Below are positions 1-64,000 of a stretch of DNA of 64,000 nucleotides, piece after piece. The notes under the pieces were generated by a model. It ran no database searches and was not told the origin of the DNA. It saw nothing but the letters and a program-made list of their open reading frames with translations. The first letter of the stretch is position 1. Each line of letters opens with the position of its first letter. The position numbers and the translations under genes are program-made. Source of the stretch: Psammoneis japonica (taxonomy: Eukaryota); the NCBI GenBank assembly GCA_008632985.1, contig QPGO01000201.1, positions 1 to 64,000 on the forward strand. The letters are read 5' to 3'.

Positions 1-81
1 CCATCTCATCCACTCTACTGCTGCTCCGTGCTCCGTTGCGAAGTCAAAGAGAATAAGTTGACAGTCAGTTGAAAAGACACG

Positions 82-639
82 ATGAAGATCTTCGGTACAC
101 TCGTGACGCTTTTTGTTCTTCCGTTTTGGGGCGCCACTGCCTTCACCGTTACCGCTCCAAAGGCGAAAACGTCAGCCCTTCGGGTCGGCTATTACGACTA
201 TGAATTAGACACGTACACGGACAGCCGCCTAAGGCATCTCGTAAGTCTGGCATGCATCTCTTGCTTCCTTATTCAATGGTCGGCCTCTTAACGAGCTTGG
301 TGTTTGTTTCCACCTTACCATAGAGAGATATGGAGCGACGCGTAGAGGGAACTTGAACGCGAAGAAGGATACGTTTGGGACGACGCGACAGGCTACGACT
401 ACGGAAACCAAGGCTATTACAACAACTACAGGTACAACCCAGATGGGCGTGGCTACTACGACCGCCACAGTGGATACGGGACGGATCGATACGGTGGAGG
501 ATACTTGGACGCTGGTTACGGAACCGACCATCGTTACCGCGGATATGTTGGTCGTTGGAGCGATTCCTCTTATTACTCGCCTTATGATGTCAATGCTCCT
601 CGTTGGTACGAGCAGAGTGGACAAAGGAGGGCGTATTAG
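82..639 (+). CDS. Small signal-peptide protein with a Gly/Tyr/Asp/Arg-rich low-complexity C-terminus (2 exons, approx. 82-240 and 346-639)
   Basis: Hydrophobic N-terminus MKIFGTLVTLFVLPFWGATA-FTV (ASAFAP-like). GTAAGT donor at 241, AG ending at 345. Exon 2 reads RELEREEGYVWDDATGYDYGNQGYYNNY...GQRRAY*. Acceptor choice uncertain. Confidence 0.55.
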
Positions 640-2629
640 CATTATCATTCATGGTTGATAACCGTTTAGGAGATGCATTTTTATGAACGTTTGTACCTCT
701 TTAGCTACTGTGGGATCCCAGCCACAGAATGAAAGATGTCACGTTTGCTTTGCACCGTCAAAACAGCGAATCATCATCAGATTTACAGAAGAACAGTAGC
801 TAGAACCACCAAGATCAACAAAAGATGAGCTGCAAGCAAGCTAGGAAAGTTAGAGGAGTCGATCATTTTCGTAGGACGAGTGGAGAACAGAGCGCTCCTT
901 GAAATCACCCACATGGCACGGTGTGCTGTAGACTGCAGAAAGGCAAGCTCTTGTTCAATTTTGGTCCCGCTTTGCTCCTTGAAAAAGGCAGCGGACAACG
1001 GCATCAAACATGTTTCGTTAGCTTTAGCAGTCTTTCCAGAGCACTGTAGCTGCTGCTAGAGAGAGAGAGAGTCCATGCGCAATGGGTAGACTCCGTCGCA
1101 AGAAAGCATGATGTCATTGTGAGAAGAAAGGATGCATTGTTTCTGGCATCGGGACGGGAAGAAGAGGAATCGGAGATGATTGGATTGCGTTTCTCTGCTC
1201 TTCCTTCATCTCTGCACAAAGTGAGTGACCCACCTCTTGATCAACTGTTGACCAGTCCCACCACTCTGCAACTTGCACTTTGGCACTCTAGAGAGAGGAG
1301 CAAACACAGGAAATTCTGGGTCACAGGTGGTCTCCAGACAAAGCAGCCAAACTGCTCCACAGTTTTTTTCTTGAGATTTTCTGCCAGGCCCTGCTGCCAA
1401 CTCATGAAACAGCAAAACAACCTTTTCCTGTTGTTGCCAACACTGGCAGAGAACATTTGAGATGTGAACTCTGCTTCTCTGTTGACGACAATGGTGTCAT
1501 CACAGTTCTTGATGCTCTCCCATGCATCTGCTGTTTGTTTTGCTGTTGGTTGTGTGCAACTCAGCTTTTCTTTGTTCACGCACCAGAGCACTTGTTGGCT
1601 GTGTGCAAGAGAGCAGGGAGTGCAGCCCAGTGCCAGCTGCCCTGTGCAAAACAACAGATGTTGGCCACCACCATCAAAAATCATGGCACACCCACCACTG
1701 ACAACACCCACTCTAAGATTGCAACCTTGTGGCATTCCAAGAAGCTGTCAAAAATGTCACAGGCCACCCCATCTCTGACATTGGCAGTTGGCCTCATCAG
1801 CTGTTGCCACTTGACTTGCTGGACACAACCCTGCTCAAACCGCAGGGGACATCATTGCTGTCATTCATGATGCACTGAGGAAAACCACCATCTCCAAACA
1901 ACATGACCAGCACCATGGCTGATGGTGTGAATGGCAGGCAGTCCACCCCAACAAGAAGTCTGCTGCACCCCAACATGCCACACACTGGCAAGCACATTGA
2001 GCTTGAAAATGCACACTTGCTTTGCACTCTCTGGCTTCTGTGTGTGCTGCCAGTTGCTTGCAGAAAGCACCCAAGTTGGTCTTGCCAGCTGACACCCCAC
2101 CACCAGACCTCCCCCACGGAGTGGACAGCTGTGAACAAATTGAGGTGCCAGCAGCATCTTGGCTGTCCTGGCATCCAACAACTTTGCCTTGCTTGCACCA
2201 ACTTGCCAAGGACATTCCTTCTACAGCTTGAGCCACCCCCCACCCCCCAGCTGATCCTGCACAGTGGGCAATGATGCACGCTGTCACTGACAACAAACCC
2301 ATGAGCCCCCTTCAGGATCACACCAATCTGAGGCCAGCAGAGCTTGGCTGTGGTTTTGTGCATGCCTTTGGCGGCTGTCCTGGCAAGCACACATGAACTG
2401 AGAATCAGCAGAGCAGCTTGCACTTGCTGGCTGTGAAGGCTTGCACTGGGCAAACATGAGCACTCCTCACACCCCCCAAGCTGAGCTTGCCTGCATGAGC
2501 ATGTGTTCTTGCAACAATGGCACACACATGCAATGGCTGACAGCCACTTGCTTTGCTGTGCAGAAGAACTCAAGCAGACCTGCCTCAAACATGGGCATGC
2601 TGTGTGGAACCCACAGACTCTGACACACA

Positions 2630-3880
2630 CCAAAGAACTTGAAAATGAAGAATGCCATTGGTTGGCACAATTAAACAGCAATCAAAAACAGGGCATTTTT
2701 GTGAAAAAGAGCCTTGAAACCGTTTGAAATTTTGTGTGATCATCATTGTTCCTGTGCTTTTTTTGATGCTGGCAAATTTGCCAAGTTGGTTCAATTTCAT
2801 GTGCCAAGAGTGAATTCTTTTGTTCAAATGCCCTTGCTTTTTGGTGGAGGCAGAGAGAGGAAAGCATTTTGCTGGGGTGTTGCAGGCTTTTTAGCACATG
2901 AGCAAGTTTTCACTGTGTCATTTGGTTTGTCACACTTTTTTCATTGGCATGTTTTCATTTCCAGGAACCAAGGGAGCACAGATCGCATTGTTCTTGTTTG
3001 TGTTTTTTTGCTCAAATTGGGCAGGTGCAGTTATCCCATGGAAATTAATCGAATTACCAGAAGGAGAATTTGCAGCACCAACAAATGATATTAATACGAC
3101 TGTAGCACTTGCTTTGTGACTTGCCTGCTGTTGGCTCTTTGGGAAATCATTGTGTTTGTGGCCTTGCATGGGAAGGGATGCAAGCCCCTGTGACAGTTGC
3201 AAGGACATCTGTGTGGCTGCGTGCACTTTCCTTTGTGGCAAACTTGCACATTTTTTTGTGCAAACTGCAGCACACAACTTCAAAATGTGCCACAACTTTC
3301 AAAATGTGCACCACATGGGTGTGCACAATGTCTCTGCAAGACTCACAGTGCCAACTCCACACACACAAAAGCCCAGATGTGCATTTTCAAAATGAGCCAC
3401 AAAATTTTCAAAGTGCACATCTGGGTTTTTCATTGCACAGATTGCTGGCACAACCCCACGCGGCATCTGAGTTGAGACATTTTTTAAAAATTTCACCTGG
3501 GTGTTCAGGCATTTTTTTTGTGGGCACACATTTTGTGCGTGTGAAAAGCATGTGGGCTGGTGTGATGATTCATGCCAACAACAACCCAACCAGGTTGCAA
3601 ATGCAGTGGTTTTCCACAGAGCTTTTGTGCAGGTTCTTCCAGCAAAAAGGTTTGGACAACAATTTTTTAAAAAAATGCGCTGAAGCAGCTCCGCTTCTTC
3701 TGCCAGCTGATGCTCCACCAGAAGACATTGCAAAACCCTCATCACCAAGTTTCCAATTGCTTGGAATTTTTTCCAGCAAGTTGACAATTTCTTTGGTGAT
3801 TGGCGTTGTCAGCACAAACTTCAAATTTTTCAACTTTGGCCTCTGCACATGTTGCAGAAGATCTTGAATGAGTTGACATT
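2630..3880. other. Unclassified AT-richer insertion interrupting the copia integrase region
   Basis: Copia similarity is lost after ~2620 and resumes ~4150. The segment has A/T runs and repeated AAAATGTGC-like words (3270-3420) and contains the plastid fragment. No termini found. Confidence 0.35.
3012..3116 (+). pseudogene. atpI: Nuclear plastid DNA fragment (NUPT) of ATP synthase CF0 subunit IV/a
   Basis: Translates as [35 protein letters not shown], the conserved plastid AtpI segment. AT-rich plastid-like codons (TTA, GAA, AAT) and retained TpA. Confidence 0.9.
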
Positions 3881-6595
3881 GAAGTTGTGCAAATCTGCTG
3901 CTTCTGTCACAGCTGCTGGCTTGGCAACTGGTTTGGCTGCAACTCAACTCCTTTTTTGATCTGGGTCTTCAGAGTGCAACTCTGACAATGCCAGCCATGA
4001 CACCCCTGCATCTTTGGCAACTCAGCTGCTCCTGCTGTGGCATCCTTTGCTCCCAAAGATCCCATCTGTTTGGATTTGGTGGCAACTGTTGCAATGTCTT
4101 TTGTCCCATGTCTTGATGACTTGTTTGATGCACCGCTGCCCCACAGTGAGGGGCCACAAACCGTGCTTTGGTTTTGAGTTCTTTTGACTGTGATCCCACC
4201 ACACCATCAACCTGGATCTAGAGCAGGGAGCACACATCCCACAGTGGCAACCTGAGCTCAAACACAGCTGCTTGTTCTTGTCCATTGACTTTCATCATGT
4301 GACTGAAAATCAACCTGTGCTGTCCTGCGTGAAGGCTTCTCCTCTGCCCTCAACTCTGCAGGCCTGCCACAACTCTTCTTGGACCACAAGCAATGGCGAC
4401 CACATCCAATGCCAACTCAAGTCTATCACAGAGCCCACCATTTTGAATCTGTGTGCAAAACATGACATGACAAAACTTCTGGCTGAGGACAACTGGGAGA
4501 TGTTGGAAGATGGCGAGCTCATTCAACTGGGCATGTGTGAGAACCAACAAGGCATGTTTGGCCTGCCCACCCCTGCTCTGGTGCTGCAGTGTCCAACTGG
4601 TGAGTGTTGTTGCACCTCATTGAGAATGGCATGGAATGGGACAAGAAAGTTCCTTGCAGCATTTGTGGTGGAACCTCCCACTTAGGTTCTGTTAAGACAC
4701 TCAATCAAACCTGTGCCACACAATCAGCAGAATGACCAACAAACATCAGGGTGTTCTTTGCACTTGCAGCACCACTCAAGAGGCAGCAAACATGCTCATT
4801 GCACCACTGTCAGCAACACATTTGCAGAAACCCTGCCTCCCAAGTAAATCTTCTGCAGCATGCAAGCCAGCAAGGCATTTCAAAGCTGGTGGACCAATCA
4901 ACTTGGTCACCCCCTCTCCCATCACTGAGGACCAGCATGTGCTCCTGGCGGTGCTGCAAGCACTTGAAGAAGGTCGCCCAAAATCACCCAGGCTGAGGAG
5001 TGTGCACTCTGATTGTGTCATCTGCACTGGAAGTTTTCAATCTCAATCCTGCAGCACAGCACTGTGTGGTCAAGGGAAGAAGCACTTTTCTTGCAACAGG
5101 TCAATGACTCTGTCATTCCTGCTGACTCCAGTGAGACATGTCGCCGCATCTTGCACCTGTGACATCATGGACAAGAACATGGGAAGTGGGGACAACAAGA
5201 TCAAATGTCAGGGCTCACCTGAGCTTTTCCTTGGCTGTGATGTTGAGCAGACATGCAGCTGTGCCAGACTCCACAGCACATCCCATGCCAAATGAACTGT
5301 GCTGTGCCACCCACCGGCCAATGCCGGCAATGCTTCCCCTGCATCAAGCATCTCAACAAAACATCCACTCTTGTCAGTGCCATTGCCAACTGAGATGAGC
5401 TGTGTGGTTGCTGCTTGGGGGGATGACCCCAGTTTTGTGGTCACCAAGTTGAGCCAGTTTGTGTCTGACCCCCGCCAGGAGAGGCTCCGCACTTTGTGGC
5501 AGTGCAAGACATGTCCTGCAGCATCTCTGTGCAACCACTGCCAGGGTTTGGTCTCACCTGCTGGTGCATGGCTTCCAACAAGCACCCCCCATTTGCACCT
5601 CCACGATGGTTTCCCATGACAAAGTTGCTCAACCACTGCAGGCAGAATCTCGTCCCCCATGTGAGTGTGCTGGTGGCTGCAAAGACTCTGGCTGGGCAGC
5701 CCAACCACATCATTGTTGCATTTGAAAATGAGCGCAGTTTGTTGCAGAACATCAGATGCAGGCAAGATGGCATTGCATTTGCACTCCATTTTGGATGAAC
5801 TGTCTGTTCCACAGATGCAGCCTGCCCTCATCCACGAGAGCAACACCTGGGCCTCAAGTCTGCACAAGTGCCCCAACCCTGCTCAATGGACCTGCCATCA
5901 TGCCGACACACCACATGGGTGCCTTTTGCACTGAAAGACTGGGTCAAACAAGATCTGGTCAAACCAGACAGGATTTGGGCTGCTGCCAGCTGCAGTGACA
6001 CCCTTGTGCTCGGGCTTTGCACTGCTGCACCACCTCCAGCGTCACCCTTGTGCTCCAGCTCTGTTTTTGTCTCCCGTCATTTGGGTGCAGGCAGTTTTTT
6101 GTGCTGGGCATCACCGACTGCAGTGCACACATGTTGCAGCACCCAGGCAGCAGGTGGTGGTGTGGCAACAGCAAACCCCAGCACTCTGCACCAGCTGAAT
6201 GGCACTCCCATTCTCACATGCAGGAAGGAGTCTCGGTCAAAAACTGCCGCGCCGACATGTTTGCGAGCTTTCCCGTGCGGCCTGCGCTGTTCGGCTCACA
6301 CCCAAAATGGCCCGGCGCAGAAAAAACAACAGAGCAAGCATCATCGTACCGTGCACTCTGCATACGTATTGTTCTCTACGACGGCATGGGCATCATGCGG
6401 CAACAACACTCGCTGAACAAACTTCGAGGGCAATGGCGCAGTCGATCCGTCTTATTCACCCTTAATCTTCGTCGAACTTCTGAACAACGCCTAAAATCAG
6501 CAAAGTGCTTCGTTCTCATCACCACCAAGCCTCCTCTAGTCTTGCTGAAGTTTTGAGAGTAAGGCCTTCACGCACTCTACTCTTTCTTAAAAATC

Positions 6596-9061
6596 ATGAA
6601 GTCAACGAGCTCGCTCCTTTCTGCACTTCCTACTCCGGGCGAGACGTTACCCATAACGTCTAGCAGTTGTCTGCCTTCTCAACCCCGTCAATCCAAATCC
6701 TCAGTTTTGGATGTATCCAGGAGTGGTTCTTCCTCTTCAACAAGCAACAAGCCAGAAGTAAAGCATACTCCGGAGGGTAGAAGTAAGAAACAATTGAGTA
6801 AGTCAACGACTTCAAAGGAAAACAACAACAAATGGGGCTCCACACATTTAAACGGCAGAGCTAGTTTGATGCCTTCAAAGATTCAACCGAAGCAGCCTTC
6901 AGGAGGTCCTATGGTAGACCAATTTGTTTCTCCCGTCGCGGCTCGGGAGAATTTGTGGATCAACAAGATTGCTGCCAGCACGTCTCAATCTACGCCTTCG
7001 GAAACGAGCGAACCGGTGTGTCCCAGTCTAATGGATCTTCAGCGTGTGGCACCTGACCTTGCATCAGCTGTTGCTATTCAGAATTGTGTCGACGATTTGT
7101 TTGTACATGGAAATGAAATCTCACAAGATGCAAAGGGTCGCCTGCAACAAACAGCTGCTTCGATATCTTCGTTGGTGGCATCTGACTTACTTTCCGTCTC
7201 GGTACGTCATGGGTTGCCTCGCAAGGTGATTGCCAAAGGATTGCGACGATTCAAACGAAAAGAGATAGCACTGGAACCTCCAACATTGCGGCAACGAAAG
7301 CGCCGTCGACGTCTATCCATGGGTCAATTGCAATTCACCCAAGTCTCTGGAATACCAAACCTTGGTGGGCAGTCATGCTTTTTGAATTCAGTTCTTCAGG
7401 CTCTTGCGTCCTTGCCACCTTTTCTCGTTTACCTAGAACGAATCATTCAATTGCAATATCAAAACGAGGATTTGGACGAAACTCTCTCCAAAGGAACTGC
7501 AAGTAAAGACCACTTGTCGTTGTGCGAGTGCCTTTTGAAAAACTTGAGACACGTCAACGGAGCTGCCGCAGAACAGGTGGACCCAAGAGAAATTTTGTAC
7601 AGAATCAGCAAGAAACATGCACAGTTCAGACCCCGCCACGGTCGACTCGGGCGACTAAATGTCGGTACAGAACAGCAGGATGCGCAAGAGTTGCTTCAGG
7701 CACTGTTGGGAATGATTATTTTGGAAGCTGGGTTGGATTCATCGGCAGAACAGGTTGAGGGACCCTCAAGCGAGCACCGACTTGCTGTTGCCACACCTCT
7801 TGATTTCTCCCTAGAGGAATCAACCTGCAGCGATCAAACTGAAGACAGTGTCTTATCCTTGTCTTCGTTTCTTACTCGAATAGACTTGGAACAGAAGACT
7901 GCTTCCGCCAAGAAAAATGGCCGAGACGGCCCACTAAGCCAGGTACCGCAAGAAGAAGAAAAGAAGCTCGATGATTCAGAGCTCAGCACTGAATCGCACC
8001 AACCACCAGTCGTTTCTGCTCCTCCTCAACAAAAGCAGAACGACATTGTGCAACGAAACCTCTCAGCTTCCACGCTCAATATGCTAAAGACACTATCACC
8101 CATGACACCATCGCCCTTGAACGGGTGGATAGGGTCGACCTTGCAGTGCTGCACGTGCCATCATGTTAGCCCCATTCAGAACGCGCCGTTTCTAGATATT
8201 CCCATTGTTCCCACGTCGATTTCCAAGTACCTTTCCTCTGGAACTATTTCAAGGCCTTCGTCTTCTCCGTTTCCGGCTTGCTCACTGAATCAATGCCTCC
8301 GTGACTTTACCTCAGTAGAGCGCGTTGGCGATGTGGAATGTCGATCTTGCACCATTAAGCAAGAAACTTCGATGCTTGACGAGGAAATACTAATGCTTCG
8401 GGGCGCGGTCGATACCATCTCTGCGAGATTGCAGAAAAGCAATCGCGAGGAAGATCAAGTCAATGCCATGCGAGCTGAACTCGAGGCCGCCGTAGCCAGA
8501 TATGCTCGTTTATCTCAAATGGATCCAGACAGCGAATGTGATGTAAAGGAGATATTCGGCGACCAGGACGCATTGTACCTCGAAGACATTAGTGCTCTAG
8601 GCCTTCCGGACTCATCACGGAGCACGCTGGTCCGCGGCTACAAGAACAAGTGCTTGTTATTGACGCGGATGCCTTCGGTGTTGTGCTTACATGTGCAACG
8701 GCGTTATTACGACCCAGCTCGGAATTGCATGGCGAAGACGTTGCAACACATTGACTTTCCGGAATTTTTGGATCTTGGATTACATTGTGCCTATGGTTTC
8801 TCTGGTGGAAGGGGTTTGACTGGTCGGGGTGAGGCAAAGAACGAGCAAATCCAACGCAGACACAAGCCTATTCCGTACAAACTGATGAGTATCATTGAAC
8901 ATCGGGGCAATGCTCATGCTGGTCACTATCAGACCTACCGACGAGCACCGCCGAATGCAAGAAAAGAGTGGGTTCTCGTCTCAGACCTTTCCGTCACTCC
9001 ACTTCATTGGAACGAAGTGAAGAAATGCCAGGCTTACATGTTATTTTATGAAGCTATGTGA
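6596..9061 (+). CDS. Ubiquitin carboxyl-terminal hydrolase (peptidase C19/USP)
   Basis: 821-aa ORF with Cys box GIPNLGGQSCFLNSVLQAL, QQDAQELL, His box EHRGNAHAGHYQTYR and terminal AYMLFYE. Confidence 0.95.
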   Translation: MKSTSSLLSALPTPGETLPITSSSCLPSQPRQSKSSVLDVSRSGSSSSTSNKPEVKHTPEGRSKKQLSKSTTSKENNNKWGSTHLNGRASLMPSKIQPKQPSGGPMVDQFVSPVAARENLWINKIAASTSQSTPSETSEPVCPSLMDLQRVAPDLASAVAIQNCVDDLFVHGNEISQDAKGRLQQTAASISSLVASDLLSVSVRHGLPRKVIAKGLRRFKRKEIALEPPTLRQRKRRRRLSMGQLQFTQVSGIPNLGGQSCFLNSVLQALASLPPFLVYLERIIQLQYQNEDLDETLSKGTASKDHLSLCECLLKNLRHVNGAAAEQVDPREILYRISKKHAQFRPRHGRLGRLNVGTEQQDAQELLQALLGMIILEAGLDSSAEQVEGPSSEHRLAVATPLDFSLEESTCSDQTEDSVLSLSSFLTRIDLEQKTASAKKNGRDGPLSQVPQEEEKKLDDSELSTESHQPPVVSAPPQQKQNDIVQRNLSASTLNMLKTLSPMTPSPLNGWIGSTLQCCTCHHVSPIQNAPFLDIPIVPTSISKYLSSGTISRPSSSPFPACSLNQCLRDFTSVERVGDVECRSCTIKQETSMLDEEILMLRGAVDTISARLQKSNREEDQVNAMRAELEAAVARYARLSQMDPDSECDVKEIFGDQDALYLEDISALGLPDSSRSTLVRGYKNKCLLLTRMPSVLCLHVQRRYYDPARNCMAKTLQHIDFPEFLDLGLHCAYGFSGGRGLTGRGEAKNEQIQRRHKPIPYKLMSIIEHRGNAHAGHYQTYRRAPPNARKEWVLVSDLSVTPLHWNEVKKCQAYMLFYEAM

Positions 9062-9135
9062 AACCAATCACATTGTTGAAACTCTATAATAATTTTTAAA
9101 CATAAAGAGTACTTTTCCCCTTGTCGGCTTAAAAT

Positions 9136-11278
9136 TTACGGTATGCCCGACTCGACAAGCACAGGATTCCGTCGAAGCAAGAAGAAGGTCGTTTCCAAGG
9201 ACGAGCCATCAGTATCTACTAGCGCTGCCTGCATAAATGGGTAAAGACCCGACTTTGGGTCTTTGCGGTCTACAGAATTCGGAAAAGCCTCTACAAGGGG
9301 CTCAATGATTGCATGTTTCCACTCCTCTACTAAGAGATTGTCGTTGTCATCCAAGTTGTTGTCTGAGACACGCCTTCTTTCGAGCGCGTAGTGAAGTGGC
9401 AGCCTCGAGGTTTTATCGGGGACAGAGGCTGACGAAGGTGAACGTTCCAAAAGCAGTCGAGCCCATGATGCAGTATCGGCAGTGGACCCTGGACTTTGAT
9501 GCTTGTCGTACTCAACGGCAGCACCAGCACACGACACAGACGGAGCCATTAAAGCATAATGGAGAGGGAGTCTCCCCATTTCATCCCTCGAGCGTACCTG
9601 ATCGGGGTTCATCCACTCAAAAAGCCTAAGCAGTGGACTAGGTAGCATAGGACCCGGGACACGTGACAAAGAGGAAGCGGCATGAAGCAACATGTCTTTC
9701 TTGCTGACATTGTAGCTTCCTTTATGAGCCACCTTGACCACGTAGATGATTCTATCAAGCAAAGCACCAACAGCAATTCTTGCTTCTTGTGCTCGACTCC
9801 GATTCTCTGAGTGTCCTTCCATTAGCTGATCAACAGCCTCCTGGAGTAACTCTTGATAGAATTCATTCTGCTTTGCAGATTCATTGGGGATACCCTCGTT
9901 TCAAGTGGGTAGAAAGAGCGCATTTCAAAAAATCCTCGTCCACCCTCAATGTGTCTCATCCATTCCAAATCAACCGGTGTGTAACCTGATTTGTTTACTG
10001 TCCAAACTAATGGATGGGGATAATCTCCTACTTTAGGCATAGCGGCCACCGTGTGTTGCAGCACGAGTGATAAGACGTTGGTAGGCACCCCTACGGAGCA
10101 AGCCACGTGCAACGGAAGATCACCGAAATGATTTCTCTTTTGCACCATCTCGTGCTTATCATCAGCCTCCAACAATAGCTGGATTACAGGAAGGGCGTTG
10201 CCATAGTTTCGTAATGCTACATGAAGAGCCGTGCATTGCGTCGCCCTTGATTGTAACTGAGCAACGTTTGCTGGTAGTAAACACTTGGCGCACTCCAAAA
10301 TCCGTTCCATGCGCAAGGGGTCTTTCGTATTTCTCGGTTTTGTACGACGCGTATTTCTTCTTTCTTGGCTGTCTCTTGGGTGTAAGCTGAAGGAGGACCC
10401 CAACGAAAACAATCGAATGAGGGGCGACACCGCAAAGCGTGAGCTGCTGTCGCTCTCAAATGGGTGGATTATAGCAGGGCACATTTCGGTAATAACTCGA
10501 ATCGAGTCCAGCGAATGAAAAGGCCGACCTGAATGGACGCCCATTATGAGATGATCAATGGGAGAAAACCCGTCTTGATCGGGGCGAAGTATAGCCTTAT
10601 CGAATGTGTTCCCTGGAAGATTCATGTCGGCAAGAACAAGCCTTTGAAGCAACTGGGGAGTGCATTGCATGTTTCGAACGGCGCTGCGTAAAGGCGTGTG
10701 TCCTACAATCCCTTCGTTACATTGTATCTGCTCCGGACAAGCATTAAGAAGCTTCTCAACTACTTGTTGCATTTGATCGCTCGATTGATACTCGGAAAGG
10801 CATGCGATTCCAAGGGGAGTCGAATGTTGGATTGGTTGAAGGGATGCAGAAGTGCCGCAACTCGTTGGAGAAGATCCAACAGCATCAGAGGTTTTCCTCT
10901 CGCGCTTGACGGGAGGCACATCCTCTTCCTCTATAGACTGGGAACACGTTGGTCTTATTGGAACAGGGAACGCTTCATGTGGGTGAGACTGGCAACGTTC
11001 GTATACTTGATCCCACTGTCGCATCTTGCATAGTTCTATTAGTTTGTTCTTGGGGAGGCTGTGACTTGGCTGAACTGTAGAAAAGGACGTTTGGCTCCTT
11101 TGATAGGTGACCTCGAGACTGATTCATTCCGACGCGGACTGGGTGGGCTCCGTTTAGAGGGTGATTGGCTAGCTGCCGGTGGAGATGAAATACTGATGAA
11201 CGTCGGCGACCGTGCGTCACCTGTTCTCAAAGCAGACGAACGATAGCCTCCAAGCGATGAAACAGGCGAGATATTCAT
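9136..11278 (-). CDS. Ankyrin-repeat-like protein (three ORF pieces joined by two 1-nt homopolymer frameshifts)
   Basis: Motifs HTPLRSAV, CTALHVAL, GDLPLHVAC, GRLPLHYAL, SRLPLHYAL, GLYPFMQAA. Frames join if one base is added at the run at ~11052 and one at ~9893. Confidence 0.75.
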
Positions 11279-11769
11279 TTTTCACAGTTTCCAACTGAAT
11301 AAGAGCGTGCTGATCTGGGTGAGAGAGCCAATAACGTTCGTTACCCTTTTAACAACAGGGCATCAGCTTGTTGGATGTTATCAAAGAACAAATACGTCTA
11401 CAGGAGAAATCGCTTGTCACCCCGGTATCACTTCCTGTTCTTCAATTTGGTGCTTTTTTCGCAGTATCGAATTTATTGTACCGTTGAATCGCTAATTAGA
11501 TAATAACAGCAATGTATGAATGTTTGAGTCATAATTTATTCAAGTTTTTAGATGTTCATAAACTAGTATCACTTTTATTGACAAAAATTTCAAATTTTGA
11601 TTTAGTCGATCAAACTCGTATCGTGCGCGCAATACTTTGATGAGTCATCAACTCCACAAAGATACGAGATTGTTTGAAGCCGTAGTAGTTCGGGTTTAAT
11701 GTTAGGCTTGACACCGTGTTGTGGCATACAGGAGGTCAAAGAGCCACCCATACTGCTACTGTTATTGTA

Positions 11770-12870
11770 ATGAGGTTGGCGATACCGCTGACGACTTTCT
11801 TAACCACTGCCGCCGCATCGTCTAGCTCCGACGCGGCTCGTTTTCGCCCAGCAGCTGCCTTTGCTGTCGCTCGTCGCTCTCTCTCCATGTCTGCCAGCAG
11901 TGGAAGCCGCGAGGCTCTTTTAAATTGTCCCACCATCAAGCTGAGCGATGGCACTCAACACCCAGCTATTGGATTTGGAACTTACAAAGTAGGCTTCATA
12001 CCGGCGTCGGCTTCGTCGGCAGTAGCTTCTTCGTCACCGGCAAACAAGGTAGAGCGGACTGCTCAAGAATGTGTAGCGGATGCCCTTGACTGCGGGTACC
12101 GATTTCTGGAGTGTGCCGAGTTCTACGGAAACGAATCGGAAGTTGGAAAAGCAATCGCCGCGTCGAAAATTCCACGTTCTGAGTTGTTTCTTTGTTCCAA
12201 AGTGTGGACAACCACAATTGAACAAGGGCCGGAAGCGATTCGAAATCAGCTAGAAAAAACTCTGAAGGACTTGCAAACCGATTACGTTGATTTGTACTTG
12301 ATACATTGGCCTGTTCCAGGAAAGCACGTTGAGGCATACAAGACCTTGGAAGCCTTGCAAAAGGAAGGAAAAGTTAAAGGTATCGGCCTTTCAAATTACG
12401 CGGTTGAGGACTATTTAGAGCTCAAAGACAGTGGAATGGAAGTTGCCCCATTGGTGAATCAGATTGAAATCAATCCTTTCTTGTACCGCGAAAACACAAT
12501 CAAGGCTTTTGAAGCAGATGGAGTGGTTATGCAGAGTTATCGCAGTCTCCGTGATGGCAAAGCCTTCGACAACGAGACCATTGTGAAGATTGCCAAAGCT
12601 CATGACAAGACCCCGGCACAAGTACTGGGAAGGTGGTGTGTCCAACACGGTTTCGTCTATATCCCCAAAAGTGTCAAGAAGGAGCGCATGGTTGAAAACG
12701 CCCAAGTGTTTGATTTTGAGTTGACGCCTGAGGAAATGAAAGAGCTGGATAGTCTAACGACACCTGAAGCTTGTGAAACCTTTAAGGGCCTGTATCAAAA
12801 GTGCGTCAATCGCGACACATCGAAAGACGGAACCATGGACGGTGTGAAGTTGGACATTACACTAGACTAG
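11770..12870 (+). CDS. Aldo/keto reductase with N-terminal targeting extension
   Basis: IGFGTYK, YGNESEVG, LFLCSKVW, DLYLIHWP, IGLSNY, NQIEINP, IPKSVKKERM..N..VFDFEL. First ATG at 11770. Confidence 0.95.
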   Translation: MRLAIPLTTFLTTAAASSSSDAARFRPAAAFAVARRSLSMSASSGSREALLNCPTIKLSDGTQHPAIGFGTYKVGFIPASASSAVASSSPANKVERTAQECVADALDCGYRFLECAEFYGNESEVGKAIAASKIPRSELFLCSKVWTTTIEQGPEAIRNQLEKTLKDLQTDYVDLYLIHWPVPGKHVEAYKTLEALQKEGKVKGIGLSNYAVEDYLELKDSGMEVAPLVNQIEINPFLYRENTIKAFEADGVVMQSYRSLRDGKAFDNETIVKIAKAHDKTPAQVLGRWCVQHGFVYIPKSVKKERMVENAQVFDFELTPEEMKELDSLTTPEACETFKGLYQKCVNRDTSKDGTMDGVKLDITLD

Positions 12871-13008
12871 GAAGTCGGTTGTAATGTTCTTTATAGTATC
12901 GTCTTCGCGCCCTTACGACACAATCATGTTGAACGGGGAACATCATGAACGAGGAATTCCCACTTGTATTCTCTTTGACTTGCTTAGTAGAGCTGTTCCA
13001 GAAAATTG

Positions 13009-13800
13009 TTATGATGGATTTTGAGTACTGCGCTTTGCAGCAGCGTCAGTTTGCGTTGAAAAGGGCGTGGATATGGCCGACAGAGATCTCCCACGATGCT
13101 GTGGTGCTCCTTGCTGCAACATCATTCCCGCTAACGCCATGCTCGATGCCCGAAGACGAGGGGACCGAAGGGAAGAGAATTGGCCACTGGCCAGTGCTCC
13201 GGCATAAGGAGATGTCAAAGACAGCCCCATTTGGCGGTATTTGTTTTGGAGCATCAAGTTGCCAAGGTTAACCGAATGGTTATGGGGTAGCTGTGACCCT
13301 CCCATATGATTTATTGAGTTGCATCGTTCAAGAGCTCTCATCGCAGCGGAAACTATCTGCTTGGTAGTTGGATCATGTGCATATAGGTCACCAGACAAAG
13401 CATTTGGCAAAGATGCCTCCCTTCTGGCTTCGAGGCTGCCCGATGGTGAACCAACAGCTTTTGTAGTGGGCGCACTGTTTGTGTGCGGGCCGGGATCACT
13501 TTTTCCTTTGGACTTTATGTGTGCGTCGTCTGTAGGTCCTGGCACTGATGCTTCGATACGACGCTTTTTCAGAGGGACGCAAGTAGCCCCAGCAACCGAA
13601 AAGCGCTTCTCGGGTGCCTTGGGCTTGACAGCATCATTGGTCACAGGAAATGATTCAGGTGATGAGGCAGGGATCGGTTGGTCTGATCCGTTGCGCCTTT
13701 TCTTACAATGTACAGTCATCATCGGATCTTCTATTTTGGTGCTTTTCTTGCGCAGCGATTCAGCTGCAGCGTCAATCAAACTTTTACGAATTGGTGGCAT
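13009..13800 (-). CDS. Hypothetical low-complexity protein with basic NLS-like motifs
   Basis: Open frame from MPPIRKSL (ATG at 13800) with KKRR and PLKKRR. Normal TpA/CpG content. No domain recognised. Confidence 0.5.
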   Translation of the reverse strand: MPPIRKSLIDAAAESLRKKSTKIEDPMMTVHCKKRRNGSDQPIPASSPESFPVTNDAVKPKAPEKRFSVAGATCVPLKKRRIEASVPGPTDDAHIKSKGKSDPGPHTNSAPTTKAVGSPSGSLEARREASLPNALSGDLYAHDPTTKQIVSAAMRALERCNSINHMGGSQLPHNHSVNLGNLMLQNKYRQMGLSLTSPYAGALASGQFSSLRSPRLRASSMALAGMMLQQGAPQHRGRSLSAISTPFSTQTDAAAKRSTQNPS

Positions 13801-14440
13801 TGTGAGAGTATTCCTCAAGCCATCCAGCAAGAAGAAAAATAGTTGCGGTGAGAACAAAGAGTGATGCCTTTCGACCAAAGATTTATGCAACGTCGACTGA
13901 ATGACCAAAACGGTCATTTTCGGCAATAAAATCTAAATGACTTATAGCCGAATGAGTCACTTGGGCATAAGTAAACCTTTTCTTTTTCTCCGGAAGAATG
14001 CCTCACGCGGTGACAGTCTATCGATCACAGGGTTCGTTGCCACGTCACTTGGCGGACGGTCAAGACATTTTCGATTTCCGTTCAAATTTTATTTTGTCTT
14101 AAAACCTGAAGTTGTATATTGATTTTTTTCGAAAATTTTATTTATGATTCCTGTTCAGTCACTCGTGCTCGCCGATTGTCTTAGAGGTGAGATTTATGCA
14201 TTGAGAAGCGACCCCAAAATCGACAATGGGCATCGCATCAAGCTATCTGTTCGTCACCATCATCTACTTCTAGATCGAATCCTACACCTCCTCCTCGCAT
14301 GAACCCAACTGATGCGAACGCCTCGCAGATGATTTCAATCGAAGGACCCGGCAGACAAGAAGTGATTCTCGGAGAACAACCTAGCCTAACCATGGCTCGA
14401 CTAAGTAAGTTCGACTCACTCGCACTACGTACGGCAGGTT

Positions 14441-15490
14441 GTGTGGAACGTTGTGCATTTTAAAATTGGACTGTTTCTCATTCTCTCTTGCAACATAACA
14501 ACATGTTCAGGTGATGAAGCGCAAAGTGCTTTATTTGCAAGCTCAACAATTTCAGGGAAAAGCGTTGCGACGAAAGAAGTCGAGACTCAAGACGATGACG
14601 ACGGGCCTTCCCACCAGCCCCGACCCAAACCTTGGCAGGAGGTACTTGGATTTGTCGTTGATCAGTCTTCTGACGCTGACGGTGAAGCGCCTAAAGCTGA
14701 ATCTCCTAAAACAACATCCTGGGGTTCGCAGCTGTTGGACGCCTTGTCATCTCTGGGATTAAATGAAGAAGAGCTTCCAAGAGAGACCGCCAGATCCGTC
14801 CCAGAAGAGCTCGTACAGAACCCAGACCAAGAGGGAGATCATAATGCCAACAGTGAATTTGACGATGATCTAGAGAATTCAATTTCTGATATAGCTGCAG
14901 AGATGTCTTATACCCCCGACGTGCTTTCGGAAGAATCCAAATCGGACCAACCTACAAACACTCATCGTCAGAATTTGTACAGCAGCATTTCTTCGCTAAG
15001 TGCAATACTGGAGGAGAGCTTGGGAAATATGAGCGCAAGCTCGATAACCTCAAAGCAATCGGTCGATGCTCATGAGGCTTCTCCCACGACTTCTCCTGCG
15101 ACAAGGCGCGTTAGAATACGTCGCCACAGTACACAAAAGGAGAACAAACAAGACGATGAGGATTGGAAAAGACTACAGCAAATAATCAAAGAAAAGGGAA
15201 TATTAACGAACTCTGGAGTTCGGAACATCGTGTTTGAATCCATGAAGGATGCGCCTGATAGACGAAAACTTGGCGGCGCCGACACGGCCATATCGTCAGA
15301 AGCACAGGTCGATCCGCAAATGGAGAAGATGGCCGCATACCTAGAAAGATTCAACGCCACAAAGGGAGGGCGGAGTTCAATGGATAGATCCACGAAAAGT
15401 GTATTGAAAGATTTCTTTGGGAGAGTAATAGATAGCTTGTCTGACGAGGCGTTACCGCCCCGACAGCCTTTGCAACAACAAAGTCAATAA
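14441..15490 (+). CDS. Hypothetical acidic protein, possible signal peptide
   Basis: 349-codon ORF; hydrophobic IGLFLILSCNITTCSG near the start. True start codon uncertain. Confidence 0.5.
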   Translation: MWNVVHFKIGLFLILSCNITTCSGDEAQSALFASSTISGKSVATKEVETQDDDDGPSHQPRPKPWQEVLGFVVDQSSDADGEAPKAESPKTTSWGSQLLDALSSLGLNEEELPRETARSVPEELVQNPDQEGDHNANSEFDDDLENSISDIAAEMSYTPDVLSEESKSDQPTNTHRQNLYSSISSLSAILEESLGNMSASSITSKQSVDAHEASPTTSPATRRVRIRRHSTQKENKQDDEDWKRLQQIIKEKGILTNSGVRNIVFESMKDAPDRRKLGGADTAISSEAQVDPQMEKMAAYLERFNATKGGRSSMDRSTKSVLKDFFGRVIDSLSDEALPPRQPLQQQSQ

Positions 15491-15586
15491 TTCGACTCAG
15501 GGGCACTTACTTTGATATTTATTTTATGCGTTAAGTCTTGAGTTAAAGTATCATGCATCGCAATGCGTTGTCGTTTATTCAAAATG

Positions 15587-17675
15587 CTACTGCAATATGT
15601 TTTTGAGAAGTAGCTCCAAGTCGTTTGTGATTTTACCGACCGTTGTTTGAACGTCACCAGACGATTCATCTCTGCGTTTTTGTATCTCATCAACATGGTC
15701 GCTTGTGTATTTGGACGTGACATCTTCTATTAAAGGCGAAGAGTCGTGTCTCGTATCAGCTTTCGTAGAAGACTGACGAGGGGCACGAAAAGCGACAATG
15801 TACGTTTGTTGTTTCCCCCATTCCTGATACAATAGAGGTTTATCCACCGCAGCTTCGCATGGATCTAAACAAGAATATGAGAAAAGAGAGAGTGGTGAGA
15901 GGAATTCTTGCTACCAGCAAGTCTTGAGACAGAAAACCTGAAAATACTAGTTCGTACCAAGATGAATCCATCTTGCACCCAAGCGAACCTCGGCCCACAC
16001 ATGATCCGCCCAGTCGACAATCCACCGTGCCTCATGTCCTGTCGCACGCAAGAGCCGAAAGAGCAGCATACTGTACTCCCCACAACGCCCGCGTTTGTTA
16101 TTGATAATGGAAGATGCGGAGTTGTAGCGTGGAAAGCGCGTAAAGCCCCCACACTTTTGACATTGATAAATCTCTGTACGACTCGCCTTTCCAATGAGCT
16201 CTTCTTGAGTTGGATAGACATATCCCAAAAAGGAAGACGTATCTTCCTCCTCTTCGTCTTCGTCGTCACTGGTAGGTTGGTCGTTTTCAGCTTGAGCTGG
16301 TTCTGGTTCGTCCTTTGCAGAAGCCCCACAGTGGTCACAACGGTCATAATAGTAAGGGAAGCGACTACGAAACCAATCCATAAAATGCTGAAGAACTTCG
16401 AATTGCTTCGTTTCTGACAATGTCTGGAAGTGCTTGGCACTCAGCTTTTTCGTTTCCGGGACACCGTATTCTCTCTCGAGCCATCCCAACAAGCCGCCGT
16501 TTAGAATCTCTAGCAATTCCTCCGGAATGGGTCGTTCTTCTTGACCATGCGTCGTATCATTGAATACCTTCAATTGACCCTTGGCAATTTGTTCTTCTTC
16601 CAGTTCGTCTTGAATAATGGCAGCAAGTCGTTCTGCGTACAAATGCAACAAGTCGGGAAAGCCACCCTTTTGAAAGTACCTTCACGATGAGAGGATGATG
16701 ATGATGATGTTTCTTGCTTGTCGCTCTTGTAGACTGCTAAAATTTCAGTCCGTTCGCTCAAGAGACGTCTTTCTTTCCACAGCTTTCTCAAATCATTCTT
16801 GACTTCTTCGTCGTTGACTTGAATAGTTTCCGTTGACACAAAGGAATCATCAAAGGGTTTATCTTCCAAAGCCAGAGTGTAATTGACCCATGCACAGAAC
16901 TTGCGTCTCGTCATGTTGAACCCTTTAAAAGGACGCGATTCGAAACCGGATCTCGGTACACGTGCAATACGGCTGTCGCTGCCGCCTTTTGCGTATTCTC
17001 GTCCGTATGCTCTTCCTGATCGTTTTGTGCATCGTCTGCTCTTGCCATCATGGCTTGTGAACCTAACTTTAAATGCACACTCTCGGTAGGAACCGTTTGT
17101 TTCTGCTGCTGCTGTTGTTGGTCCGGAGGTGATGATGTCTCGATGAGCTGCTGCTGCTGCTGCTGTTGTTCACTCGTCTCGTTGCTAGAAGTACTCTCCA
17201 CGATCGCCCCGAGTTGTGTATCGGATTTCTTATTAAAAAATAGAAAACCCGTCGTCTTTTTCTTTCGAGATGATAAGGTGGCGTTCTTTTCTGCAGTAGA
17301 CAATCGTGTCGTTTTGTTCTTTCCCATGTCTCCGAGCGGACCAATAAACACTTTTCTGGAATGTTTGACATGGTTGTTTCGAGGTACCAAAAGAGCATTC
17401 GTGCGGGAGAAGAATGACGCCAATCCCAAAAGTAACACGAATCTGTTCACTTTTCGCTTCTTTGGTATAGCATAGCATCTGCTACAAACTTCAGTCTCGT
17501 CTTTATTCTGTCTTCCATGACTCGGTATCGTCAACATAATATCCTTCTGCTGCTGATGGGATTGATGGCGTGAAGAAAAGAACATTTCTGTTGTTGTTGA
17601 TTCTTCATCGTTTGTTTCAGAGGAATTTATCATTGATCCAAGTCCTATCACTTTTCTATGATTCAGTGCATTCAA
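15587..17675 (-). CDS. PNG1: Peptide-N-glycanase (PNGase, transglutaminase-like) with long N-terminal extension
   Basis: CxxC pairs (CDHC, CQKC), RFPRYN, RGRCGEY, DWADHVWAEV, WIHL|DPCEAAVDKPLLYQEWGK. Intron 15865-15957. 1-nt frameshifts near 16666 and 16948. PolyQ tracts ~17100-17170. Confidence 0.9.
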
Positions 17676-17882
17676 GAGAGAGCAGCTACTCTATTAGATA
17701 GTCGACTTATCAGAAAGTGAATGCATAGGACACAGGACACAGCAGTTCGGGAAGTTCATTGGCAGCACTCGCGACGAGCATCCGGCGGCAGCGGATCGAC
17801 ACCCGCCATCGCGCGTGCAAGCGTGCGGTGAAGCAGAACAGCTGGCAGTTGAAAATTTGGTGTTCGCAAGACATGACAGAAG

Positions 17883-17890
17883 TGACGTCA
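17883..17890. promoter_or_regulatory. TGACGTCA palindrome (CRE-like bZIP site) upstream of PNGase
   Basis: Exact 8-mer ~200 bp upstream of the minus-strand gene. Function inferred. Confidence 0.35.
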
Positions 17891-20080
17891 TTCATCTCGC
17901 GCACGTAGTGCGTGGTTATTAGACTGGCTGTAGGTGTGTGTGCATGTGCGAGGTGTGTAGAACATACGTAGCCCTAGAATTACCACTGAGTGAGTTGACA
18001 TGCGGTGGATTTCCGCCGGTGCACAATCTACCGGTGCGTGGTCTACATGGAACATATATTTATGTCGGTCTCTGAGGCTTTTACACAACATAAAATTTTC
18101 TTGTGATTTTTGTGAGCACACATGCAACCATTCAAAAAAGTGAGGAACACCCCGAAACAAATTTTCGAATCTGAACAAAAAAAATTTCTTTTCAACGGTC
18201 CGAACAGAGTCGCCCCGAAGCGCTTCTCAAAACATCTTCAGATTGGATGTGGTGAAACATGACACTGCAGGCAAAACAGAGCAGCTGTCGGCAAAATGGA
18301 GCTCAGCTTGATTTCAGCAGGATTCTGTGCACATTTCAATGAACACTCAACCACGCACAGCTGCACCTGGCAATTTTCGTGCCCGCTGGCTCTTGATTGA
18401 AACGAGGTCTCGCCACTCACTTTTCCCGTGGAAAACAAAATCCCGTCAAACACAAAACTCATCGTCTCGTCTCGACATCGCTTTCGACACGATGAAGATT
18501 GCACCCATTGCATCTGCACTTGTCCTCCTCTTTTCTGTTGCTTCCTTTCCTGTGACCACTCATCGTCTGGTGGGACAAGCTGCGACAGATCCAAAGGAGC
18601 AAGAGCTTGTTGAGAAGGCGCTCTTTTCTGACGGACCCGACACTCCACCGGAAGCTCCAGAACCTGCATCGCCCGCATCGACCCACTCTGCCAAATCTCA
18701 AGCTTCTTTGATTGATGAGTGGAGCAAGCGCATTCAAAATGGTGCTGCTTTTTCTCTTCCTGTCGTTCATGGCTCTCTCGATGTGAGGAACTGTCGCCCC
18801 TGCGATGCTTTCATGATGCTGCCGGGTGTGCCCAATTTTGGATGCCAGCATGCTCCGGCTCAAGCTTTTTTGTCTCCCCCCCACAATCATTGGATGTCGG
18901 CTCCTTGCTTTCGTCCACCTCCTGCTCCCCATCACATGCCGCCACACACACATTTTGGATCACCGCATGAGCGCCATTCTCATGGATCGCAGGATGCAGC
19001 ATTTGGAACCCCCGACTCGTTTTCAACCTCTGCACAGCGCAGAAGAGAACGAAACTGAAAGAGACGTGCTGAGTGCTGAGCGGAGGATCAAGCCGCAAAA
19101 GACGTCAAGCAGCAAAAGCGAGAGTGTGACACCCGGCATCTCAGCAGACATCCCGAGTTTGCTCTTCCCGTCAATCACATTGAGATTTCATCAACGCAAG
19201 ATTTGGAGGTTTCAAACATCACTGATCCCAAGTTTCGACACAGAACTTGACAAGTGGCTGGTGCCATTGACGATTCTTCTGACAGAGAGGTGAAATGACA
19301 GCACACTTTGAGTCGCAAGTGTTTCCATTTTGTTGGTCCCACTTTGTCGAATTTTTTTGCTCATGACTCTGCTTCATCTGTTCTTGCTCATCCAGATCTG
19401 CCAGCTGCCATTGATTCCTCCACCAACAATCACAGAGTTGCGAATGGAAGGAAGGAGCAATCTTGAGCACAAGCACAAGAAAGCCTGTCAACTCAAGAAT
19501 GGCAAGAAACTGCAAGGGCTCAACAACGCCAATCAAATGCAGAAGCCAGATTTTTCAAAGGAACGTCAATGGCAGAAGCAAGACTGCAAAACCGCCAAGC
19601 AACGAAACAAGCAAACAGACAAAAAAGGCAATCGATGGACGATGACCCTTCCTCCTTGTCCTCATCCTCATCATTGTCATCTGCTTTGTCCTCTTCTGAT
19701 GACCCTCCAGCTCCACCCTCTTCCCTTGATGAATGTTTTGAAGCTTGCAGGGATGGCCGGCATCCAGGTGTCAATCTGGAAGACCACCCCAATGTAAGAG
19801 ACATGATGTTGATTGTCGTCACTTTGCTCTTCAATTGTTCTCACTCTTGTTTGACTGGCCCACATGTGAAAGCTTGTCAAGATGAATTTGTGGACGGAGT
19901 TTCAAAGACAGAAATGATGCGGTGTGCCACTTGCAAGAAGCGCTGGTTCAACATGACCGTGAACAAGTCCGACCTGCAGCAGTGCCTTGCTTGTTCTCCA
20001 AGGATGTCAAGGAGCATGGCTTGAGTCGTCTCTCTGCAGCAAAGGACATGGACATCTGTGCCAAGGGACGTCCTGCACAC

Positions 20081-20469
20081 GATGGGTTCCAGTCCCAGGT
20101 GGGACTTTTTGTGACATTTGCCCCGCAGAATTCTACGTGCAAGCTCTGCAGTTCGTACTCTGGTCAATGGATGTGTTTGTCTTCGTCATAAAACAAACGG
20201 CCAAGTTTGTGGTGCACACATCCCTGTTCGTACTCGAAGTTTAGGACGATGCGCCTGCCCTGCGCCATTCTTAAGACACTCGAGAATGGCGCAGAAGAAA
20301 AAAATGTTAAAAGTTGTTGAATGGATCGCCTGACAATTGCACCATAAAATGACACAAAATTTTGCCAAAATCATGTAGAAATGCATGTGCGCGACATGCG
20401 ACGCGATTCAAAAAACTGTCGATGTCACAGTTCAGTGGTGCGAGGTCCCACCTAGACCTGGAACGCGTC
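20081..20469. mobile_element. MITE family A, copy 1 (approx. 25-bp TIR, 4-bp TSD ACAC) inserted in RepHel
   Basis: Left end GATGGGTTCCAGTCCCAGGTGGGAC, right end GTCCCACCTAGACCTGGAACGCGTC. ACAC at 20077-20080 and 20470-20473. Removing the element plus one TSD restores frame PAHLPKPSEVEEMLIA. Confidence 0.88.
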
Positions 20470-23400
20470 ACACCTGCCCAAGCCATCTGAGGTTGAAGAG
20501 ATGCTCATTGCTTGTGCTCACACTGTCATGAAGTGCTGTCGTCTTCAGTCCGGGCAAGTCGGGCACAAAGGGTCCGTTGTGAATCTTGAAAAGGACACAG
20601 ACAAAGTCATTGTGAGCCTGCCACTCAAGGTTTCTGACTTGCCAGTTGTTTTTGTCCTCTGAAAGCCAAACCAAAGGACACCAAATGGATGCAAAGACTT
20701 TCAGGTTCGCTGCGACAATGTCACAGAATGGCTTGTCTGGCTGAAGGAAAATCATCTGGGCCATCATGATGTCGACATTGACCTGGAAAATCTTTTGCTT
20801 CTTCCAGAGGATGGTTCAGTGGCAGACTCCATTTCTTCCATTTCAGATGAGAGTGAGCTGGCAGGTGATGCAAGTGAGGACCAAGACGCTGCTGCCAGTG
20901 GTCCAGAACAAGGTGGGGCAAGCGGACAGGAGGGCGAGGATGTCGATCTGGGCATCTGCCATCTGTCCCTCATCCAGGTCAGCAGCACGCCGAAATTTCA
21001 AAGACTCTCCGCAATCAATTTGATCCTGCTTCCGTCGTCCAAGAGATTGGAAACAACGGCCAGCCCGTCAATGACTGCACCTTTCCTCAGCTTCAAAGCC
21101 TGGCCTTTTCCACTCTCTTCCCGCGTGGCGACGGGGATGTCATGCACAACGATCGCCACGTCAATGTGGCCATGGTGGAGGCAAACAAGCACTTGCTTCA
21201 GCACGGCTGTTTTGACAACAAGGAGGAGGGAGAGTGGGTGCATCTGTTTGCACGCCACAATCGGTGGATGCATTGGGCCGAGAATGCTCTGCTGCTGCTC
21301 GACATCGTCACCAGGAACAAAAGAAAATGTGCCTGCAAAAAAAGTGCCCAGAAGATGCACAGCTCACCAAGGAAGAGCTGAAGCATGCAGTGCAAGAGAA
21401 CGGGCTGCACTTCAAAGAAATTGTTTCCAACATGCAAAAGTTCAATGCGAATGTCCCAGGTGGTGACTCACATTTCTGCAAGAAGAAGAAGGAGCTCAAG
21501 GCTCTGACAGACCAGTGCGGAATGCCCACATTGTGGTTTGCTCTTTCAGCCACCGACAACCACTGGGCGGACCTCAGTGCCTTGTTGGTTTGCAACTCTG
21601 ACTGTGAAGAGTTTTCAGAAGAAGAGAAAGCCACCTGTCATTGCAAGGCTGTCCGAGATGACCCTCACATTGTTGATGCCTTCTTTCAAGAACGGGTCAA
21701 TTTGATGATGAAGAGCTTCTTTGGAAAGAATGGCATGAAAACAAGCTGGACTTGGTTTTGGATCGAATGCCAAGCCCGCGGTGCCGCTCATGTTCACGGA
21801 TGTTTGCGACTGGAGGCTGACCCGGGGCCATCAGACCTGTCACAGGTTGTTTTGGAAGGAAGATTGGCTGCTTTGAAACTGTGCCAACAAGGTCTGCTGG
21901 ATGAGGATGACGATTTTGCCAAGGAGGGTTGTGAACTGGACATGTGTGAAGAGGAGTTTGAATGCAAAGATGACGAGGAGCTTTCTTTTGAACAGATGCT
22001 GCAAGCTGTCAGAGATGGAAAGGAGGCACAAGACATGGTTGTCACCTTTGATGATTTTCTTGTCTCTGCGTTTCACCCCAGCCCTCCAGAAGATGCTGCA
22101 ACCGACGAGCGGCTGGAGTCCACCAAGTTTTGTCCCGGGGTGGATGGTGGAGTGCACCCAAGCAATGACAGGCCTCAAGATGTGCTGGAGATGACAAGAG
22201 ATGACCGCACTGGCAACTGCTGCAATCTGTGCAACACGGTGGAACGGCATGCATGCAAGCCCGGCGGCTGCTGTGACCGCAACAAGTCCAAGTGCGACAA
22301 GGCAAAAGCAGGTGAACACATTTTGGACTGTTGCTTTGGACATCCTTTGCATCTTTCAAGAATTTCTCGTCTGGTTGTTCTAGAGAAGCTTGTCAAAAAC
22401 AAAGCTGGAGAGACCTGAAAAGTCTCAAGAATGGAAATGGCATCGGCACGCAACGACAAGTGGATCAACAGTCATTGCATCCCAGTGTTCGAGGTTTGGA
22501 GAGCCAACATTGATTTCCGACTTGTTGCAGATGTGCCGGTGAGGTTTTTGGCACATGAGCAAGCATGTCTCCAAGTCTGAATCCAGCATGACGTCCATGC
22601 AAATGACCGCAATGGTTCGCAAAACAGTGGAGCAGAAAATCAATGATGGATGCAGTGCACAGGCAGTGTTGAAGAGCACAATGGCCAAGCTTTTGGGTGT
22701 GTCTAGTTTTGATTTGATCCTTGTGTGACTTTACATTTCCACTCACAGTGTGTTGTTCATTCTTTGAATGAATCAAAATGGTCGCCCCAAACAGGCAAGC
22801 GAATGGTTTCCAAACAGGAGACGTGCCATCTCATTTTAAGTTTGCCTCTTGTCTCTTGCTCCCACACCTTTGTCACTGTCAATCTCAAAAATGCCTCCAG
22901 GCAAGTTGACCTGGAGGAGTCGGATGATCCTTCTGATGGAGATGTTGGCGCCGATGCAGGAGCGGATTCTGCTGCAATGCCGACGGTCGTTGATGCACAT
23001 GCTGCACGCCTCAACCAAGAAGCCTGGGCTGATTGTTCAGTTTTTGCAGCATTTGAGCCAGGACTCAGAGACCTTGCTCCACAAGAATTTGCCGCCAGAT
23101 TCTACGTTGGCAAGTCCGGAAAGCACAAGAAGAAAATCCGCCCCCACCAGAAACCAAACACGGCAGCTGTTTTTGCACCTCGAGTTCCAAGTGCTCCTGG
23201 TGGTCGCAACTTTGTCAAGTGCTGCAAGCACTCATTGATCAAGCATTGACCATGGAGTGGCACACTCGAATCTGCTTGGGGTGGCACCAACGCATCCAAT
23301 GATGACATCATTCATGCTTGGAGCCAACATGCTCTGTTTCTGATGTGACAAGGTCGACAAATTCCTGGTTTCCTTCAACGCGAGATTAAATCAAGCTTGT

Positions 23401-24112
23401 GCTTGCCCAACAGGAATGGCGTGAATGACAACGTTGATGTGCCAATGGGTGACAACTCGGACTCTGGTCCAACGGATGCAAGCCAAGACTCTTGGATGGA
23501 TGTTGGGCATGCCACGCAAATGGACAATGTGCCAGCTCTTTCTGGAAGCAATCTCAAATGGTCAGAGGATCATGATTTTTCAGAACTCAAGCATGGCTGT
23601 CCAGAATGTGATGGATGGGACGAGGAAGTGGAGCAAAAGTGTGATCATCTCATGTCTGACCCCGTCGATCGAGCTGCAAGGAGTCAAGTTTCTTTCAACT
23701 TGCTCAATGAATGACAGTGTCTGGCTCATGATGCAATTGCAAGTGCTCTTGTTGGAGAAAGTGAGGGACAGTGTGTTCTCCTTGTTGGGGTGGGAGGTGC
23801 AGGAAAATCATTTGCTGTTGATGCTGTCACTGCTGCTCTCTGGGACTGTGGACTTCCAACAAGCAGCTGAGCTCTTGTGGCTGCAACAGGCAAGGCTGCG
23901 ATGGTCATTGGCAGATCTGCAGTTCACTCTCACCAAGAAGGACTGGGAATGCCCCTCTCTGGCAAATGTTGTCATCCTCTCACGAACAAAAATCTTGCTG
24001 AAGCTCAAGATGGGTTTGCGAATCTCAAGCTTTTGATTCTTGAGTTCTCGATGCTGTGTCAAAGAGAGCTTCGCTGCATTGACCAGAGATTGCGTGAAAT
24101 CAAAGGTGTCAA

Positions 24113-24686
24113 NNNNNNNNNNNNNNNNNNNNNNNNNNNNNNNNNNNNNNNNNNNNNNNNNNNNNNNNNNNNNNNNNNNNNNNNNNNNNNNNNNNNNNNN
24201 NNNNNNNNNNNNNNNNNNNNNNNNNNNNNNNNNNNNNNNNNNNNNNNNNNNNNNNNNNNNNNNNNNNNNNNNNNNNNNNNNNNNNNNNNNNNNNNNNNNN
24301 NNNNNNNNNNNNNNNNNNNNNNNNNNNNNNNNNNNNNNNNNNNNNNNNNNNNNNNNNNNNNNNNNNNNNNNNNNNNNNNNNNNNNNNNNNNNNNNNNNNN
24401 NNNNNNNNNNNNNNNNNNNNNNNNNNNNNNNNNNNNNNNNNNNNNNNNNNNNNNNNNNNNNNNNNNNNNNNNNNNNNNNNNNNNNNNNNNNNNNNNNNNN
24501 NNNNNNNNNNNNNNNNNNNNNNNNNNNNNNNNNNNNNNNNNNNNNNNNNNNNNNNNNNNNNNNNNNNNNNNNNNNNNNNNNNNNNNNNNNNNNNNNNNNN
24601 NNNNNNNNNNNNNNNNNNNNNNNNNNNNNNNNNNNNNNNNNNNNNNNNNNNNNNNNNNNNNNNNNNNNNNNNNNNNNNNNNNNNNN
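24113..24686. other. Assembly gap (N run) inside the PIF1 helicase
   Basis: Run of N with helicase motifs on both sides. Confidence 0.99.
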
Positions 24687-25533
24687 GGCTCCATCTCTTC
24701 CAAAGTTTGTGTGGGTTGACTTCAGCAGAGACTGTGGCGGAGGATCATTTTTTCCCGACGACGACAGTTGCCGAGGTTGGGTGCCAATTCACCCTGTGAC
24801 TGCAGCCGTGTGCACTCAAAAGCAAGATGATGTGGGCTGTGATGAACACACTCACACTGTGTTGCCCTTGAAGCTTTGCTGGGCAATGACCATTTGGAAA
24901 GCTCAAGGCCAAACCATCAAGCCCCATTTTGTCATGGATTTGTCCAACCGCGAGAAGCAGCATGGTTTGACCTGCACTGCTTTTTCCCGTGCCCAACGTC
25001 TTTCAGATGTTGGGTTGGTCAATGGTGTCATGCAAGATTGACTTTGTAAGAAGGCGTGCAAGCACAAGAAAATGGACAAGCGTCTGCAGGAGAAGAGGCG
25101 TCTGGAAGCGCTGCTGCGAACGACCATCCAAGCTTTTCGACAACCGCTCTGTGCTGCAGATCAATCCAGTCTAGCTGTTTTGTCCTTCTGTCCTGCCACA
25201 TTCCTTGAAAACAACCAATCACCACCTTTGAGGGCAGGCAAACTCTGTGTGACTGAGATTCAGGTTGCAGCACGTCGAGTGGCACCCCCTTCCTTGGAGG
25301 CGCCACTCTCAGTCTCGCCGGGGAGCAACCCCTTGGCTCTCGTGGGCCGTCTTGCAGAAAAAAATTGCCAAGGTGCCACTGCAGTCAGCTGCCTTGGCAC
25401 AGTTGCTCACAATCATCAGAGACAAGAGCAACCTCGTCTGCCCTTTGTGTCGGGACTTTCCCAAAAGTGGCAGATTGTGGATTTTAAAATGAAGAATGCT
25501 CCTCACCCTTGGACCACTCCACACAACATTCAA

Positions 25534-25682
25534 TGTTGGCATCCACTTGAGTCACCCAGCAAGGTGTTGGCATCCACTTGAGTCACCCAGTGAGGTGCAG
25601 GTGTCCACTTGAGCCACCCAGCAAGGTGTTGGCATCCGCTTGAGCTGCCTCGTGCCTCATGTGATGTGGCACCCGCTTGAAC
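25534..25682 (+). repeat. 31-bp tandem repeat, about 4-5 degenerate units
   Basis: TGTTGGCATCCACTTGAGTCACCCAGCAAGG at 25534, with variants at 25565, 25596 and 25627 and a partial unit near 25667. Confidence 0.85.
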
Positions 25683-25686
25683 CGCC

Positions 25687-26887
25687 GACGCGTTCCAGCC
25701 CTGGGTGGGACTCTGTGTGACATTGGGCCCACAGAATTCTGCGTGCGAGCTCCGTAGCACAAGAATTTAATTGATGGGCACATTTGTCTTCAACATCAAA
25801 CAAATGGCCAAGTTTGTGGTGCAATTGTGCCTCTCACCACTCAACGTTTTTGCAAGTGCGCCTGCCCCATGCGATTCTTGAGACATTGCAGAATGGCGCT
25901 GCGACAAAAAATGTCAAAAGTTGTTGGATGGATCGCTCAATGAGACCTGTCGTGCTCGTGGAAATTGGGGTGTAATTCGGGGTGTAATTTGGGGGTGTGA
26001 AAACGCGCATCGCGCGAATTTACACACCAAAATTACACCCATTTTTTGCACGAGTGCGAGAGTGTGAAACTTGGCATCTGCAATTCTGCGAGCAATGATG
26101 TGTGCATTGAACACATGCTCCTGAAAAAATGTTGATGCTCAATCAGGAACAACGCCATGTGTCCATTTTTAATCAACTCATCTGTGCACAAGGTTGAACA
26201 TGCCATTGACGGCATCAAACCACCACGGCGTTTGGCGGCTCCGCTGCGACCTCACACATGTCAAAACACTGTTCTGACAAGCCCAGTCGATGTACAATTA
26301 CGTGATTGACATTGTGTGTCACTGCTGCATCCACATCCAAGGTGCCAGCAACCCCATGACGTGTTTTTCTTCTGAAAAGGTGTGGAGTTGCCATCATTTT
26401 GTTCTCCGTTGACTTCAATCTCATCATTTTTTGCCGTTCTTTCTTTCACAAACACATCACAACAGCTCCCCAGCAACAATTTTTCACATCTCTCATTGAC
26501 TGACATTCATTGTTGATTGTTGGTTGCCATTGTTGTTTGACAATTCTGATGTCATCATCTGCCGTCATGGACGATGATGAGTCTGTTTTCGCACGAAAAA
26601 TTGCAGGCTCGCAGAATTTTTTGCAGGAAAAAAATGCATGCCTCTGGTGGCCTGTTTGTTGGCTGCAATTTTTTTTGAGGGGTGTAAAAACGCGCGACGC
26701 GTGCATTTACACCCCTGATTGCACCCCTCCGCCATGAGTGCGACGGGTCTAAGTGCGCTGTAAAATGACACAAAATGTCAAAAAATCATGTGGAAATCTA
26801 CGTGCACGACATACGACGTGATTCAAAAAACTGTTGATGTCACAGTTCAGCAGTGCGAGGTCCCACCTGCTGGACCTGGGACACGTC
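25687..26887. mobile_element. MITE family A, copy 2, split by a nested TIR element
   Basis: Ends GACGCGTTCCAGCCCTGGGTGGGAC ... GTCCCACCTGCTGGACCTGGGACACGTC. Interior colinear with copy 1 on both sides of the insert. Flanks CGCC/CGGC. Confidence 0.85.
25944..26749. mobile_element. Non-autonomous TIR element B (PIF/Harbinger Tourist-like, TAA-type TSD) nested in MITE A copy 2
   Basis: TIRs GACCTGTCGTGCTCGTGG / CCATGAGTGCGACGGGTC. Flanks TGA (25941-43) and TAA (26750-52). Subterminal GGGGTGTAA/TTACACCC repeats at both ends. Confidence 0.75.
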
Positions 26888-27034
26888 CGGCCCCGTTTGA
26901 AGTGGTGTCAACTTGAGCTGCCCAGCATGATGTGACATTTTCCTGCAGAAACATGGACAAAGATTGGAGGAGAACAAGAAGTTGAGAAAACCAAAAAACA
27001 CATTGAATCAACAGATTCCGTCAAATGCAGTGGA

Positions 27035-27361
27035 GACAGGCTCCAGTCCCAGGTGGGACTCCATGTGACATTGGGCCCGCAGAATTCCACGTGCAAGCTC
27101 CACAGCAAATTTGCACTGCAATGAAAATGCAAATGATTGCCAACAGAAAAAGAGGCAACTTTATGAACACATCTCCTCCTTCATGCTTGGAGCATGAATG
27201 TTGAAAACAGAAAGCCTTCAGCTTCGCAAAACAGGGAGCATGAAACAATTTCGTAAAATGCAACATGCAGAAATGCACCTGCGCGACATGCGACGCAATC
27301 CAAAAAACTGTTGATGTCACAGTGCAGTGGCATGAGGTCCCACCAAGAGCTGGAGCGCGTC
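27035..27361. mobile_element. MITE family A, copy 3 (4-bp TSD TGGA)
   Basis: Ends GACAGGCTCCAGTCCCAGGTGGGAC ... GTCCCACCAAGAGCTGGAGCGCGTC. TGGA at 27031-34 and 27362-65. Ends shared with copy 1; middle differs. Confidence 0.85.
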
Positions 27362-28379
27362 TGGAGCAATTTGATTCACTCATTGAGAATGTGAGATTGA
27401 AGAAACACATTTCGGCTCAAGAGAACATTCTCGTTTGTTTTCATTGTGAGTCAGTTTTTGGGTTGACAACAGCAGGCCCAATGGCATCAACACAACATCC
27501 ACAATGCTCGTTTTCAGCGGTGATGGCCATTGTTGGAGGTGCTCCGTGTTGATGATGTTTGTGGTGGTGGTGGGAGAAATGCAAGAAATGGCCGTTTCCA
27601 CGTGCGCGCTGCTCGCCGCAATGCTGTGCAAGTGCCTGTGCTCCTGATGTGAGTGCCGGTGCTGCGCCCCAGACTGCGCTCTCGTGTGTTTTCTTTTTGC
27701 AGCATGCGCGCACTCTCTCTAAGACATTTTTCTGCTCCCATTGCCCAACCCTGTCCTGCGGACAACACCCACCTGAGAAGTTGCAAAACACTGTTCTGAA
27801 AAGTGCACTCGCTGTCCATCAGCCAAAATGGAAGATTTCTTCAGGCATTTAAAAGAACACAATTAGTCCAAAAGTCATGGTGCAATCAACATCACAGCTC
27901 TGCCTGCAAGGTGCTGGCATGGCCAGTTGCACGGCTGCATTGAACCCAAACATGCGTGACCAACTGCCACAGCCCTGCCCCGGCTGACTCACAGTTTTTA
28001 TCACAAACACAGTCCCACGTGCATTAAATTTGTGCCGTTGGAGTCAGCCCGCATGGCACGGCCGGATCTTCCAAAAAAAATTGAAAATGAAAAAATGGCG
28101 TTCGTCGTTTCATGATGATTTGTGAGTGCAGCATCAGGCAGAGTGGAGGTTGCGTTGTTCACACTGTGCCACATGCAAGCAGTCAAGATGTGCCTTGACA
28201 AATGCAGCACAATCTAAAGAGACCAAGTCGGCATTTCATTGTCTGTGCAGACGTTCCTTGGTTTTGCCGGTGAAAGCATGAGTGTGCTTGTCAAAAACTC
28301 TTTCACTCCAGCAACGGCAGCCTTGTTCGTCCTTGTTTAAAAAAAGTCGAGCAACGCCATCTGTCATCATGCTTGACCT

Positions 28380-31300
28380 TCAAGTCTGACATGGAACGAG
28401 TGCAGAGAACTTGCAGGCAACTACAGCAAGATTTCTCAAAACAATGAGATGAGCAAAATGACACGCGCTTGATTGGTGAGGACCGAAAATGCCATCCCAG
28501 TGCGGCCATGACTCCCAATTGGAAGCAAACCAACCACAGTGTGGACAATGACTCAGCTTGCAAGTCGCCACAACGGCCAATCCCTTGCACATGTTTGAGG
28601 AATTGTTGTGACACTTGAGGTCATCACAAGCTTTGTTCTCGATCGGACCGCACTTGCACAGTTTGCACATTCTCAAGCTGCCCTTGCCACCAACGGCCTT
28701 GGTGTCATTTGATTTGCCGACAGCTTGAGCAAATGCCTTGGCAGCAGCTCCGTCTTCACAAGCATGCCATTTGTGCAACAGCTTGGCTTCCTTGAGAGCC
28801 GCTTCTTCTTGCTTCAATCGAGCTTCCTCATGGACACGTTCAGCAGATTCCACTTTTGCATGACGAGCTTGCCGCTCCACTTTTCGGCGCGTTTGCTCCG
28901 CTTCTGCTTCCGCTGCCTCTGTTGACTTTTTCACTGATGCTTCAAGTTTTTCAATTTCATCCTCCAAAGCTTCCTTTCGAGCTGTTTTGATGTGATGCTT
29001 CATGGAACATTTGGCATCGCATTTACGTTGCGATGCAGGCAGATTCTGTGCCAACACATTCTGCAACAAATCCAACCCCGCCTTCATGCGAGTTGGAGGA
29101 TGCACAAGCTTGAGTGGAAGCAAGGTGCAAGGCTTGACGCTTTGAATTGCAGTGAGAAAGTTGGGGTCTTCTTGCAACGTCGGAGACATCGGACCAAACA
29201 ATGGTTTTGTTGAAGAAACGCCTGCACTGTGGTGAATGCCGAGCAACGTTGATGCGGCTCTTTCACCTGCTGCTGTCTCAATCTTCAGCTGACCACCTTC
29301 GCTGCTCCGTTCTTCTGGCACAAATGTCTCTGCAAACAGAGGTGTTGAAACGGCAGGAGCACCGGCATTCTTCTTGCTCTCATCATCGGCAGCACCGACT
29401 GGCTTTTTCGCTTTGAAAATCTCACTGAGAGATGCTTCTTTTGCTTTGCTGCGACTCTTGACAGTGGAGTTGGTCGCTTTAGATGCATGGTTGCGTCCAT
29501 TTGTCCTTTTCCAATCAGTCCAACTGCTGCGAATGGTGCATGCTTTCCTCAACAACGCCGTGACTTCCTCAACGTCGGCCAAAGAAAAGGCTGGCCCACC
29601 CGCAGTGGGTGCGCTGCTCCTCGTTGGATCATCAATGACTGAAGCAGCTGCTCTTCGTTTCGCATTGGCAAGTTGTGCCTTTGCATCAGTCAAATTTCTT
29701 TGTGCAGTTTCAAGACAATGCATTGTCTGGAAGACTTCCTGGGTGTGGACTGGTTCTTTGCCTTTGTTGTGTGGTGTCGGCCCACCCAAGATTTCATCAT
29801 GCTGGGCTTGAACAACTTCAGTTCGAATCCCCCACTCTTTGATGGCTCGTTTCTCATCTTCAAGCTGTTTGGAGTGCTGCAGCTGAATTTCCAATCTGCT
29901 TCTTTCTCCAAGCAGCCTTTGAATGTTGTGCTCAAGCTCAAGTGTGGCTGGCCCAAATTCGTTGTCAGCCCACACTTTTTCCTGCAAGTCTTGGAACGCA
30001 ATGACTCCTTGAGCAATGTCGCGAATGCAGGGCTGGAGGCGCTCCCTCAGGATGAACGCTCTTGTGTTGCCCATTGATCCTTCTCTGGGCATCACATCAA
30101 CTGTCTGCATGATGCACTTGGCGCAGACTCTGTGAAGTTCCTTTGAGCGTGTTGCTGCAAAGTCGGAAACTTCAAACTCAACACATCTTTTGCATGCCAT
30201 TCTTGTGCAGCGAGTGCGCGACAAGGTGGCATCCGATGTCAACCTCATCTTGCAGCATGCTGCCTGACAATGACAGTCCGTGCTGCCGCTGGACTGCTGC
30301 TGCGTGGTGTTCTTGCACAAGGCCAGGGAAACACCAAGGTCCAAGTCCGACAGGAGCTGGTCATTGCTTCTTTCATGTCGCACCATTTCATGTGAGACAG
30401 CTGCGGCATTCGGAGAAGGCATCTCATTGGCAGCCGCTTCTTCCTCTTTTGCTCTGCGTTCCCAAGCTTCCTCTTGGTTCTGAGCCATTTGACGGCGGGC
30501 CTCCTTTTCCTTGCATTCCCTCACAGCCCGTTGGCGATCATTTTTTTTCTTCTTGTGATGCCGGTCATTCCACTCAGACCTTTCCTCTGCTGACATGGGC
30601 AGAACGTTGGCCTCAGCCAGACTGACAATCTGCTTTTTGACAAAGCAGCCAGGAATGAGAAGGTCGGAGACAACCTGTTGAGTCACAGGGCAAGTGAGCT
30701 CGATTTCAGAACACGGTCTCGAGCAGCTCATGCTGCGATCATCTTCTTCTCCTTCCTGTGGTCCCTCACGTTCTTCTTGAACTCGCAAATCTTCTTCTTC
30801 GCGATGCAAATCAAAGTGTTGCTCAATCACTGTTTGACCACGCGCAATCCCGGAAGCACAAACTGCAGGGTCCACCATGACAAAATGCACCGTTGGGTCT
30901 TGGAACATGTCCATCTCGAACACTCTCAAGGGGGGTGCTCCAGCTCCAGTCGCGCCATCTGTGCTGTTTCGGAATGCTTCCCCATCGCACTCTTTGTCAT
31001 TGCCAGGCTTTGTCTTGGAGGAGGAGTCCAACTTTTCTGCTGCTTGTCTGTTGCCTTGAGAAGGGATCAAGGTTGCAGGTGGCTTGGTCATTGAATTGTG
31101 CCCGTTGGAATGGGTCGCTTTAGACAAGGATTTGTTCACGTTCGTGGGCAATTGGCTCTGGGTGTTTATGGCAGGTTGGTCATTTCCTTGAAGAGGGGTG
31201 AAGGTTGCAGGTGCTGCACTGTTCTCATTGGAATGGGGACCTGTTGAACTGCATTCATTCACCTCCGTGGACGCTTGGCTCTTGGGGTTTCTAGCTGCTT

Positions 31301-32222
31301 CATGACTGCCACTGGCAGCTGGTGCTTTGGAGCGAGGCTCTCGTGACGATGCTTTGGTGTCGTCTGCATCAGGATGAAAGGGGTTCACTTTTCTTCCGTC
31401 GATCCATCGGAGTGGACCACGGTTTCGTGAATGCTTTGCTGCATCCACAATGCCACTGCGGCGGGCCGTCGTCGCTGTTGTTTCAACCCATTCCTCAGCC
31501 ACTGCAATGGGAGTGGCTTCAAAACAGTTGTCCATGTGAGTCTGCCAAGTGTCCGCTGCATGCTTTGGAAATTTACACATCAACGCCAGTGCAAGGGCCG
31601 CAGTCGACTGGCACTTGACAATGCGTGCTGCCCTGGGCTGTGAACGGCTCTCGCCACAGCTGTCAATCACACACCACTTGTTTTGACTGCACCCAAAGCA
31701 CAGCACAGCATCGGATGCGTTTGCACTTCTAACAACAACAGCCACCCTCTCTTTGGGCACTTTCCCGAAATGCCCAATCCCAGTTCCACTTTGAACAAGT
31801 GGTCCGCGTTCGAGACCGTCAACTTCGTAGAAGAAATCACTCGGCCGCAGTTCTTCAACAGTCGATTGACCACGGCATGCCCACCCATGTCTTTTCACCC
31901 CCCAGGCAATCGCAAGATCAAGGAGGGCCGGGTTGATCAATGATTCAACAATGTCAAGCGTGACGTCTTGTGGATTGGAGTGAAGGAGATGAGAAGCTGC
32001 GATGGAGCAAAATGCCACAGACGATTCACTTCCTCCTTCAAAATCGCACCGGGACTTGGCTCCACAAAGCACTGTGGCACCGTGCGATTCAACGTTTTCA
32101 ATGACGGCATGGGTGAGTTTCGAATTGCTGCTTCTGCACCCTGTTCCAGATGTGTGGTGCTTTGCTCGAGCCACTCGTCTTCGCTGTCTCCCAGGTTGTG
32201 CAGTCTGCATGAAAGCCAGCAC
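28380..32222 (-). pseudogene. 1280-codon hypermutated ORF (coiled coils, Cys clusters, C-terminal RBR/IBR-like zinc module); possible TE passenger gene
   Basis: Uninterrupted frame with E/K/A-rich coiled coils and C-terminal MCKLCKCGPIENKACDDLKCH...CPHCGWFASNWESWPHWDG. Apparently only one Tyr; TpA nearly absent. Confidence 0.6.
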
Positions 32223-33018
32223 ATTGAGTCAGGACAAGTCATCCGTTCGAGTGTAAGATTGAAAATGAGGAGCACTGGAGATGCCATGATGGTTCTTGGC
32301 AGGAACTTGCTGCGCAGCCCGACTGCAGCGGCGAGGTTGCGAGAGAAGCATGGCGAAGCTGCTGTTTCGTTCTGATCATCATGATTTGCTCTGTGTGATG
32401 GTTCACACACAGGAGTGTAAATGTTGTGTGCTTTTGCGGCAGTTTATTTCAGAACTTGCGGGAACTAACATTAGCGAGCGTGGTGTGTCACTGAAGTTTT
32501 GGTGCATTCATTCGGCACCATAGTTTTGGTCCACGCCCATCACTGTGGCCACGCTGACCGACTGCTTCGATTGATCTTCTTTCGTGCTTGGTCGGCGGTA
32601 ACCTTACCGGTGTGTGTGACACTCATCTCCATCGCCCTCAATGCTGGAAAAAGACGTGCACGCAACGGAAATTCGAAATGTATACATGTGCGTTAAAAAT
32701 TATATGTAGAGTTTAATTGTATATTTAAAAATGTTCTTGGAACGCAGGAACTATCAAATTTATTGATCAGTGTTTCCGTTGACTTAACCTGCAATTTTCA
32801 ATTTGCCAATTGCATCTCCCAAAGAAGCCGGCCGGACCTCCCAAGCCGGGAGTGAGCCGGCCGGACTGACCCACGCCCCGCCAGCACCACAACGATCATG
32901 CCACTCCCAAGACGCATCATCAACGTTCACCGCCAATCGCCGATAAAATTATTGTGACAACACATCGATTCTTGTTGCACCTGTAATCAACACAACTTCT
33001 TCTCTTGATACCTACACC

Positions 33019-34236
33019 ATGCCTTCCAGTGTGATGAATGAAGAATCGCTGAGAAAGCATTTCAAGTTTCGAAAGAGGCTTTTGCAAGAAGTCAGCGATG
33101 AGAAACAAGAATCTGAAATCAAAGCCCTTCGCGAAAATGATCAGATGCTTCTCGCGTATTGTATGGCACGCCTTTCCGCTCAAAAGAAGGAACCTTCAGA
33201 GCTGTCTCTAGAGGACGAACACAAGCTCCGTGCGGTCCATGGCGACACGAAAAAGAAAGCTCTTGTTGAAAAGAAAGCTGTTTCTTTGACAAAGAGTAGC
33301 ACAAATGATGCTAAGCGTACTTCTACAGAATACAAGAATACATCGAAATCAGTAGAGAAGAAGACCCCGAAAGCTAATAAGTCCATCACAACGAGACTTC
33401 GGGCTGCAATCATGTTTGATTTGCGATACTCAGTTCCCGGAATGTTTGGTATGATTGTGTACTGCCTCTCTCACATGTTCTGCTACGATCTCTTTTGGAC
33501 ATTTATTGCCGAGCCGACCAGAAACTTCAATCACGATGATCTTATCAACATCACAGCACTCTTGATGGGATTTCTCATTTCCAGGTTATCAGGAGGATCG
33601 TTGCTATGGACAAGCGATGAACGTCAAGAAGAGCTCGAACAACTGAAAAACAAGGAGAATGATGGCTTCAGGATGCTCAACATCTTCAAAAAGCATCGGC
33701 GTCTCCGGGAATTGTCTTCCGTTGTATACATGTATTTGGTATACGCAAGCGTTGGATACTTTTATCAGCGTTACGTGGTTGCTGTGGTGGACGATACACG
33801 GAGCATTCGAGCGGGCCTTCCGAGTGCTAAACACGGCGTTAATACCTATGTTTCAGATTTATTGTTGACGTCGGAATCCGCTCCCAACAAAAAAATGGCA
33901 TGGCACAGGCAGTTGCAAATGTTTGGCCTGTTTGATGACACTGGTCCTGACGATGAGTTTGGCCATTATGCTCTCCTGGACGAAACTACTTGCGAAAGTG
34001 GTTTCGATGCCTCAGCAGGAACATGCACTAACAAGACGTTTGTAAAAAGCCTTACGCACGAAGACGAGAAATGGCTCTACTCCCATGTGAGTCTCAGTAC
34101 CTTTTATTCGCTAATGGGCGAGGCTGAGGCGCCAGTGGTCACTCCCATGGGGTCCTTTGTACTTTATTTGGTTGGGTCCGTTGCGGGACTCTTATTTCTG
34201 GAAAAGATGGGGCTCCCATTCTGGGACGACGAATAA
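33019..34236 (+). CDS. Hypothetical multi-pass membrane protein
   Basis: 405-aa ORF with charged N-terminus, about four hydrophobic segments and normal Tyr content. Confidence 0.75.
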   Translation: MPSSVMNEESLRKHFKFRKRLLQEVSDEKQESEIKALRENDQMLLAYCMARLSAQKKEPSELSLEDEHKLRAVHGDTKKKALVEKKAVSLTKSSTNDAKRTSTEYKNTSKSVEKKTPKANKSITTRLRAAIMFDLRYSVPGMFGMIVYCLSHMFCYDLFWTFIAEPTRNFNHDDLINITALLMGFLISRLSGGSLLWTSDERQEELEQLKNKENDGFRMLNIFKKHRRLRELSSVVYMYLVYASVGYFYQRYVVAVVDDTRSIRAGLPSAKHGVNTYVSDLLLTSESAPNKKMAWHRQLQMFGLFDDTGPDDEFGHYALLDETTCESGFDASAGTCTNKTFVKSLTHEDEKWLYSHVSLSTFYSLMGEAEAPVVTPMGSFVLYLVGSVAGLLFLEKMGLPFWDDE

Positions 34237-34649
34237 ATTCCTTCATAACGTATCACCGTGGTGGCGTATTATGCTTGCACTGTTTTAGCGAGCGTTGTCG
34301 TTGAGGCTTGAATGTTTGCGGTATAGAACTATATTCCCCGGTTCGAGTAAAACTAAAGAGCTTTGTTTGTGCGCCTTTCCAACTGACCATGTTAGTGCTA
34401 AGGAAGAGTCCGGATGTTTGCTTTGCTGCTCCCAAAAGGACTGTGCTACCTTTATCATCATCACAGGCTAGCGAGTACACTCGAGCATGTGGAGAAGAAA
34501 GCTTGGCCGCTGAAGTAACGACTGTCGGAGGTCACAGATTTTTCGTGGAGCTGAAAGTGTGATTTTGAGCACCTCGACACTCCATCCCGACCAAGATCGA
34601 AAGGCACCGACTTCGAATCGGGACCGAAGTCCATCTTGTGCACACAGGA

Positions 34650-37600
34650 GTTAAGTGAAATGGAAGATAGAAAAGGAGAAATGAGAAGATAGAAGAGGAG
34701 AAATCAGTTCAAAGGAGCAGAGATTTGGCAAGATTGATTTGACAAGAAGGAGAAGAGAGAACAAGTGGAACAGATCACAATTTGTGGTGAAAGGGTGATT
34801 TGAAAAATGCAGGTTCGCATTTTGCAGTGCCATGGACTGAGAGTCAGCAACTTTGGCAACTGGATTGCACAACATGACATGCATTAACAGTTTGTGAAAA
34901 TGACCCACCTGAGAGCAAGAGACCATGTTCTTTGTCCAGGAGCATCAGCAAGAGAGAGAAGATTTTGTCATTTTCTTCACAAAGCTGATGTTGCTGGAGA
35001 AAACACTCATGGGCAAATGGGGGGTTGCAGTCATGAAGCAACTGTCATTGACATTGGTGACAAGCTCAGCAAGAATTCAGATTGTGTCAGCAGAAAGAAA
35101 ACAGTCACTCAGGTGCTGATGGTTGGTGCCAAAGGAGTTGAAGTCACAAAAGAAGCACACAAGCTCAGCTGGCACAAAATCAAACAACACAAGACATTTG
35201 GGAGAGTGCCCACACTGTGGGCCAACATGACTGTGGCAGCAAGCAGCACTGGTGGAGAAAGTGGCAGCCAGCTTTTAAGATTGAGAAATGGTTGAAAAAA
35301 GATCGCTCAGAACAGGAGGACATCACAGATGACTGTCAAGACTTCTGCGCATGGCTGGAGGAGTTGTGCGTGCTCTCCAGCACACTCAAGCAGCGGGAGA
35401 CATGTCAATGCCATGCTGACAAAGAGATCAAACTGGAGCACAAGTGCCGTGAACCATGGCACAAGTGCAGTGAGCCAGAGTTGAAAAATCAAGGACCAAA
35501 GTTAGAGAACTTTTGTCAAAAATGGCCAGAAGGACATGGGGCTGTGTGGTGAGACCATTGCTTCCCCCATGGATGGGTGCAAGACTTTCAAGAAGAAGTG
35601 CAGAGAGAAAGGGAGTGGAGGGTGGGTGGACCACCTGCAGGCTCCAGGTTCAAAAAAATCAATGAGAGCACAAAAAAACCCCTTGCCATGCAGGCCAGTG
35701 GGAGCAAGCACATGTTCTGGGCAAGTGTGAAAAAATGCTGTGAGAAGGGCCACAAAGCCAACAAGAATAACAGCAGCAAGTGTTGTGGCTGAAGAAGTCT
35801 GAGTGTGACTGCCACAAGTGCTGCAAATGGAGAGACTCAAGGCAAAAAATTGCTGGAGCAAGAGAAAGAAAAATGACCATGACAAAAGAAGTCAAACAAG
35901 GTGGCTTTGTGAATCTTTGAGGTTGAGGACAAGATTGAGGAGTGAGGCAAAATGGTGCCTCAATTTCTTTCTTGAATGGGTCAGATTGGAAGCACATTCT
36001 CAAGTCAAGAAGAACGACACTTCCAAAGTCAAGCTGGGGTGGTTGGTGTGTGGCAGCTCTTTTTCATGCTGTGCTTTGAAGAGAGTGCAGTTTTGGCGAG
36101 TGTGCATCTCATGCACTGTCATGGTGTGAATGGTGTGAAATGTCAGAAGAGAGTGCGCATGACAGAACAGGCTCAAAAATGTTCTTGACTCACTTGACAA
36201 GAAAGAAATTGACCATGATGACAACACACCATTGCCAGCCAGCTGCGCTTCTAGCTGCTGCTTGCTCCAACAATGGCAATGCAAAGGACAGCTGCAAGCT
36301 CATGTGTTTGTCACAACAAAATCCAAGTTGCAATGCCGGAGGTCATTGTTGAGAAACAGCACACACAGATTTGTCCAACACCTGTTCAACTGATGACAAG
36401 GAAGAAGTTTTGAACATTGAACTTCTTTGGTCATTGTCAATCAGATTCAGATGGCACGCCAGCTCTGTGGCACCTGATTTGCCAGGTGGAATGGGAAAAA
36501 ATGGCAAGACTCTGTCACCAGGATCTGGATGCATGGCTCACATCAAGTGCACACTGGAGGGCATGAGGAACCTTTGAGAAGCAAACAAAGAGATTGCACT
36601 TGCATGAACAAGCCAAATCTGGGAAACTGTGCAGTGATTGCAGAGATGTGCACTCAGCCAAATCGTTTTCCACCAAAAGACCTCATGTGAAGCAGGAGGA
36701 CTTCATTGAGCTCAAAGCAAAAGGCTGGATGACCAAGTGAAATGAGCTCAAGGCCAAGCTTCAAGATGAGGCCAAGGAAATGCAAGATGGGAGCACCATG
36801 CTGTTCAGCATTGCTCTGGCAATGTTCACGTCACACCAAAGTCTCTGCCAGCTGCAGTGTGTTCAGTCTTGATGGCAATGCTTGCAAAAGCCCAATGTTG
36901 CACAAGCAGATGATGTTTGTGACAACAACTCAGCTCTGGGCAATGTCCCCCCCCCCGATGTGTCATTTTCCTGGCAGGTGACAATGGCAAAGATGTGGAC
37001 AGCACTGGCTCACAAATTGAGGAAAATGGGAGAGCCCAAGACAACACAGATGACTCTGGTCTTGGGAGTGTGGTGATGGGTGATGATGACATGGGTTGAG
37101 ACACACAAGTGCAGGTCAGCTGAGTCAGGAGGTGCAATGTGGTGGAGCACATGGCAACGCAATGCCAGAGCACAAGTCAAAAGCAACAAACATGCACAAT
37201 CTCCAGTGCACAGGCTTTGGCCAAGCAAGAAGACAAACTTGAGAGGAGACTGATGTCGCTGAGGCCAAGGAAGTCAATGTGGTGCTTGGATGCACCAACC
37301 CATTGAAAATGACAGAGAGGCAATGTTGCACAGAAACAAAAAGACAAACAAGGGCAAAAAACTTGAAAAAAGAGTGCAAAACGAGTTTTTGACCAAGTGA
37401 CTGGATTGTAAAGAGAAAAGCAGAAAGACTTGAAAGAAGCTAAAAAGTGAGTGTGCTCTTGCCTGTCAAGGAGAACGTGTGCACAAAAGAAGAGAGACTG
37501 CATGCTGTTAGAAAGAAGCCAAGATGATGCTGAGTTTGTTGCAATGAGCTGTTTGCTCCAGCACCTGCAGCCCAAAAGTGCAGCACTGGGCAGTTTTGTT

Positions 37601-38470
37601 GCAGATGGTGACCAATGAGTTTTGGTTGGGGGTTTCTAAACACAAGTGTGGCTGGTGGCTCAGCTTGTGCTTGTTTGCTGCCATTTTGGAAAAGACATTG
37701 TGAGCACAAGGGCAAGGTGTGTGATGTTGCAGATGCTTGCTCCTGCTTGGAAAAGCACAGAGCAGGGATGACGGCCATGTTTGTCAAGAGATTCTTGTGG
37801 AAGCAGCAAAGAAGGGCAGAGCTCAGAGCTCAGCCCAGCAGGAGCAAGATGTGTCCTTCTTGTGCACTGTGCTGTCAAAACAAAGAGAGTGCATTGAAGA
37901 GGGTGGCATTGATGCACACCAGCAATGGGCCCACCTGTGGAAGGATGTGTTTGCCTTTGAGGAGCTTCTTGCTGCTGACTCTTGTGAATGACAAAGCAGT
38001 TTTTGCACAGTGCAAGCTGCACACCCAGAGGAAACCCAAGGATTCTGAGACACCAGGGGTGCCAGGAGAGATGTTTTGATGAAAGCAGGTGAGGGTCACA
38101 AGCCTCCTCATGGGTCAAAGTGGACGCATCACTTTGTGGTTGGAGACAGACCAACAATTTTGTGCGTGTGCTGTGTTGAGGGGGTGTCGGGCACAGATGA
38201 CACATTGTTTGCTCAATCTGACAAAGCCATGTTGAAAGTGCTGAACAGACAGTTGGCGCATTTGAATGTTGCTTTCACATGATGAAGTCAAGGACACCAC
38301 AGGAATGGCTCGGGTCCATTTTTGCACATGTTTGATGGCTCCTGCCTCTGATCAAGTGGAAGTGGGCGGCACACAAAAAACAACCACAAGAGCACTCCAA
38401 GTCATTTTGTGCCTTTGGATGGAATGTTGTTGATGAGCATCATTGTTTTTGGCAGCGAACAAACTAGTTG
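34650..38470. other. TpA- and CpG-depleted relic of unidentified coding-like or repetitive DNA
   Basis: About 8 TpA in ~3.6 kb by hand count. Purine-skewed plus strand with broken Tyr-free ORFs. No family recognised. Confidence 0.55.
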
Positions 38471-38584
38471 ATCAGCCAAGCATGCGTTTAGAAATTTTTT
38501 TGTCGTTGTTGTGAGAGTCGGTGAGATGGATGTTACTGCGGTGCCGCAAACATCATTCGTGACCGCGCCCCGCGGTGACTGCGA

Positions 38585-40402
38585 ATGTCCGGGTATTTTT
38601 CTTTCCCACTCCCGAACACCATGGCGGCGCCCGTGTCTGCGTCGCCCCGTCGTGGAGGGGGTGACAATGAAGCAGAGTCACACAGTGGTAATACTGCAAC
38701 GTCAGGATGGTCTGGAAAGCGAAAGACCTATCTCGGGTTCTTGTTGTTATTTCTGGCGATTCCTTTTTGTGTCTCCAACCTGTTTGTGGCATTCCAATCG
38801 AGTTCCGCGTGGGCCGCGTCGTCGAGTAATAATCCTGACTTGGAGATGCATCAGTCTCAAGCAGTATCGGAACTACAAGGGTTGTTGGAGGACTCGAGGA
38901 GACAAGTTGTCGCCTTGCAAGAGCAGCTGCAACGAATGCAAAGTGTTGCGAGCACGGCAGAAAATCTGGCGTCTGAACTGGATCAAGTCAAGGCGGCGCT
39001 GTCGGGTCGAGAAGCGCACGCCAAATCGGTCGAGGCTGAACTAAACAAGCTGAGGGGTGAAGTGAAGGTGGCCAATAGAAAGAAAATACGCGATGACCCT
39101 CGACCAAACATTCTGCTCTTGTACGCAGACGACTGGAGATACGATACGTTGGGGATTGCTAACGACGTGGTGAAAACGCCGCATCTCGATCAGTTGGCAC
39201 GAGAAGGTATTCGATTTACTGAAAATTGTGTAACGACATCTGTCTGTTGGGCGTCACGAGCTACTCTCTTGACGGGGCTCTACTTGGCACGACACAAGAC
39301 CAACATGCCTCAGGTATGGCACGGGAATTGGACCGAGTCGATTTACCACCTATTGCTTCAAGCTGGGTATTATGTGGGGCACGTTGGAAAGTGGGGAATA
39401 TGGGACTTGCCAGAGAGGAACTTAGACTTTGAGACAGACGATGAAGGATGGCACTATCGAGAACTGGGGAATAAACTTTGGCACATTACAGAAAAGAATG
39501 AAGTTGACGCTCTAAGGTTTCTTCAGACCAGAGACAAGAAGAAGCCATTCTTTCTCAATGTTGCCTTTTATGCAACCCATGCCGTGGATAACGATCCAAA
39601 TCAATACCTTCCGCAAAATAGGTCCATGTCTCTTTACGCCAACGACACAATCCCGGTGCCCATTACAGCCACCGAAGAGGAATGGCAAAAAATGCCTTAC
39701 TTTTTTGGTGACCACAACGAGGGACGAAATCGTTGGCGTTACCGGTACAAGACTCCAGAGTTGCACCAACACATGATGAAGAATTACTATCGCATGGCAA
39801 CAGAAGTGGATACGGCCTCCGGATCCATTATTCGAAAATTGAGAGAGCAGGGCGAATTGGACAACACAATCATAATCTTTACAACCGACAATGGAAATTT
39901 CCACGCCGAACACGGGCTAGCCGACAAGTGGTATCCTCATCAAGAGTCCATTCGTGTGCCATTGATTATTCGCGACCCTCGTATGCCTTCCTCCAAAGCC
40001 GGGACAGTGAATGATGAGTTTACGCTCAATCTGGATTTAGCACCAACGATTTTGAGCGCCGCCGGTGTCAAGCCCCTCAAGACCATGATGGGACGTGACA
40101 TGAGCGATTTGTACCTAAAGGAAGATACAAAGTGGAGGCAGGAGTTTTATTATGAACATCCCTATCATGTGGAGAAGACGTATATCCCAGGATCCGAGGC
40201 GTTGGTGCGCAAGGATTTTAAATACTTTTTGTGGAGCGATTTCAAATTCGAACAGTTCTTTGACATGAAGAAGGATCCTCGAGAACAGTATGATATCATC
40301 AATAGCACAGACGCAGACCACCAAAGGATCCTGGCGGAAATGAAGGAGCGATTCAGTGTCTTGCGACGTATTGTGCATAGCAACAAGCTTGTCACCTTGT
40401 AA
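38585..40402 (+). CDS. Sulfatase (formylglycine-dependent S1) with N-terminal membrane anchor and coiled coil
   Basis: PNILLLYADD, CWASRATLLTG (CxAxR), GHVGKWG, NTIIIFTTDNG, ESIRVPLII, NLDLAPTIL. Confidence 0.95.
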   Translation: MSGYFSFPLPNTMAAPVSASPRRGGGDNEAESHSGNTATSGWSGKRKTYLGFLLLFLAIPFCVSNLFVAFQSSSAWAASSSNNPDLEMHQSQAVSELQGLLEDSRRQVVALQEQLQRMQSVASTAENLASELDQVKAALSGREAHAKSVEAELNKLRGEVKVANRKKIRDDPRPNILLLYADDWRYDTLGIANDVVKTPHLDQLAREGIRFTENCVTTSVCWASRATLLTGLYLARHKTNMPQVWHGNWTESIYHLLLQAGYYVGHVGKWGIWDLPERNLDFETDDEGWHYRELGNKLWHITEKNEVDALRFLQTRDKKKPFFLNVAFYATHAVDNDPNQYLPQNRSMSLYANDTIPVPITATEEEWQKMPYFFGDHNEGRNRWRYRYKTPELHQHMMKNYYRMATEVDTASGSIIRKLREQGELDNTIIIFTTDNGNFHAEHGLADKWYPHQESIRVPLIIRDPRMPSSKAGTVNDEFTLNLDLAPTILSAAGVKPLKTMMGRDMSDLYLKEDTKWRQEFYYEHPYHVEKTYIPGSEALVRKDFKYFLWSDFKFEQFFDMKKDPREQYDIINSTDADHQRILAEMKERFSVLRRIVHSNKLVTL

Positions 40403-40785
40403 GAGAAACCAGAGCTATGTAAGTGTGTGGCTACTTGATTGCTGCAGCAGACAAAAGTTATTAGAGCTGATTTAACAATGTTAGTTTGAAAGCCGAAGCA
40501 AGCATACCGTAGCAAATGTAGTCGTAGTCGAAGTGGAAGGCCTAAAACGCAGACGACAGAAGAGCATCATCTAAGATTCGTTTTCCTGACGGATAAATGA
40601 AGGAGCGATTCCGTGTCTTGAGGAGAAGATTTACGCACAGCAACAGTACTGTCGCTTTGAGCCTTGTGAGAGAAGCGCATTGTTCCCCAATACTCTTCTC
40701 TTGATTTCTTTCGCTACGAGATTATTATTCATTCAATTGAAACCCGAAACCTATCTACCGCAGAAGATGTAGTCGAAGTCAAAGT
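40310..40785 (+). repeat. Diverged ~250-bp tandem duplication of the sulfatase 3' end and 3' UTR
   Basis: AAATGAAGGAGCGATTC(A/C)GTGTCTTG at ~40338 and ~40595; GTAGTCGAAGT at ~40524 and ~40769. Confidence 0.75.
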
Positions 40786-40902
40786 TGAACACCATAAATA
40801 CAAAACTTAGCTATCCCGAAATGATTGCTCTACACATACCCAAGCGTTCAAAAGTACGGCTCTGTTCGTGTACCCTATAAAAGTATTAGGCAACCGGTAC
40901 GA

Positions 40903-41825
40903 CTACTTTGCATCCAAAAGTTTTATCACTGCCGCCGCACAGGCTTCCGAGGACTGCGGATTCTGTCCCGTGACCAAGTTACCATCGACACAAACCTTGG
41001 ACGACCAGTCGGGACCCTTTTCATAATTTGCACCCAACTCCTTCAGCTTTGTCTCCAATAAGAACGGAACAAGCTTCTCCAACTGGACCGCTTCTTCTTC
41101 CGAATCCGCAAATCCCGTGACAGTCTTGCCCTGTACCAGGGGCTTTCCGTCCACAACACAGTCCACTAGACATGTCGGTCCGTGGCAGACGACACCGACA
41201 ACCTTTTTGGGCGTCGTGTACACGGTCTCGATTGCTTTTGCAAGCGTGGGATTATCGACAAAATCGACACACGTGCCGTGCCCACCCGTCATGTACATGG
41301 CGTCAATGTCGCCAGCCGTGGTGAAATCCAAGTCTGCTAGTTTGACGGAATGACTGAGAGCTCCAATCGCTTCGCCATCGTGCTGTTAAAAGAATTCAAC
41401 ATGTGTAATTAACATTTAGAAAACACTCTTGGACGATACGTCGTACAGCGATTAATATCCCGCTTAGCCAGAAACATACTCACCATGAACTTCTTACACG
41501 CGTCCGTGAAGAACCCCTCGCCAAAGGCATTTTTGTCGAGAGGAATGGGTCCTCCGGCAGGACTCGCAATCACAACATCGTAGCCTGCCTCGATAAAAGC
41601 ATAATACGGAACCGCGAGTTCTTCCAACCACAGTCCTGTGGGATGGCCCTTGAGCTCTGGCGCTGAAGTACAAACAAGAATAACCTTTGCGAATGAAGAG
41701 AGAAGAATGCAGTTTTTGTAAGTTGAAATATCACATACAGAACTAACTTGTGGAGCTGCTTTACAAAGAGAAACATCAATCGGGAGGATCAATCTACAGA
41801 TACCCATGCGGCTCACCTTCGTCAT
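40903..41825 (-). CDS. DJ-1/PfpI (Hsp31/glyoxalase III-like) protein; exons 41825-41817, 41684-41484, 41382-40903
   Basis: TGLWLEELAVPYY, ASPAGG, TGGHG, VCHGP, VTGF..SEE, LVTGQNPQSS. Two canonical GT-AG introns. Confidence 0.93.
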
Positions 41826-42199
41826 GGTGTCGAACACGAAAGATCTTCGGATCAAATTTTGTGTGGTACTAAACGTACGTGGAAGATACGTATGGTAGAA
41901 TTTCCCGCCATTTTCAACGCTCGCTGTGCGCCAATTGTTGATCGGATGAGTCAGTCACCAGACCGCGCACGCAGACGGACGCAATGACGTAGCATTTCCC
42001 GCCACGCGGAACCGGAATCGGTTCCACTCAACAGACAGAGCAACACATTATCACGTTGCTTGGGACCACACGAATGACACAAAACCATTCGCTGTTTTGC
42101 GAAACGACACGGCGACACAGTGACGAGACTCAACCACCTGTTGAAACGACACAATTGCAATCACAAAACGCTCTTTTTTTAAATCAATATTCATTAACC

Positions 42200-43152
42200 A
42201 TGATGTACCGTTGGATTTGTAGTTTTGGAGTCCTATCGCTCCTCGCCACAGTAAGTTTGTTCTTTGTTCCGATAACGATGATAACTGCTGCTCGAATCTA
42301 CTGTCTTGGGTTATGCGTGACTCGTGCCAGTGGTGCTTCCATATTCTCAACCCAATACCTATTTATCTTACGTGTTCTTTCAAATTTTTTCAATACTTCT
42401 TGTAGCCTATTACAGCTCAGTTTGGTGTTGCCGGTAATCGCAAACAACGAGGAACAACGTTTCAGGATTTGAACGAAGAAGCGAAAAAGCAAGCAGAAGT
42501 AGGCACTGCTAGCGGCGGTTTTGATATGAATGCGCTCGGCGATTTGAGTAAAATGCAAGAAATGTTAAATGATCCCGCCATGGCCAAGGCGATGGAGGAT
42601 GCCATGAAGGAACTAGCAAACATGACGCCGGAACAAATGCAGGAACAAATGCAACAAGTCATGGGCATGCTCACCGACGCTGAAATGGTCGACACGGTAT
42701 TGGGACAAAAGGATGAAATTCTGAAACAGTTGGAAGATTCTGGTTTGGTAGCACCCGCAGAGATTGAAAAGTACAAGGCAGATCCCGAGGCGTTTGAGAA
42801 GGAGATGCGTCAGGCTTTTGGACAAATGCAAGAAATATTGGGTGATGGAGATTTGATGAAGCAAGCAATGGAGCAAATGGCCGATCCACTCCTGAAACAA
42901 GTTGGGGAATTGATGGAGTCTTCTGAGATGAATGAAGATAAGATTGAAGAGGTTCGACTGGAACTATTGTCAAAACCAGATTTGGTAGAAAACAATCCCT
43001 TGCTCAAGACTCTGTTTGATCAGGCGGATTTCAAAGAAAGCCTTAGTGACGCCGGCAAATGGAGAGATGCAGTTAGGGAAGGACAAAAGCTAGTTTTAGA
43101 GGCAACTGGTGGAACCGCTGGTGCAGGTGGTGCGGGCGTGGGTGAACTGTAA
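42200..43152 (+). CDS. Signal-peptide, Met/Gln-rich STI1-like (DP motif) protein ending GVGEL, probably ER-resident
   Basis: Exon 1 MMYRWICSFGVLSLLAT, intron 42251-~42415, 1-nt frameshift ~42461, MQEMLNDPAMAKAM, C-terminal xxEL. Confidence 0.7.
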
Positions 43153-43450
43153 AATCTGCTTTGGCGCAGCCACCAACCGGTATCTTCGGACCGTATCTCC
43201 ATGTCACATTCAGCGTATTGTTTAGATTAAAAATTTCCAATCAGATTTAACGATATTGGACACAACTCCCTTGTTGTTTCTTTGAAGAGTCTGCCTCGTA
43301 TTGTGTCGCGAAGATAGCGTTGCAGAAATATGACAGCTGACGATTCCTTCAAAACGCTCCGATGAAAGAGGAACAAAACACTTTGTAGAATTCCTGTGTC
43401 AATATTTTTTCCGTAACTAGCGCTGTCTAATTCACCCTATTAACTTATCA

Positions 43451-46400
43451 CTAAAGGGTACCGGCAGCTTTCCGTTCCTTGTACTCCTGAAAGCTAAGTC
43501 CCTTTCTAACGCGCGTGATTTTGGGTTTGTTCGAGTTCAATCCAAAGATACCAAGGGACGAACCGTCATGTGACTGGGCCAAGACTTCTTCATCAATTGC
43601 AAACTGGTGACTTTCAACATCTGCCTTCTGGATTTCATCATGATCGTCTCTTGTTGAAGCTGCCGGAGTTGTAGCCGCAGCTGTCACCGCTTTGGAAGCA
43701 TCCGCTTCATCTCGTGTTTCCTTGCTGGTCTCCTCCTCGTCTTTCTTGCTTTGTCCCACTTCCCACAATATCTTCGGTTTCACCTTGCGTCGTGCATAGG
43801 GATTGAATTTTGCCGTACCAGCAGACTTGCTCTTGTCAGACTTGTACGATTCAAAGTCTGCGGCTTGATTCACAAGAGCGGCGCGTTCATTCACCTTGGC
43901 CCAGTCGCGGTCCCTGGCACGCTTGGTTAGCCGGCGTTTACGGCTCTTGGCTAATTCTGCAACACGCTCTTCTTCCTGCAATCGTTCTGCAATACGTTTT
44001 TAGCCTCTTCCAACGAGACCTCAGCTTCGTCAACCTCCTTTTCCAATGCGTTGATGGCCGGGTCATTGTCGTCGCCACTGAACTCCAGCAGTGCCTTTTT
44101 CGCTTCACCCAGGCGACGCTGTGCTTCATCGACACCGTTCTTTGCTGCTTGCACCGCAATCTTGCTTCGGGTCTGCTCCAAGCCAATATTGGCTAATCCT
44201 TTGCCTCTCTTCTTACGAGCTTCAATGGCTTTTTCAATATCTTCGTTGGTGTACTTGTAGTTGTGAACGACCTGGTCCAGATTCTTGCGCAACTTCTTGG
44301 CCGGCTCTTGCTCAGCACGGCCATGCGAGCGCCTTTTGGATCTCAACGTATTTCTGCATGTCCTCGTCGGTCGGACGAGAGTCGGAAACCAAATACATGG
44401 GGAATTCCTTTTCGTTCTTTCCAATCTTTAGACGCAACGCCTTGTTTGTGTAGATCTAAAAGCACGGTGCATAATCAAATGAGATGATGTGTAAAAATGC
44501 GTTGCTGCAAGGCTATAATACGAAAGCAAGACTTACTGGTTTGGATGCCTTGTTGAGGGCCGGGAACTTGTATTCGGATTTGCTCTTCACCACGTCTACA
44601 ACCTGACACAACCGGTAACATTTCTTCCCATCTACTTCACCGATACCTAACCGAACAAAGCAATTCATAACAACTTGTTCAAAGTACGGTTCATTGCACC
44701 ACTGCGCAAGTCGTCGTCTCGGAATGGTAATTTTGATGTAGTCGGCAAGTTCGGCATCGGGTCCAACATGCTCCACTATCCCGCGAGCGTCTTCGGTTTC
44801 AGACTCGGACGACGAAGACGACGAGTCATCCTTGAGCTGCTTGGATGTTTTGGCTGTCGACGTCTTTTTCTTTTGCCAAGGTTTCACTACGAAGCTCTTC
44901 TCTTCATAGTCGTCATCTGAATCGTCATCTTCATCGCCAAAGTCCAAATCACTATCATCCTCATCCTCTTCTTCCTCCTCCTTTCTCTCCAAGAGATTCT
45001 TGCGTTCTTCACGAAAGGTCTTGAGCGCGTCTGCCTTTTTCTTCTTGACGCCCTTGCATCGCGATTGCGCTGCGATTCGCGAGAAGCCGACAACTTGGCG
45101 GCAAGAGCTGCATCTGCCGCTTCTTGCTTTTTGGTCTTTTTGGACTTTTTCTTCGTGTTGCCGCCGCAGCCTTGCGCTCTTCTCGTTCCTTGCGCCTGTG
45201 TTACGAAAACAACGGGAGTATCAGAAACAAAACGAACGAGCTTGTCATTCACAAATGTGCATTCCTGGACACTTACTTGGACTCTCTCAAGGCAATTCTC
45301 ATATCTTGTGCCGCCTTTAGCTTGTCAAAACGTTCGCCCAGTATAGCTTCACGTTCAATTTCTGGCAACGAGTCCAAATACTTTTGATCCGCATCATCCT
45401 TCACCAGGGTTGTGTGTCAAAGGTTTCCATATCCAATTCCTGTTCTTCCTCGCTGCTGGAGGAAGATACCTCCATGTCGTCTGCTGCGGCGGCGGGTGCT
45501 GCTGCTGCGGGAGGTTCTGCAACCTTTTTCTGTGGTGGTGGTGGCGGCGGGGTAGCTTCCTTTTCCGGCTCGGGACTAGTTGATACAACGAAAAGAGCAG
45601 ATGTCATAAGCATGTATTTGGAGAAAGGGATATGCAACTACGAGAAAGAAACAACTTACGCGGCTTCAGCGGCTGGCGGGGGTCGACGAAGGCTCTTGCC
45701 CCACCCGGAGACGCAGTGACCACTTGTGGTTTTGGTGCTTCTTCTTCCTCTTCCTCCTCCTCGTCTGAATCCACATCCATGGCATCGTCCTCTTCTTCCT
45801 CCTCTTCTGATGCAACGGACTGAGCATCAAGAGTCCACAATTCGCAAAACAAAATCAAGGTGAGTGACGGTATGAAACCGAGTGAAAACTATAGCAAACA
45901 AAGACGAGACTGCACGTACGGTGGACGACGCAATTGTTTCCCTCCAGAGAAAGCAGGTGGTGCTGGTTGTGCCGGTTCCTCTTCTTCTTCACTCTCTTCC
46001 TCCGATTCGCTCTCGGGTAAAGGACGCAGTTGTTTCCCTCCACTACGACTGTGCTGCATTCTCATGAGTGACTTTCCGCCACCACGCTGAACAACATTGA
46101 CTTGATGATGCGTTTCTTCTTCCTCCTCTTCTTCTTCCTCCTCCTCATCACTGTCGCTGTCCGGTTCTCTGTTTGGTAAAGAGCATTTAGTTGAGTATGA
46201 TTGTGAGTAACATAATGCAGTAGATCCCACGAGCTCCGCACAGCTCATAAACGGTACTCACGCGACACGCAGCTGCTTCCCACCACTGGGACGAAAATAC
46301 TTTCCACCACGATAGACTGGAGGTGCTTCTTCCTCCTCTTCTTCTTCACTCGAAGACTCCTCTTCCTCTTCGGATTCTTGAGGCGGAGGTCTCACGAGTT

Positions 46401-46632
46401 GTTTACCTCCGGCACTCATCATGCGCAACTGTTTCCCACCCCCGCGTGGAACAGCAGCGACATATTCGTCCGGCGGATCTTCCGACGATTCATCCGTCGG
46501 AGGGTCGTCATCGGCAAATCGACGCTTTGTACGAGGCTATGAATGATAATGACCAGAGACAACGCAGCGTTGAGCGACGATGAAAAAAATTAGGATCTTT
46601 AACGCATTCTAATTTCTGCAAAAACTTACCAT
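43451..46632 (-). CDS. RTF1: Rtf1-like PAF1-complex subunit (Plus-3 domain), multi-exon
   Basis: [20 protein letters not shown] (HMD-like, ~45340-45390). Plus-3 [29 protein letters not shown]...[17 protein letters not shown] near the C-terminus. ATG 46632-46630 followed by intron 46629-46537; several further introns and 1-nt frameshifts. Confidence 0.88.
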
Positions 46633-47082
46633 ACTGTAGTGTGCTTTCAGCTCTCGTCGTGGGTCAAACTAGTTTCTATAGGTTGTTGTATGATTCCAGA
46701 GAGAAGAAGCGGGTAGCGAAACAGTGACTACGAGGTTGAAAACAACAACACAACGATGATTGATCCAACAACAAGCAGTTGCGTGTTGGGTGTGTGTCGC
46801 GTCGCGTCGTATCGTGGTGGTGGCGTGACCATCCGCTTGTCTGTGTCGTTGACTGTGTGTATGTCTCATTTGCTTGCACGCCTGAACTCAACTGTGGGTC
46901 CGCGTCTGTGCCTGATCACTTACTGTATGACAAATTTTGTCTCACATTTTGGAATTTTTTGCAACGAAACTGCCAGCAACGTTCGTCAGCGAAATCGCAT
47001 CACCAGCAGCTTGACAGAGGTCCTCCCGAAAACACGATCTTTTGAACTTCGTCGTGACAAACCCTTACGGTGAAGACGAATC

Positions 47083-47975
47083 ATGGCACCAATTGAGTAC
47101 AGGACATGGCAGGATTTCAAGTCGTCGCAAAAGGAAATGACGTTGCCAACAAACACGGCGGCACACATTCCAGTTTCGATTCGATATATTGATGCCGGAC
47201 AAGATAAAAGGGGATCATTATATTCCTTCATGGTATTCCAAAGTGGGGCTATCTATATTATCAAGTCATTCCGGTACTGGTGGAGGCCGGATACGGATAC
47301 CGTGTTTGGCACCCGATTTTCTCGGACACGGGTGGTCGGATCGTCGAGACTGCTTTGACCGGCCATTTCAAACGCAGGCTCAAGTTATTCTGACCTTTCT
47401 AGACATTCTTGGAATACAAAAGTCATATCTTTGGTCAGGATACCGGTGGAGCCGTTGCGCTGATTTTAAATTTTAGCTTGAACACGCTAAAGTGCTGGTC
47501 CGGTTAGTCATTACCAACGCGGTATGCTATGATCGATTTGATGATGACATGCTAGATTTTGGACATGCCTTACGATGGAAGCATCGTCCTGTATCAGACT
47601 CGATAGATGCGCTAGAAGAGTCATTAGAGGCCGGTCTCACCAATAAAGAAACTTGTTTAACCCAGGAGTTTCGTGATGGAATTATTGCTCCTTCGGCCGA
47701 GCGAGGAAGGCAAGCTCAGTTTGATCCGCAATGCCGCGGCTCTCAACACGAATCAAACCATGGCATTGGTGGACCGTCATGGTACCATTAAGTCACAAAC
47801 ATTGATTTTGTGGGCCATGAATGATCCTTGGCAGAAATATCAAGATGGACAATTGCTTGCGAGTGAAATTCCGCATGCGAAGTTTCAACCCATTAGGGGC
47901 GCATCGCATTGGGTTCAACAAGATGCTCCAGGAGACTTCTCAAATGCAGTTTTAGACTTTCTACAAGCACAATAA
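47083..47975 (+). pseudogene. Alpha/beta hydrolase (haloalkane dehalogenase/epoxide hydrolase-like), frameshifted
   Basis: Across frames: FLHGIPKWGYLY, LAPDFLGHGWSDR, GQDTGGAVAL, RLVITNAVCYD, TLILWAMNDPW, GASHWVQQDAP. At least four frame changes and no introns. Could be intact if the indels are assembly errors. Confidence 0.8.
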
Positions 47976-48047
47976 ATCGTTTTTGTTTCTCTAATAAAAG
48001 GTGTATTTAGTTTCCACCAATAGAATGGGTGCCAGTGACTTAAAACA

Positions 48048-50187
48048 TCAACCATCTTGAGACAATTCTTCATAACCGTCACGTCTTGACCATTTGCCTA
48101 GTCCAATCTCTTCCGATGGAAGAGGTGTCCACTTATCCATTCGCCGTCTCAATCGTGTGGCTGCCAACAAGAGAAGGAACAATGCTCCGAGTCCTACAAG
48201 CAAAGTCACGGGCGCCACAGAAGGAAGTACGAAACCCACGTCAGTAATCTTGTCGGGTACATCATACATGATTGGATCGTACCCATCATGAGCTAGACAA
48301 TGAGGCCCCGCCCACCCATCAAGACATTCACAAACGCGACCTTGGGTGCAACGGCCTCGCTGCAATCCACCGCATGCGTCGCGTACGTCACCAACTGCAG
48401 TAGGGTTGCATATTCCACGACCACGTTGAATGCCTTTTAATGGAAATAGCTACAGCAGAAGAAAAGGGTATTAGCAAAGCACCACTGTCAACAGATCTCC
48501 CGGTTGGTTTTACTTACATCACCCTCTTGCTTGTAAAGTTCTTGGTGCGCTTCAATATACTTTCGTGTGGGTCGTTCCGGTGTAGAGCATCCCACTTTTT
48601 GTCGTTTGTCATTTGGATCTTGATAGACACGAATCCAATCCAGTTTGAACGTGGGGGGCTCTTCTTCTTTCATCATGTCACAAAAGCCTTCCGAAAAGCC
48701 GCACAGGTCCTTCCACTGTTTGGAGTTGCAATTGTATGACTTGCAGGGGCAAACGCCAGGGCATGTTTTTGGGAAGCCTGTTTATAGTTTGAAGAGCATA
48801 TTGTCAGGCGCGGAAATGAACAGACCAAAAGAAACGTTGAAATCCTCACTCACCCCATTGCGACGACACTGCAGTATTTAAAATAATGGACGATGGTTCT
48901 GACGATATCTCTACACCCACACTTGAATTCGAAATCTCATCTCCATCCATGTTGAGAACCATTTCTCCATCTAGATACCAGCGCAAGTAGCCTCCTCGCT
49001 TCTTTGTCGGAATATCCCACTCTAATCGATATATATGTGGCTTTTCAAAGTGCGTAGGATCCAGTTGTCGATTGAAACTTATGGCGTCACTCCAATAATC
49101 TTGTCTTGCTGGATCATAATCTCCTCGAAAGTGGTTGTAATTTCCATAAAACAAAATATTCAATGCAGTCCGATTCCCTCCCGTCAATCCCTTGTACCAC
49201 TGACCCGGTCCAGGCCAAAACCCGGGTCCAGGACGATTGGCGGGTCTCCCGGGTGCGACTTGAAACGATGCACTCATAAAGGGCTGTCCGACGGGTAATT
49301 CCAAAAAGGGCCCATTGTTGGCTTTAATGTTGCCTGGTTGTACTTCAAAGATATCGATTTCCGGTGCTCCACGACCGACGCCACGCTCCAATCCAAAGTG
49401 CATGATTCGTCGACAAGCATTCAAGAGTTGCGAATCGGCAGACTTGGAGGTACATTGGGTTGCGCTCCAGGGCCACACATGTTCCGACGAGCCCACATAG
49501 GTGTGCCTTGCCAGTTCCCCAAAATCCAAAAGGCCGGCCACAAGCCACCGATATTGTATTTTCCAGGCAATGTCACTTTGGCTTCAATGATTCCACCCGT
49601 AAAACAAAACTTGTTCCACGATTGCAACATGGCGGATCGAAAGTGTTTCACGACATGAGTCCGTTCTCGCCTCACGTCATCATACCCAATCACATCTGTA
49701 TCGGCCGCTTCCGTGACAATCTCCAATTCACCCTGTTCATTGGTACGCACATTTTGCGGACTGTAATAATGCAATGCGTCATTGGTATAATCGTTCTTGT
49801 TGAGAGCCGTCCATCGAGGATCCGTCCCGTCGTCAAAGGACCGATGCGGGGTGTTGAATTCATCCGAAAATACCAACTTGAATGGTGACTGCGTCTCGGT
49901 AGGTGCAAAGGTGGGAGAAGCAGATGGAGCATATGTCGGTGCGGGTGACGACGTTCTATTGTCTCCTTCGCTCTTCTTTTCGGGGGATGATAAACTTCAT
50001 CGTGAGGAGGTAACGAGTATGTTTCGTAAAACTCTTTTGGTGTCTCGGGATCAATCCAATCTGCAACTGTTGAGTATACTGCAAGAAAATAAAATACCAA
50101 TACAGATAAACGTGTATTTCCTCGGGATTTCAGCTTTGTACTTTGACATCTCTGGTCCTTGATGGGTCCATTCTTACGACGTGTCAA
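48048..50187 (-). CDS. KRE6/SKN1-like GH16 beta-1,6-transglycosylase (diatom TGS-like) with EGF-like and C-terminal TM segments
   Basis: WIDPETP, LVFSDEFN, SAMLQSWNKFCFTGG, GLWPAFW, GRGAPEIDIFE, IILNTAVS, DWIRVYQ, CECLDGWAGPHC and a TM segment. Introns near 48780-48853 and 48451-48513. Start uncertain (ATG at 50149 possible). Confidence 0.92.
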
Positions 50188-50421
50188 GAATCACGAAAAA
50201 AGGCGTCTGAAAGTCGATCACGTCGTTCCTTTCTCGTCGAATCCAGTTCTTCCTTTTCAGTTATTGGATGAGATCGTGAGACATCCGCCTCTCAAGCCAG
50301 TCTTTATAACAAAGAAAGAATGAAGCAATCTCCGAGCCACAGGAGCAACAGCAACAATAATAACACCACTCCCTCCGGACCCATGACATCGCGAAATCGC
50401 GAAACATCGAAAAATCGTCGA

Positions 50422-50429
50422 TGACGTCA
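50422..50429. promoter_or_regulatory. TGACGTCA palindrome in the divergent KRE6-like/methyltransferase promoter
   Basis: Exact 8-mer in a short divergent intergenic region. Confidence 0.35.
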
Positions 50430-50563
50430 CTAGCCTAGCGGTTCGCGCGCGCGAATTCCAACCGCATTGCGCGCGACAAAATGGCGGGAAACGCAAACCA
50501 CACAACATCACCGCGCATCATCAGCATTTTTGTTCTTTTGCATGTACTTTAATAAACATCACC

Positions 50564-51646
50564 ATGACGGTCTCGTCGCCATGCATATGGCGAATACTGT
50601 TGGTATTGATTGGTTTGTTTGGAAAAAATGAGACAGTCACTGCATTTTCAGGATCCTACTACGTTCATCAACGACCATGGAGATCATCATTGATCTTGTT
50701 GCAAGCTCGTCGTGGTGCCATGGGTAAAACGAGAAAAAAGAAAACAGGAGGATTCGGCTCTCAACAAGAACAAGAAGAAGCAAAAGAAGAAGAAATCAAA
50801 GAGGGCAGTATTTACTCATTGCCCGCACTGTACGACTTGGCTTTTGGATACCGTAATTTCAATGCCGAAGTTGATTTTCTGTTGTATGCACACAAGACGC
50901 ATGCTGGTTCCGGTTCCTACCCAAAACGGATATTGGAATTGGCAGCAGGACCTGCAAGACATTCGATTGCAGCGCTTGTCGATCGAAAACATCCCGTAGA
51001 TTATGTTTTGGCGGTTGACATTTCGGATGAAATGGTAAACTACGGCACAAAAGAGGTGGCTGACGTTGAACTTCCAGTCGACAAGCGACCCATGTTTGAG
51101 TATATCAAGGGCGATGTACGTGAACCGATTCAAACCAAAGAGCAGTATGATTCAGCTTGGATCTTGTTGGGTTCCATGCAGCACCTTGTCACAAACCAAG
51201 ATGTCATATCGTGCTTTCAATCGGCTCATGATGCACTCGGCGACGGAGGATCGTTGATTGTCGAGTTGCCGCATCCACGAGAGACCTTCTCCATGGTGGA
51301 ATGCACTCGAAATGGTTGGGAAGTGCCCTTGGAAGATGATTCGGGTGATTCATTTGGGGAATTGAAAATCATTTGGGGTGATGACGATGATTACTTTGAT
51401 CCGATCCGACAAGTGCGGAACTTTACTGTATCCTTACAACTGGAAGGCGTCGCGGAGCAGGAGGAACTACAAAGTGTCAAGGAAGTGGTACCCATGAGGA
51501 TGTTTACAGCACAAGAAATGGATGCTCTTGCTCGTTGCAGTGGCTTTCGTGTTGCTGCAATGTATGGTGCACTCGATCGAGATGTACAAGTCAATGACGA
51601 CGACGACGCCTTCCGGCTCGTATGTGTGCTTTGCAAAGGAAGCTGA
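50564..51646 (+). CDS. Class I SAM-dependent methyltransferase, probably plastid-targeted
   Basis: Signal peptide followed by VTA-FSG. Motifs LYDLAFGYR, ILELAAGPARH, AVDIS, GDVR, LGDGGSLIVE. Confidence 0.9.
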   Translation: MTVSSPCIWRILLVLIGLFGKNETVTAFSGSYYVHQRPWRSSLILLQARRGAMGKTRKKKTGGFGSQQEQEEAKEEEIKEGSIYSLPALYDLAFGYRNFNAEVDFLLYAHKTHAGSGSYPKRILELAAGPARHSIAALVDRKHPVDYVLAVDISDEMVNYGTKEVADVELPVDKRPMFEYIKGDVREPIQTKEQYDSAWILLGSMQHLVTNQDVISCFQSAHDALGDGGSLIVELPHPRETFSMVECTRNGWEVPLEDDSGDSFGELKIIWGDDDDYFDPIRQVRNFTVSLQLEGVAEQEELQSVKEVVPMRMFTAQEMDALARCSGFRVAAMYGALDRDVQVNDDDDAFRLVCVLCKGS

Positions 51647-51736
51647 TACAAACCAACTTGGATAAATATTTATCTTTCTAGAGACCGGGTTAAAGAGACG
51701 CAATTGAAATAGAACTCAACAAATACAGAATGTGCA

Positions 51737-52580
51737 TTACGGACCATCATCGCTGGTTTTCGCCCTTTTTGGATCTTGCACCATGAGTTCGTGCGATGCT
51801 GGCAATGCAATCATACTAGGCACCTCATTCTTCGAGCTCGAACCACCAGTTTCGTCCTCCTTTTTCGCAGGAGAAAGTGTGAAAGAAGGACTACTACTCT
51901 TTGCTTCGTCTTGAGGAACTTTCTTGGTTTTCCGTTTCCTCTTTCTGGCGTCTCTGGAGATAGAGGAGTTTCTTGGATGATTCACTCTGTTGCGATGCAG
52001 CTGCAGAACTCTTGTCAGAGCCTTGTCCGGTAGTATTCCGCATATGGATACGCTTGAGTAGGTGTTCGCGAAGATGAAGCGGAATCGAGGAACGGGGAGG
52101 AATGGAACTGGATAAAAGAGCTTGCGAAACGATAGAGTTGTTGGCGATGCATGCTTGGAGTGCAGCGCTGGTTGTCAATGGCAGCAAATCGGTTGCCACA
52201 GTCGGAACTGCAAGTGGGAACGACGATATGGTAGGTTGAAGCTGATGAGGTAAGAGACTCTGGTACGCATGATGAGTAGCCAAGGTGGTCGTGCTTGGAA
52301 TGATGGTGGGAGTAGCAGCAAGTGTCGCTCGTCGTTTGTGATTTCGTACGCTTAGATTTCCTCCAAGCAGCTGTGGAGAACTTGTCAGAGCGAGATCACG
52401 TGAGGGGTAACCGACTCCTGCAGCTCTTGAGGCATAGAAGGGAGATGGCATGACTGGGGTTGTCGTGGTGCACAACAAGTCACTCGCACCCCGTTCTCTA
52501 CGCAGAGGTGACACTTTGCTCTGGAAGTTTCTTTCGTCAATAGAAGCTTCGTCAGAGCTACTATTTGACATCTCTTGCAT
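51737..52580 (-). CDS. Hypothetical Ser/Pro/Thr-rich protein with basic C-terminus
   Basis: ORFs 51894-52706 and 51737-51985 overlap and probably join by a frameshift. No domain recognised. Confidence 0.45.
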
Positions 52581-53490
52581 TCCTCGTTTGCTTTTATCTT
52601 TCCGGTTTCGCTTAGAAGGGTTTGCAACTAGTGGATTGTAAGGCGATTCGTTGCGAATAAACAAAACGATCGTGCGAACAGGTTCAAGGTTGAACGCAAA
52701 GAACAAGTGGCGGGCTTCGCTTCCGTAAGTGAAGCATGACAGCGCTGACGTGGATTAACTGTTTGCTACGTAAATGATGTTGAACATGGAAAGGTATTGT
52801 TCCTTCTTGCGCGACAATTCAATATCCGGCAGTTTGTCCGTCGCCCATGATGTAGGGCGTAGGGCAGGCTGCGATAGCATGCCATTATCATACCATACAA
52901 GTACCGGTAGCTAATGATAGCTCTACCGGTGGAGAGTAGAATGCACATGTTGTCTAGTAAAAAACGCTTAAGTTAGATACTCGGTAGAGAGTACTTCTAA
53001 GATAGCACACGACTTCATACCACTATACGTGAAAATTCAAATCAAAGTTTTTAAATTACAACGTTACCTTCCGTTCTCTCTGGAGTCAATCACCTTGAAC
53101 GGCACTTGGCGAATGGTGCACATCGCACAAAATGCATTACACTAGTTGGTATAAAAATAAAATGACGTGAAATGTTACTTCAGTCGATCGAATAGAGTGA
53201 GTAGGGAGCTTATTTGGTGTAACAGTATCATCATAGTTGTAGATCAAAATTGAACTGCCTGAGACTGTAATTGCTATTCGTAGGTCAGACGCACGTTTGT
53301 CGCAAACAGACTTGTCAAATGAATCATGGCGCTCTACTATCGTTTCTTATATTCATGTTATTGAGGTGTAGGCAAATTCGTTCGTTGTAGCGCAGAGTGA
53401 TTATTTTGGCTCGTGTATTTGATGCGGTTGTTGTCGTAGCGCTGAATCACTTTTCAGAGTATGGTCGAGATTAGACATTTCACCACCTGA

Positions 53491-54459
53491 TTAGAACCAC
53501 TCTTGCTCACTTCGTATATTGATTGCAAGATATCCTTGTGAGGTGCGAATGATACGCATGGAATCATCCAAATAGAGAATTTCAAACTGGCCAAACGGTG
53601 CGCTCAAAGGACCTTTCCATTCCACAGGCTTGGTTTCCAATATTCCAACCGGTAGTCCGTCATTGCGAATAGCATCCATCATGGCATTGCCACTTTCACG
53701 AATAGCATCAAACATAGAATTTCCTGTACTAGTAGTACTCTCTGCAGTTTTCGTGTTGGAGGACGTTTCCTCGTCTGCCTTTCCCACCAAATTGAGTCCA
53801 ACCAATTTGAGATTCACCTTGGTGGGATCTTCGGGAGTCGACACTCCTTCTGTACAAACCTTTTGAAGCACTCGAGACTTGTCTGTACCGCTAAGGGGGA
53901 AACTCGCTGCCCAATCAGGACGACGCCATTCAATCACATTGTTAATCTGCGGCGGATTGCATTCTTGTCCAATGCGTCCCAACTTGGCGGACGCAAGAGG
54001 TCCACCAAAGTCAAGAGACGTGATATCAGGTGCATCTGTGTAAACAAGAGTCCACTTTCCTTCCAGAGTCGGACCCGATGGTTCCTTTGGTACCGTTTCG
54101 TAGTATGCGGACGCTGGCTCTTCAGTAGTCATGTATGGAGACAATTCCTTGACGAGTTTCTTGACACGGTCTCGATCATCAGCTGACGCTTCGAAACCCC
54201 GCTTGGTCGAGTCAGCAATGTCTAGAATCTCTTGCTTCAGACGAGCGGCTTGAGGGTCTACGTCGTGGACCGGAAGAGCAACGTGTTCTTCTTCCTGATC
54301 TTCGCTGGTGTCACTCGGGAATTCATTTGTATACCGTAAACGAGTGCCTGAAGCAGGAGAAAAAGAGAAACTCGATGAAACCAAGGGAGCGGGAAGAACA
54401 GCAAACCCAGCTGTTGACAGAGGCAGAGAAAGGTACAAGAAACTGGAAATGATCTTCAT
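53491..54459 (-). CDS. PAP/fibrillin family plastid lipid-associated protein
   Basis: Bipartite presequence (STAG-FAV), LKQEIL...TKRGF, LEGKWTLVYT, GQFEILYLDDSMRIIRT. Confidence 0.92.
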   Translation of the reverse strand: MKIISSFLYLSLPLSTAGFAVLPAPLVSSSFSFSPASGTRLRYTNEFPSDTSEDQEEEHVALPVHDVDPQAARLKQEILDIADSTKRGFEASADDRDRVKKLVKELSPYMTTEEPASAYYETVPKEPSGPTLEGKWTLVYTDAPDITSLDFGGPLASAKLGRIGQECNPPQINNVIEWRRPDWAASFPLSGTDKSRVLQKVCTEGVSTPEDPTKVNLKLVGLNLVGKADEETSSNTKTAESTTSTGNSMFDAIRESGNAMMDAIRNDGLPVGILETKPVEWKGPLSAPFGQFEILYLDDSMRIIRTSQGYLAINIRSEQEWF

Positions 54460-57400
54460 AGTGCTAGTAGCAATGCATCAAGACGATGGAGGATGGATAG
54501 AGAAGTGAGAATGCTAAAAAGAGCCCCAATGCCATGCAGAACGTGTCATCGGTGCGAACACCTCACTGCTGCCTGCAGAAAATCAATCTTCGAAAGATTT
54601 CCCGCCATTTTTTGACACCTGCCACGTCAGCAGTCATTACAACATCGCGGCTGCACTTAGACATAAATTCTATTGCCCTCCAAATGTCTTTGAAACAACG
54701 TAACTCTGGATTTGTCTCCGCCGCTGTCAAACCTGCCAACAAGATCACAGCAGTGTCAACCATGAGCTTCCCTCTCAAAATGCATTGCAACGACAGCTTC
54801 ATGTGCATTTGATGCTTTTGATCATCACTTGGAAAAAAGTTGTTTGCACTTCGCCCTGCCAAACACACAGCAGCCACAGAGGGCAAACAGCTTGTGATGT
54901 TGAGTCGAGTTGATGGCTCTGACAATGGATCAATGTGAGCACGTGAAAAGATCTTGCACAGACAGGCCCCAATGCAATGTGGCTTGAGCATCAATTTTGC
55001 AGAATCAGTGGAGAGAGTGAGGAGCGAGGTGTGGATGACGATGGCGGGAGACCGCACCTGGCAGAGAGTCTCTGCACCTCCATGCTGCCCAGCTGAGGTG
55101 CAAAACGTCATTCCATGGAAATCAGACAATGCACGGTGGAGGACAAGAGAAAACTGCTGACAATCATCAAACCAAAACCTCTTTTTCTCACTTGCTGCTC
55201 CTGCCATCTGTGTGGTTTCTTGCTCAGCAAAAAAATGACAAGATGACGCAGCTGCAGCTGGCTCCTGGAGGTGCCAGACAAACCAGCTCCAGCTGGAAAC
55301 CCACAGAGTTGAGATCCCCACCCAGACAGAGTGCAATGGCAGTCAGCTGGAAAAGAAGCTTGCCACAGCTCCATGCTCCATTCCTTGTGGGGCTCAGCTG
55401 TTGTGCCCGCTGTGTGCAGCGTTTTTCCTTTTCTCAAGCAAAGGGACTCAGACAAGCCCATGACTCATTTGGAAAGGACAGTCTGTGCTCTGAAGCTTGT
55501 GAGGTTGTCTTGCCACAGCTCTGTGCAAGTGAGGCAAGCCCCCTGCAGTGTGTGGCAGCTTGGCTCCAACAAGTTGGTGAGTCAAATGGCCCTGTGTGAC
55601 ATGAGCAGCACCTTGCCCGCAATCTGCTCTCTCAGAGCTTTTTTTTGCCCATTTGATGATCTTTGTTGCCCAACAACAAATGCAAAGAGGAGCTTCTCAT
55701 GTTTTTTGCTGTGAAATGTCCTCGCAAGAAGATTGCCATGGGTGGACAATTGAAGCTCTCTTGGTCGCTGATGGGGGAAACAGAAAGAGGTGCAGCGTGT
55801 TGCCGCCATGAAGAGAAAGAAATGTGAATCCTTTGGTGCTTGAATCAAGGGATGGTTGAGGGGTTTTGACATGTCAAAAAAGCTGGAGGCACCGCTGTTG
55901 CTCAGGTGATGGTTGGGAGAGGAGAGTGCGTCATTGTCAAGGCCAAAATGGAAAAGAAAAGAAAAGAAGAACAACAGGGGTGCCTTTGAAAATGTCAGGG
56001 AAGAGCACGCTGGTTGTTGCTGTTGTCAGACATCCAACCAGGACAGAGCATTTGCAAGAGGGGTGTGCCGTTGTTGTTGGCAGATGTCAGATGGGAGGGC
56101 AGCAAGCTTGTGAGGTGTGCAGCGCGGAAAAAAGGACAGATTTGGCAGAAACAGAGCAAAACAACTGGGAGAGAGCTTGCAAATGGAAGGAATGCACAGG
56201 TGACTTAAATTGAGCAAAAAAGATTCAATTGGTTGTGACTTGAAAACTGTCAAGAAACAAAATTGACATCCACGTAAATTGAAGATCTGTGGAAATCATC
56301 AGCACAAATGTGAAAATTCTTTTAATTGTTGATGAGCAATGCTCTGTGGTTGAGCATGGAAACATGTTGCAGATGTTTGGCAAATTTTTGCCAAGGTGTG
56401 CCAGTGGCACCTGACCATTGGTCCACAAAGAACATGGCTGAAGGTGCATTTTCAAAGCACCGCCTGTTCAGCTGAGCACACAAGAAACTTCTTCATGACA
56501 GCTGCTTTGCAAGTGCACAGATTTTTCACATTTTGTTGGCTGTTTTTTGGAGTTGATTTGAAAAACAAGGTCAGCTCCTCCTGCGGCTGGTGTGCTGCAG
56601 CAGATTTTAGAGGACAAGACACTTGGGTCATTTTGGACAAATCACTTGTGTGCTGCAAGCAAGTGCCTCTGAAGCAGGAGAAAAAGAGCAACTCAATGAA
56701 GCCAAAGGAGCAGGAAGAACAGCAAACCCAGTTGTTGACAGAGGCAGAGAAAGGTGATTGAAACTGGAAATGATCTTCATGGTGCCAGCAGCACAACAGC
56801 CGATGTCACATTGTGTCATTGGTGTGAACAGCTCACTCATTTGAAAGATTCCCCCCACCATTTTTTGACACACCTGCCACATCAGCAGTCATTGCAATGT
56901 TGCACACCTGAACTTAGACACTGGCCCCACTGTCCCAATGTCTTTGACACAAATGACGCAATTTGTCTCCGCCCCTGTCAGACACATGCTGGCAGAACAC
57001 CGCTGCCACCAACCACAAGCTTTCCTTGCCAAACACATTGCAGCAAGAGCTGTTTTTGTTTCAAATGCAAATGCCACAACCTCCCTGTGCCACAGCGACC
57101 AATTGCTGTGGCTTTGTTGCTTTTGATCTTCTGCAAAAAATGAAGAACAACAGTGGCTGGCAAGTCCATCCGAGGCACTGGGTCAAGCAGCTCTTGCTGC
57201 TGGCAGATCGGCGCCAGCATGTGAAAGGATGACAGACATGTTGGTGCCAGCACAAAATGCCTTGCATGATGCTGATTGTGTGGACTCAATGGAGAGCTGC
57301 TCTTTGTGGAGTTTTGAGGAGAGGAAATCTCCAAAAGCCCAAGAAGGGAGCCAGAAACAAGAAGACCGACACCGAAAAGCCCCCCCCCCCCCCCCCCCAC

Positions 57401-58320
57401 CTTTGCATGGCCTGACCAAGATGCAAAATGTTGCTCAAAGAAAAGTGCACACTGCACAGTGCTGGAGGACAAAAGGAAACTGCCGGCACTCTTTGAAAAA
57501 AAACGACAAACCATTTTTCTCTGTGCAAGAGAAGAGCTGCACACCAGCCCTTCTTGGTGCAGTGCTGCACAGGATGGCTCAATGCAAAATGGTGGTTTGT
57601 TGACCAGCTAGACATGCCAGTCAACAAGCTCCAGCTTTGAGCTAAAAAAACCCAGATCTGTTGGGCAGAGCATCCTTGGAGGAACATCGCCTCTCTGGAC
57701 TCTTCTGGCATCACAACTTCTTCGGAGCTGTGCCCACTTGTTGCTGCCTGAGAGTCAACAAAGTGGTGTGCTGGTGCATGCCTTCAACATGACTCATCAC
57801 AGCTGCCTGACAGCATTGAAATTCTGTGATGTGCAGGAAAATCTCACATGGAGGCACACAGCTCAAAAGAGATGCTTGTCCCCACTCAGCAAGAGATGAG
57901 ATGGCTTGCCATCACAGCCAGGCGCAGGGGTGACGGCAACGAGGAATTGTTGGCATGCTGCAACTCTGTTTGTTCCATCCCTTGTGGGGTCCTTTCATCA
58001 ATGACAGCCCTGCCATGTTTCTTCTCTTGAGGAAAGCAACTCAGACAAATCCATGGCTGGTTTGGAAAGAGGACCTTTTGCACTCCAAAGCTTGCACACT
58101 GCAGTCATCTTGCCACAGCTATCTGTGCAAGACACTGCACACTGTGGTGTGTAGTGGCTTGATTCCAAGAAGTCAAGCCAAACAGCTTTTTATTGTGAGC
58201 AACATCTTGTCCAATTGTCTTGCAAAACAGACGACATTCTGCTTTTGGCCTTCTTCTCATGTTTTTCCCTTTTGTGGATCTTTGTTGCCCAATGACAAGT
58301 CCAAGAAGGGTATGACGACG
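54320..58320. repeat. Degenerate tandem segmental duplication (offset ~2.3 kb), including a dead copy of the fibrillin 5' end at ~56640-56780
   Basis: 54328-54472 aligns with 56647-56793; 54543-54662 with 56813-56920; ~55135 with ~57460; ~55658 with ~58277. The copy translates MKIISSFNHLSLPLSTTGFAVLPAPLAS. Confidence 0.85.
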
Positions 58321-58634
58321 CTGCAGACTCGCATTTGACACTTGATCTCTACAGCTCACCAACAATGCACTATGAACAACCACATTGATTTCTACGAGAA
58401 TAAACAATAGAGTCCATCTCAAGGACCACCAGCGTCACAGCCTTTGCTTGAACACTCGGACAGCAAAGCCAGCCGACGCTCTTGAATTCTTAGGCACAGG
58501 AACCGGTCAAAGCTACAACAGAAGCACAGTGGCTAGCATGATTCTATGCCTGGCTCCTCGTAGCTAGAGATGCAACTGTAAATGTCAATAAGAAGACGGA
58601 ACATGCGAACTATAATCCATTACTCCCAGGATTA

Positions 58635-59501
58635 TCACCTAGCTCCATCATCAGTTCCAAGAGACAGCATACCATGAGCATATTCTGGATGCAGTTCAAC
58701 GATACTGCCCGTCATGAGCGCGGATGCTTCTGACAAGAGAAAGCAAATGGTCGTTGCCACATCTTGCGGTCGTAAAATTCGCCCCAGCGGCACCGTTTCA
58801 TCGGCCTCTTGTAGCCAATTAGAATTGAGTTTGGACTGCAAACTGTTTTCATTCTCGGTAAAACACCACCCCATGTTGATACCATTGACGCGTATGCCAA
58901 AAGGCGCCAACTCTGCCGCGTTATTCTTGGTTAGACAAACCAGTGCAGCCTTGCTTGCCGAATATGCCATGACAAACGGTGCGCCACCATGAGCCGCCAC
59001 GCTACAAACATTGACAATTGCTCCCTTGACATTTGCCTCCTTCATGTGTTTTGCAGCAGCTTGGGTCATCAGAAACGGGGCTCGTACATTGACTGCCATT
59101 TGAAAATCGAACTCGTTTGCACTTGTCGTTTCAAGCGTACCGCGTCCTGTCGTTGCGGCGGCATTTACCACGCCGGTAATGGGACCAATGTGTTTTACCG
59201 CGAAAGCCGCCTTTTCAATAACCGAGGAGGCTTGATCCGATTGACTCAAATCTGCTTCTATCCAAAAAGAAGAAAACGTTTCAGAGGATAATTCACTACA
59301 GGCTGCTTCGCCTTTTTCTTGTGATCGAGAAACCAAAACAACCGCAGCGGCACCGAGCTCTTTCAGAAGCCGAGCCACTTGCAATCCCAAACCCTGAGTA
59401 CCACCCGTGATTACAAATATACGACCCGTGACACTTAGAGAAGGCTGTGAGAGGGGAGGGTTCAAGGCGGAACTGCCCGTTTTAGAAGCAAGGGACGCCA
59501 T
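58635..59501 (-). CDS. Short-chain dehydrogenase/reductase
   Basis: ITGGTQGLG, VNAAA, NVCS, YSASK, GIRVNGI, PLGR, MTGSIV. Confidence 0.95.
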   Translation of the reverse strand: MASLASKTGSSALNPPLSQPSLSVTGRIFVITGGTQGLGLQVARLLKELGAAAVVLVSRSQEKGEAACSELSSETFSSFWIEADLSQSDQASSVIEKAAFAVKHIGPITGVVNAAATTGRGTLETTSANEFDFQMAVNVRAPFLMTQAAAKHMKEANVKGAIVNVCSVAAHGGAPFVMAYSASKAALVCLTKNNAAELAPFGIRVNGINMGWCFTENENSLQSKLNSNWLQEADETVPLGRILRPQDVATTICFLLSEASALMTGSIVELHPEYAHGMLSLGTDDGAR

Positions 59502-59568
59502 GGCGTTGCGACATTCGGCGATTCCCGCATGGCGCGAGAATCCGCAAAGATTTTTTGATTGTAGCCAG

Positions 59569-59576
59569 TGACGTCA
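59569..59576. promoter_or_regulatory. TGACGTCA palindrome in the divergent SDR/PanK promoter
   Basis: Exact 8-mer in a ~260-bp divergent intergenic region. Confidence 0.35.
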
Positions 59577-59758
59577 CAGTACTGAGCCTCCGTACAATCC
59601 ACGCAAAGAAGAGATCATAACGAAACTATCTCGCGATGATGACACCCGAAAATTCCGCGTGTCATCGTACCATAGGCAGTTTATTCTGCAAAGAGAGACT
59701 TGATCTAGTCTTTGATCTATCTCTTCTCTCTCATCTGTTGCAGTCTCTTTCTGCATCA

Positions 59759-60440
59759 ATGCCATGGATGATGATACAACCGGGAGGAGTAGGGGACAGT
59801 CAGAAAGGTGCGGTTGTAATATCTTTTCTCGCAGGTGTAGCTTCTGCGAGTTTGTTATGGTGGCGGCTTTGGAAAATAATAACAGCTCCAACAAAAATGA
59901 GGCTTCTTCTGAAGGCTGGATGCATCGAAATACGTCGGTTGAGAGTCATATTGGTGAACTTCCTACGCTCAAATCAGAAGAAACTGGTCGTAGAAGATGG
60001 CCTTGGGATAAAATACGACGAACCATGTCATCGTGGGCTGTAGACGAAGAAGTTGAGAAAGAGAATAATACCGCTGAAAACAGAGATGAATTGCCACCGG
60101 GGTTTGTACATCCCTCTGCTGCGCGAAGGGAGTCTTTCGAGGAGGAAAAGAAAAACTCAGATTTGTGTATCGGTAGTATATTCGGTCTTGATGTTGGCGG
60201 ATCGCTAGCAAAGTTGGTTTACTTTGAAGAGCAAAAGAACAATGTCATATCACACGAGGCTACGAGCTTTCGAGAAATGCACTACCATCAGGCGGCTTCG
60301 GCAGCTGCGGTATTGGGTGCAAGGCGTGGTCGATCGCAGTCTATTTCAGACGACTTGTTTCTTTCGTCGGATTATAAAAGACACGAAACCAGAAGAGCAA
60401 GCTCGTATGTCAGCAGAAACACTCTCAACTCCATGATGCA

Positions 60441-60476
<36 letters not shown>

Positions 60477-62228
60477 CACGCTGGATTCCAACAATGATTT
60501 GACACAATTGTACATGGTAAGGCAAGAATCTGTACCAGACAATTTGGAAAAGTATGCTGAATGTTGCAACATCACAAAGACAAGTGTAGATTCCAATCAC
60601 TCGATTCGAAACGTGGTATTGGGTGAGGCTGACGATGATTCGGACGAGGAGGATTTCATGATTGGTAAAGACCATAGTAGTACGCAACAACGGCAACCAC
60701 AAGAGCAAGAGCTCCTTCTAGTGCCCCTCGTCCCCGAAACAAAACTCTGACAGTGATGGAACTATACGACGATCACGATCCATGTTTGACCTGAGCAAGT
60801 CGCGGGATCATGCAGAAGCCTTGGATCGATTCTACAATTTCGCCAGACGACTGGACACGTACGAAACTGGAGTCAAGGACAAGCATTTATCGTTTTATTC
60901 TCGGGAATTGGGCGGCGATTTTCACTTTATTCGATTTGAAACGAGGCGCATGGAGAATGCCATGGATCTGATTCGAGTGAATAACTTGCACTTGCACATT
61001 TTTGAAATGGGTGCTTGTGGTGGGGGCGCTCACAAGTATGCAGCCGCTTGGAAACGTGTCTTGGGTATCGAAATGGTCAAACAGGATGAATTGGATAGTC
61101 TTGTGGCAGGAATGCAGTTTGTATTGTCCACGGTTGTAGGAGAATGCTATACCTTCAGACCAAAGTTTCATCGTCACTTGAAGAAACAGCAGCACTCATT
61201 TACATCAGAGGACGATCCCTCTCAAGAGTCACCTACGTCTTCAAGCGGCAGTTTACATACTTCCAGTATCGGTGATAGTACTCACAGTGAACAAGAAGGA
61301 GAGAAACGAGGAGATAACTCGCGAATAGACGAGTGGTGGTGGTCACGCAAAGTCCAACGAGACCTAGTCATGGGTGCCAATGCTTATCCCGTATGTTGTT
61401 GAATATTGTTCATCGATGGTTGCATGCTTTGCCTTTACTTTCTTACTAATCCTGTTTTCTCTCCGTACAGTATCTACTGGTCACAATTGGAACAGGTGTG
61501 TCCATTCTTCGAGTTGACGGTCCCCGAAAGCACGAGAGAATATCCGGTTCGACTATTGGGGGTGGTAAGTTTGCGTAATTCCATTCTATGGCATCATGCA
61601 TATCCTGTTCCTTTTCTTTTTTACCAACCGGAGTTTCCGATCAATTATAGGTACGTTTTGGGGCCTGATTAGGCTTCTCACAGACGTTGATAGTTTTGAG
61701 GACGTGATGAAACTAGTGGAGAAGGGTGATCCTACTAAGGTGGACATGATGGTTGGTGACATTTACGGGCCAGATAGCGACGCTCTCGAAAAGTTTGGTT
61801 TGTCTCCTGATGTGGTTGCCTCGTCATTTGGCAAACTAGTTGCCAAACAAGATCCGGCGTCCGGTATCAAGCAAGAGGATCTGGCAAGGGCACTACTACT
61901 AATGGTGACGGTCAACATTGGCCAGGTGGCCTATCTCAATGCTCAGCTTCACAACACAACAAGAATATACTTTCTCGGCAACTTTCTTCGAAACAACCAA
62001 ATTTCCCAGCGTCGCCTCTCGTTTGCGATTGATTATTGGTCCAAAGGAATCATGGAGGCCCTCTTTCTAGAACATGAAGGATATTTTGGGGCTTTGGGCG
62101 CCTTTTTACTCAGTCAGGATATTTCTCACGAAGAACAAGATGTTTCACAGTGGGATGGACCGGTGAATGTCCCTACCCCTCCCCAACACCGACGTGCAAC
62201 CTCTGCCGATGTACGTTGGAGACGTTGA
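59759..62228 (+). CDS. PANK: Type II (fumble) pantothenate kinase with N-terminal hydrophobic segment and polyQ insert
   Basis: GLDVGGSLAKLVYF, GGGAHKY, DELDSLVAG, YP|YLLVTIGTGVSIL, GSTIGG|GTFWGL, VDMMVGDIYG, ASSFGK, FLEHEGYFGALGA. Introns 61391-61470 and ~61565-61650. Frameshifts ~59875 and ~60720. Confidence 0.92.
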
Positions 62229-62618
62229 GATCGACGAACATAGACACCGTCGACTGGCATTGATTGCATTTACAAATGCTGGTTGAGTATGCCATAATTC
62301 AATACAGGTACTGTAGTCAATTGTAATCTCGAGTCGTTTTTAAGTTGTGGCAGCTCTTATGCGACCACCAGTAGGTAGCAGAAGAGAGCGCCTCTGGAAT
62401 AGTTTCGTCAAAGCAGTGTTAAGGTCAAATCAAAAACGAGTCGAAGCAACGACACGCCTACTAGCTAGAGTCAGTTGTAAGGAACGAAGCTACAGCTACA
62501 GTTCCCTCTATGTAGATCTACTTTTCATGGCTAGCGTAAATGGAAATACCGGTAGAGAAATGCGAGGTTCTTACTCGTATTATAGATCAACATAACTTAC
62601 AACTGGAGGCTGCCTATA

Positions 62619-63734
62619 TTACTTTAACTTTGTCAACGTGTCTTCGTGACATTTCAGAATTTCATTCGGGTCAATTGTGGCAGTTTGGCACAACGACTTT
62701 CGGGAAAGCCAAACCACGAGTCCCTCATAAGTGGCATCACTATCGCTGGGGCTGGACGATGTTCCACGAGATTCAAGATGCTGCTTGATAAGGGCAGTCA
62801 TACAAACGTTTAGAGCCTCCCTTGGCGAAAGGCTGTTTTTTGTTTGGGTTTCTTGCCACAGTATTTCTTGAATGGCGTGTGCATCACGTCCCACCGAAAA
62901 AGTCGAAACTGTCGATGAGGCTGGTGCCCTTTTCCACACTCCAGTTGGATCGATCGTATACAGGGCAAGTGTTTGCTGTTGTCCAGTTCGTAAGGTCGCG
63001 GCATCATTGGGTTGTGCTGTGACCAAGAGCAGTTGAATTCCATAGGGTCTCATACCTTGCATCCTGGTAGGACGATCGATATATGAGGATATGAACTGTA
63101 ACAACTTCCATGATGGTATCGCATCGGCAGAATAAAGCGTACAATAGTTTTCCACGTGTTTTAACAGGACGAGACGCAAATGCAGAATATCGGGAACAAA
63201 ACCCGTCATGCAAACAACGGCGCTCGCGCCTTTTGCGTCACCCAGAACCGTGAATTTGTCATTGTCTGCACTTTCGCTGGATGGATGGGAGTCCAACAGG
63301 CGCAGTCCATCCATGACTTCTATTGTATTTTCACCGTCGTCGTTGTTATTGTGAATTACGCTGATTGATGATTTTGTTTCGCCACGTGGTGTTCTGCTAA
63401 GTAGCACAATGCAGTCTTCTTCTTCGCCATCATTTTGCCATGTAGACGAAACAGCAACAATCGACGCTTGGGCAGAAGACGCTGCAAAGGACGAGCTCAG
63501 ATGCGGTATAAAAGACGACAACGAGGCCGCGTCTGCGGATGAACCTGCCGTTGATGCGGCATGCACGAGCCCATCACCGCCACCTAACAACACTTGAGAG
63601 ACTGAAATGCATCCCATCAACGCAGGCATCCATCGTAATTTTCTAATGCGGGTCGAATAAGGATATTGGGAGCGGCATGTTACAGGTGCTTTCTTGCCAG
63701 TTGCGCCCATGGCTGCCGCTGATTTTACGCTCAT
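62619..63734 (-). CDS. Divergent 20S proteasome alpha-type (Ntn-hydrolase fold) protein with N-terminal extension
   Basis: VCMTGFVPD, TRMQGMRPYGIQLLL, LYTIDPTG, SVGRDA..IQEIL resemble the alpha-subunit motifs GxxxD, RPxGxxLL, LYxxDPSG and AIG. Confidence 0.7.
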   Translation of the reverse strand: MSVKSAAAMGATGKKAPVTCRSQYPYSTRIRKLRWMPALMGCISVSQVLLGGGDGLVHAASTAGSSADAASLSSFIPHLSSSFAASSAQASIVAVSSTWQNDGEEEDCIVLLSRTPRGETKSSISVIHNNNDDGENTIEVMDGLRLLDSHPSSESADNDKFTVLGDAKGASAVVCMTGFVPDILHLRLVLLKHVENYCTLYSADAIPSWKLLQFISSYIDRPTRMQGMRPYGIQLLLVTAQPNDAATLRTGQQQTLALYTIDPTGVWKRAPASSTVSTFSVGRDAHAIQEILWQETQTKNSLSPREALNVCMTALIKQHLESRGTSSSPSDSDATYEGLVVWLSRKSLCQTATIDPNEILKCHEDTLTKLK

Positions 63735-63885
63735 TGTCGGAGAGAAAGATGAAAAACAAAATCAAAATCTGCCTGAAAATCTATCAGAGATGAGACACTG
63801 TACTTTTCCAAAGTTGAAGTTGCTTTTGTACCAGGATTCTCTGTAAAGTTGCTGTATGTACTTTTCTACTGAAAATCTCTACAAA

Positions 63886-63906
63886 GACGTCACTTCGATG
63901 ACGTCA
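63886..63906. promoter_or_regulatory. GACGTCA plus TGACGTCA pair upstream of the proteasome-like gene
   Basis: GACGTCA at 63886-63892 and TGACGTCA at 63899-63906. Confidence 0.35.
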
Positions 63907-64000
63907 GTTGATGACTCGTTCGATTGCCTTTTTGACACGCGCAAAAACGGAACAAAAAATCTGAACAGAATTCGTCCCACCATGATGATTGCGAGACATT

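Follow-up and report, generated by a model that had tools for sequence, protein, structure and literature searches.

Four blocks nearly devoid of TpA in a diatom contig carry the footprint of TpA- and CpG-specific transitions

Composition of the blocks

The window, by which we mean the whole 64,000-nucleotide stretch of Psammoneis japonica contig QPGO01000201.1 analysed here, contains genes of normal composition and, set among them, four discrete blocks with almost no TpA dinucleotides. The blocks, whose limits were set from TA-free gaps, and the features that they hold or adjoin are as follows, with the strand given where one applies. Scans of the 64-kb window for tRNAs and Rfam families returned no match.

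1290-6346: block 1, TpA- and CpG-void, rich in TG/CA; no match as to origin
3030-3105: small island inside block 1 with normal TpA/CpG content
18092-32418: block 2, void of TpA, CpG about halved; Helitron, MITE inserts and a long orphan ORF
20080-20469: young insert resembling a MITE, bounded by terminal inverted repeats and retaining 10 TpA and 23 CpG
20663-22725, plus strand: Helitron Rep remnant with DUF6570, Helitron_like_N and an HMSKHVSK motif; frameshifted and without Tyr
24113-24686: N gap in block 2
25686-27361: older MITE fragments, in part decayed, from the family of the young insert
28383-32228, minus strand: open frame of 1282 codons with 1 Tyr; ghost or orphan gene
34691-38465: block 3, TpA- and CpG-void; no match as to origin
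53491-54459, minus strand: PAP_fibrillin gene
54320-54798, plus strand: original of the duplicated segment, its gene side intact to 54701
54702-58120: block 4, TpA- and CpG-void; holds a mutated duplicate of the 5′ end of a host gene
56639-57051, plus strand: the mutated copy, PAP_fibrillin 5′ end and promoter, inside block 4

Together the blocks hold 88 TpA in 26,004 bp (3.4 per kb; 61 without the young inserts), compared with 1484 in the remaining 37,422 bp of the window (39.7 per kb), and observed/expected (o/e) ratios of 0.03–0.11 inside stand against 0.57 outside. TG and CA are raised, with o/e ratios of 1.47–1.96 versus 1.15–1.17 outside. When full block windows are considered, TA o/e lies at 0.00–0.16, and TG/CA at 1.5–1.99 in nearly all of them, the edge window at 18001 reaching 1.44. 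Seven TA-free gaps measure at least 1000 bp, the longest being 1928 bp; when the same 1579 TpA were placed at random 1000 times, no gap exceeded 606 bp, and at the outside TpA density the probability of a gap of at least 1000 bp is 6e-18. TAA and TAG together fall to 4.9 per kb, versus 34.2 per kb outside. The four TpA-poor blocks that an earlier sequence-only reading had picked out are real, and its limits agree with ours to about 100 bp.

That reading had taken CpG decay to be absent, but the blocks are poor in CpG too, within the same edges, at 24.5 per kb versus 55.3 per kb outside. Block 1 has 18 TA and 51 CG in 5057 bp (o/e: TA 0.06, CG 0.16, CA 1.83, TG 1.96), block 3 has 9 and 27 in 3775 bp (TA 0.04, CG 0.13), and block 4 has 7 and 46 in 3419 bp (TA 0.03, CG 0.23), CpG o/e thus spanning 0.13–0.23 in these three; in block 2 the ratios are 0.04–0.11 for TA and 0.56–0.64 for CG. 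The total of YpR dinucleotides is 239.1 per kb in the blocks and 239.2 per kb outside, so the loss of TA and CG equals the gain of TG and CA.

In blocks 1, 3 and 4, the TpA and CpG limits coincide and adjoin gene starts, and the depletion ends about 100–250 bp from three neighbouring gene starts. Flanking genes are normal, and a mobile or duplicated origin is seen for parts of blocks 2 and 4 only. That block edges track gene boundaries fits a chromatin domain better than homology.

Contigs from a public sequencing run reproduce the blocks: one of 3550 bp spans block 3 with 0 differences, and others over the blocks show 0 differences in 576 bp and 1 in 720 bp. Because this run is probably the assembly's own sample, the agreement provides no independent support. 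Contig depth is that of a single locus in block 3 and in the 28.4–32.4 kb part of block 2, as judged from coverage at a likeness of at least 90%, which copies diverged below 90% would escape.

Contents of the blocks

Every stop-free ORF of 70 aa or more that overlaps a block, 216 in all, was scanned against Pfam; this identified only the Helitron of block 2, through a Rep match with an E value of 1e-21. The sequence-only reading had called three blocks transposable or duplicated DNA: its element in block 2 is this Helitron, and its duplication in block 4 is borne out by the gene-fragment pair described below, but the copia element that it saw in block 1 is unconfirmed. Block 1 gave no Pfam match even at E ≤ 5 and a weak Atlas lead only, at 0.84–0.85 to unnamed or 'RxLR 161-like' clusters, RVT_2 appearing only at rank 22; a second block 1 ORF had no match in the Atlas. 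Seven of this block's 18 TpA lie at 3032-3103, within the small island. The ORF at 2895-3116, which overlaps the island, displays a weak match to ATP-synt_A (E 0.0033).

The Rep ORF of the Helitron has 0 Tyr in 400 aa. None of the 7 consensus Tyr columns is kept (one reads His, three Cys and three Phe), compared with 97 of 127 other consensus columns; the three Phe are no product of the TpA process, and homologues also show Phe at these positions. Further changes include three R→C and one R→W. The Tyr-to-His and Tyr-to-Cys substitutions proposed earlier for this protein are correct: its YxxKY motif reads HMSKH, with both Tyr replaced by His, and HMSKHVSKSE aligns with YMTKYVTKSE-type motifs in 10 of 10 homologues among the matches listed. 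All 31 of 31 metagenomic Rep relatives are normal, with TpA o/e of 0.34–1.21 in the matched part versus 0.04 here.

Comparison of the window's Helitron with paralogous contigs yielded 423 differences; among the 40 listed, none restores a TpA, 17 are single changes between CpG and TpG/CpA, and 7 are double changes between TG and CA. The TpA loss may therefore be older than the divergence of the copies of this family. We considered the 7 double changes as evidence for independent TpA loss in each copy and rejected them, because CpG ancestors yield the same pattern.

The young MITE-like insert has a summed contig depth of about 43,000, compared with about 55 on genes, and is apparently the highest-copy element; one contig omits 20075-20469 and resembles its empty site. 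Thirteen of its TpA can be aligned with the older fragments, where they read TG in 4 cases, CA in 4, other dinucleotides in 4 and TA in 1. MITE copies also differ among themselves by TA↔TG/CA, and conversion has run to completion in old DNA but only part of the way in young inserts. The frame of 1282 codons would be open by chance with a probability of 7e-23; it lies at single-locus contig depth (about 55–60), and neither a Pfam match nor a homologue among 8000 scored candidates was found for it.

Mutation spectrum

The duplicated PAP_fibrillin segment allows a copy inside a block to be compared with its original on the gene side. The original is untouched, its aligned part keeping 12 TpA and 13 CpG. 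In the copy, 11 of the 12 TpA are changed, 10 of these to TG/CA, and 12 of the 13 CpG are changed, again 10 of them to TG/CA, whereas other dinucleotides are kept in 233 of 338 cases (Fisher p 3e-5 for TpA and 1e-5 for CpG); the pair is small, at about 480 bp and 12 TpA, and old, 31% of other dinucleotides having changed. Outside TpA, A>G is seen at 8 of 109 sites and T>C at 9 of 73. Conversion at 10 of 12 TpA thus far exceeds the 17 of 182 A>G or T>C changes at other A/T sites, an excess that the sequence-only reading had made a test of its proposal.

TG and CA are about equally frequent in every block and in all six sub-blocks, and conversions are unclustered and without strand-coordinated runs (runs-test z −1.3 to +1.0). 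Flanking bases matter: YTAR accounts for 39 of 61 residual TpA in the blocks versus 254 of 1488 outside, and RTAY for 1 of 61 versus 458 of 1488 (chi-square 72, p 2e-16). TAG and TAA are surviving contexts in the blocks. A strand rule, by which the A of TAY and the T of RTA are struck, is compatible with 6 of 6 Rep Tyr codons and fits 3 of 6 half-sites in the duplicate, where, with 3 fitting and 3 not, it has no power to predict the struck strand.

These data show that the changes are mutations of once-normal sequence, specific to TpA and CpG, affecting both strands equally and independent from site to site. Judged from the duplicate pair, the loss of Tyr from Rep and the normal TpA content of its relatives, the TpA loss is mutational and not compositional. 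A strand-symmetric, TpA-specific A:T→G:C process distinct from both RIP and CpG decay, as had been proposed from the sequence alone, is supported.

Discussion

It is likely that silent non-genic domains of this diatom accumulate two context-specific transition processes, both ending in TpG/CpA. Within these domains lie the duplicated gene fragment, debris of MITEs, a dead Helitron and relics that defy identification. One process would convert TpA to TpG/CpA, as caught in real time in Bigelowiella natans; the other would convert CpG to TpG/CpA, most simply by deamination of 5-methylcytosine, as diatom TEs carry CpG methylation. Block 2 has lost its TpA but only about 40% of its CpG, so the TpA process is a separate one that was faster or earlier there. 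The TpA process may involve an enzyme that acts on duplex DNA within a chromatin or methylation domain and alters one base of the palindromic TpA, most likely by deaminating adenine to hypoxanthine, with a mutagenic thymine modification as the alternative. Its pace would be slow and continuous, without the one-generation burst of RIP.

By the genetic code, conversion of TpA to TpG/CpA never makes an in-frame stop, and it removes TAA and TAG stops and every Tyr codon; TATA and AATAAA signals would be removed as well. Since no stops are created, it would be missense changes and lost signals that inactivate elements, and 'ghost' ORFs remain open.

As to the chemistry, a TET/JBP-type modification of thymine at TpA to 5-hydroxymethyl- or 5-formyluracil, which mispairs with G and results in T→C, would leave the same footprint, because TpA is self-complementary and T→C on one strand is indistinguishable from A→G on the other. 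In dinoflagellates 5hmU is enriched at TpA, trypanosome telomeres carry base J on the T of TpA, and 5-formyluracil is mutagenic; the palindromic RTAY/YTAR dependence would moreover suit a modifier that recognises the duplex. However, the sole candidate in print, according to the accessible text of the preprint, is an ADAT2-type deaminase, named by prediction alone (bioRxiv 10.64898/2026.01.13.699255), and we regard thymine modification as rather unlikely. A different trigger is offered by a RIP-like mechanism in which duplication is recognised and TpA and CpG are mutated, perhaps via the RID-related methyltransferase DNMT4, which is reported to be common and widespread in diatoms (PMC9998398). 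The multi-copy Helitron of block 2 and the duplicate of block 4 would agree with such a mechanism, and the sequence-only reading had indeed described the process as repeat-targeted. This is not borne out by the untouched gene-side original, by the apparently high-copy MITE that retains TpA, or by block 3 and the 28.4–32.4 kb part, which are at single-locus depth at a likeness of at least 90%, copies below 90% leaving room for past repetitiveness. Edges that follow genes also argue against it, as does the single-copy nature of the main target described in the preprint on B. natans (bioRxiv 10.64898/2026.01.13.699255), and homology triggering appears improbable to us. Marking by chromatin domain remains the reading that we prefer.

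Could the blocks have arrived poor in TpA and CpG, for example by horizontal acquisition, without mutation in situ? That no TpA is restored in the paralogous Helitron contigs, among the 40 listed differences, would suit such an origin. Against it, the host-gene fragment shows conversions relative to its own original, a Rep with 0 Tyr and with His at both motif Tyr represents no ancestral working state, 31 of 31 relatives have normal TpA, and the blocks match host DNA in their YpR total; a foreign composition is accordingly very improbable. A-to-I editing of element transcripts by an ADAR-like enzyme, with the edits then reverse-transcribed into DNA, would fit TpA through the preference of ADARs for a 5′ U, but ADARs also favour a 3′ G, and TAG and TAA survive in the blocks. 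The strand symmetry (TG about equal to CA, without strand-coordinated runs) contradicts such editing, and the targets are not confined to retroelements: they include a MITE, a DNA transposon of the rolling-circle type and a fragment made up of promoter and gene sequence. Editing of this kind, which Mettrop et al. raise in their discussion (bioRxiv 10.64898/2026.01.13.699255), can thus hardly account for the blocks. We give as little credence to an assembly or sequencing artefact, to GC-biased gene conversion or to selection: read-built contigs, although probably of the same sample, reproduce the blocks; the blocks end sharply and the pattern is specific to particular dinucleotides; and gene conversion is not TpA-specific and would oppose the CpG loss in the same DNA. 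Two mutational processes acting within silent domains therefore remain our preferred explanation.

To our knowledge, context-specific mutagenic genome defence is firmly established only as fungal RIP. Its TpA-specific counterpart is so far on record from a single preprint, for one rhizarian alga, and a near-saturation footprint in a diatom would mean that the process is no one-species curiosity and may be widespread in SAR, a supergroup that includes much of the ocean's primary producers. We tentatively raise the possibility, less likely than not, that one DNA base-editing defence directed by chromatin is common to diatoms and chlorarachniophytes, whether as an old SAR-wide trait or through transfer between them, and that in it an RTAY-recognising duplex-DNA enzyme changes A:T to G:C inside 5mC domains. 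Such an enzyme would be either an adenine deaminase naturally active on double strands or a modifier of thymine, and the defence would disable mobile DNA through the loss of Tyr codons, TATA boxes and poly(A) signals while never creating a stop codon. If so, eukaryotes would have, besides RIP, a second mutagenic genome defence. Diatoms include transformable models, and if the signature occurs in one of these, the enzyme could be sought by knockout; a natural enzyme converting A:T to G:C in duplex DNA would interest base-editing work. For annotation, TpA-void DNA means few stops and many long spurious or 'ghost' ORFs without Tyr, and TE relics in such DNA escape profile searches.

Comparison with known systems

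The process resembles RIP in that mobile DNA is inactivated by context-specific transitions that leave a dinucleotide footprint. RIP converts C to T mostly at CpA, creates TpA and stop codons, lowers GC content and mutates both duplicate copies within one sexual cycle. Here, in contrast, TpA and stop codons are destroyed and CA/TG raised, the outcome is GC-neutral once the CpG loss is added, one copy of the duplicate (a pair of about 480 bp) is untouched, and young inserts are partly decayed. APOBEC, ADAR, TadA and ADAT enzymes offer another parallel, in that base deamination is used or usable against selfish nucleic acids, and the U33 that precedes A34 in tRNA provides a natural 'UA' context. 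APOBECs, however, produce C→T in strand-coordinated clusters and ADARs act on RNA, whereas the changes here are unclustered and strand-symmetric and spare TAG/TAA.

Decay of 5-methylcytosine would explain the conversion of CpG to TpG/CpA and its confinement to TE domains. Diatom TEs are methylated via DNMT5 (PMC9998398), and the spectrum in the present domains agrees with such decay: 10 of 13 CpG became TG/CA in the duplicate, 17 of the 40 listed Helitron differences are CpG↔TpG/CpA, and CpG o/e is 0.13–0.64. Removal of TpA is beyond the reach of this decay, as block 2 illustrates with a TpA o/e of 0.04 at a CpG o/e of about 0.6, and the earlier argument that neither 5mCpG deamination nor RIP can explain the TpA loss holds.

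The closest counterpart comes from B. natans, where integrated DNA of giant viruses and virophages undergoes TpA→TpG/CpA hypermutation (Mettrop et al., bioRxiv 10.64898/2026.01.13.699255), as described in a 2026 preprint whose signature and real-time mutation data supersede the sequence-only reading's remark that no description was known. According to its accessible text, in two viral inserts followed through mutation-accumulation lines 230 of 231 mutations were A→G or T→C, every such GC-biased mutation fell at TpA, and new mutations arose in real time at about 1000 times the background rate. The blocks described here pass its cut-off of Rho_TpA ≤ 0.43 and, in most windows, that of Rho_CpA+TpG ≥ 1.52. 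The two systems further share the action on both strands, the confinement to discrete regions, for which a mobile or duplicated origin is seen in the diatom in parts of blocks 2 and 4, a long-term footprint of clustered TpA-poor, CpA+TpG-rich windows, and a target that may be unrepeated.

They differ in host, a diatom (Stramenopila) here and a chlorarachniophyte (Rhizaria) there, and in identified targets, which comprise a Helitron, MITEs and the duplicated piece of a host gene in the diatom and viral inserts in B. natans. Depletion of TpA is near total here (o/e 0.03–0.06), compared with 0.45 for the NCLDV insert of B. natans. CpG is lost in the same domains and an RTAY/YTAR flank effect is seen here, whereas the preprint's accessible text never mentions CpG and is without flank context; conversely, the B. 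natans footprint was seen as real-time mutation, and ours as a footprint in sequence alone. A literature look-up for the TpA signature in diatoms, papers on diatom TEs included, found none. As the same signature has already been reported in B. natans, the diatom case is of a known kind, and the diatom is a second lineage with TpA hypermutation, to which it adds new features.

Four blocks almost without TpA

Block limits were drawn from the list of TA-free gaps together with a per-kb table of observed/expected (o/e) dinucleotide ratios, which delineate four stretches almost without TpA:

B1: 1290-6346
B2: 18092-32418, with 574 N at 24113-24686
B3: 34691-38465
B4: 54702-58120

The blocks hold 88 TpA in 26,004 bp (3.4/kb) versus 1484 in 37,422 bp (39.7/kb) in the remaining DNA, confirming the near-absence of TpA described in the sequence-only reading. 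A few short inserts account for 27 of these 88, leaving 61 in the old block parts. The blocks have a TpA o/e of 0.03-0.11 versus 0.57 outside, and their CA and TG o/e is 1.47-1.96, compared with 1.17 (CA) and 1.15 (TG) outside. Seven TA-free gaps are at least 1000 bp long, with a maximum of 1928 bp; random placement of 1579 TpA in 1000 rounds gave a maximum gap of 606 bp, and a single 1000-bp TA-free gap at the outside TpA density has a probability of 6e-18. The gaps are far beyond chance expectation.

In a public read run, B3 is represented by a single 3550-bp contig with no differences, and B2 by contigs of 576 and 720 bp with 0 and 1 differences, respectively; the run probably stems from the assembly's own sample, so this support is not independent. 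The assembled bases thus agree with the reads, and these read-built contigs, probably from the same sample, rule out an assembly slip as the source of the blocks. The one part of the earlier observation that went unconfirmed is its copia claim; no copia element could be confirmed in B1.

The contig covering 34936-38484 in B3 has a depth of 34 versus approximately 50-65 on neighbouring genes, and B3 may be present on a single haplotype. Inside B1, a 75-bp island (3030-3105) has normal TpA and CpG content; ORF 2895-3116 (+), which overlaps it, matches ATP-synt_A weakly (E 0.0033), so that the island may derive from organelle DNA inserted recently.

The blocks end upstream of three genes, at about 250 bp (UCH), 120 bp (sulfatase), and 240 bp (PAP_fibrillin) from the mechanical ORF start. 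Among named relatives, the sulfatase ORF is closest to those from the centric diatoms Thalassiosira, Discostella, Skeletonema, Cyclostephanos, and Cyclotella (53-62% identity). The UCH ORF is closest to entries whose truncated names start with 'Pseudo-' and 'Dact', taken here to mean the diatoms Pseudo-nitzschia and Dactyliosolen.

The blocks are also poor in CpG

The sequence-only reading was right about TpA but overlooked that these blocks are also depleted in CpG (o/e 0.13-0.64). The ratio is 0.16 in B1, 0.13 in B3, 0.23 in B4, and 0.56-0.64 in B2, versus 1.00 outside, and in B1, B3, and B4 the CpG edge falls within 100-200 bp of the TpA edge. The total of the YpR dinucleotides (TA, CG, TG, and CA) is 239.1/kb in the blocks versus 239.2/kb outside; the deficit of TA (-36.3/kb) and CG (-30.8/kb) is thus matched by the surplus of TG+CA (+67.0/kb), the pattern that transitions within YpR would give in DNA of ordinary host-like composition. 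The CpG loss is most simply explained by deamination of 5-methylcytosine. In B2, TpA is gone and CpG is down by only about 40%, showing that the TpA process is no slower than CpG decay.

The depletion arose by mutation

Self-comparison of the window matched 56639-57051 in B4 to 54320-54798, the segment from which it was copied and which belongs to a neighbouring gene:

53491-54459, minus strand: PAP_fibrillin gene; 54320-54798 spans its 5' end and promoter

The encoded protein begins with a signal peptide and then an AG|F motif, an arrangement typical of heterokont plastid targeting. Taken with the relatives of the sulfatase and UCH ORFs, this assigns the window to a diatom that has no close kin among the named species of the database. 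Over the aligned stretches, the copy differs from the original at 11 of 12 TpA (TG 6, CA 4, CT 1) and at 12 of 13 CpG (CA 8, TG 2, other 2), versus 233 of 338 other dinucleotides kept (Fisher p 3e-5 for TpA and 1e-5 for CpG). Outside TpA, A>G changes affect 8 of 109 A and T>C changes 9 of 73 T, low rates that confine the A:T->G:C excess to TpA. The proposed TpA specificity therefore holds in this copy, with 10 of 12 TpA converted to TG or CA versus 17 of 182 other A/T sites.

B2 contains a Helitron with the remnant of a replication protein (Rep), as well as members of a family of short inverted-repeat (MITE-like) elements:

20663-21463: Helitron DUF6570 profile match
21216-22415: Helitron_like_N profile match
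20080-20469: young MITE-like element inside the Helitron, ~390 bp with ~20-bp terminal inverted repeats
25686-27361: older fragments of the MITE family

The Helitron domain match has an E value of 1e-21 (Pfam). The 400-aa Rep ORF contains no Tyr and 6.5% Cys; among 31 Rep homologues, the Tyr share of the matched region is 1.3-5.3%. At the seven columns where most homologues have Tyr, Rep reads H, C, C, C, F, F, and F, and 97 of the 127 remaining consensus columns are conserved. The TpA process does not yield the three Phe, and 7-12 homologues have Phe at these positions. Rep also carries three R->C changes and one R->W, as expected of CpG-derived products. The alignment pairs WFRIEYQxRG of the homologues with WFWIECQARG in Rep, and downstream, in a different frame, HMSKHVSKSE matches YMTKYVTKSE-type motifs in all 10 homologues listed, a motif formed by the catalytic tyrosine pair of HUH Rep proteins. 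The homologue alignments thus uphold the earlier interpretation of ECQARG and HMSKH as Tyr positions now read as His or Cys. TpA o/e in the matched Rep region is 0.04 in the window versus 0.34-1.21 in 31 of 31 environmental relatives (metagenome contigs). Among the 423 differences between Helitron paralogues, the 40 listed bring back no TpA, and the loss in this family may be older than its latest duplication.

A second HMSKH string pointed out earlier, at 26255-26269 (+), lies in an ORF matching no Helitron protein and is probably a chance occurrence. The 574-N gap at 24113-24686 sits inside the Helitron where the helicase part is expected, and the ORFs flanking it yielded no helicase domain.

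The young MITE retains 10 TpA, and one contig lacking it resembles an empty site. Its summed contig depth is about 43,000, with a range of 7,000-44,000 for the element and its fragments, versus about 55 on genes, summed depth not being equivalent to copy number. Where 13 TpA of the young copy align with the older fragments, the latter read TG 4, CA 4, other 4, and TA 1; the reverse case occurs four times. With TpA present in the young element and mostly absent from the older fragments, the decay is progressive. The duplicate, Rep, its 31 relatives, and the MITE are four lines of evidence that the depletion arose by mutation and is not intrinsic composition.

Symmetry, sequence context, and open frames

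TG/CA counts are near parity in all six sub-blocks (581/614, 599/569, 396/376, 410/368, 431/414, and 380/356), in keeping with the strand symmetry originally proposed. The order of TG and CA within blocks is random (runs-test z -1.3 to +1.0), and their window dispersion is 0.7-1.5 of binomial, not above the outside level; by these two measures, the blocks contain no strand-coordinated clusters of the kind expected from single-strand deaminases or edited transcripts. The TpA process hits duplex-symmetric sites one by one, independently.

Residual TpA depends strongly on its flanks (chi-square 72, p 2e-16, young inserts included). YTAR makes up 39 of the 61 TpA in old block parts (TTAA 15, CTAA/TTAG 16, CTAG 8) versus 254 of 1488 outside, and RTAY 1 of 61 versus 458 of 1488, with ATAC (0 versus 245) and ATAT (0 versus 97) absent from the old parts. 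An 'A of TAY' strand rule fits three of six half-sites in the duplicate; in Rep, a purine precedes His in three of three cases, and the two Cys preceded by C conform.

Given the genetic code, TpA->TpG/CpA changes create no in-frame stop and erase TAA and TAG, which together occur at 4.9/kb in the blocks versus 34.2/kb outside, counting both strands. TGA is the sole remaining stop; the 26 kb of the blocks are overlapped by 216 stop-free ORFs of 70 aa or longer, and long ORFs are far commoner than in genes. Such TGA-only DNA is a trap for gene prediction. One frame stands out:

28383-32228, minus strand: open frame of 1282 codons inside B2, with one Tyr and single-locus contig depth

Its probability of being open by chance is 7e-23. 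It has no Pfam match and no homologue among 8000 scored candidates, and is either the relic of a gene now lost or an orphan gene that is still live and tolerates the TpA process.

Mechanism and comparison with known systems

In the four blocks of this one window, two context-specific transition processes, at TpA and at CpG, share silent domains. A DNA-acting enzyme inside a chromatin or methylation domain could alter one base of the TpA pair, for which deamination of adenine to hypoxanthine would be the simplest chemistry, with precedent in a preprint on Bigelowiella natans; as judged from sequence, a mutagenic thymine modification is equally compatible. The proposal of a repeat-targeted process, a mirror image of fungal RIP, is borne out as regards a real, strand-symmetric, and TpA-specific process, accompanied by CpG decay and already in print elsewhere. 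Its repeat trigger is unsupported: the source sequence of the duplicate is untouched, the apparently high-copy MITE keeps its TpA, and B3 and 28.4-32.4 kb are at single-locus depth at a likeness of at least 90%, a threshold beyond which more diverged copies would be missed.

Diatom transposable elements are CpG-methylated through DNMT5, and the RID-related DNMT4 is common in diatoms, its function being given as unknown (PMC9998398). A literature search, with terms checked in papers on diatom transposable elements, found no report of TpA->TpG/CpA hypermutation in diatoms.

The signature, of which the sequence-only reading knew no description, is in print for B. natans in a bioRxiv preprint (10.64898/2026.01.13.699255, version of 2026-04-14). 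In mutation-accumulation lines, an integrated giant-virus region and a virophage region received 231 of the 302 nuclear mutations, at a rate approximately 1000x background; A->G or T->C changes accounted for 230 of them, and these GC-biased ones were all at TpA (10.64898/2026.01.13.699255). The genome contains 124 TpA-poor, CpA+TpG-rich clusters, TpA-depleted coding sequences are enriched in RT and DDE domains, and an ADAT2-type deaminase was proposed on prediction alone (10.64898/2026.01.13.699255). The diatom blocks are a further case of TpA hypermutation already reported in another lineage. The preprint's text is silent on CpG, which the blocks lose alongside TpA, and gives no flank context, whereas the blocks show an RTAY/YTAR dependence. 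Also absent from that text are a diatom host, transposable elements and a gene fragment as targets, near saturation, and the no-stop consequence.

Follow-up and report, generated by a model that had tools for sequence, protein, structure and literature searches.

Bases flanking TpA sites bias their loss from TA-depleted, repeat-like blocks in Psammoneis japonica DNA

In the Psammoneis japonica DNA studied here, the A of TpA has changed faster before a pyrimidine than before a purine (TAY to TGY, equivalent to RTA to RCA on the other strand). This conclusion is supported by three lines of evidence that agree, namely the contexts of surviving TAs, the asymmetry of the products and the fates of tyrosine codons in a dead Helitron. 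The change runs from A:T to G:C, acts on both strands and depends on the bases at positions +1 and +2. All results refer to one window, the whole 64-kb stretch that was analysed (positions 1 to 64,000 of contig QPGO01000201.1, assembly GCA_008632985.1). The TA-poor blocks of this window are probably mobile-element and other repeat-like DNA under a both-strand, TpA-specific A:T-to-G:C process, with surviving YTAR sites reading out its flank preference. The original prediction was of a TAY preference; its +1 pyrimidine effect is borne out, but the effect is graded in the order T > C > G > A and joined by an effect at +2, rather than following a plain purine/pyrimidine rule.

Depleted segments were called by an HMM on TA density, which places six long TA-depleted segments with sharp borders in the window (Table 1). 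The probability of A given a preceding T is 0.011 inside these segments versus 0.154 outside, a 14-fold depletion, and the TA observed/expected ratio (O/E) in the blocks is 0.04–0.05. The depleted set comprises 26,363 non-N bases and the background set 36,996 bases; a run of Ns occupies 24113–24686 of the main segment of block B.

Table 1. Depleted segments, intact islands and other features of the window (half-sites are YTAY or RTAR)
Feature	Position	Strand	Evidence and content
TA- and CpG-depleted segment, block A left	1092..3031		HMM: 5 TA / 500 T; 4 YTAR + 1 half-site
Intact island in block A, part of a plastid atpI fragment	3032..3103	+	HMM: 7 TA / 18 T
TA-depleted segment, block A right	3109..6344		HMM: 7 TA / 826 T; 5 YTAR + 2 half-sites
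TA-depleted segment, block B left	18096..20132		HMM: 1 TA / 512 T
MITE-like insert, intact, ~390 bp, inverted ends	20080..20469	+	self-BLAST; HMM island 20134–20453
TA-depleted segment, block B main, CpG loss mild	20459..32416		HMM: 43 TA / 2959 T; 19 YTAR, 22 half-sites, 2 RTAY
Dead Helitron Rep/helicase gene	20876..25137	+	Pfam Helitron_like_N (E 1e-21) and DUF6570; tblastn with P0002, residues 3–1409
1282-codon open frame, block B	28383..32228	-	0 stops; other five frames 20–70
TA- and CpG-depleted segment, block C	34704..38450		HMM: 9 TA / 823 T; 7 YTAR + 2 half-sites
Duplication copy 1, mostly intact, left edge of block D	54320..54798	+	self-BLAST, alignment
TA- and CpG-depleted segment, block D	54705..58300		HMM: 10 TA / 866 T; 6 YTAR + 4 half-sites
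Duplication copy 2, mutated	56639..57051	+	alignment: copy 1 TAs read TG or CA

Block B holds the Helitron and MITE copies; in blocks A, C and D decay has gone too far for any identification. A Pfam search of 114 open frames from the depleted blocks found nothing recognisable besides the Helitron, and all Pfam-recognisable host genes lie in background DNA. The changes are restricted to mobile or foreign DNA, next to genes of normal composition. The island in block A, which the original prediction had set aside as a NUPT, belongs to the atpI fragment spanning ~2988–3116; it matches chloroplast ATP synthase subunit a (E 2.7e-16, PDB sequence search) and its TAs include ATAT and ATAC. The MITE-like insert retains 10 TAs, two of them GTAC. 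Its contig depth in one sample is ~43,000 versus ~55–60 in single-copy bins, and one contig links 20075 directly to 20469, a junction free of the insert. Mutated, degenerate copies of the MITE were found by self-BLAST at 25686–25936, 26761–26887, 27039–27100 and 27264–27361. The orphan open frame of block B encodes 1 Tyr, 49 Cys and 48 His, and a search for its relatives detected none. Rfam gave no match within the window and nothing credible around the intact island. A host aldo-keto reductase is among the window's genes.

The change in the blocks is TA to TG or TA to CA, with essentially nothing else at A:T pairs, as in TpA-restricted hypermutation. Among the dinucleotides TA and CG fall; AT falls as well, and CA/TG and GC rise. 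The gain of GC and loss of AT are expected from TAC to TGC and TAT to TGT, and are the opposite of the effect of CpG decay. AA/TT is not depleted (80.9 in the blocks versus 79.2 and 82.3 per 1000). The TG excess summed over both strands is 1760, against 1793 predicted from TA loss plus CpG loss. In every block the TG and CA excesses are similar, and this symmetry implies action on both strands. CpG O/E is 0.17 in three of the four blocks and 0.59 in block B, where TA loss equals that of the other blocks despite much weaker CpG decay. When contigs of one sample are compared with the window, the differences are mostly transitions between paralogous copies. In X1 they comprise A>G 100, T>C 104, C>T 87 and G>A 86, with 4–10 of each transversion; among those listed out of the total of 457, TG-versus-CA doubles may derive from ancestral TA or CG.

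Surviving TAs in the depleted segments do not follow the background proportions of NTAN contexts. The 78 survivors divide into 41 YTAR, 35 half-sites and 2 RTAY, versus 260, 779 and 462 among 1501 TAs of the background (chi2 69.1, p 1e-15; Fisher test for YTAR, p 8.7e-12). Counting the two intact islands with the depleted segments gives 49 YTAR and 6 RTAY out of 96, versus 252 and 458 of 1483 outside (p 2.6e-13). The enrichment of YTAR is significant in each of the four blocks (p 8e-5, 1e-5, 2e-4 and 1.6e-3), and the flat expectation of about a quarter YTAR, against which the excess had originally been noticed by hand, is rejected (p 5e-8). Most of those hand counts hold on recounting: 9 of 12 survivors are YTAR in 1220–6240 without 3032–3103, and 6 of 7 in 54800–58100. 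For 34800–38450 the seven YTAR sites were right, but the total is nine rather than eight, one RTAR site having been overlooked. As had been claimed, none of the 28 survivors in the three stretches is RTAY.

Survivor density, as a fraction of the background value, drops from 0.22 in YTAR through 0.063 in half-sites to 0.006 in RTAY. A Poisson model with separate hazards for a purine and a pyrimidine at +1 gives k_R 0.72 and k_Y 2.23 (LRT chi2 71.3, p 3e-17); the ratio k_Y/k_R is 2.5 in block B (p 3e-7) and 4.2 in blocks A, C and D (p 1e-12). Resolved by base, the apparent hazards at +1 rank T > C > G > A (k = 3.07, 1.80, 1.04 and 0.47, respectively), with the difference between T and C significant in block B only. 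The preference is graded, about 3-fold or more, and not absolute: YTAR itself is down to ~22% of its background density.

The base at +2 matters as much as that at +1, an effect that is new here. It is A in 59% of 150 survivor half-sites versus 28% of 2968 background half-sites (p 7e-15), and adding it to the Poisson model improves the fit (chi2 41.6, p 5e-9), which is true in both block groups. TARA is largely spared: survival is 0.51 where both strands read TARA (13 vs 36 sites), 0.165 where one strand does (44 vs 376) and 0.024 where neither does (18 vs 1072).

The products give a measure that is independent of the survivors. After correction for CpG, YTGY shows a TG excess of 443 and RTGR one of 35, the share of YTGY being 0.93 (bootstrap 0.79–1.14), and the favoured products exceed the unfavoured ones in each of six sub-blocks (123 vs -6, 68 vs 16, 53 vs 24, 70 vs 15, 48 vs 0 and 86 vs -15). 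Grouped conversion yields are 0.67 (0.55–0.80) with a pyrimidine at +1 and 0.16 (0.06–0.25) with a purine. Tyrosine codons, which the original prediction had singled out as the favoured triplets, tell the same story in the Helitron. Tyr positions were defined from five or more aligned homologues, of which no fewer than 30% carry Tyr; of the 21 such positions, 12 are Cys today and 9 are His. After a pyrimidine the count is 9 Cys and no His, and after a purine 3 Cys and 9 His (Fisher p 0.0011). A stricter definition of Tyr positions gives Cys:His ratios of 5:0 vs 2:5 (p 0.028) and a looser one 7:0 vs 3:7 (p 0.0098). The flank rule also explains the coding damage, Tyr codons being the fastest targets and turning into Cys, or into His after a purine. 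The mirror model, A to G at RTA, is compatible with the survivors taken alone, and is ruled out by the product asymmetry and the Helitron Tyr fates. When all Cys and His codons are classified by preceding base irrespective of homologues, there is no association in the Helitron frame (Cys 22 Y/24 R, His 21/20, p 0.83) or in the orphan frame (Cys 22/27, His 24/24, p 0.69). In the Helitron this is because native codons and codons of other origin dilute the signal, as the homologue-based test shows; for the orphan frame the same dilution is an assumption.

Individual changes in the duplication largely agree with those described originally. TTAG is kept in both copies (54658 and 56915, aligned columns), and TTAC to TTGC, GTAA to GCAA and GTAG to GCAG are all seen, the exceptions being ATAG to ATGG and CTAT to CCAC. 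By eye, half-sites in the DNA alignments fit the rule in 3 of 5 cases in the duplication and, among the MITE copies, in 2 of 4; with 5 of 9 fitting in total, these small alignments do not by themselves reveal the rule. For the rate estimates, adjacent genic DNA stands in for the original composition of the elements. This stand-in is imperfect, since several tetramer-level yields are negative or above 1 (TGTG 2.49, TGTA -2.88), and single-context yields are distorted by nearby TA and CpG changes; therefore, yields are considered in groups only. The methods disagree on how strong the effect is, ~3-fold from survivors and 4-fold or more from products, suggesting that the blocks are of mixed age or that some survivors are newly created TAs.

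These patterns would be accounted for by a process in which, on either strand, the A of 5'-T-A-3' becomes G about 3-fold or more faster with a pyrimidine next, and most slowly when followed by a purine and then A (TARA). A TA would survive only if it is slow on both strands, which would leave YTAR and especially TYTARA, and RTAY, fast on both strands, would be almost gone. That the agent is an enzyme deaminating adenine in DNA to inosine, which is read as G, and that it targets silenced repeat chromatin, has in our view slightly less than an even chance; base flipping might then be impeded where the A stacks on a purine 3' of it. The attacked base may be the A or its paired T, the sequence being compatible with either. 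It is possible, if rather doubtful, that the obligatory 5' T, favoured 3' pyrimidine and sparing of TARA are the fingerprint of a candidate eukaryotic adenine deaminase of chromosomal DNA, serving in defence against repeats and viruses and common to distant algae including this lineage and the chlorarachniophyte Bigelowiella.

Other processes could leave a similar footprint. If most survivors were new TAs, made by C-to-T or G-to-A changes from CA/TG after the mutator had stopped, their context would be that of the source sites. At least one survivor fits this, ATAC at 26812, which reads TG in the young MITE copy, and half-site survivors are commoner than a strong preference alone would leave. 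However, TG and CA sites in the blocks are only 23% YR, compared with 55% YTAR among survivors (41/75, p 7e-9), and the TARA class pattern also departs from this null (p 7e-32). Moreover, favoured products (RCAN, NTGY) that mutated back would end up as non-YTAR sites, and the product and Tyr-codon tests do not depend on survivors, making this explanation highly improbable. Unlikely, though less so, is a uniform attack on TAs with the flank rule arising from context-dependent repair, such as hypoxanthine excision or I:T or G:T correction working better beside purines. Sequence records the net outcome only, and a repair bias fits all counts as well as a targeting bias; yet the effect is large, extends over two positions and leaves RTAY at 2/78 versus 462/1501, which in our judgement looks more like a recognition motif.

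Polymerase eta makes A-to-G changes at WA motifs. Error-prone repair synthesis of this kind on methylated repeat DNA could affect TA, which is a WA motif, and the heavy CpG decay in three of the four blocks (O/E 0.17) could trigger patch repair. Against it, AA/TT is undepleted, so that the 5' base is T and not W, and block B has lost TA equally with much less CpG decay (O/E 0.59); we consider this source very improbable. Were the thymine in R-T-A the base converted (T to C), for example after a modification that lets it mispair with G, the counts would be identical throughout, since TA is self-complementary and the same base pair is involved. No enzyme known to us makes clean T-to-C transitions, which counts against it, and the Bigelowiella preprint (bioRxiv 10.64898/2026.01.13.699255) favours adenine deamination; we consider a thymine target as unlikely as a bias in repair. 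Least probable of all, to the point of being barely credible, is an RNA route, in which ADAR-like edits to element transcripts would have entered the DNA copies by reverse transcription. ADARs share the A-to-G outcome and, in one review table, favour a U before the A, but the hotspot given there is 5'UAG, whereas TAG is among the spared contexts here and TAG and TAA are both slow. In addition, the TG and CA excesses are equal on both DNA strands in every block, and the best-studied block holds a Helitron, a DNA transposon.

TpA hypermutation as such has already been described for Bigelowiella natans, in a single preprint of 2026 (Mettrop et al., bioRxiv 10.64898/2026.01.13.699255), the only report of a TA-erasing mutation or flank rule, in a diatom or otherwise, that open-access full text and bioRxiv yielded. 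According to that preprint, A-to-G and T-to-C changes occur almost exclusively, all at TpA, giving TpG and CpA. They are restricted to integrated viral or transposon-like DNA, the remaining genome being normal, and transposon domains are enriched in the TpA-depleted, CpA- and TpG-enriched sequences; an adenine deaminase is proposed. In Bigelowiella the mutation is live, with a very high present-day rate, whereas the window holds a long-term footprint alone, and in another organism. The words 'context', 'flanking' and 'trinucleotide' are absent from the preprint's main text, which does not describe a rule for +1 or +2. RIP of ascomycete fungi is alike in its dinucleotide-specific transitions on both strands, its targeting of repeated or mobile DNA, its sharp borders and the inactivation of element genes. 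Its direction is opposite: RIP converts CpA to TpA and enriches TA, whereas in the window TA is depleted 14-fold and CA/TG enriched, which is not the RIP signature.

TadA, ADAT2–ADAT3 and the TadA-derived base editors offer a likeness in chemistry, A to I read as A to G, and the link to TadA is only an analogy. The tRNA target A34 of TadA/ADAT follows U at position 33. A T before the changed A is likewise found here, TA being lost and AA kept. In the bacterial tRNA-Arg anticodon loop the A precedes C and then G; here, at +1, C is favoured over purines and T at least equally (k 1.80 and 3.07), and G at +2 is confounded by CpG decay. One review table lists the TadA/ADAT2 target as 5'ACG; TAC is a favoured context here, and TAT has changed at least as much. 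The amphioxus ADAT2 paper gives GAA as the DNA adenine context of that enzyme and describes ABE7.10, ABEmax and ABE8e as broadly compatible with adenine contexts; the premise that TadA-derived DNA editors prefer TA found no confirmation in the literature, as represented by that description.

The flank signature could help to identify the enzyme, since it separates candidate mechanisms: it speaks against ADAR-type editing, WA-type polymerase error and the GAA context of the one natural ADAT2 with reported action on DNA. TAYB versus TARA is a concrete substrate pair for candidate deaminases. If the same flank rule were present in the Bigelowiella mutation-accumulation data, which comprise 231 hypermutation events, both systems would be tied to one enzyme family and to a biochemical assay. 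The rule is also of use in annotation, where it predicts the TAs remaining in old repeats, and young insertions can be recognised by their intact RTAY sites.

Genes are densely spaced in the 64-kb window, which has a G+C content of 48%, and they encode ordinary eukaryotic domains (ubiquitin hydrolase, aldo-keto reductase, sulfatase, methyltransferase, proteasome subunit). These genes are broken up by four blocks, A to D, with almost no TA and a surplus of TG and CA; the observed/expected (O/E) ratio of TA per 2 kb is 0.04-0.12 in the blocks versus 0.39-0.73 elsewhere. Segmentation was done with a two-state HMM whose sole input was whether each T precedes A; the depleted state has a P(A|T) of 0.011, the background state one of 0.154. 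One short segment, which may reflect chance or local composition, was excluded from all counts later than the first tally of survivors, that is, of TAs left inside depleted segments. In a Pfam scan of 114 open frames, the Helitron of block B was the only recognisable family, blocks A, C and D being too decayed to match. Block B also contains several copies of a MITE-like element.

Features of the window related to TA depletion
Feature	Position (strand)	Remarks
Block A	1092-6344	HMM depleted segments 1092-3031 and 3109-6344
Block B	18096-32416	HMM depleted segments 18096-20132 and 20459-32416
Block C	34704-38450	one HMM depleted segment
Block D	54705-58300	one HMM depleted segment
Unmutated islands	3032-3103; 20134-20453	HMM, in blocks A and B
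Short, doubtful depleted segment	44779-45201	3 TA at 145 T positions, amid otherwise normal genic DNA
Dead Helitron		block B; Pfam Helitron_like_N, E 1e-21; tblastn to residues 3-1409 of a 1688-residue homologue
Run of 574 N	24113-24686	breaks the Helitron helicase region; assembly gap or withheld stretch
Plastid atpI fragment	2988-3116 (+)	block A; ATP synthase subunit a; 43-residue PDB sequence match, E 2.7e-16
MITE-like element, unmutated	20080-20469	~390 bp, inverted ends; within the dead Helitron region
Older MITE copies	25686-27361	mutated
Stop-free frame	28383-32228 (-)	1282 codons; 20-70 stops in the other five frames
GGGTGTAA motif and complement	25973, 25985, 26685, 26761 area; reverse 26034, 26708	six occurrences
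Duplication, copy 1	54320-54798	mostly unmutated
Duplication, copy 2	56639-57051	mutated

Compared with neighbouring genes, losses in the blocks are confined to TA and CG. Per 1000, CA/TG rises from 72 to 99-113 and GC from 57 to 75-77, whereas AT is down from 64.5 to 54 and 49. AA/TT is steady, so a 5' T is obligatory. The TG excess on both strands (1760) is close to the 1793 predicted from the loss of TA and CpG sites, and TG and CA excesses are alike in each block. This balance identifies the footprint as TA->TG and TA->CA, acting equally on both strands, atop CpG decay. All blocks have lost TA to the same depth (O/E 0.04-0.05), but CpG O/E is 0.17 in the CpG-poor blocks A, C and D versus 0.59 in block B, indicating that the two decay processes are uncoupled in time or extent.

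Surviving TAs have strongly biased flanks. The 78 survivors in HMM segments comprise 41 YTAR, 35 half-sites (YTAY or RTAR) and 2 RTAY, compared with 260, 779 and 462, respectively, among 1501 background TAs. The original prediction, based on hand counts in three intervals, was that survivors are mostly YTAR, with no RTAY among those counted. Recounting returned the same 9 of 12 YTAR in 1220-6240 without the island and 6 of 7 in 54800-58100, but 7 of 9 rather than 7 of 8 in 34800-38450; RTAY was indeed absent among the 28 survivors of the three intervals. The proposed comparison of tetramers between depleted and genic DNA bears out the bias (chi2 = 69.1, p = 1e-15), with extremes in TTAA (16 survivors versus 65 background sites) and ATAT (0 versus 98). 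Relative to background, survivor density drops from 0.22 at YTAR through 0.063 at half-sites to 0.006 at RTAY. These values are nearly multiplicative, as expected if the strands are hit independently. The bias is robust to the choice of block borders: with borders set by hand and the islands included, 49 of 96 survivors are YTAR and every block is significant on its own. Not all survivors are original TAs; some arose anew, for example ATAC at 26812, which is TG in the young MITE copy. The YTAR excess nevertheless holds against the context of TG and CA sites in the blocks, the null for newly created TAs, as well as against a flat 25% null.

Survivors alone fit either a process that hits A followed by Y or its mirror image, in which A preceded by R-T is hit; tests on products can tell them apart. 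At half-sites, the former should leave YTGY, read as RCAR on the opposite strand, and the latter RTGR (YCAY). Corrected for the background expectation and for half of the lost CpG, YTGY is in excess by 443 and RTGR by 35, a YTGY share of 0.93 (bootstrap range 0.79-1.14). Each of the six sub-blocks has YTGY ahead, and both excesses together equal the half-sites lost. CpG survivors in blocks A, C and D show a weak flank effect (RCGY 0.24, half-class 0.18, YCGR 0.14), from which we reckoned by hand a strand split of ~58:42; such a split would still leave ~233 YTGY (408-175) and ~4 RTGR (130-126) in these blocks. Furthermore, the GC gain and AT loss are the output of TAC->TGC and TAT->TGT, contrary to the direction of CpG decay.

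An independent test comes from tyrosine codons. From a tblastn alignment of the Helitron with 35 homologues, we kept codons for which at least 30% of at least five aligned homologues have Tyr. None of the 21 positions passing this filter is still Tyr. Codons preceded by a pyrimidine (YTAY) became Cys (TGY) in nine cases and His in none, versus three Cys and nine His after a purine (RTAY, fast on both strands; Fisher p = 0.0011). Cys:His ratios are 5:0 versus 2:5 at a stricter cut of at least 50% Tyr (p = 0.028) and 7:0 versus 3:7 with the two nearest homologues alone (p = 0.0098). A homologue-free codon test found no link between Cys/His and the preceding base in either the Helitron frame or the orphan 1282-codon frame. 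In the Helitron, the 21 Tyr-derived codons are outnumbered by native His (14 Y / 8 R) together with codons of other origin; we assume the same dilution in the orphan frame. Product asymmetry and codon fates together support the predicted TAY->TGY target, equivalent to RTA->RCA on the opposite strand, and exclude the mirror process.

DNA alignments inside the window are mixed and too small to support the rule by themselves. In the duplication, the changes previously cited for the rule (TTAC->TTGC, GTAA->GCAA, GTAG->GCAG) are present alongside the contrary ATAG->ATGG and CTAT->CCAC; among MITE copies, CTAC->CTGC and GTAG->GCAG fit, CTAC->CCAC and GTAG->GTGG do not. Altogether, 5 of 9 changes fit in these small sets scored by eye, which is compatible with a 3-fold preference and incompatible with a very strong one. 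In a Poisson survivor model, the apparent cumulative hazard per strand is 0.72 with a 3' purine and 2.23 with a 3' pyrimidine, a ratio of 3.1 (2.5 in block B, 4.2 in blocks A, C and D). Hazards by the base at +1, immediately 3' of the A, are graded: A 0.47, G 1.04, C 1.80, T 3.07. Overall, four bases fit better than R/Y (p = 4e-5), a gain due to block B, with none in blocks A, C and D (p = 0.39). Y at +1 has a product yield of 0.67 (0.55-0.80), R one of 0.16 (0.06-0.25). The preference is thus at least ~3-fold and may be larger, but it is not absolute, since YTAR sites themselves are down by about four fifths in density.

The next base also matters. Among 150 half-sites from 75 long-segment survivors, 59% have A at +2, versus 28% of 2968 background half-sites (p = 7e-15). 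In the same samples, the bias is weak at +3, marginal at +5 (p = 0.034) and absent at +4 and +6. Adding a +2 term improves the model (chi2 = 41.6, 3 df, p = 5e-9), and does so separately for block B (p = 6e-8) and for the other three blocks (p = 0.005). Survival is 0.51 for TARA on both strands (13 survivors, 36 background sites), 0.165 on one strand (44, 376) and 0.024 on neither (18, 1072), with p = 7e-32 against the null for newly created TAs. TG yield for R at +1 is 0.41 (0.24-0.58) when +2 is not A; with A at +2 there is no excess (-0.29, -0.53 to -0.08), the negative value indicating that genic DNA is an imperfect proxy for the original composition of the elements. Surviving TAC has a purine at +2 in 27 of 28 cases, which may partly stem from TACG->TACA decay.

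Several known activities can be compared with this signature. Polymerase eta has a WA motif, which includes TA, but the untouched AA argues against it. In the case of TadA, U33 precedes the target. The signature is compatible with, although not specific for, the bacterial enzyme, whose target is listed as 5'ACG in a review table; here, TAT is hit at least as much as TAC. The earlier assertion that TadA-derived editors prefer TA was not confirmed: according to the amphioxus ADAT2 paper, ABE7.10, ABEmax and ABE8e accept adenine in a broad range of contexts. Amphioxus ADAT2 itself edits DNA adenine in the GAA context, which argues against it as a direct model. ADAR-type editing, with its 5'UAG hotspot in a review table, is argued against by the sparing of TAG, the hits on both strands and the affected DNA transposon.

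We favour a putative DNA adenine deaminase directed at silenced repeat DNA; a 3' purine, and an A next to it, may shield the target A by stacking on it, which would hinder base flipping. The footprint would look alike for attack on A or on T, for a flank rule set by targeting or by repair, and for ongoing or past activity. The same TA->TG/CA pattern is described in integrated viral DNA of Bigelowiella natans, whose authors also propose an adenine deaminase (bioRxiv 10.64898/2026.01.13.699255). Section 7 of that preprint characterises the TpA dinucleotide alone, and the words 'context', 'flanking' and 'trinucleotide' are absent from its main text. In open-access full texts and bioRxiv, we found no TA-erasing mutation in diatoms and no flank rule. 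TpA hypermutation itself is already on record, in a single preprint about an unrelated alga; new here are the graded +1 order, the +2 (TARA) effect, and independent tests of products and codons, along with exclusion of the mirror process.

The blocks hold further features. The right part of the plastid atpI fragment (3032-3103) retains 7 TAs, ATAT and ATAC among them, versus none in its left 44 bases, where TTG and GTG occur instead. In AT-rich plastid DNA, TTA and GTA are expected at such positions, so the fragment may be partly mutated, with the border inside it. The unmutated MITE is highly repeated, as indicated by a contig depth of ~43,000 versus 55-60 in single-copy bins, and one contig runs from 20075 straight to 20469, lacking the element. 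The insertion is apparently recent, and the mutator either has yet to reach it or leaves it alone. The orphan 1282-codon frame (1 Tyr, 49 Cys, 48 His) has a low-complexity, coiled-coil-like look, no Pfam match and no relatives in a search of 5.8 billion proteins; the frame may represent an element gene with heavy mutation or one captured from the host. Finally, much of the survival of GTAA/TTAC half-sites in block B traces to the GGGTGTAA motif, probably a repeated sub-element that postdates the surrounding sequence.

Follow-up and report, generated by a model that had tools for sequence, protein, structure and literature searches.

In Neurospora and other fungi, RIP converts C to T mainly at CpA, creates TpA and mutates both members of a duplication; it is associated with cytosine methylation, and its leakage into adjacent DNA is known. 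ADAR-type A-to-I hyperediting acts on viral and retroelement RNA, and RNA editing of this kind reaches DNA only via reverse transcription. A preference of ADAR for a 5' U is mentioned in the Discussion of a 2026 preprint on Bigelowiella natans (Mettrop et al., bioRxiv 10.64898/2026.01.13.699255), which is also the only published description of a TA-erasing process that we found; a search of the literature by title or abstract recovered no description of TA-specific hypermutation in diatoms. The preprint describes hypermutation at TpA in the integrated DNA of NCLDVs and virophages and, in mutation-accumulation lines, A:T>G:C changes at TpA only in a single-copy, transcriptionally silent viral insert. 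Methylation of TEs has been described in diatoms (PMC9998398), and transposon-mediated tandem direct duplications in maize (PMC3744419).

Here we describe a locus in a 64,000-nucleotide stretch of DNA (the window) in which the start of a working plastid fibrillin gene is accompanied by a second, mutated copy. We recognised the following features:

53491..54459, minus strand: intact PAP/fibrillin gene of 322 codons (open reading frame; Pfam PF04755, E 5e-13; relatives; composition)
54303..54459, minus strand: copy A, coding part, codons 1 to ~52, the unmutated state of the duplicated stretch (alignments)
54460..54703, minus strand: copy A, 5'UTR/promoter, duplicated and unmutated (composition and alignment)
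54704..55691, no strand: copy A, upstream spacer X_A, mutated, adjoining the working gene (composition and alignment)
55692..56619, no strand: insert Y between the copies, TA-poor (composition)
55990..56370, no strand: core of Y, member of a dispersed multi-copy repeat family (contig depth)
56620..56793, minus strand: copy B, dead copy of codons 1 to ~52 (alignment, frame and composition)
56794..56955, minus strand: copy B, copy of the promoter/5'UTR (composition and alignment)
56956..58310, no strand: copy B, upstream spacer X_B (alignment and composition)
58311..58634, minus strand: unmutated flank, 3' side of the neighbouring gene, starting at the first base past the duplication
58635..59573, minus strand: short-chain dehydrogenase (SDR) gene (Pfam adh_short_C2, E 9e-47)

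The process at this locus shares with that of B. natans, as the preprint describes it, A:T>G:C transitions restricted to TpA, whose product (TpG or CpA) varies with the strand, a confinement to regions whose neighbouring DNA mutates at the normal rate, and a long-term signature of low TpA and high CpA plus TpG. B. natans is a chlorarachniophyte (Rhizaria), whereas the host here is a diatom-like stramenopile. According to the same description, the rate in B. natans was measured in lines and the affected regions still have a large number of TpA, whereas the process here was deduced from a paralogue pair and has reached saturation (3.6 kb with 10 remaining TA). Again unlike B. natans as described there, the loss of TA is coupled here with a near-complete loss of CpG, and the mutated DNA includes a host gene fragment and native spacer, with an edge of at most ~40 bp at an active promoter. 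The target at this locus is not foreign (viral or TE) DNA: copy B is a fragment of the host fibrillin gene with its promoter, and only the core of Y is a dispersed repeat.

The fibrillin gene represents the intact state of the duplicated stretch. Its PF04755 match spans residues 73–311 of the 322-residue protein, which carries a presequence of the diatom signal/transit type, and the composition of the gene is normal (TA o/e 0.49, CG 0.90). We found 317 relatives of the protein, with diatom proteins among the names of many, and an end-to-end alignment with 9 diatom-type relatives was conserved along the full length with the frame intact. The N-termini of the relatives have the same presequence layout as copy A, including the Gly-Phe step. 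None of the relatives found could serve as a nucleotide-level outgroup for the locus, the best protein being only 55% identical. At the column of Tyr43, the N-terminal protein alignment of 7 relatives contained Tyr (2), Phe (2), His (2) and Met (1), which polarises codon 43 only weakly.

Copy A (54303–55691) and copy B (56620–58310) were homologous in five blocks, which reached 86–96% identity and 76–248 bits in purine/pyrimidine code, while none of 5 shuffles exceeded 64 bits. The gene-start pair showed 85% identity over 155 bp by BLASTN (E 1e-44), and 96% over 152 bp in purine/pyrimidine code (248 bits; best shuffle 56–64, n=5); the likeness of the two copies is far above chance. Both have the same orientation, lie ~2.3 kb apart and are co-linear through the coding part, the promoter and ~1 kb of spacer. 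The initial annotation of this DNA had noted a duplicated gene end. The duplication stands, and the end is the 5' end, that is, codons 1 to ~52 of the minus-strand gene plus its promoter; homology within the ranges proposed there for alignment was also found, though it is far longer than was noted. Neither BLASTN nor purine/pyrimidine-coded BLASTN detected further copies in the window, where the leftover BLASTN pairs were at shuffle level or of purine-rich low complexity, and no duplicate in TA-normal DNA was available within the window as a control.

The two copies are in very different states. In copy A, 4 out of 4 TA starting in 54320–54459 are present, plus the TA at the ATG (54459), and the 5'UTR/promoter contains 9 TA (o/e 0.51; the final one at 54701) and 10 CG; over the ~400 bp of 54303–54703, all 14 TA and 14 CG are retained. 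The coding part of copy B has no TA and no CG; owing to a 2-bp insertion it is out of frame beyond ~codon 37, and it reaches a stop after 50 codons. The promoter/5'UTR of copy B retains 1 TA and 1 CG and carries deletions relative to copy A.

We counted the mutation spectrum where copy A is intact, comparing 54320–54703 with copy B. Only 1 out of 11 aligned TA was retained in copy B (5 became TG, 4 CA and 1 CT) and none of the 12 aligned CG (4 became TG and 8 CA, with no strand bias, p 0.39), against 195 out of 275 for the other 14 dinucleotides (p 5e-5 for TA and 7e-7 for CG). CA and TG were retained at 22 out of 26 and 19 out of 22 sites, respectively, and none turned into TA. In a 153-bp core, where copy A has 7 TA and 4 CG, copy B has lost every one of them, while the other A/T sites differed at 7 out of 72 and the other C/G sites at 3 out of 59 positions (Fisher p 1e-6 and 6e-5, respectively). 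Half of the bases in these TA sites were changed (7 out of 14, one per TA), against transitions at 3 of the 72 other A/T sites (p 6e-5). Both TA products occur in copy B, as expected for either strand, and TG and CA are near parity in the mutated spacers (111/105 in X_A and 146/144 in X_B).

These counts bear out the substitutions listed in the initial annotation, whose quoted strings were all found in place. In particular, between 54328–54344 and 56647–56663 we confirmed two TA>TG, one TA>CA, one CG>TG and one CG>CA, and found a further A>G, outside TA (54340, AAC>AGC), that was missing from that list; between 54457–54472 and 56778–56793 there are three TA changes (TA>TG, TA>CA and TA>CA), and CATTACA (54634–54640) corresponds to CATTGCA (56888–56894). 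The alignment suggested there, comparing TA with other A/T sites, showed that TA had changed far more often (7 out of 7 versus 7 out of 72 in the core).

The locus can also be compared with other known systems. As in RIP, repeated DNA has undergone dense transitions that depend on the dinucleotide and affect both strands, and a copy is killed; unlike in RIP, TpA is lost and CA persists (22 out of 26) instead of undergoing C>T, and one member of the duplication is untouched over 400 bp (copy A, 54303–54703) instead of both members being mutated. The change of CG to TG or CA at 12 out of 12 aligned sites, together with a CG o/e of 0.2–0.3 across the domain, resembles the CpG decay of methylated transposons, but such decay leaves the loss of TA, the stronger and sharper signal, unexplained. 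The A>G changes with a 5' T(U) neighbour are similar to those of ADAR, and the A>G changes of copy B outside TA (n=3, a hint only) all lie at ApA, the second-best ADAR context. The route through an RNA copy does not fit, since native spacer beside its own promoter was rewritten in place.

The comparison of the two spacers dates the mutations. In the three blocks that are TA-free in copies A and B alike, 19 out of 64 aligned YR steps had TG opposite CA; in the block where copy A is intact, it was 0 out of 30 (p 0.002). A TG opposite a CA corresponds to one transition per copy from a TA or CG ancestor, and thus many hits post-date the duplication: both spacer copies were mutated independently, after they had been duplicated. 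Discordant TG/CA pairs amounted to 19 out of 58 (33%), versus ~16% expected from the TA plus CG share of intact copy A, an excess that points to extra turnover or some misalignment. The polarity runs from the gene-like to the TA-free state, on account of the truncated and frameshifted state of copy B, its likeness in composition to the whole of its domain and the TG/CA discordance (19 out of 64), which uphold the direction from functional gene to mutated copy read by the initial annotation. Of the two mutated spacer copies, no more than one can be new, so native DNA was rewritten in place.

The TA-free domain extends over 54704–58310 (3607 bp) and contains 10 TA versus ~237 expected. X_A has 0 TA versus 60 expected (and 16 CG versus 64), insert Y, of 0.93 kb, 4 versus 69, and X_B 5 versus 86, 3 of these 5 lying in the final 200 bp. 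Five segments tiling the domain had a CG o/e of 0.00–0.29, and the TA o/e was 0.00–0.09 inside the domain segments, versus 0.51 and 0.70 in the flanks. The edges are sharp. The left one falls within ~40 bp, between the last intact TA (54701) and the first TG/CA discordance (~54738), and lies 245 bp upstream of the fibrillin ATG; the right one falls between 58310 and 58311, 58310 being the final duplicated base. The right flank has a TA at 58311, a CG at 58316 and a TA o/e of 0.70 over 58311–58610, and the stop codon of the SDR gene is 325 bp from the edge.

All 34 TA-free gaps of at least 250 bp in the window were located in four such domains, and none in gene-bearing stretches. The other domain edges have named host genes or long open frames ~100–650 bp away: UCH, sulfatase and SDR are the named edge genes, and long open frames without a name adjoin 18091, 32254 and 34885. 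A 1282-codon frame reached a best protein atlas score of 0.79, which is below the useful range. In run X2, a transcript-like contig ends at 54483, in the 5'UTR/promoter of copy A (a hint only), and the contigs of that run leave the TA-free domain uncovered, which is no evidence of silence.

We consider it fairly probable that the locus arose by a duplication followed by in-place hypermutation of a probably silent domain. A segment of ~1.4 kb, with the first ~52 fibrillin codons, the promoter and the native upstream spacer, was duplicated in direct orientation, with the 0.93-kb repeat-bearing insert at the junction of the two copies. Afterwards, all DNA between a point 245 bp upstream of the fibrillin ATG and the final duplicated base underwent transition hypermutation: 5'-TA-3' became TG or CA (A:T to G:C, on either strand), as did CG, until both dinucleotides were almost gone. 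The process acts on DNA in place and would be directed to a domain of the chromosome, most probably one of silent, methylated chromatin that is bounded by the two flanking transcription units and for which the repeat, the duplication or both served as the seed; neither sequence likeness nor TE identity as such would be the target. We infer silent chromatin as the address from the distribution of the mutations: positional targeting would leave the dead fragment and both spacers saturated and the same 400 bp of the active gene untouched. The chemistry would be adenine deamination for the TA loss (A to inosine, read as G) and deamination of 5-methylcytosine for the CG loss. The layout duplicate-element-duplicate, with a repeat-bearing insert exactly at the junction, is like that of the tandem direct duplications described in maize, a likeness of layout only, as Y has no demonstrable terminal inverted repeats, target-site duplication or transposase.

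A homology-sensing, RIP-like trigger acting on the duplicated 1.4 kb, with leakage between the linked copies and the gene-proximal part of copy A spared by chance or protection, seems unlikely to us. It predicts a right edge at the end of the duplication, and this edge is exactly there (58310/58311), whereas the chromatin model needs the neighbouring transcript to end at that point; the mutation of both spacer copies after duplication also agrees with it, and DNMT4 enzymes, which are relatives of fungal RID, are encoded by diatoms, as described in PMC9998398. Against it, the 400 bp of copy A are intact with all their TA and CG, synonymous and non-coding sites included, while their partner lost 10 out of 11 TA and 12 out of 12 CG. 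Moreover, in B. natans the signature falls on a single-copy, transcriptionally silent NCLDV region, where repetition is not needed, according to the preprint (10.64898/2026.01.13.699255). The suggestion of the initial annotation that ordinary host DNA is hit once duplicated can therefore be followed in part: DNA of host origin was mutated, but the untouched duplicated 400 bp of copy A show that duplication is insufficient. The mutated domain also covers the unduplicated insert Y, whose multi-copy repeat leaves duplication unseparated from proximity to a repeat or TE. All DNA of the domain may in fact exist in two or more copies: the flanks of the Y core are single-copy only at a likeness of at least 80%, past which hypermutated copies diverge, so this locus cannot show unique DNA being mutated. 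Position in a silenced domain, rather than duplication alone, fits best as the trigger.

Capture of copy B as cargo by a Helitron- or Pack-type transposon, and its mutation as part of a recognised TE, is another quite unlikely account. Helitrons are known capturers of gene fragments; a Helitron-type protein (Helitron_like_N, E 1e-21) was found in another TA-free domain of the window, and the multi-copy core of Y lies directly left of copy B. The summed contig depth of this core was ~660–670 in 56010–56357 versus ~60 elsewhere, with up to 8 other contigs, 80–90% alike, over one position and continuing into unlike sequence (copy numbers come from the contigs of one run, which may be the assembly's own data). 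Insert Y had no partner in the rest of the window and no homology to the fibrillin gene body (score 53, inside the shuffle range with mean 51 and maximum 70). A pair of 22 nt with 82% identity (55973–55994 and 56447–56468) brackets the multi-copy core; we did not accept it as terminal inverted repeats, as it is no better than 17 other inverted pairs listed and other copies of the Y family stop short of it. Capture is opposed by the geometry of co-linear copies 2.3 kb apart in the same orientation, with B ending exactly at the unique flank, which indicates a local tandem-type duplication rather than a capture with subsequent transposition. At a likeness of at least 80%, the run X1 contigs contained no third copy of either the gene start or the spacer. 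The domain has 14 ORFs, none of which reached the Pfam family cut-off (two gave sub-threshold, chance-like matches), Rfam gave no matches, and each of the six frames has 21–35 stops. Finally, the spacer of copy A, in its native position, is mutated too.

The initial annotation had left open whether the coding copy escaped or was kept intact by selection, and the former is favoured: the ~400 bp of copy A escaped the process and were not rescued. Equal targeting of both copies, with the hits in copy A purged by purifying selection on an essential gene, would agree with the functional-looking gene to which copy A belongs, with its 322-codon frame conserved in 9 diatom-type relatives. We regard it as very improbable, since synonymous and most non-coding sites are beyond the reach of selection. 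The changes of copy B at 54331 (TAT>TAC) and 54337 (TTA>TTG) are synonymous in the frame of copy A and absent from it, so that these sites had synonymous escape routes which copy B actually took, and in the non-coding 244 bp of copy A all 9 TA and 10 CG are intact at a normal o/e. Across the fibrillin CDS, 21 out of 31 TA could be destroyed synonymously, yet its TA o/e of 0.49 is that of other normal DNA, and the edge at 54701–54738 is abrupt rather than graded by constraint.

An assembly artefact, or a convergence in composition of unrelated sequences with no directed mutation, can practically be dismissed, as the homology has an E of 1e-44, the differences are concentrated on 2 out of 16 dinucleotides, and run X1 contigs match 53400–56155 and 56135–57398 with 2 differences in each, although this run is possibly the assembly's own data and its agreement would then not be independent.

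The locus is a before-and-after record of a rare, locally aimed process of DNA mutation. TA-erasing hypermutation has mostly been documented in dead transposons, which give no access to the sequence before mutation; at this locus that sequence survives 2.3 kb away as a working gene, so that spectrum, polarity and saturation can be read directly. Host-derived DNA is as susceptible as TE DNA. The in-place rewriting of native DNA speaks against a route in which an RNA copy is edited and then reverse-transcribed, and the sparing of identical sequence inside an active gene argues for a positional address and against homology alone. The locus also makes the question of the trigger testable. Tentatively, a chromatin-addressed DNA mutator, probably an adenine deaminase beside cytosine methylation, might rewrite every TpA inside silenced domains permanently and in place, host gene fragments and native spacer included, stopping within ~40 bp of an active promoter; to turn previously normal intergenic DNA into such a domain, a repeat insertion or a small duplication nearby would then be enough. 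Because the erasure of TA removes TAA and TAG and makes no stop from a sense codon, dead genes in such domains can keep very long open frames, a practical point for genome annotation.

The whole window belongs to the nuclear genome of a diatom-like alga, and the locus studied here comprises a PAP/fibrillin gene, a duplication of its 5' part and a stretch almost devoid of TA dinucleotides.

Features of the fibrillin locus
53491–54459, minus strand: PAP/fibrillin gene, 322-codon open frame (PF04755, E 5e-13)
54303–55691: copy A, fibrillin codons 1 to ~52 with the 5'UTR/promoter (244 bp) and the spacer upstream of it (~1 kb)
55692–56619: insert Y, 928 bp, between copies A and B
56620–58310: copy B
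58635–59573: short-chain dehydrogenase gene, its stop codon 325 bp from the right edge of the TA-free domain

The fibrillin protein had 317 relatives at E<=0.001 (best identity 55%), many of them with diatom names, and it aligned end to end with 9 of them, including the presequence, whose Gly-Phe step was common to several. A read run guessed to be DNA (X2) provided a single 978-base contig (53506–54483, depth 300, no differences). Besides nearly the whole fibrillin CDS it took in the 24 bases preceding the ATG, and X2 covered nothing further. This contig looks like a transcript, which would put the fibrillin transcription start near 54483.

The initial annotation had described a duplicated gene end from three pairs of short strings. 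All three pairs are in place and belong to a genuine repeat, although the end concerned is the 5' end of the gene (codons 1 to ~52, promoter). A sequence similarity search within the window aligned a core block of 153 bp (54320–54472) with 56639–56793 (85% identity, 155 bp, E 1e-44). Because the differences between A and B are mostly transitions, recoding into purines and pyrimidines raised the identity of this pair to 96% (248 bits vs 56–64 bits for the best of five shuffles); it also exposed four further co-linear blocks (86–89% identity, 76–168 bits). Core and blocks together therefore extend the repeat over 54303–55691 and 56620–58310. Copy B has the order and orientation of copy A, and a 2-bp insertion shifts its frame, with a stop after 50 codons. 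Transversion divergence between the spacer blocks was ~7–9%, thus the duplication is not recent. We also observed an exact 14-nt repeat at 55693–55706, one base into Y, and at 58253–58266, with 57 bp of copy B left to its end, in homologous DNA that otherwise shows just ~75% identity; it may be a template-switch/microhomology trace of the duplication, or chance in T-rich DNA. The copy B spacer carries a ~20-C run (57380–57399) without counterpart in copy A, at which contigs of the DNA read run X1 were interrupted (57398 to 57496).

In the core, all TA (7/7) and all CG (4/4) of copy A were lost in copy B by one transition each, while among the other sites 7 of 72 A/T positions differed, by 3 transitions and 4 transversions, as did 3 of 59 C/G positions (Fisher p 1e-6 and 6e-5). 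One change at a non-TA site, A>G at 54340, was absent from the initial list.

Fate in copy B of the dinucleotides of copy A (54320–54703, where copy A is still normal; only dinucleotides aligned without gaps)
TA: 11 of A's 14 aligned; 1 kept in B; 5 TG, 4 CA, 1 CT
CG: 12 of A's 14 aligned; 0 kept in B; 4 TG, 8 CA
Other 14 kinds: 275 aligned; 195 kept in B (47–87% per kind)

The loss of TA and CG was significant in this interval (p 5e-5 and 7e-7), and many losses among the other 14 kinds were neighbours of a changed TA or CG. By these counts TA was clearly likelier to change than other A/T, and the proposed TA specificity stands. Only three A>G/T>C changes in the core fell outside TA (54326, 54340, 54380); on the strand that carries the altered A, its 5' neighbour is also A in all three, which hints at a secondary ApA preference (n=3). 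Ten TA survive in the domain (56206, 56275, 56323, 56608, 56915, 57609, 57643, 58120, 58152 and 58191), five of them within TTA, and the TA of CTTAGAC is kept in both copies (54658 in A, 56915 in B). Such survival may reflect a poorer target context or back-mutation.

The closest relative is just 55% identical, so there is no nucleotide-level outgroup; the direction from gene-like to TA-free, as first proposed, is fixed by three other lines of evidence. First, B is the frameshifted, truncated member of the pair. Second, B resembles its entire neighbourhood in composition, whereas A resembles the remainder of the fibrillin gene and every other genic stretch of the window. Third, in three blocks where both copies are TA-free, TG stood opposite CA at 19 of 64 aligned pyrimidine-purine steps, against none of the 30 such steps of the core block (p 0.002). 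Starting from either TG or CA this discordance takes two adjacent transitions, and from a TA or CG ancestor one per copy; therefore the duplication took place while the spacer still contained TA and CG, and its two copies were rewritten independently afterwards. As at most one spacer copy is new, native DNA was mutated in situ, which argues against a route through an edited RNA copy that was then reverse-transcribed. Of the TG/CA pairs 33% were discordant, vs ~16% predicted from how much of A's intact part is TA or CG; an old domain with ongoing TG-TA-CA turnover, or some misalignment, could account for the excess.

The domain spans 54704–58310 (3607 bp), with 10 TA observed vs ~237 expected and a CG o/e of 0.0–0.3. 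Its left edge is abrupt: TA occurs at 54638, 54658, 54664, 54671 and 54701, and the next 1505 bp have none. This last TA and the first TG/CA discordance, near 54738, therefore place the edge ~245–280 bp upstream of the fibrillin ATG. In the spacer of copy B, 3 of the 5 surviving TA lie in the final 200 bp. The right edge, between 58310 and 58311, coincides exactly with the end of the duplicated DNA, as a homology-sensing, RIP-like trigger would have it; such a trigger is nevertheless unlikely, since the duplicated 400 bp of copy A were immune (14/14 TA and 14/14 CG intact). All 34 TA-free gaps of at least 250 bp in the whole window fell in four domains, and none in gene-bearing stretches; thus ordinary intergenic DNA is unaffected.

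TA-free domains of the window (approximate limits)
1289–6347
18091–32254
34885–38465
54701–58120, at the fibrillin locus

Named host genes (UCH, sulfatase) or long open frames lie ~100–650 bp from the other domain edges, the frames beside 18091, 32254 and 34885 having no name. At the fibrillin locus, the spacer turned into a target only once the rearrangement had occurred.

A frame of 1282 codons without stops (28383–32228, minus strand; 20–70 stops in the other five frames) lies within a TA-free domain. Its product has 0.1% Tyr, 3.8% Cys and 3.7% His, and matched no Pfam family (best U-box, E 0.038), nor usably any entry of the protein atlas. It looks like a hypermutated gene, still open because TA erasure deletes TAA/TAG and makes no stop from a sense codon. 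Frames with Helitron_like_N (E 1e-21) and DUF6570 (E 1e-5) at 20663–22415 (plus strand), in domain 18091–32254, were the sole recognisable TE proteins among 14 long frames tested in the three domains away from the fibrillin locus. The CG o/e was ~0.4–0.8 in 18000–32300 vs 0.1–0.3 in 1000–6400, 34800–38500 and 54704–58310, all equally TA-free; therefore TA and CG loss look separable or of different speed. The largest domain includes a 574-N assembly gap (24113–24686).

Duplication or silencing had been suggested as a possible trigger, and the case for duplication alone would fall if copy B lay inside a TE. No TE protein was found around it, but B abuts a repeat, so the duplication-alone argument is not clean. 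Insert Y had no partner within the window, and resemblance to the fibrillin gene body was rejected (score 53 vs shuffle mean 51, maximum 70). In run X1, which contains 92% of the words sampled from the stretch and may be the assembly's own data, contigs matched 53400–56155, 56135–57398 and 57496–58600 with 2, 2 and 3 differences. Copies A and B had baseline depth (~50–60), and 56010–56357 reached a summed depth of ~660–670; up to 8 other contigs, 80–90% alike, covered one position of the Y core and continued into unlike sequence. The Y core is therefore a dispersed multi-copy repeat. Capture of copy B as transposon cargo is a little less plausible still than homology sensing. None of 14 ORFs in the domain reached a Pfam cut-off. 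Each of the six frames had 21–35 stops, Rfam gave no matches, and no convincing pair of terminal inverted repeats was found. In its co-linearity with A, shared orientation, 2.3-kb spacing and end at the unique flank, copy B has the arrangement of a local, tandem-type duplication whose junction holds an insert. Transposon-mediated tandem direct duplications in maize are reported to be laid out in this way (PMC3744419).

Of the two explanations first offered for the intact coding copy, escape holds and selection alone does not. In the fibrillin CDS, a synonymous transition would suffice to remove 21 of 31 TA, and TA o/e is nonetheless 0.49, as elsewhere. The B changes at 54331 (TAT>TAC) and 54337 (TTA>TTG) are silent in A's frame, yet absent from A, and A's 244 non-coding bases retain 9 TA (o/e 0.51) and 10 CG. 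With synonymous and non-coding TA and CG intact, it is very improbable that copy A was targeted too and kept by purifying selection; evidently, the process never got to its duplicated 400 bp. An artefact without any directed mutation is hardly credible.

On balance we favour, with some reserve, a position-addressed process acting on a silenced, probably methylated domain. The repeat, the duplication or both would have seeded such a domain, and the two flanking transcription units would bound it; TA would be lost when adenine in 5'-TA-3' is deaminated, whichever strand it lies on, and CG through 5mC deamination. We infer the deamination chemistry and the chromatin address; the remainder is read directly from the bases. 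The precedent is TpA hypermutation in Bigelowiella natans: a 2026 preprint (10.64898/2026.01.13.699255) describes a transcriptionally silent viral insert, present as a single copy, in which the reported de novo mutations were without exception A:T>G:C changes at TpA, and proposes an ADAT2-like deaminase. This was the sole description of TA-specific hypermutation that we found, and a full-text literature search returned none in diatoms. The fibrillin locus adds a clean before/after pair of the mutation process, proof that host-derived and native DNA is mutated in place, and a sharp domain edge beside a promoter.
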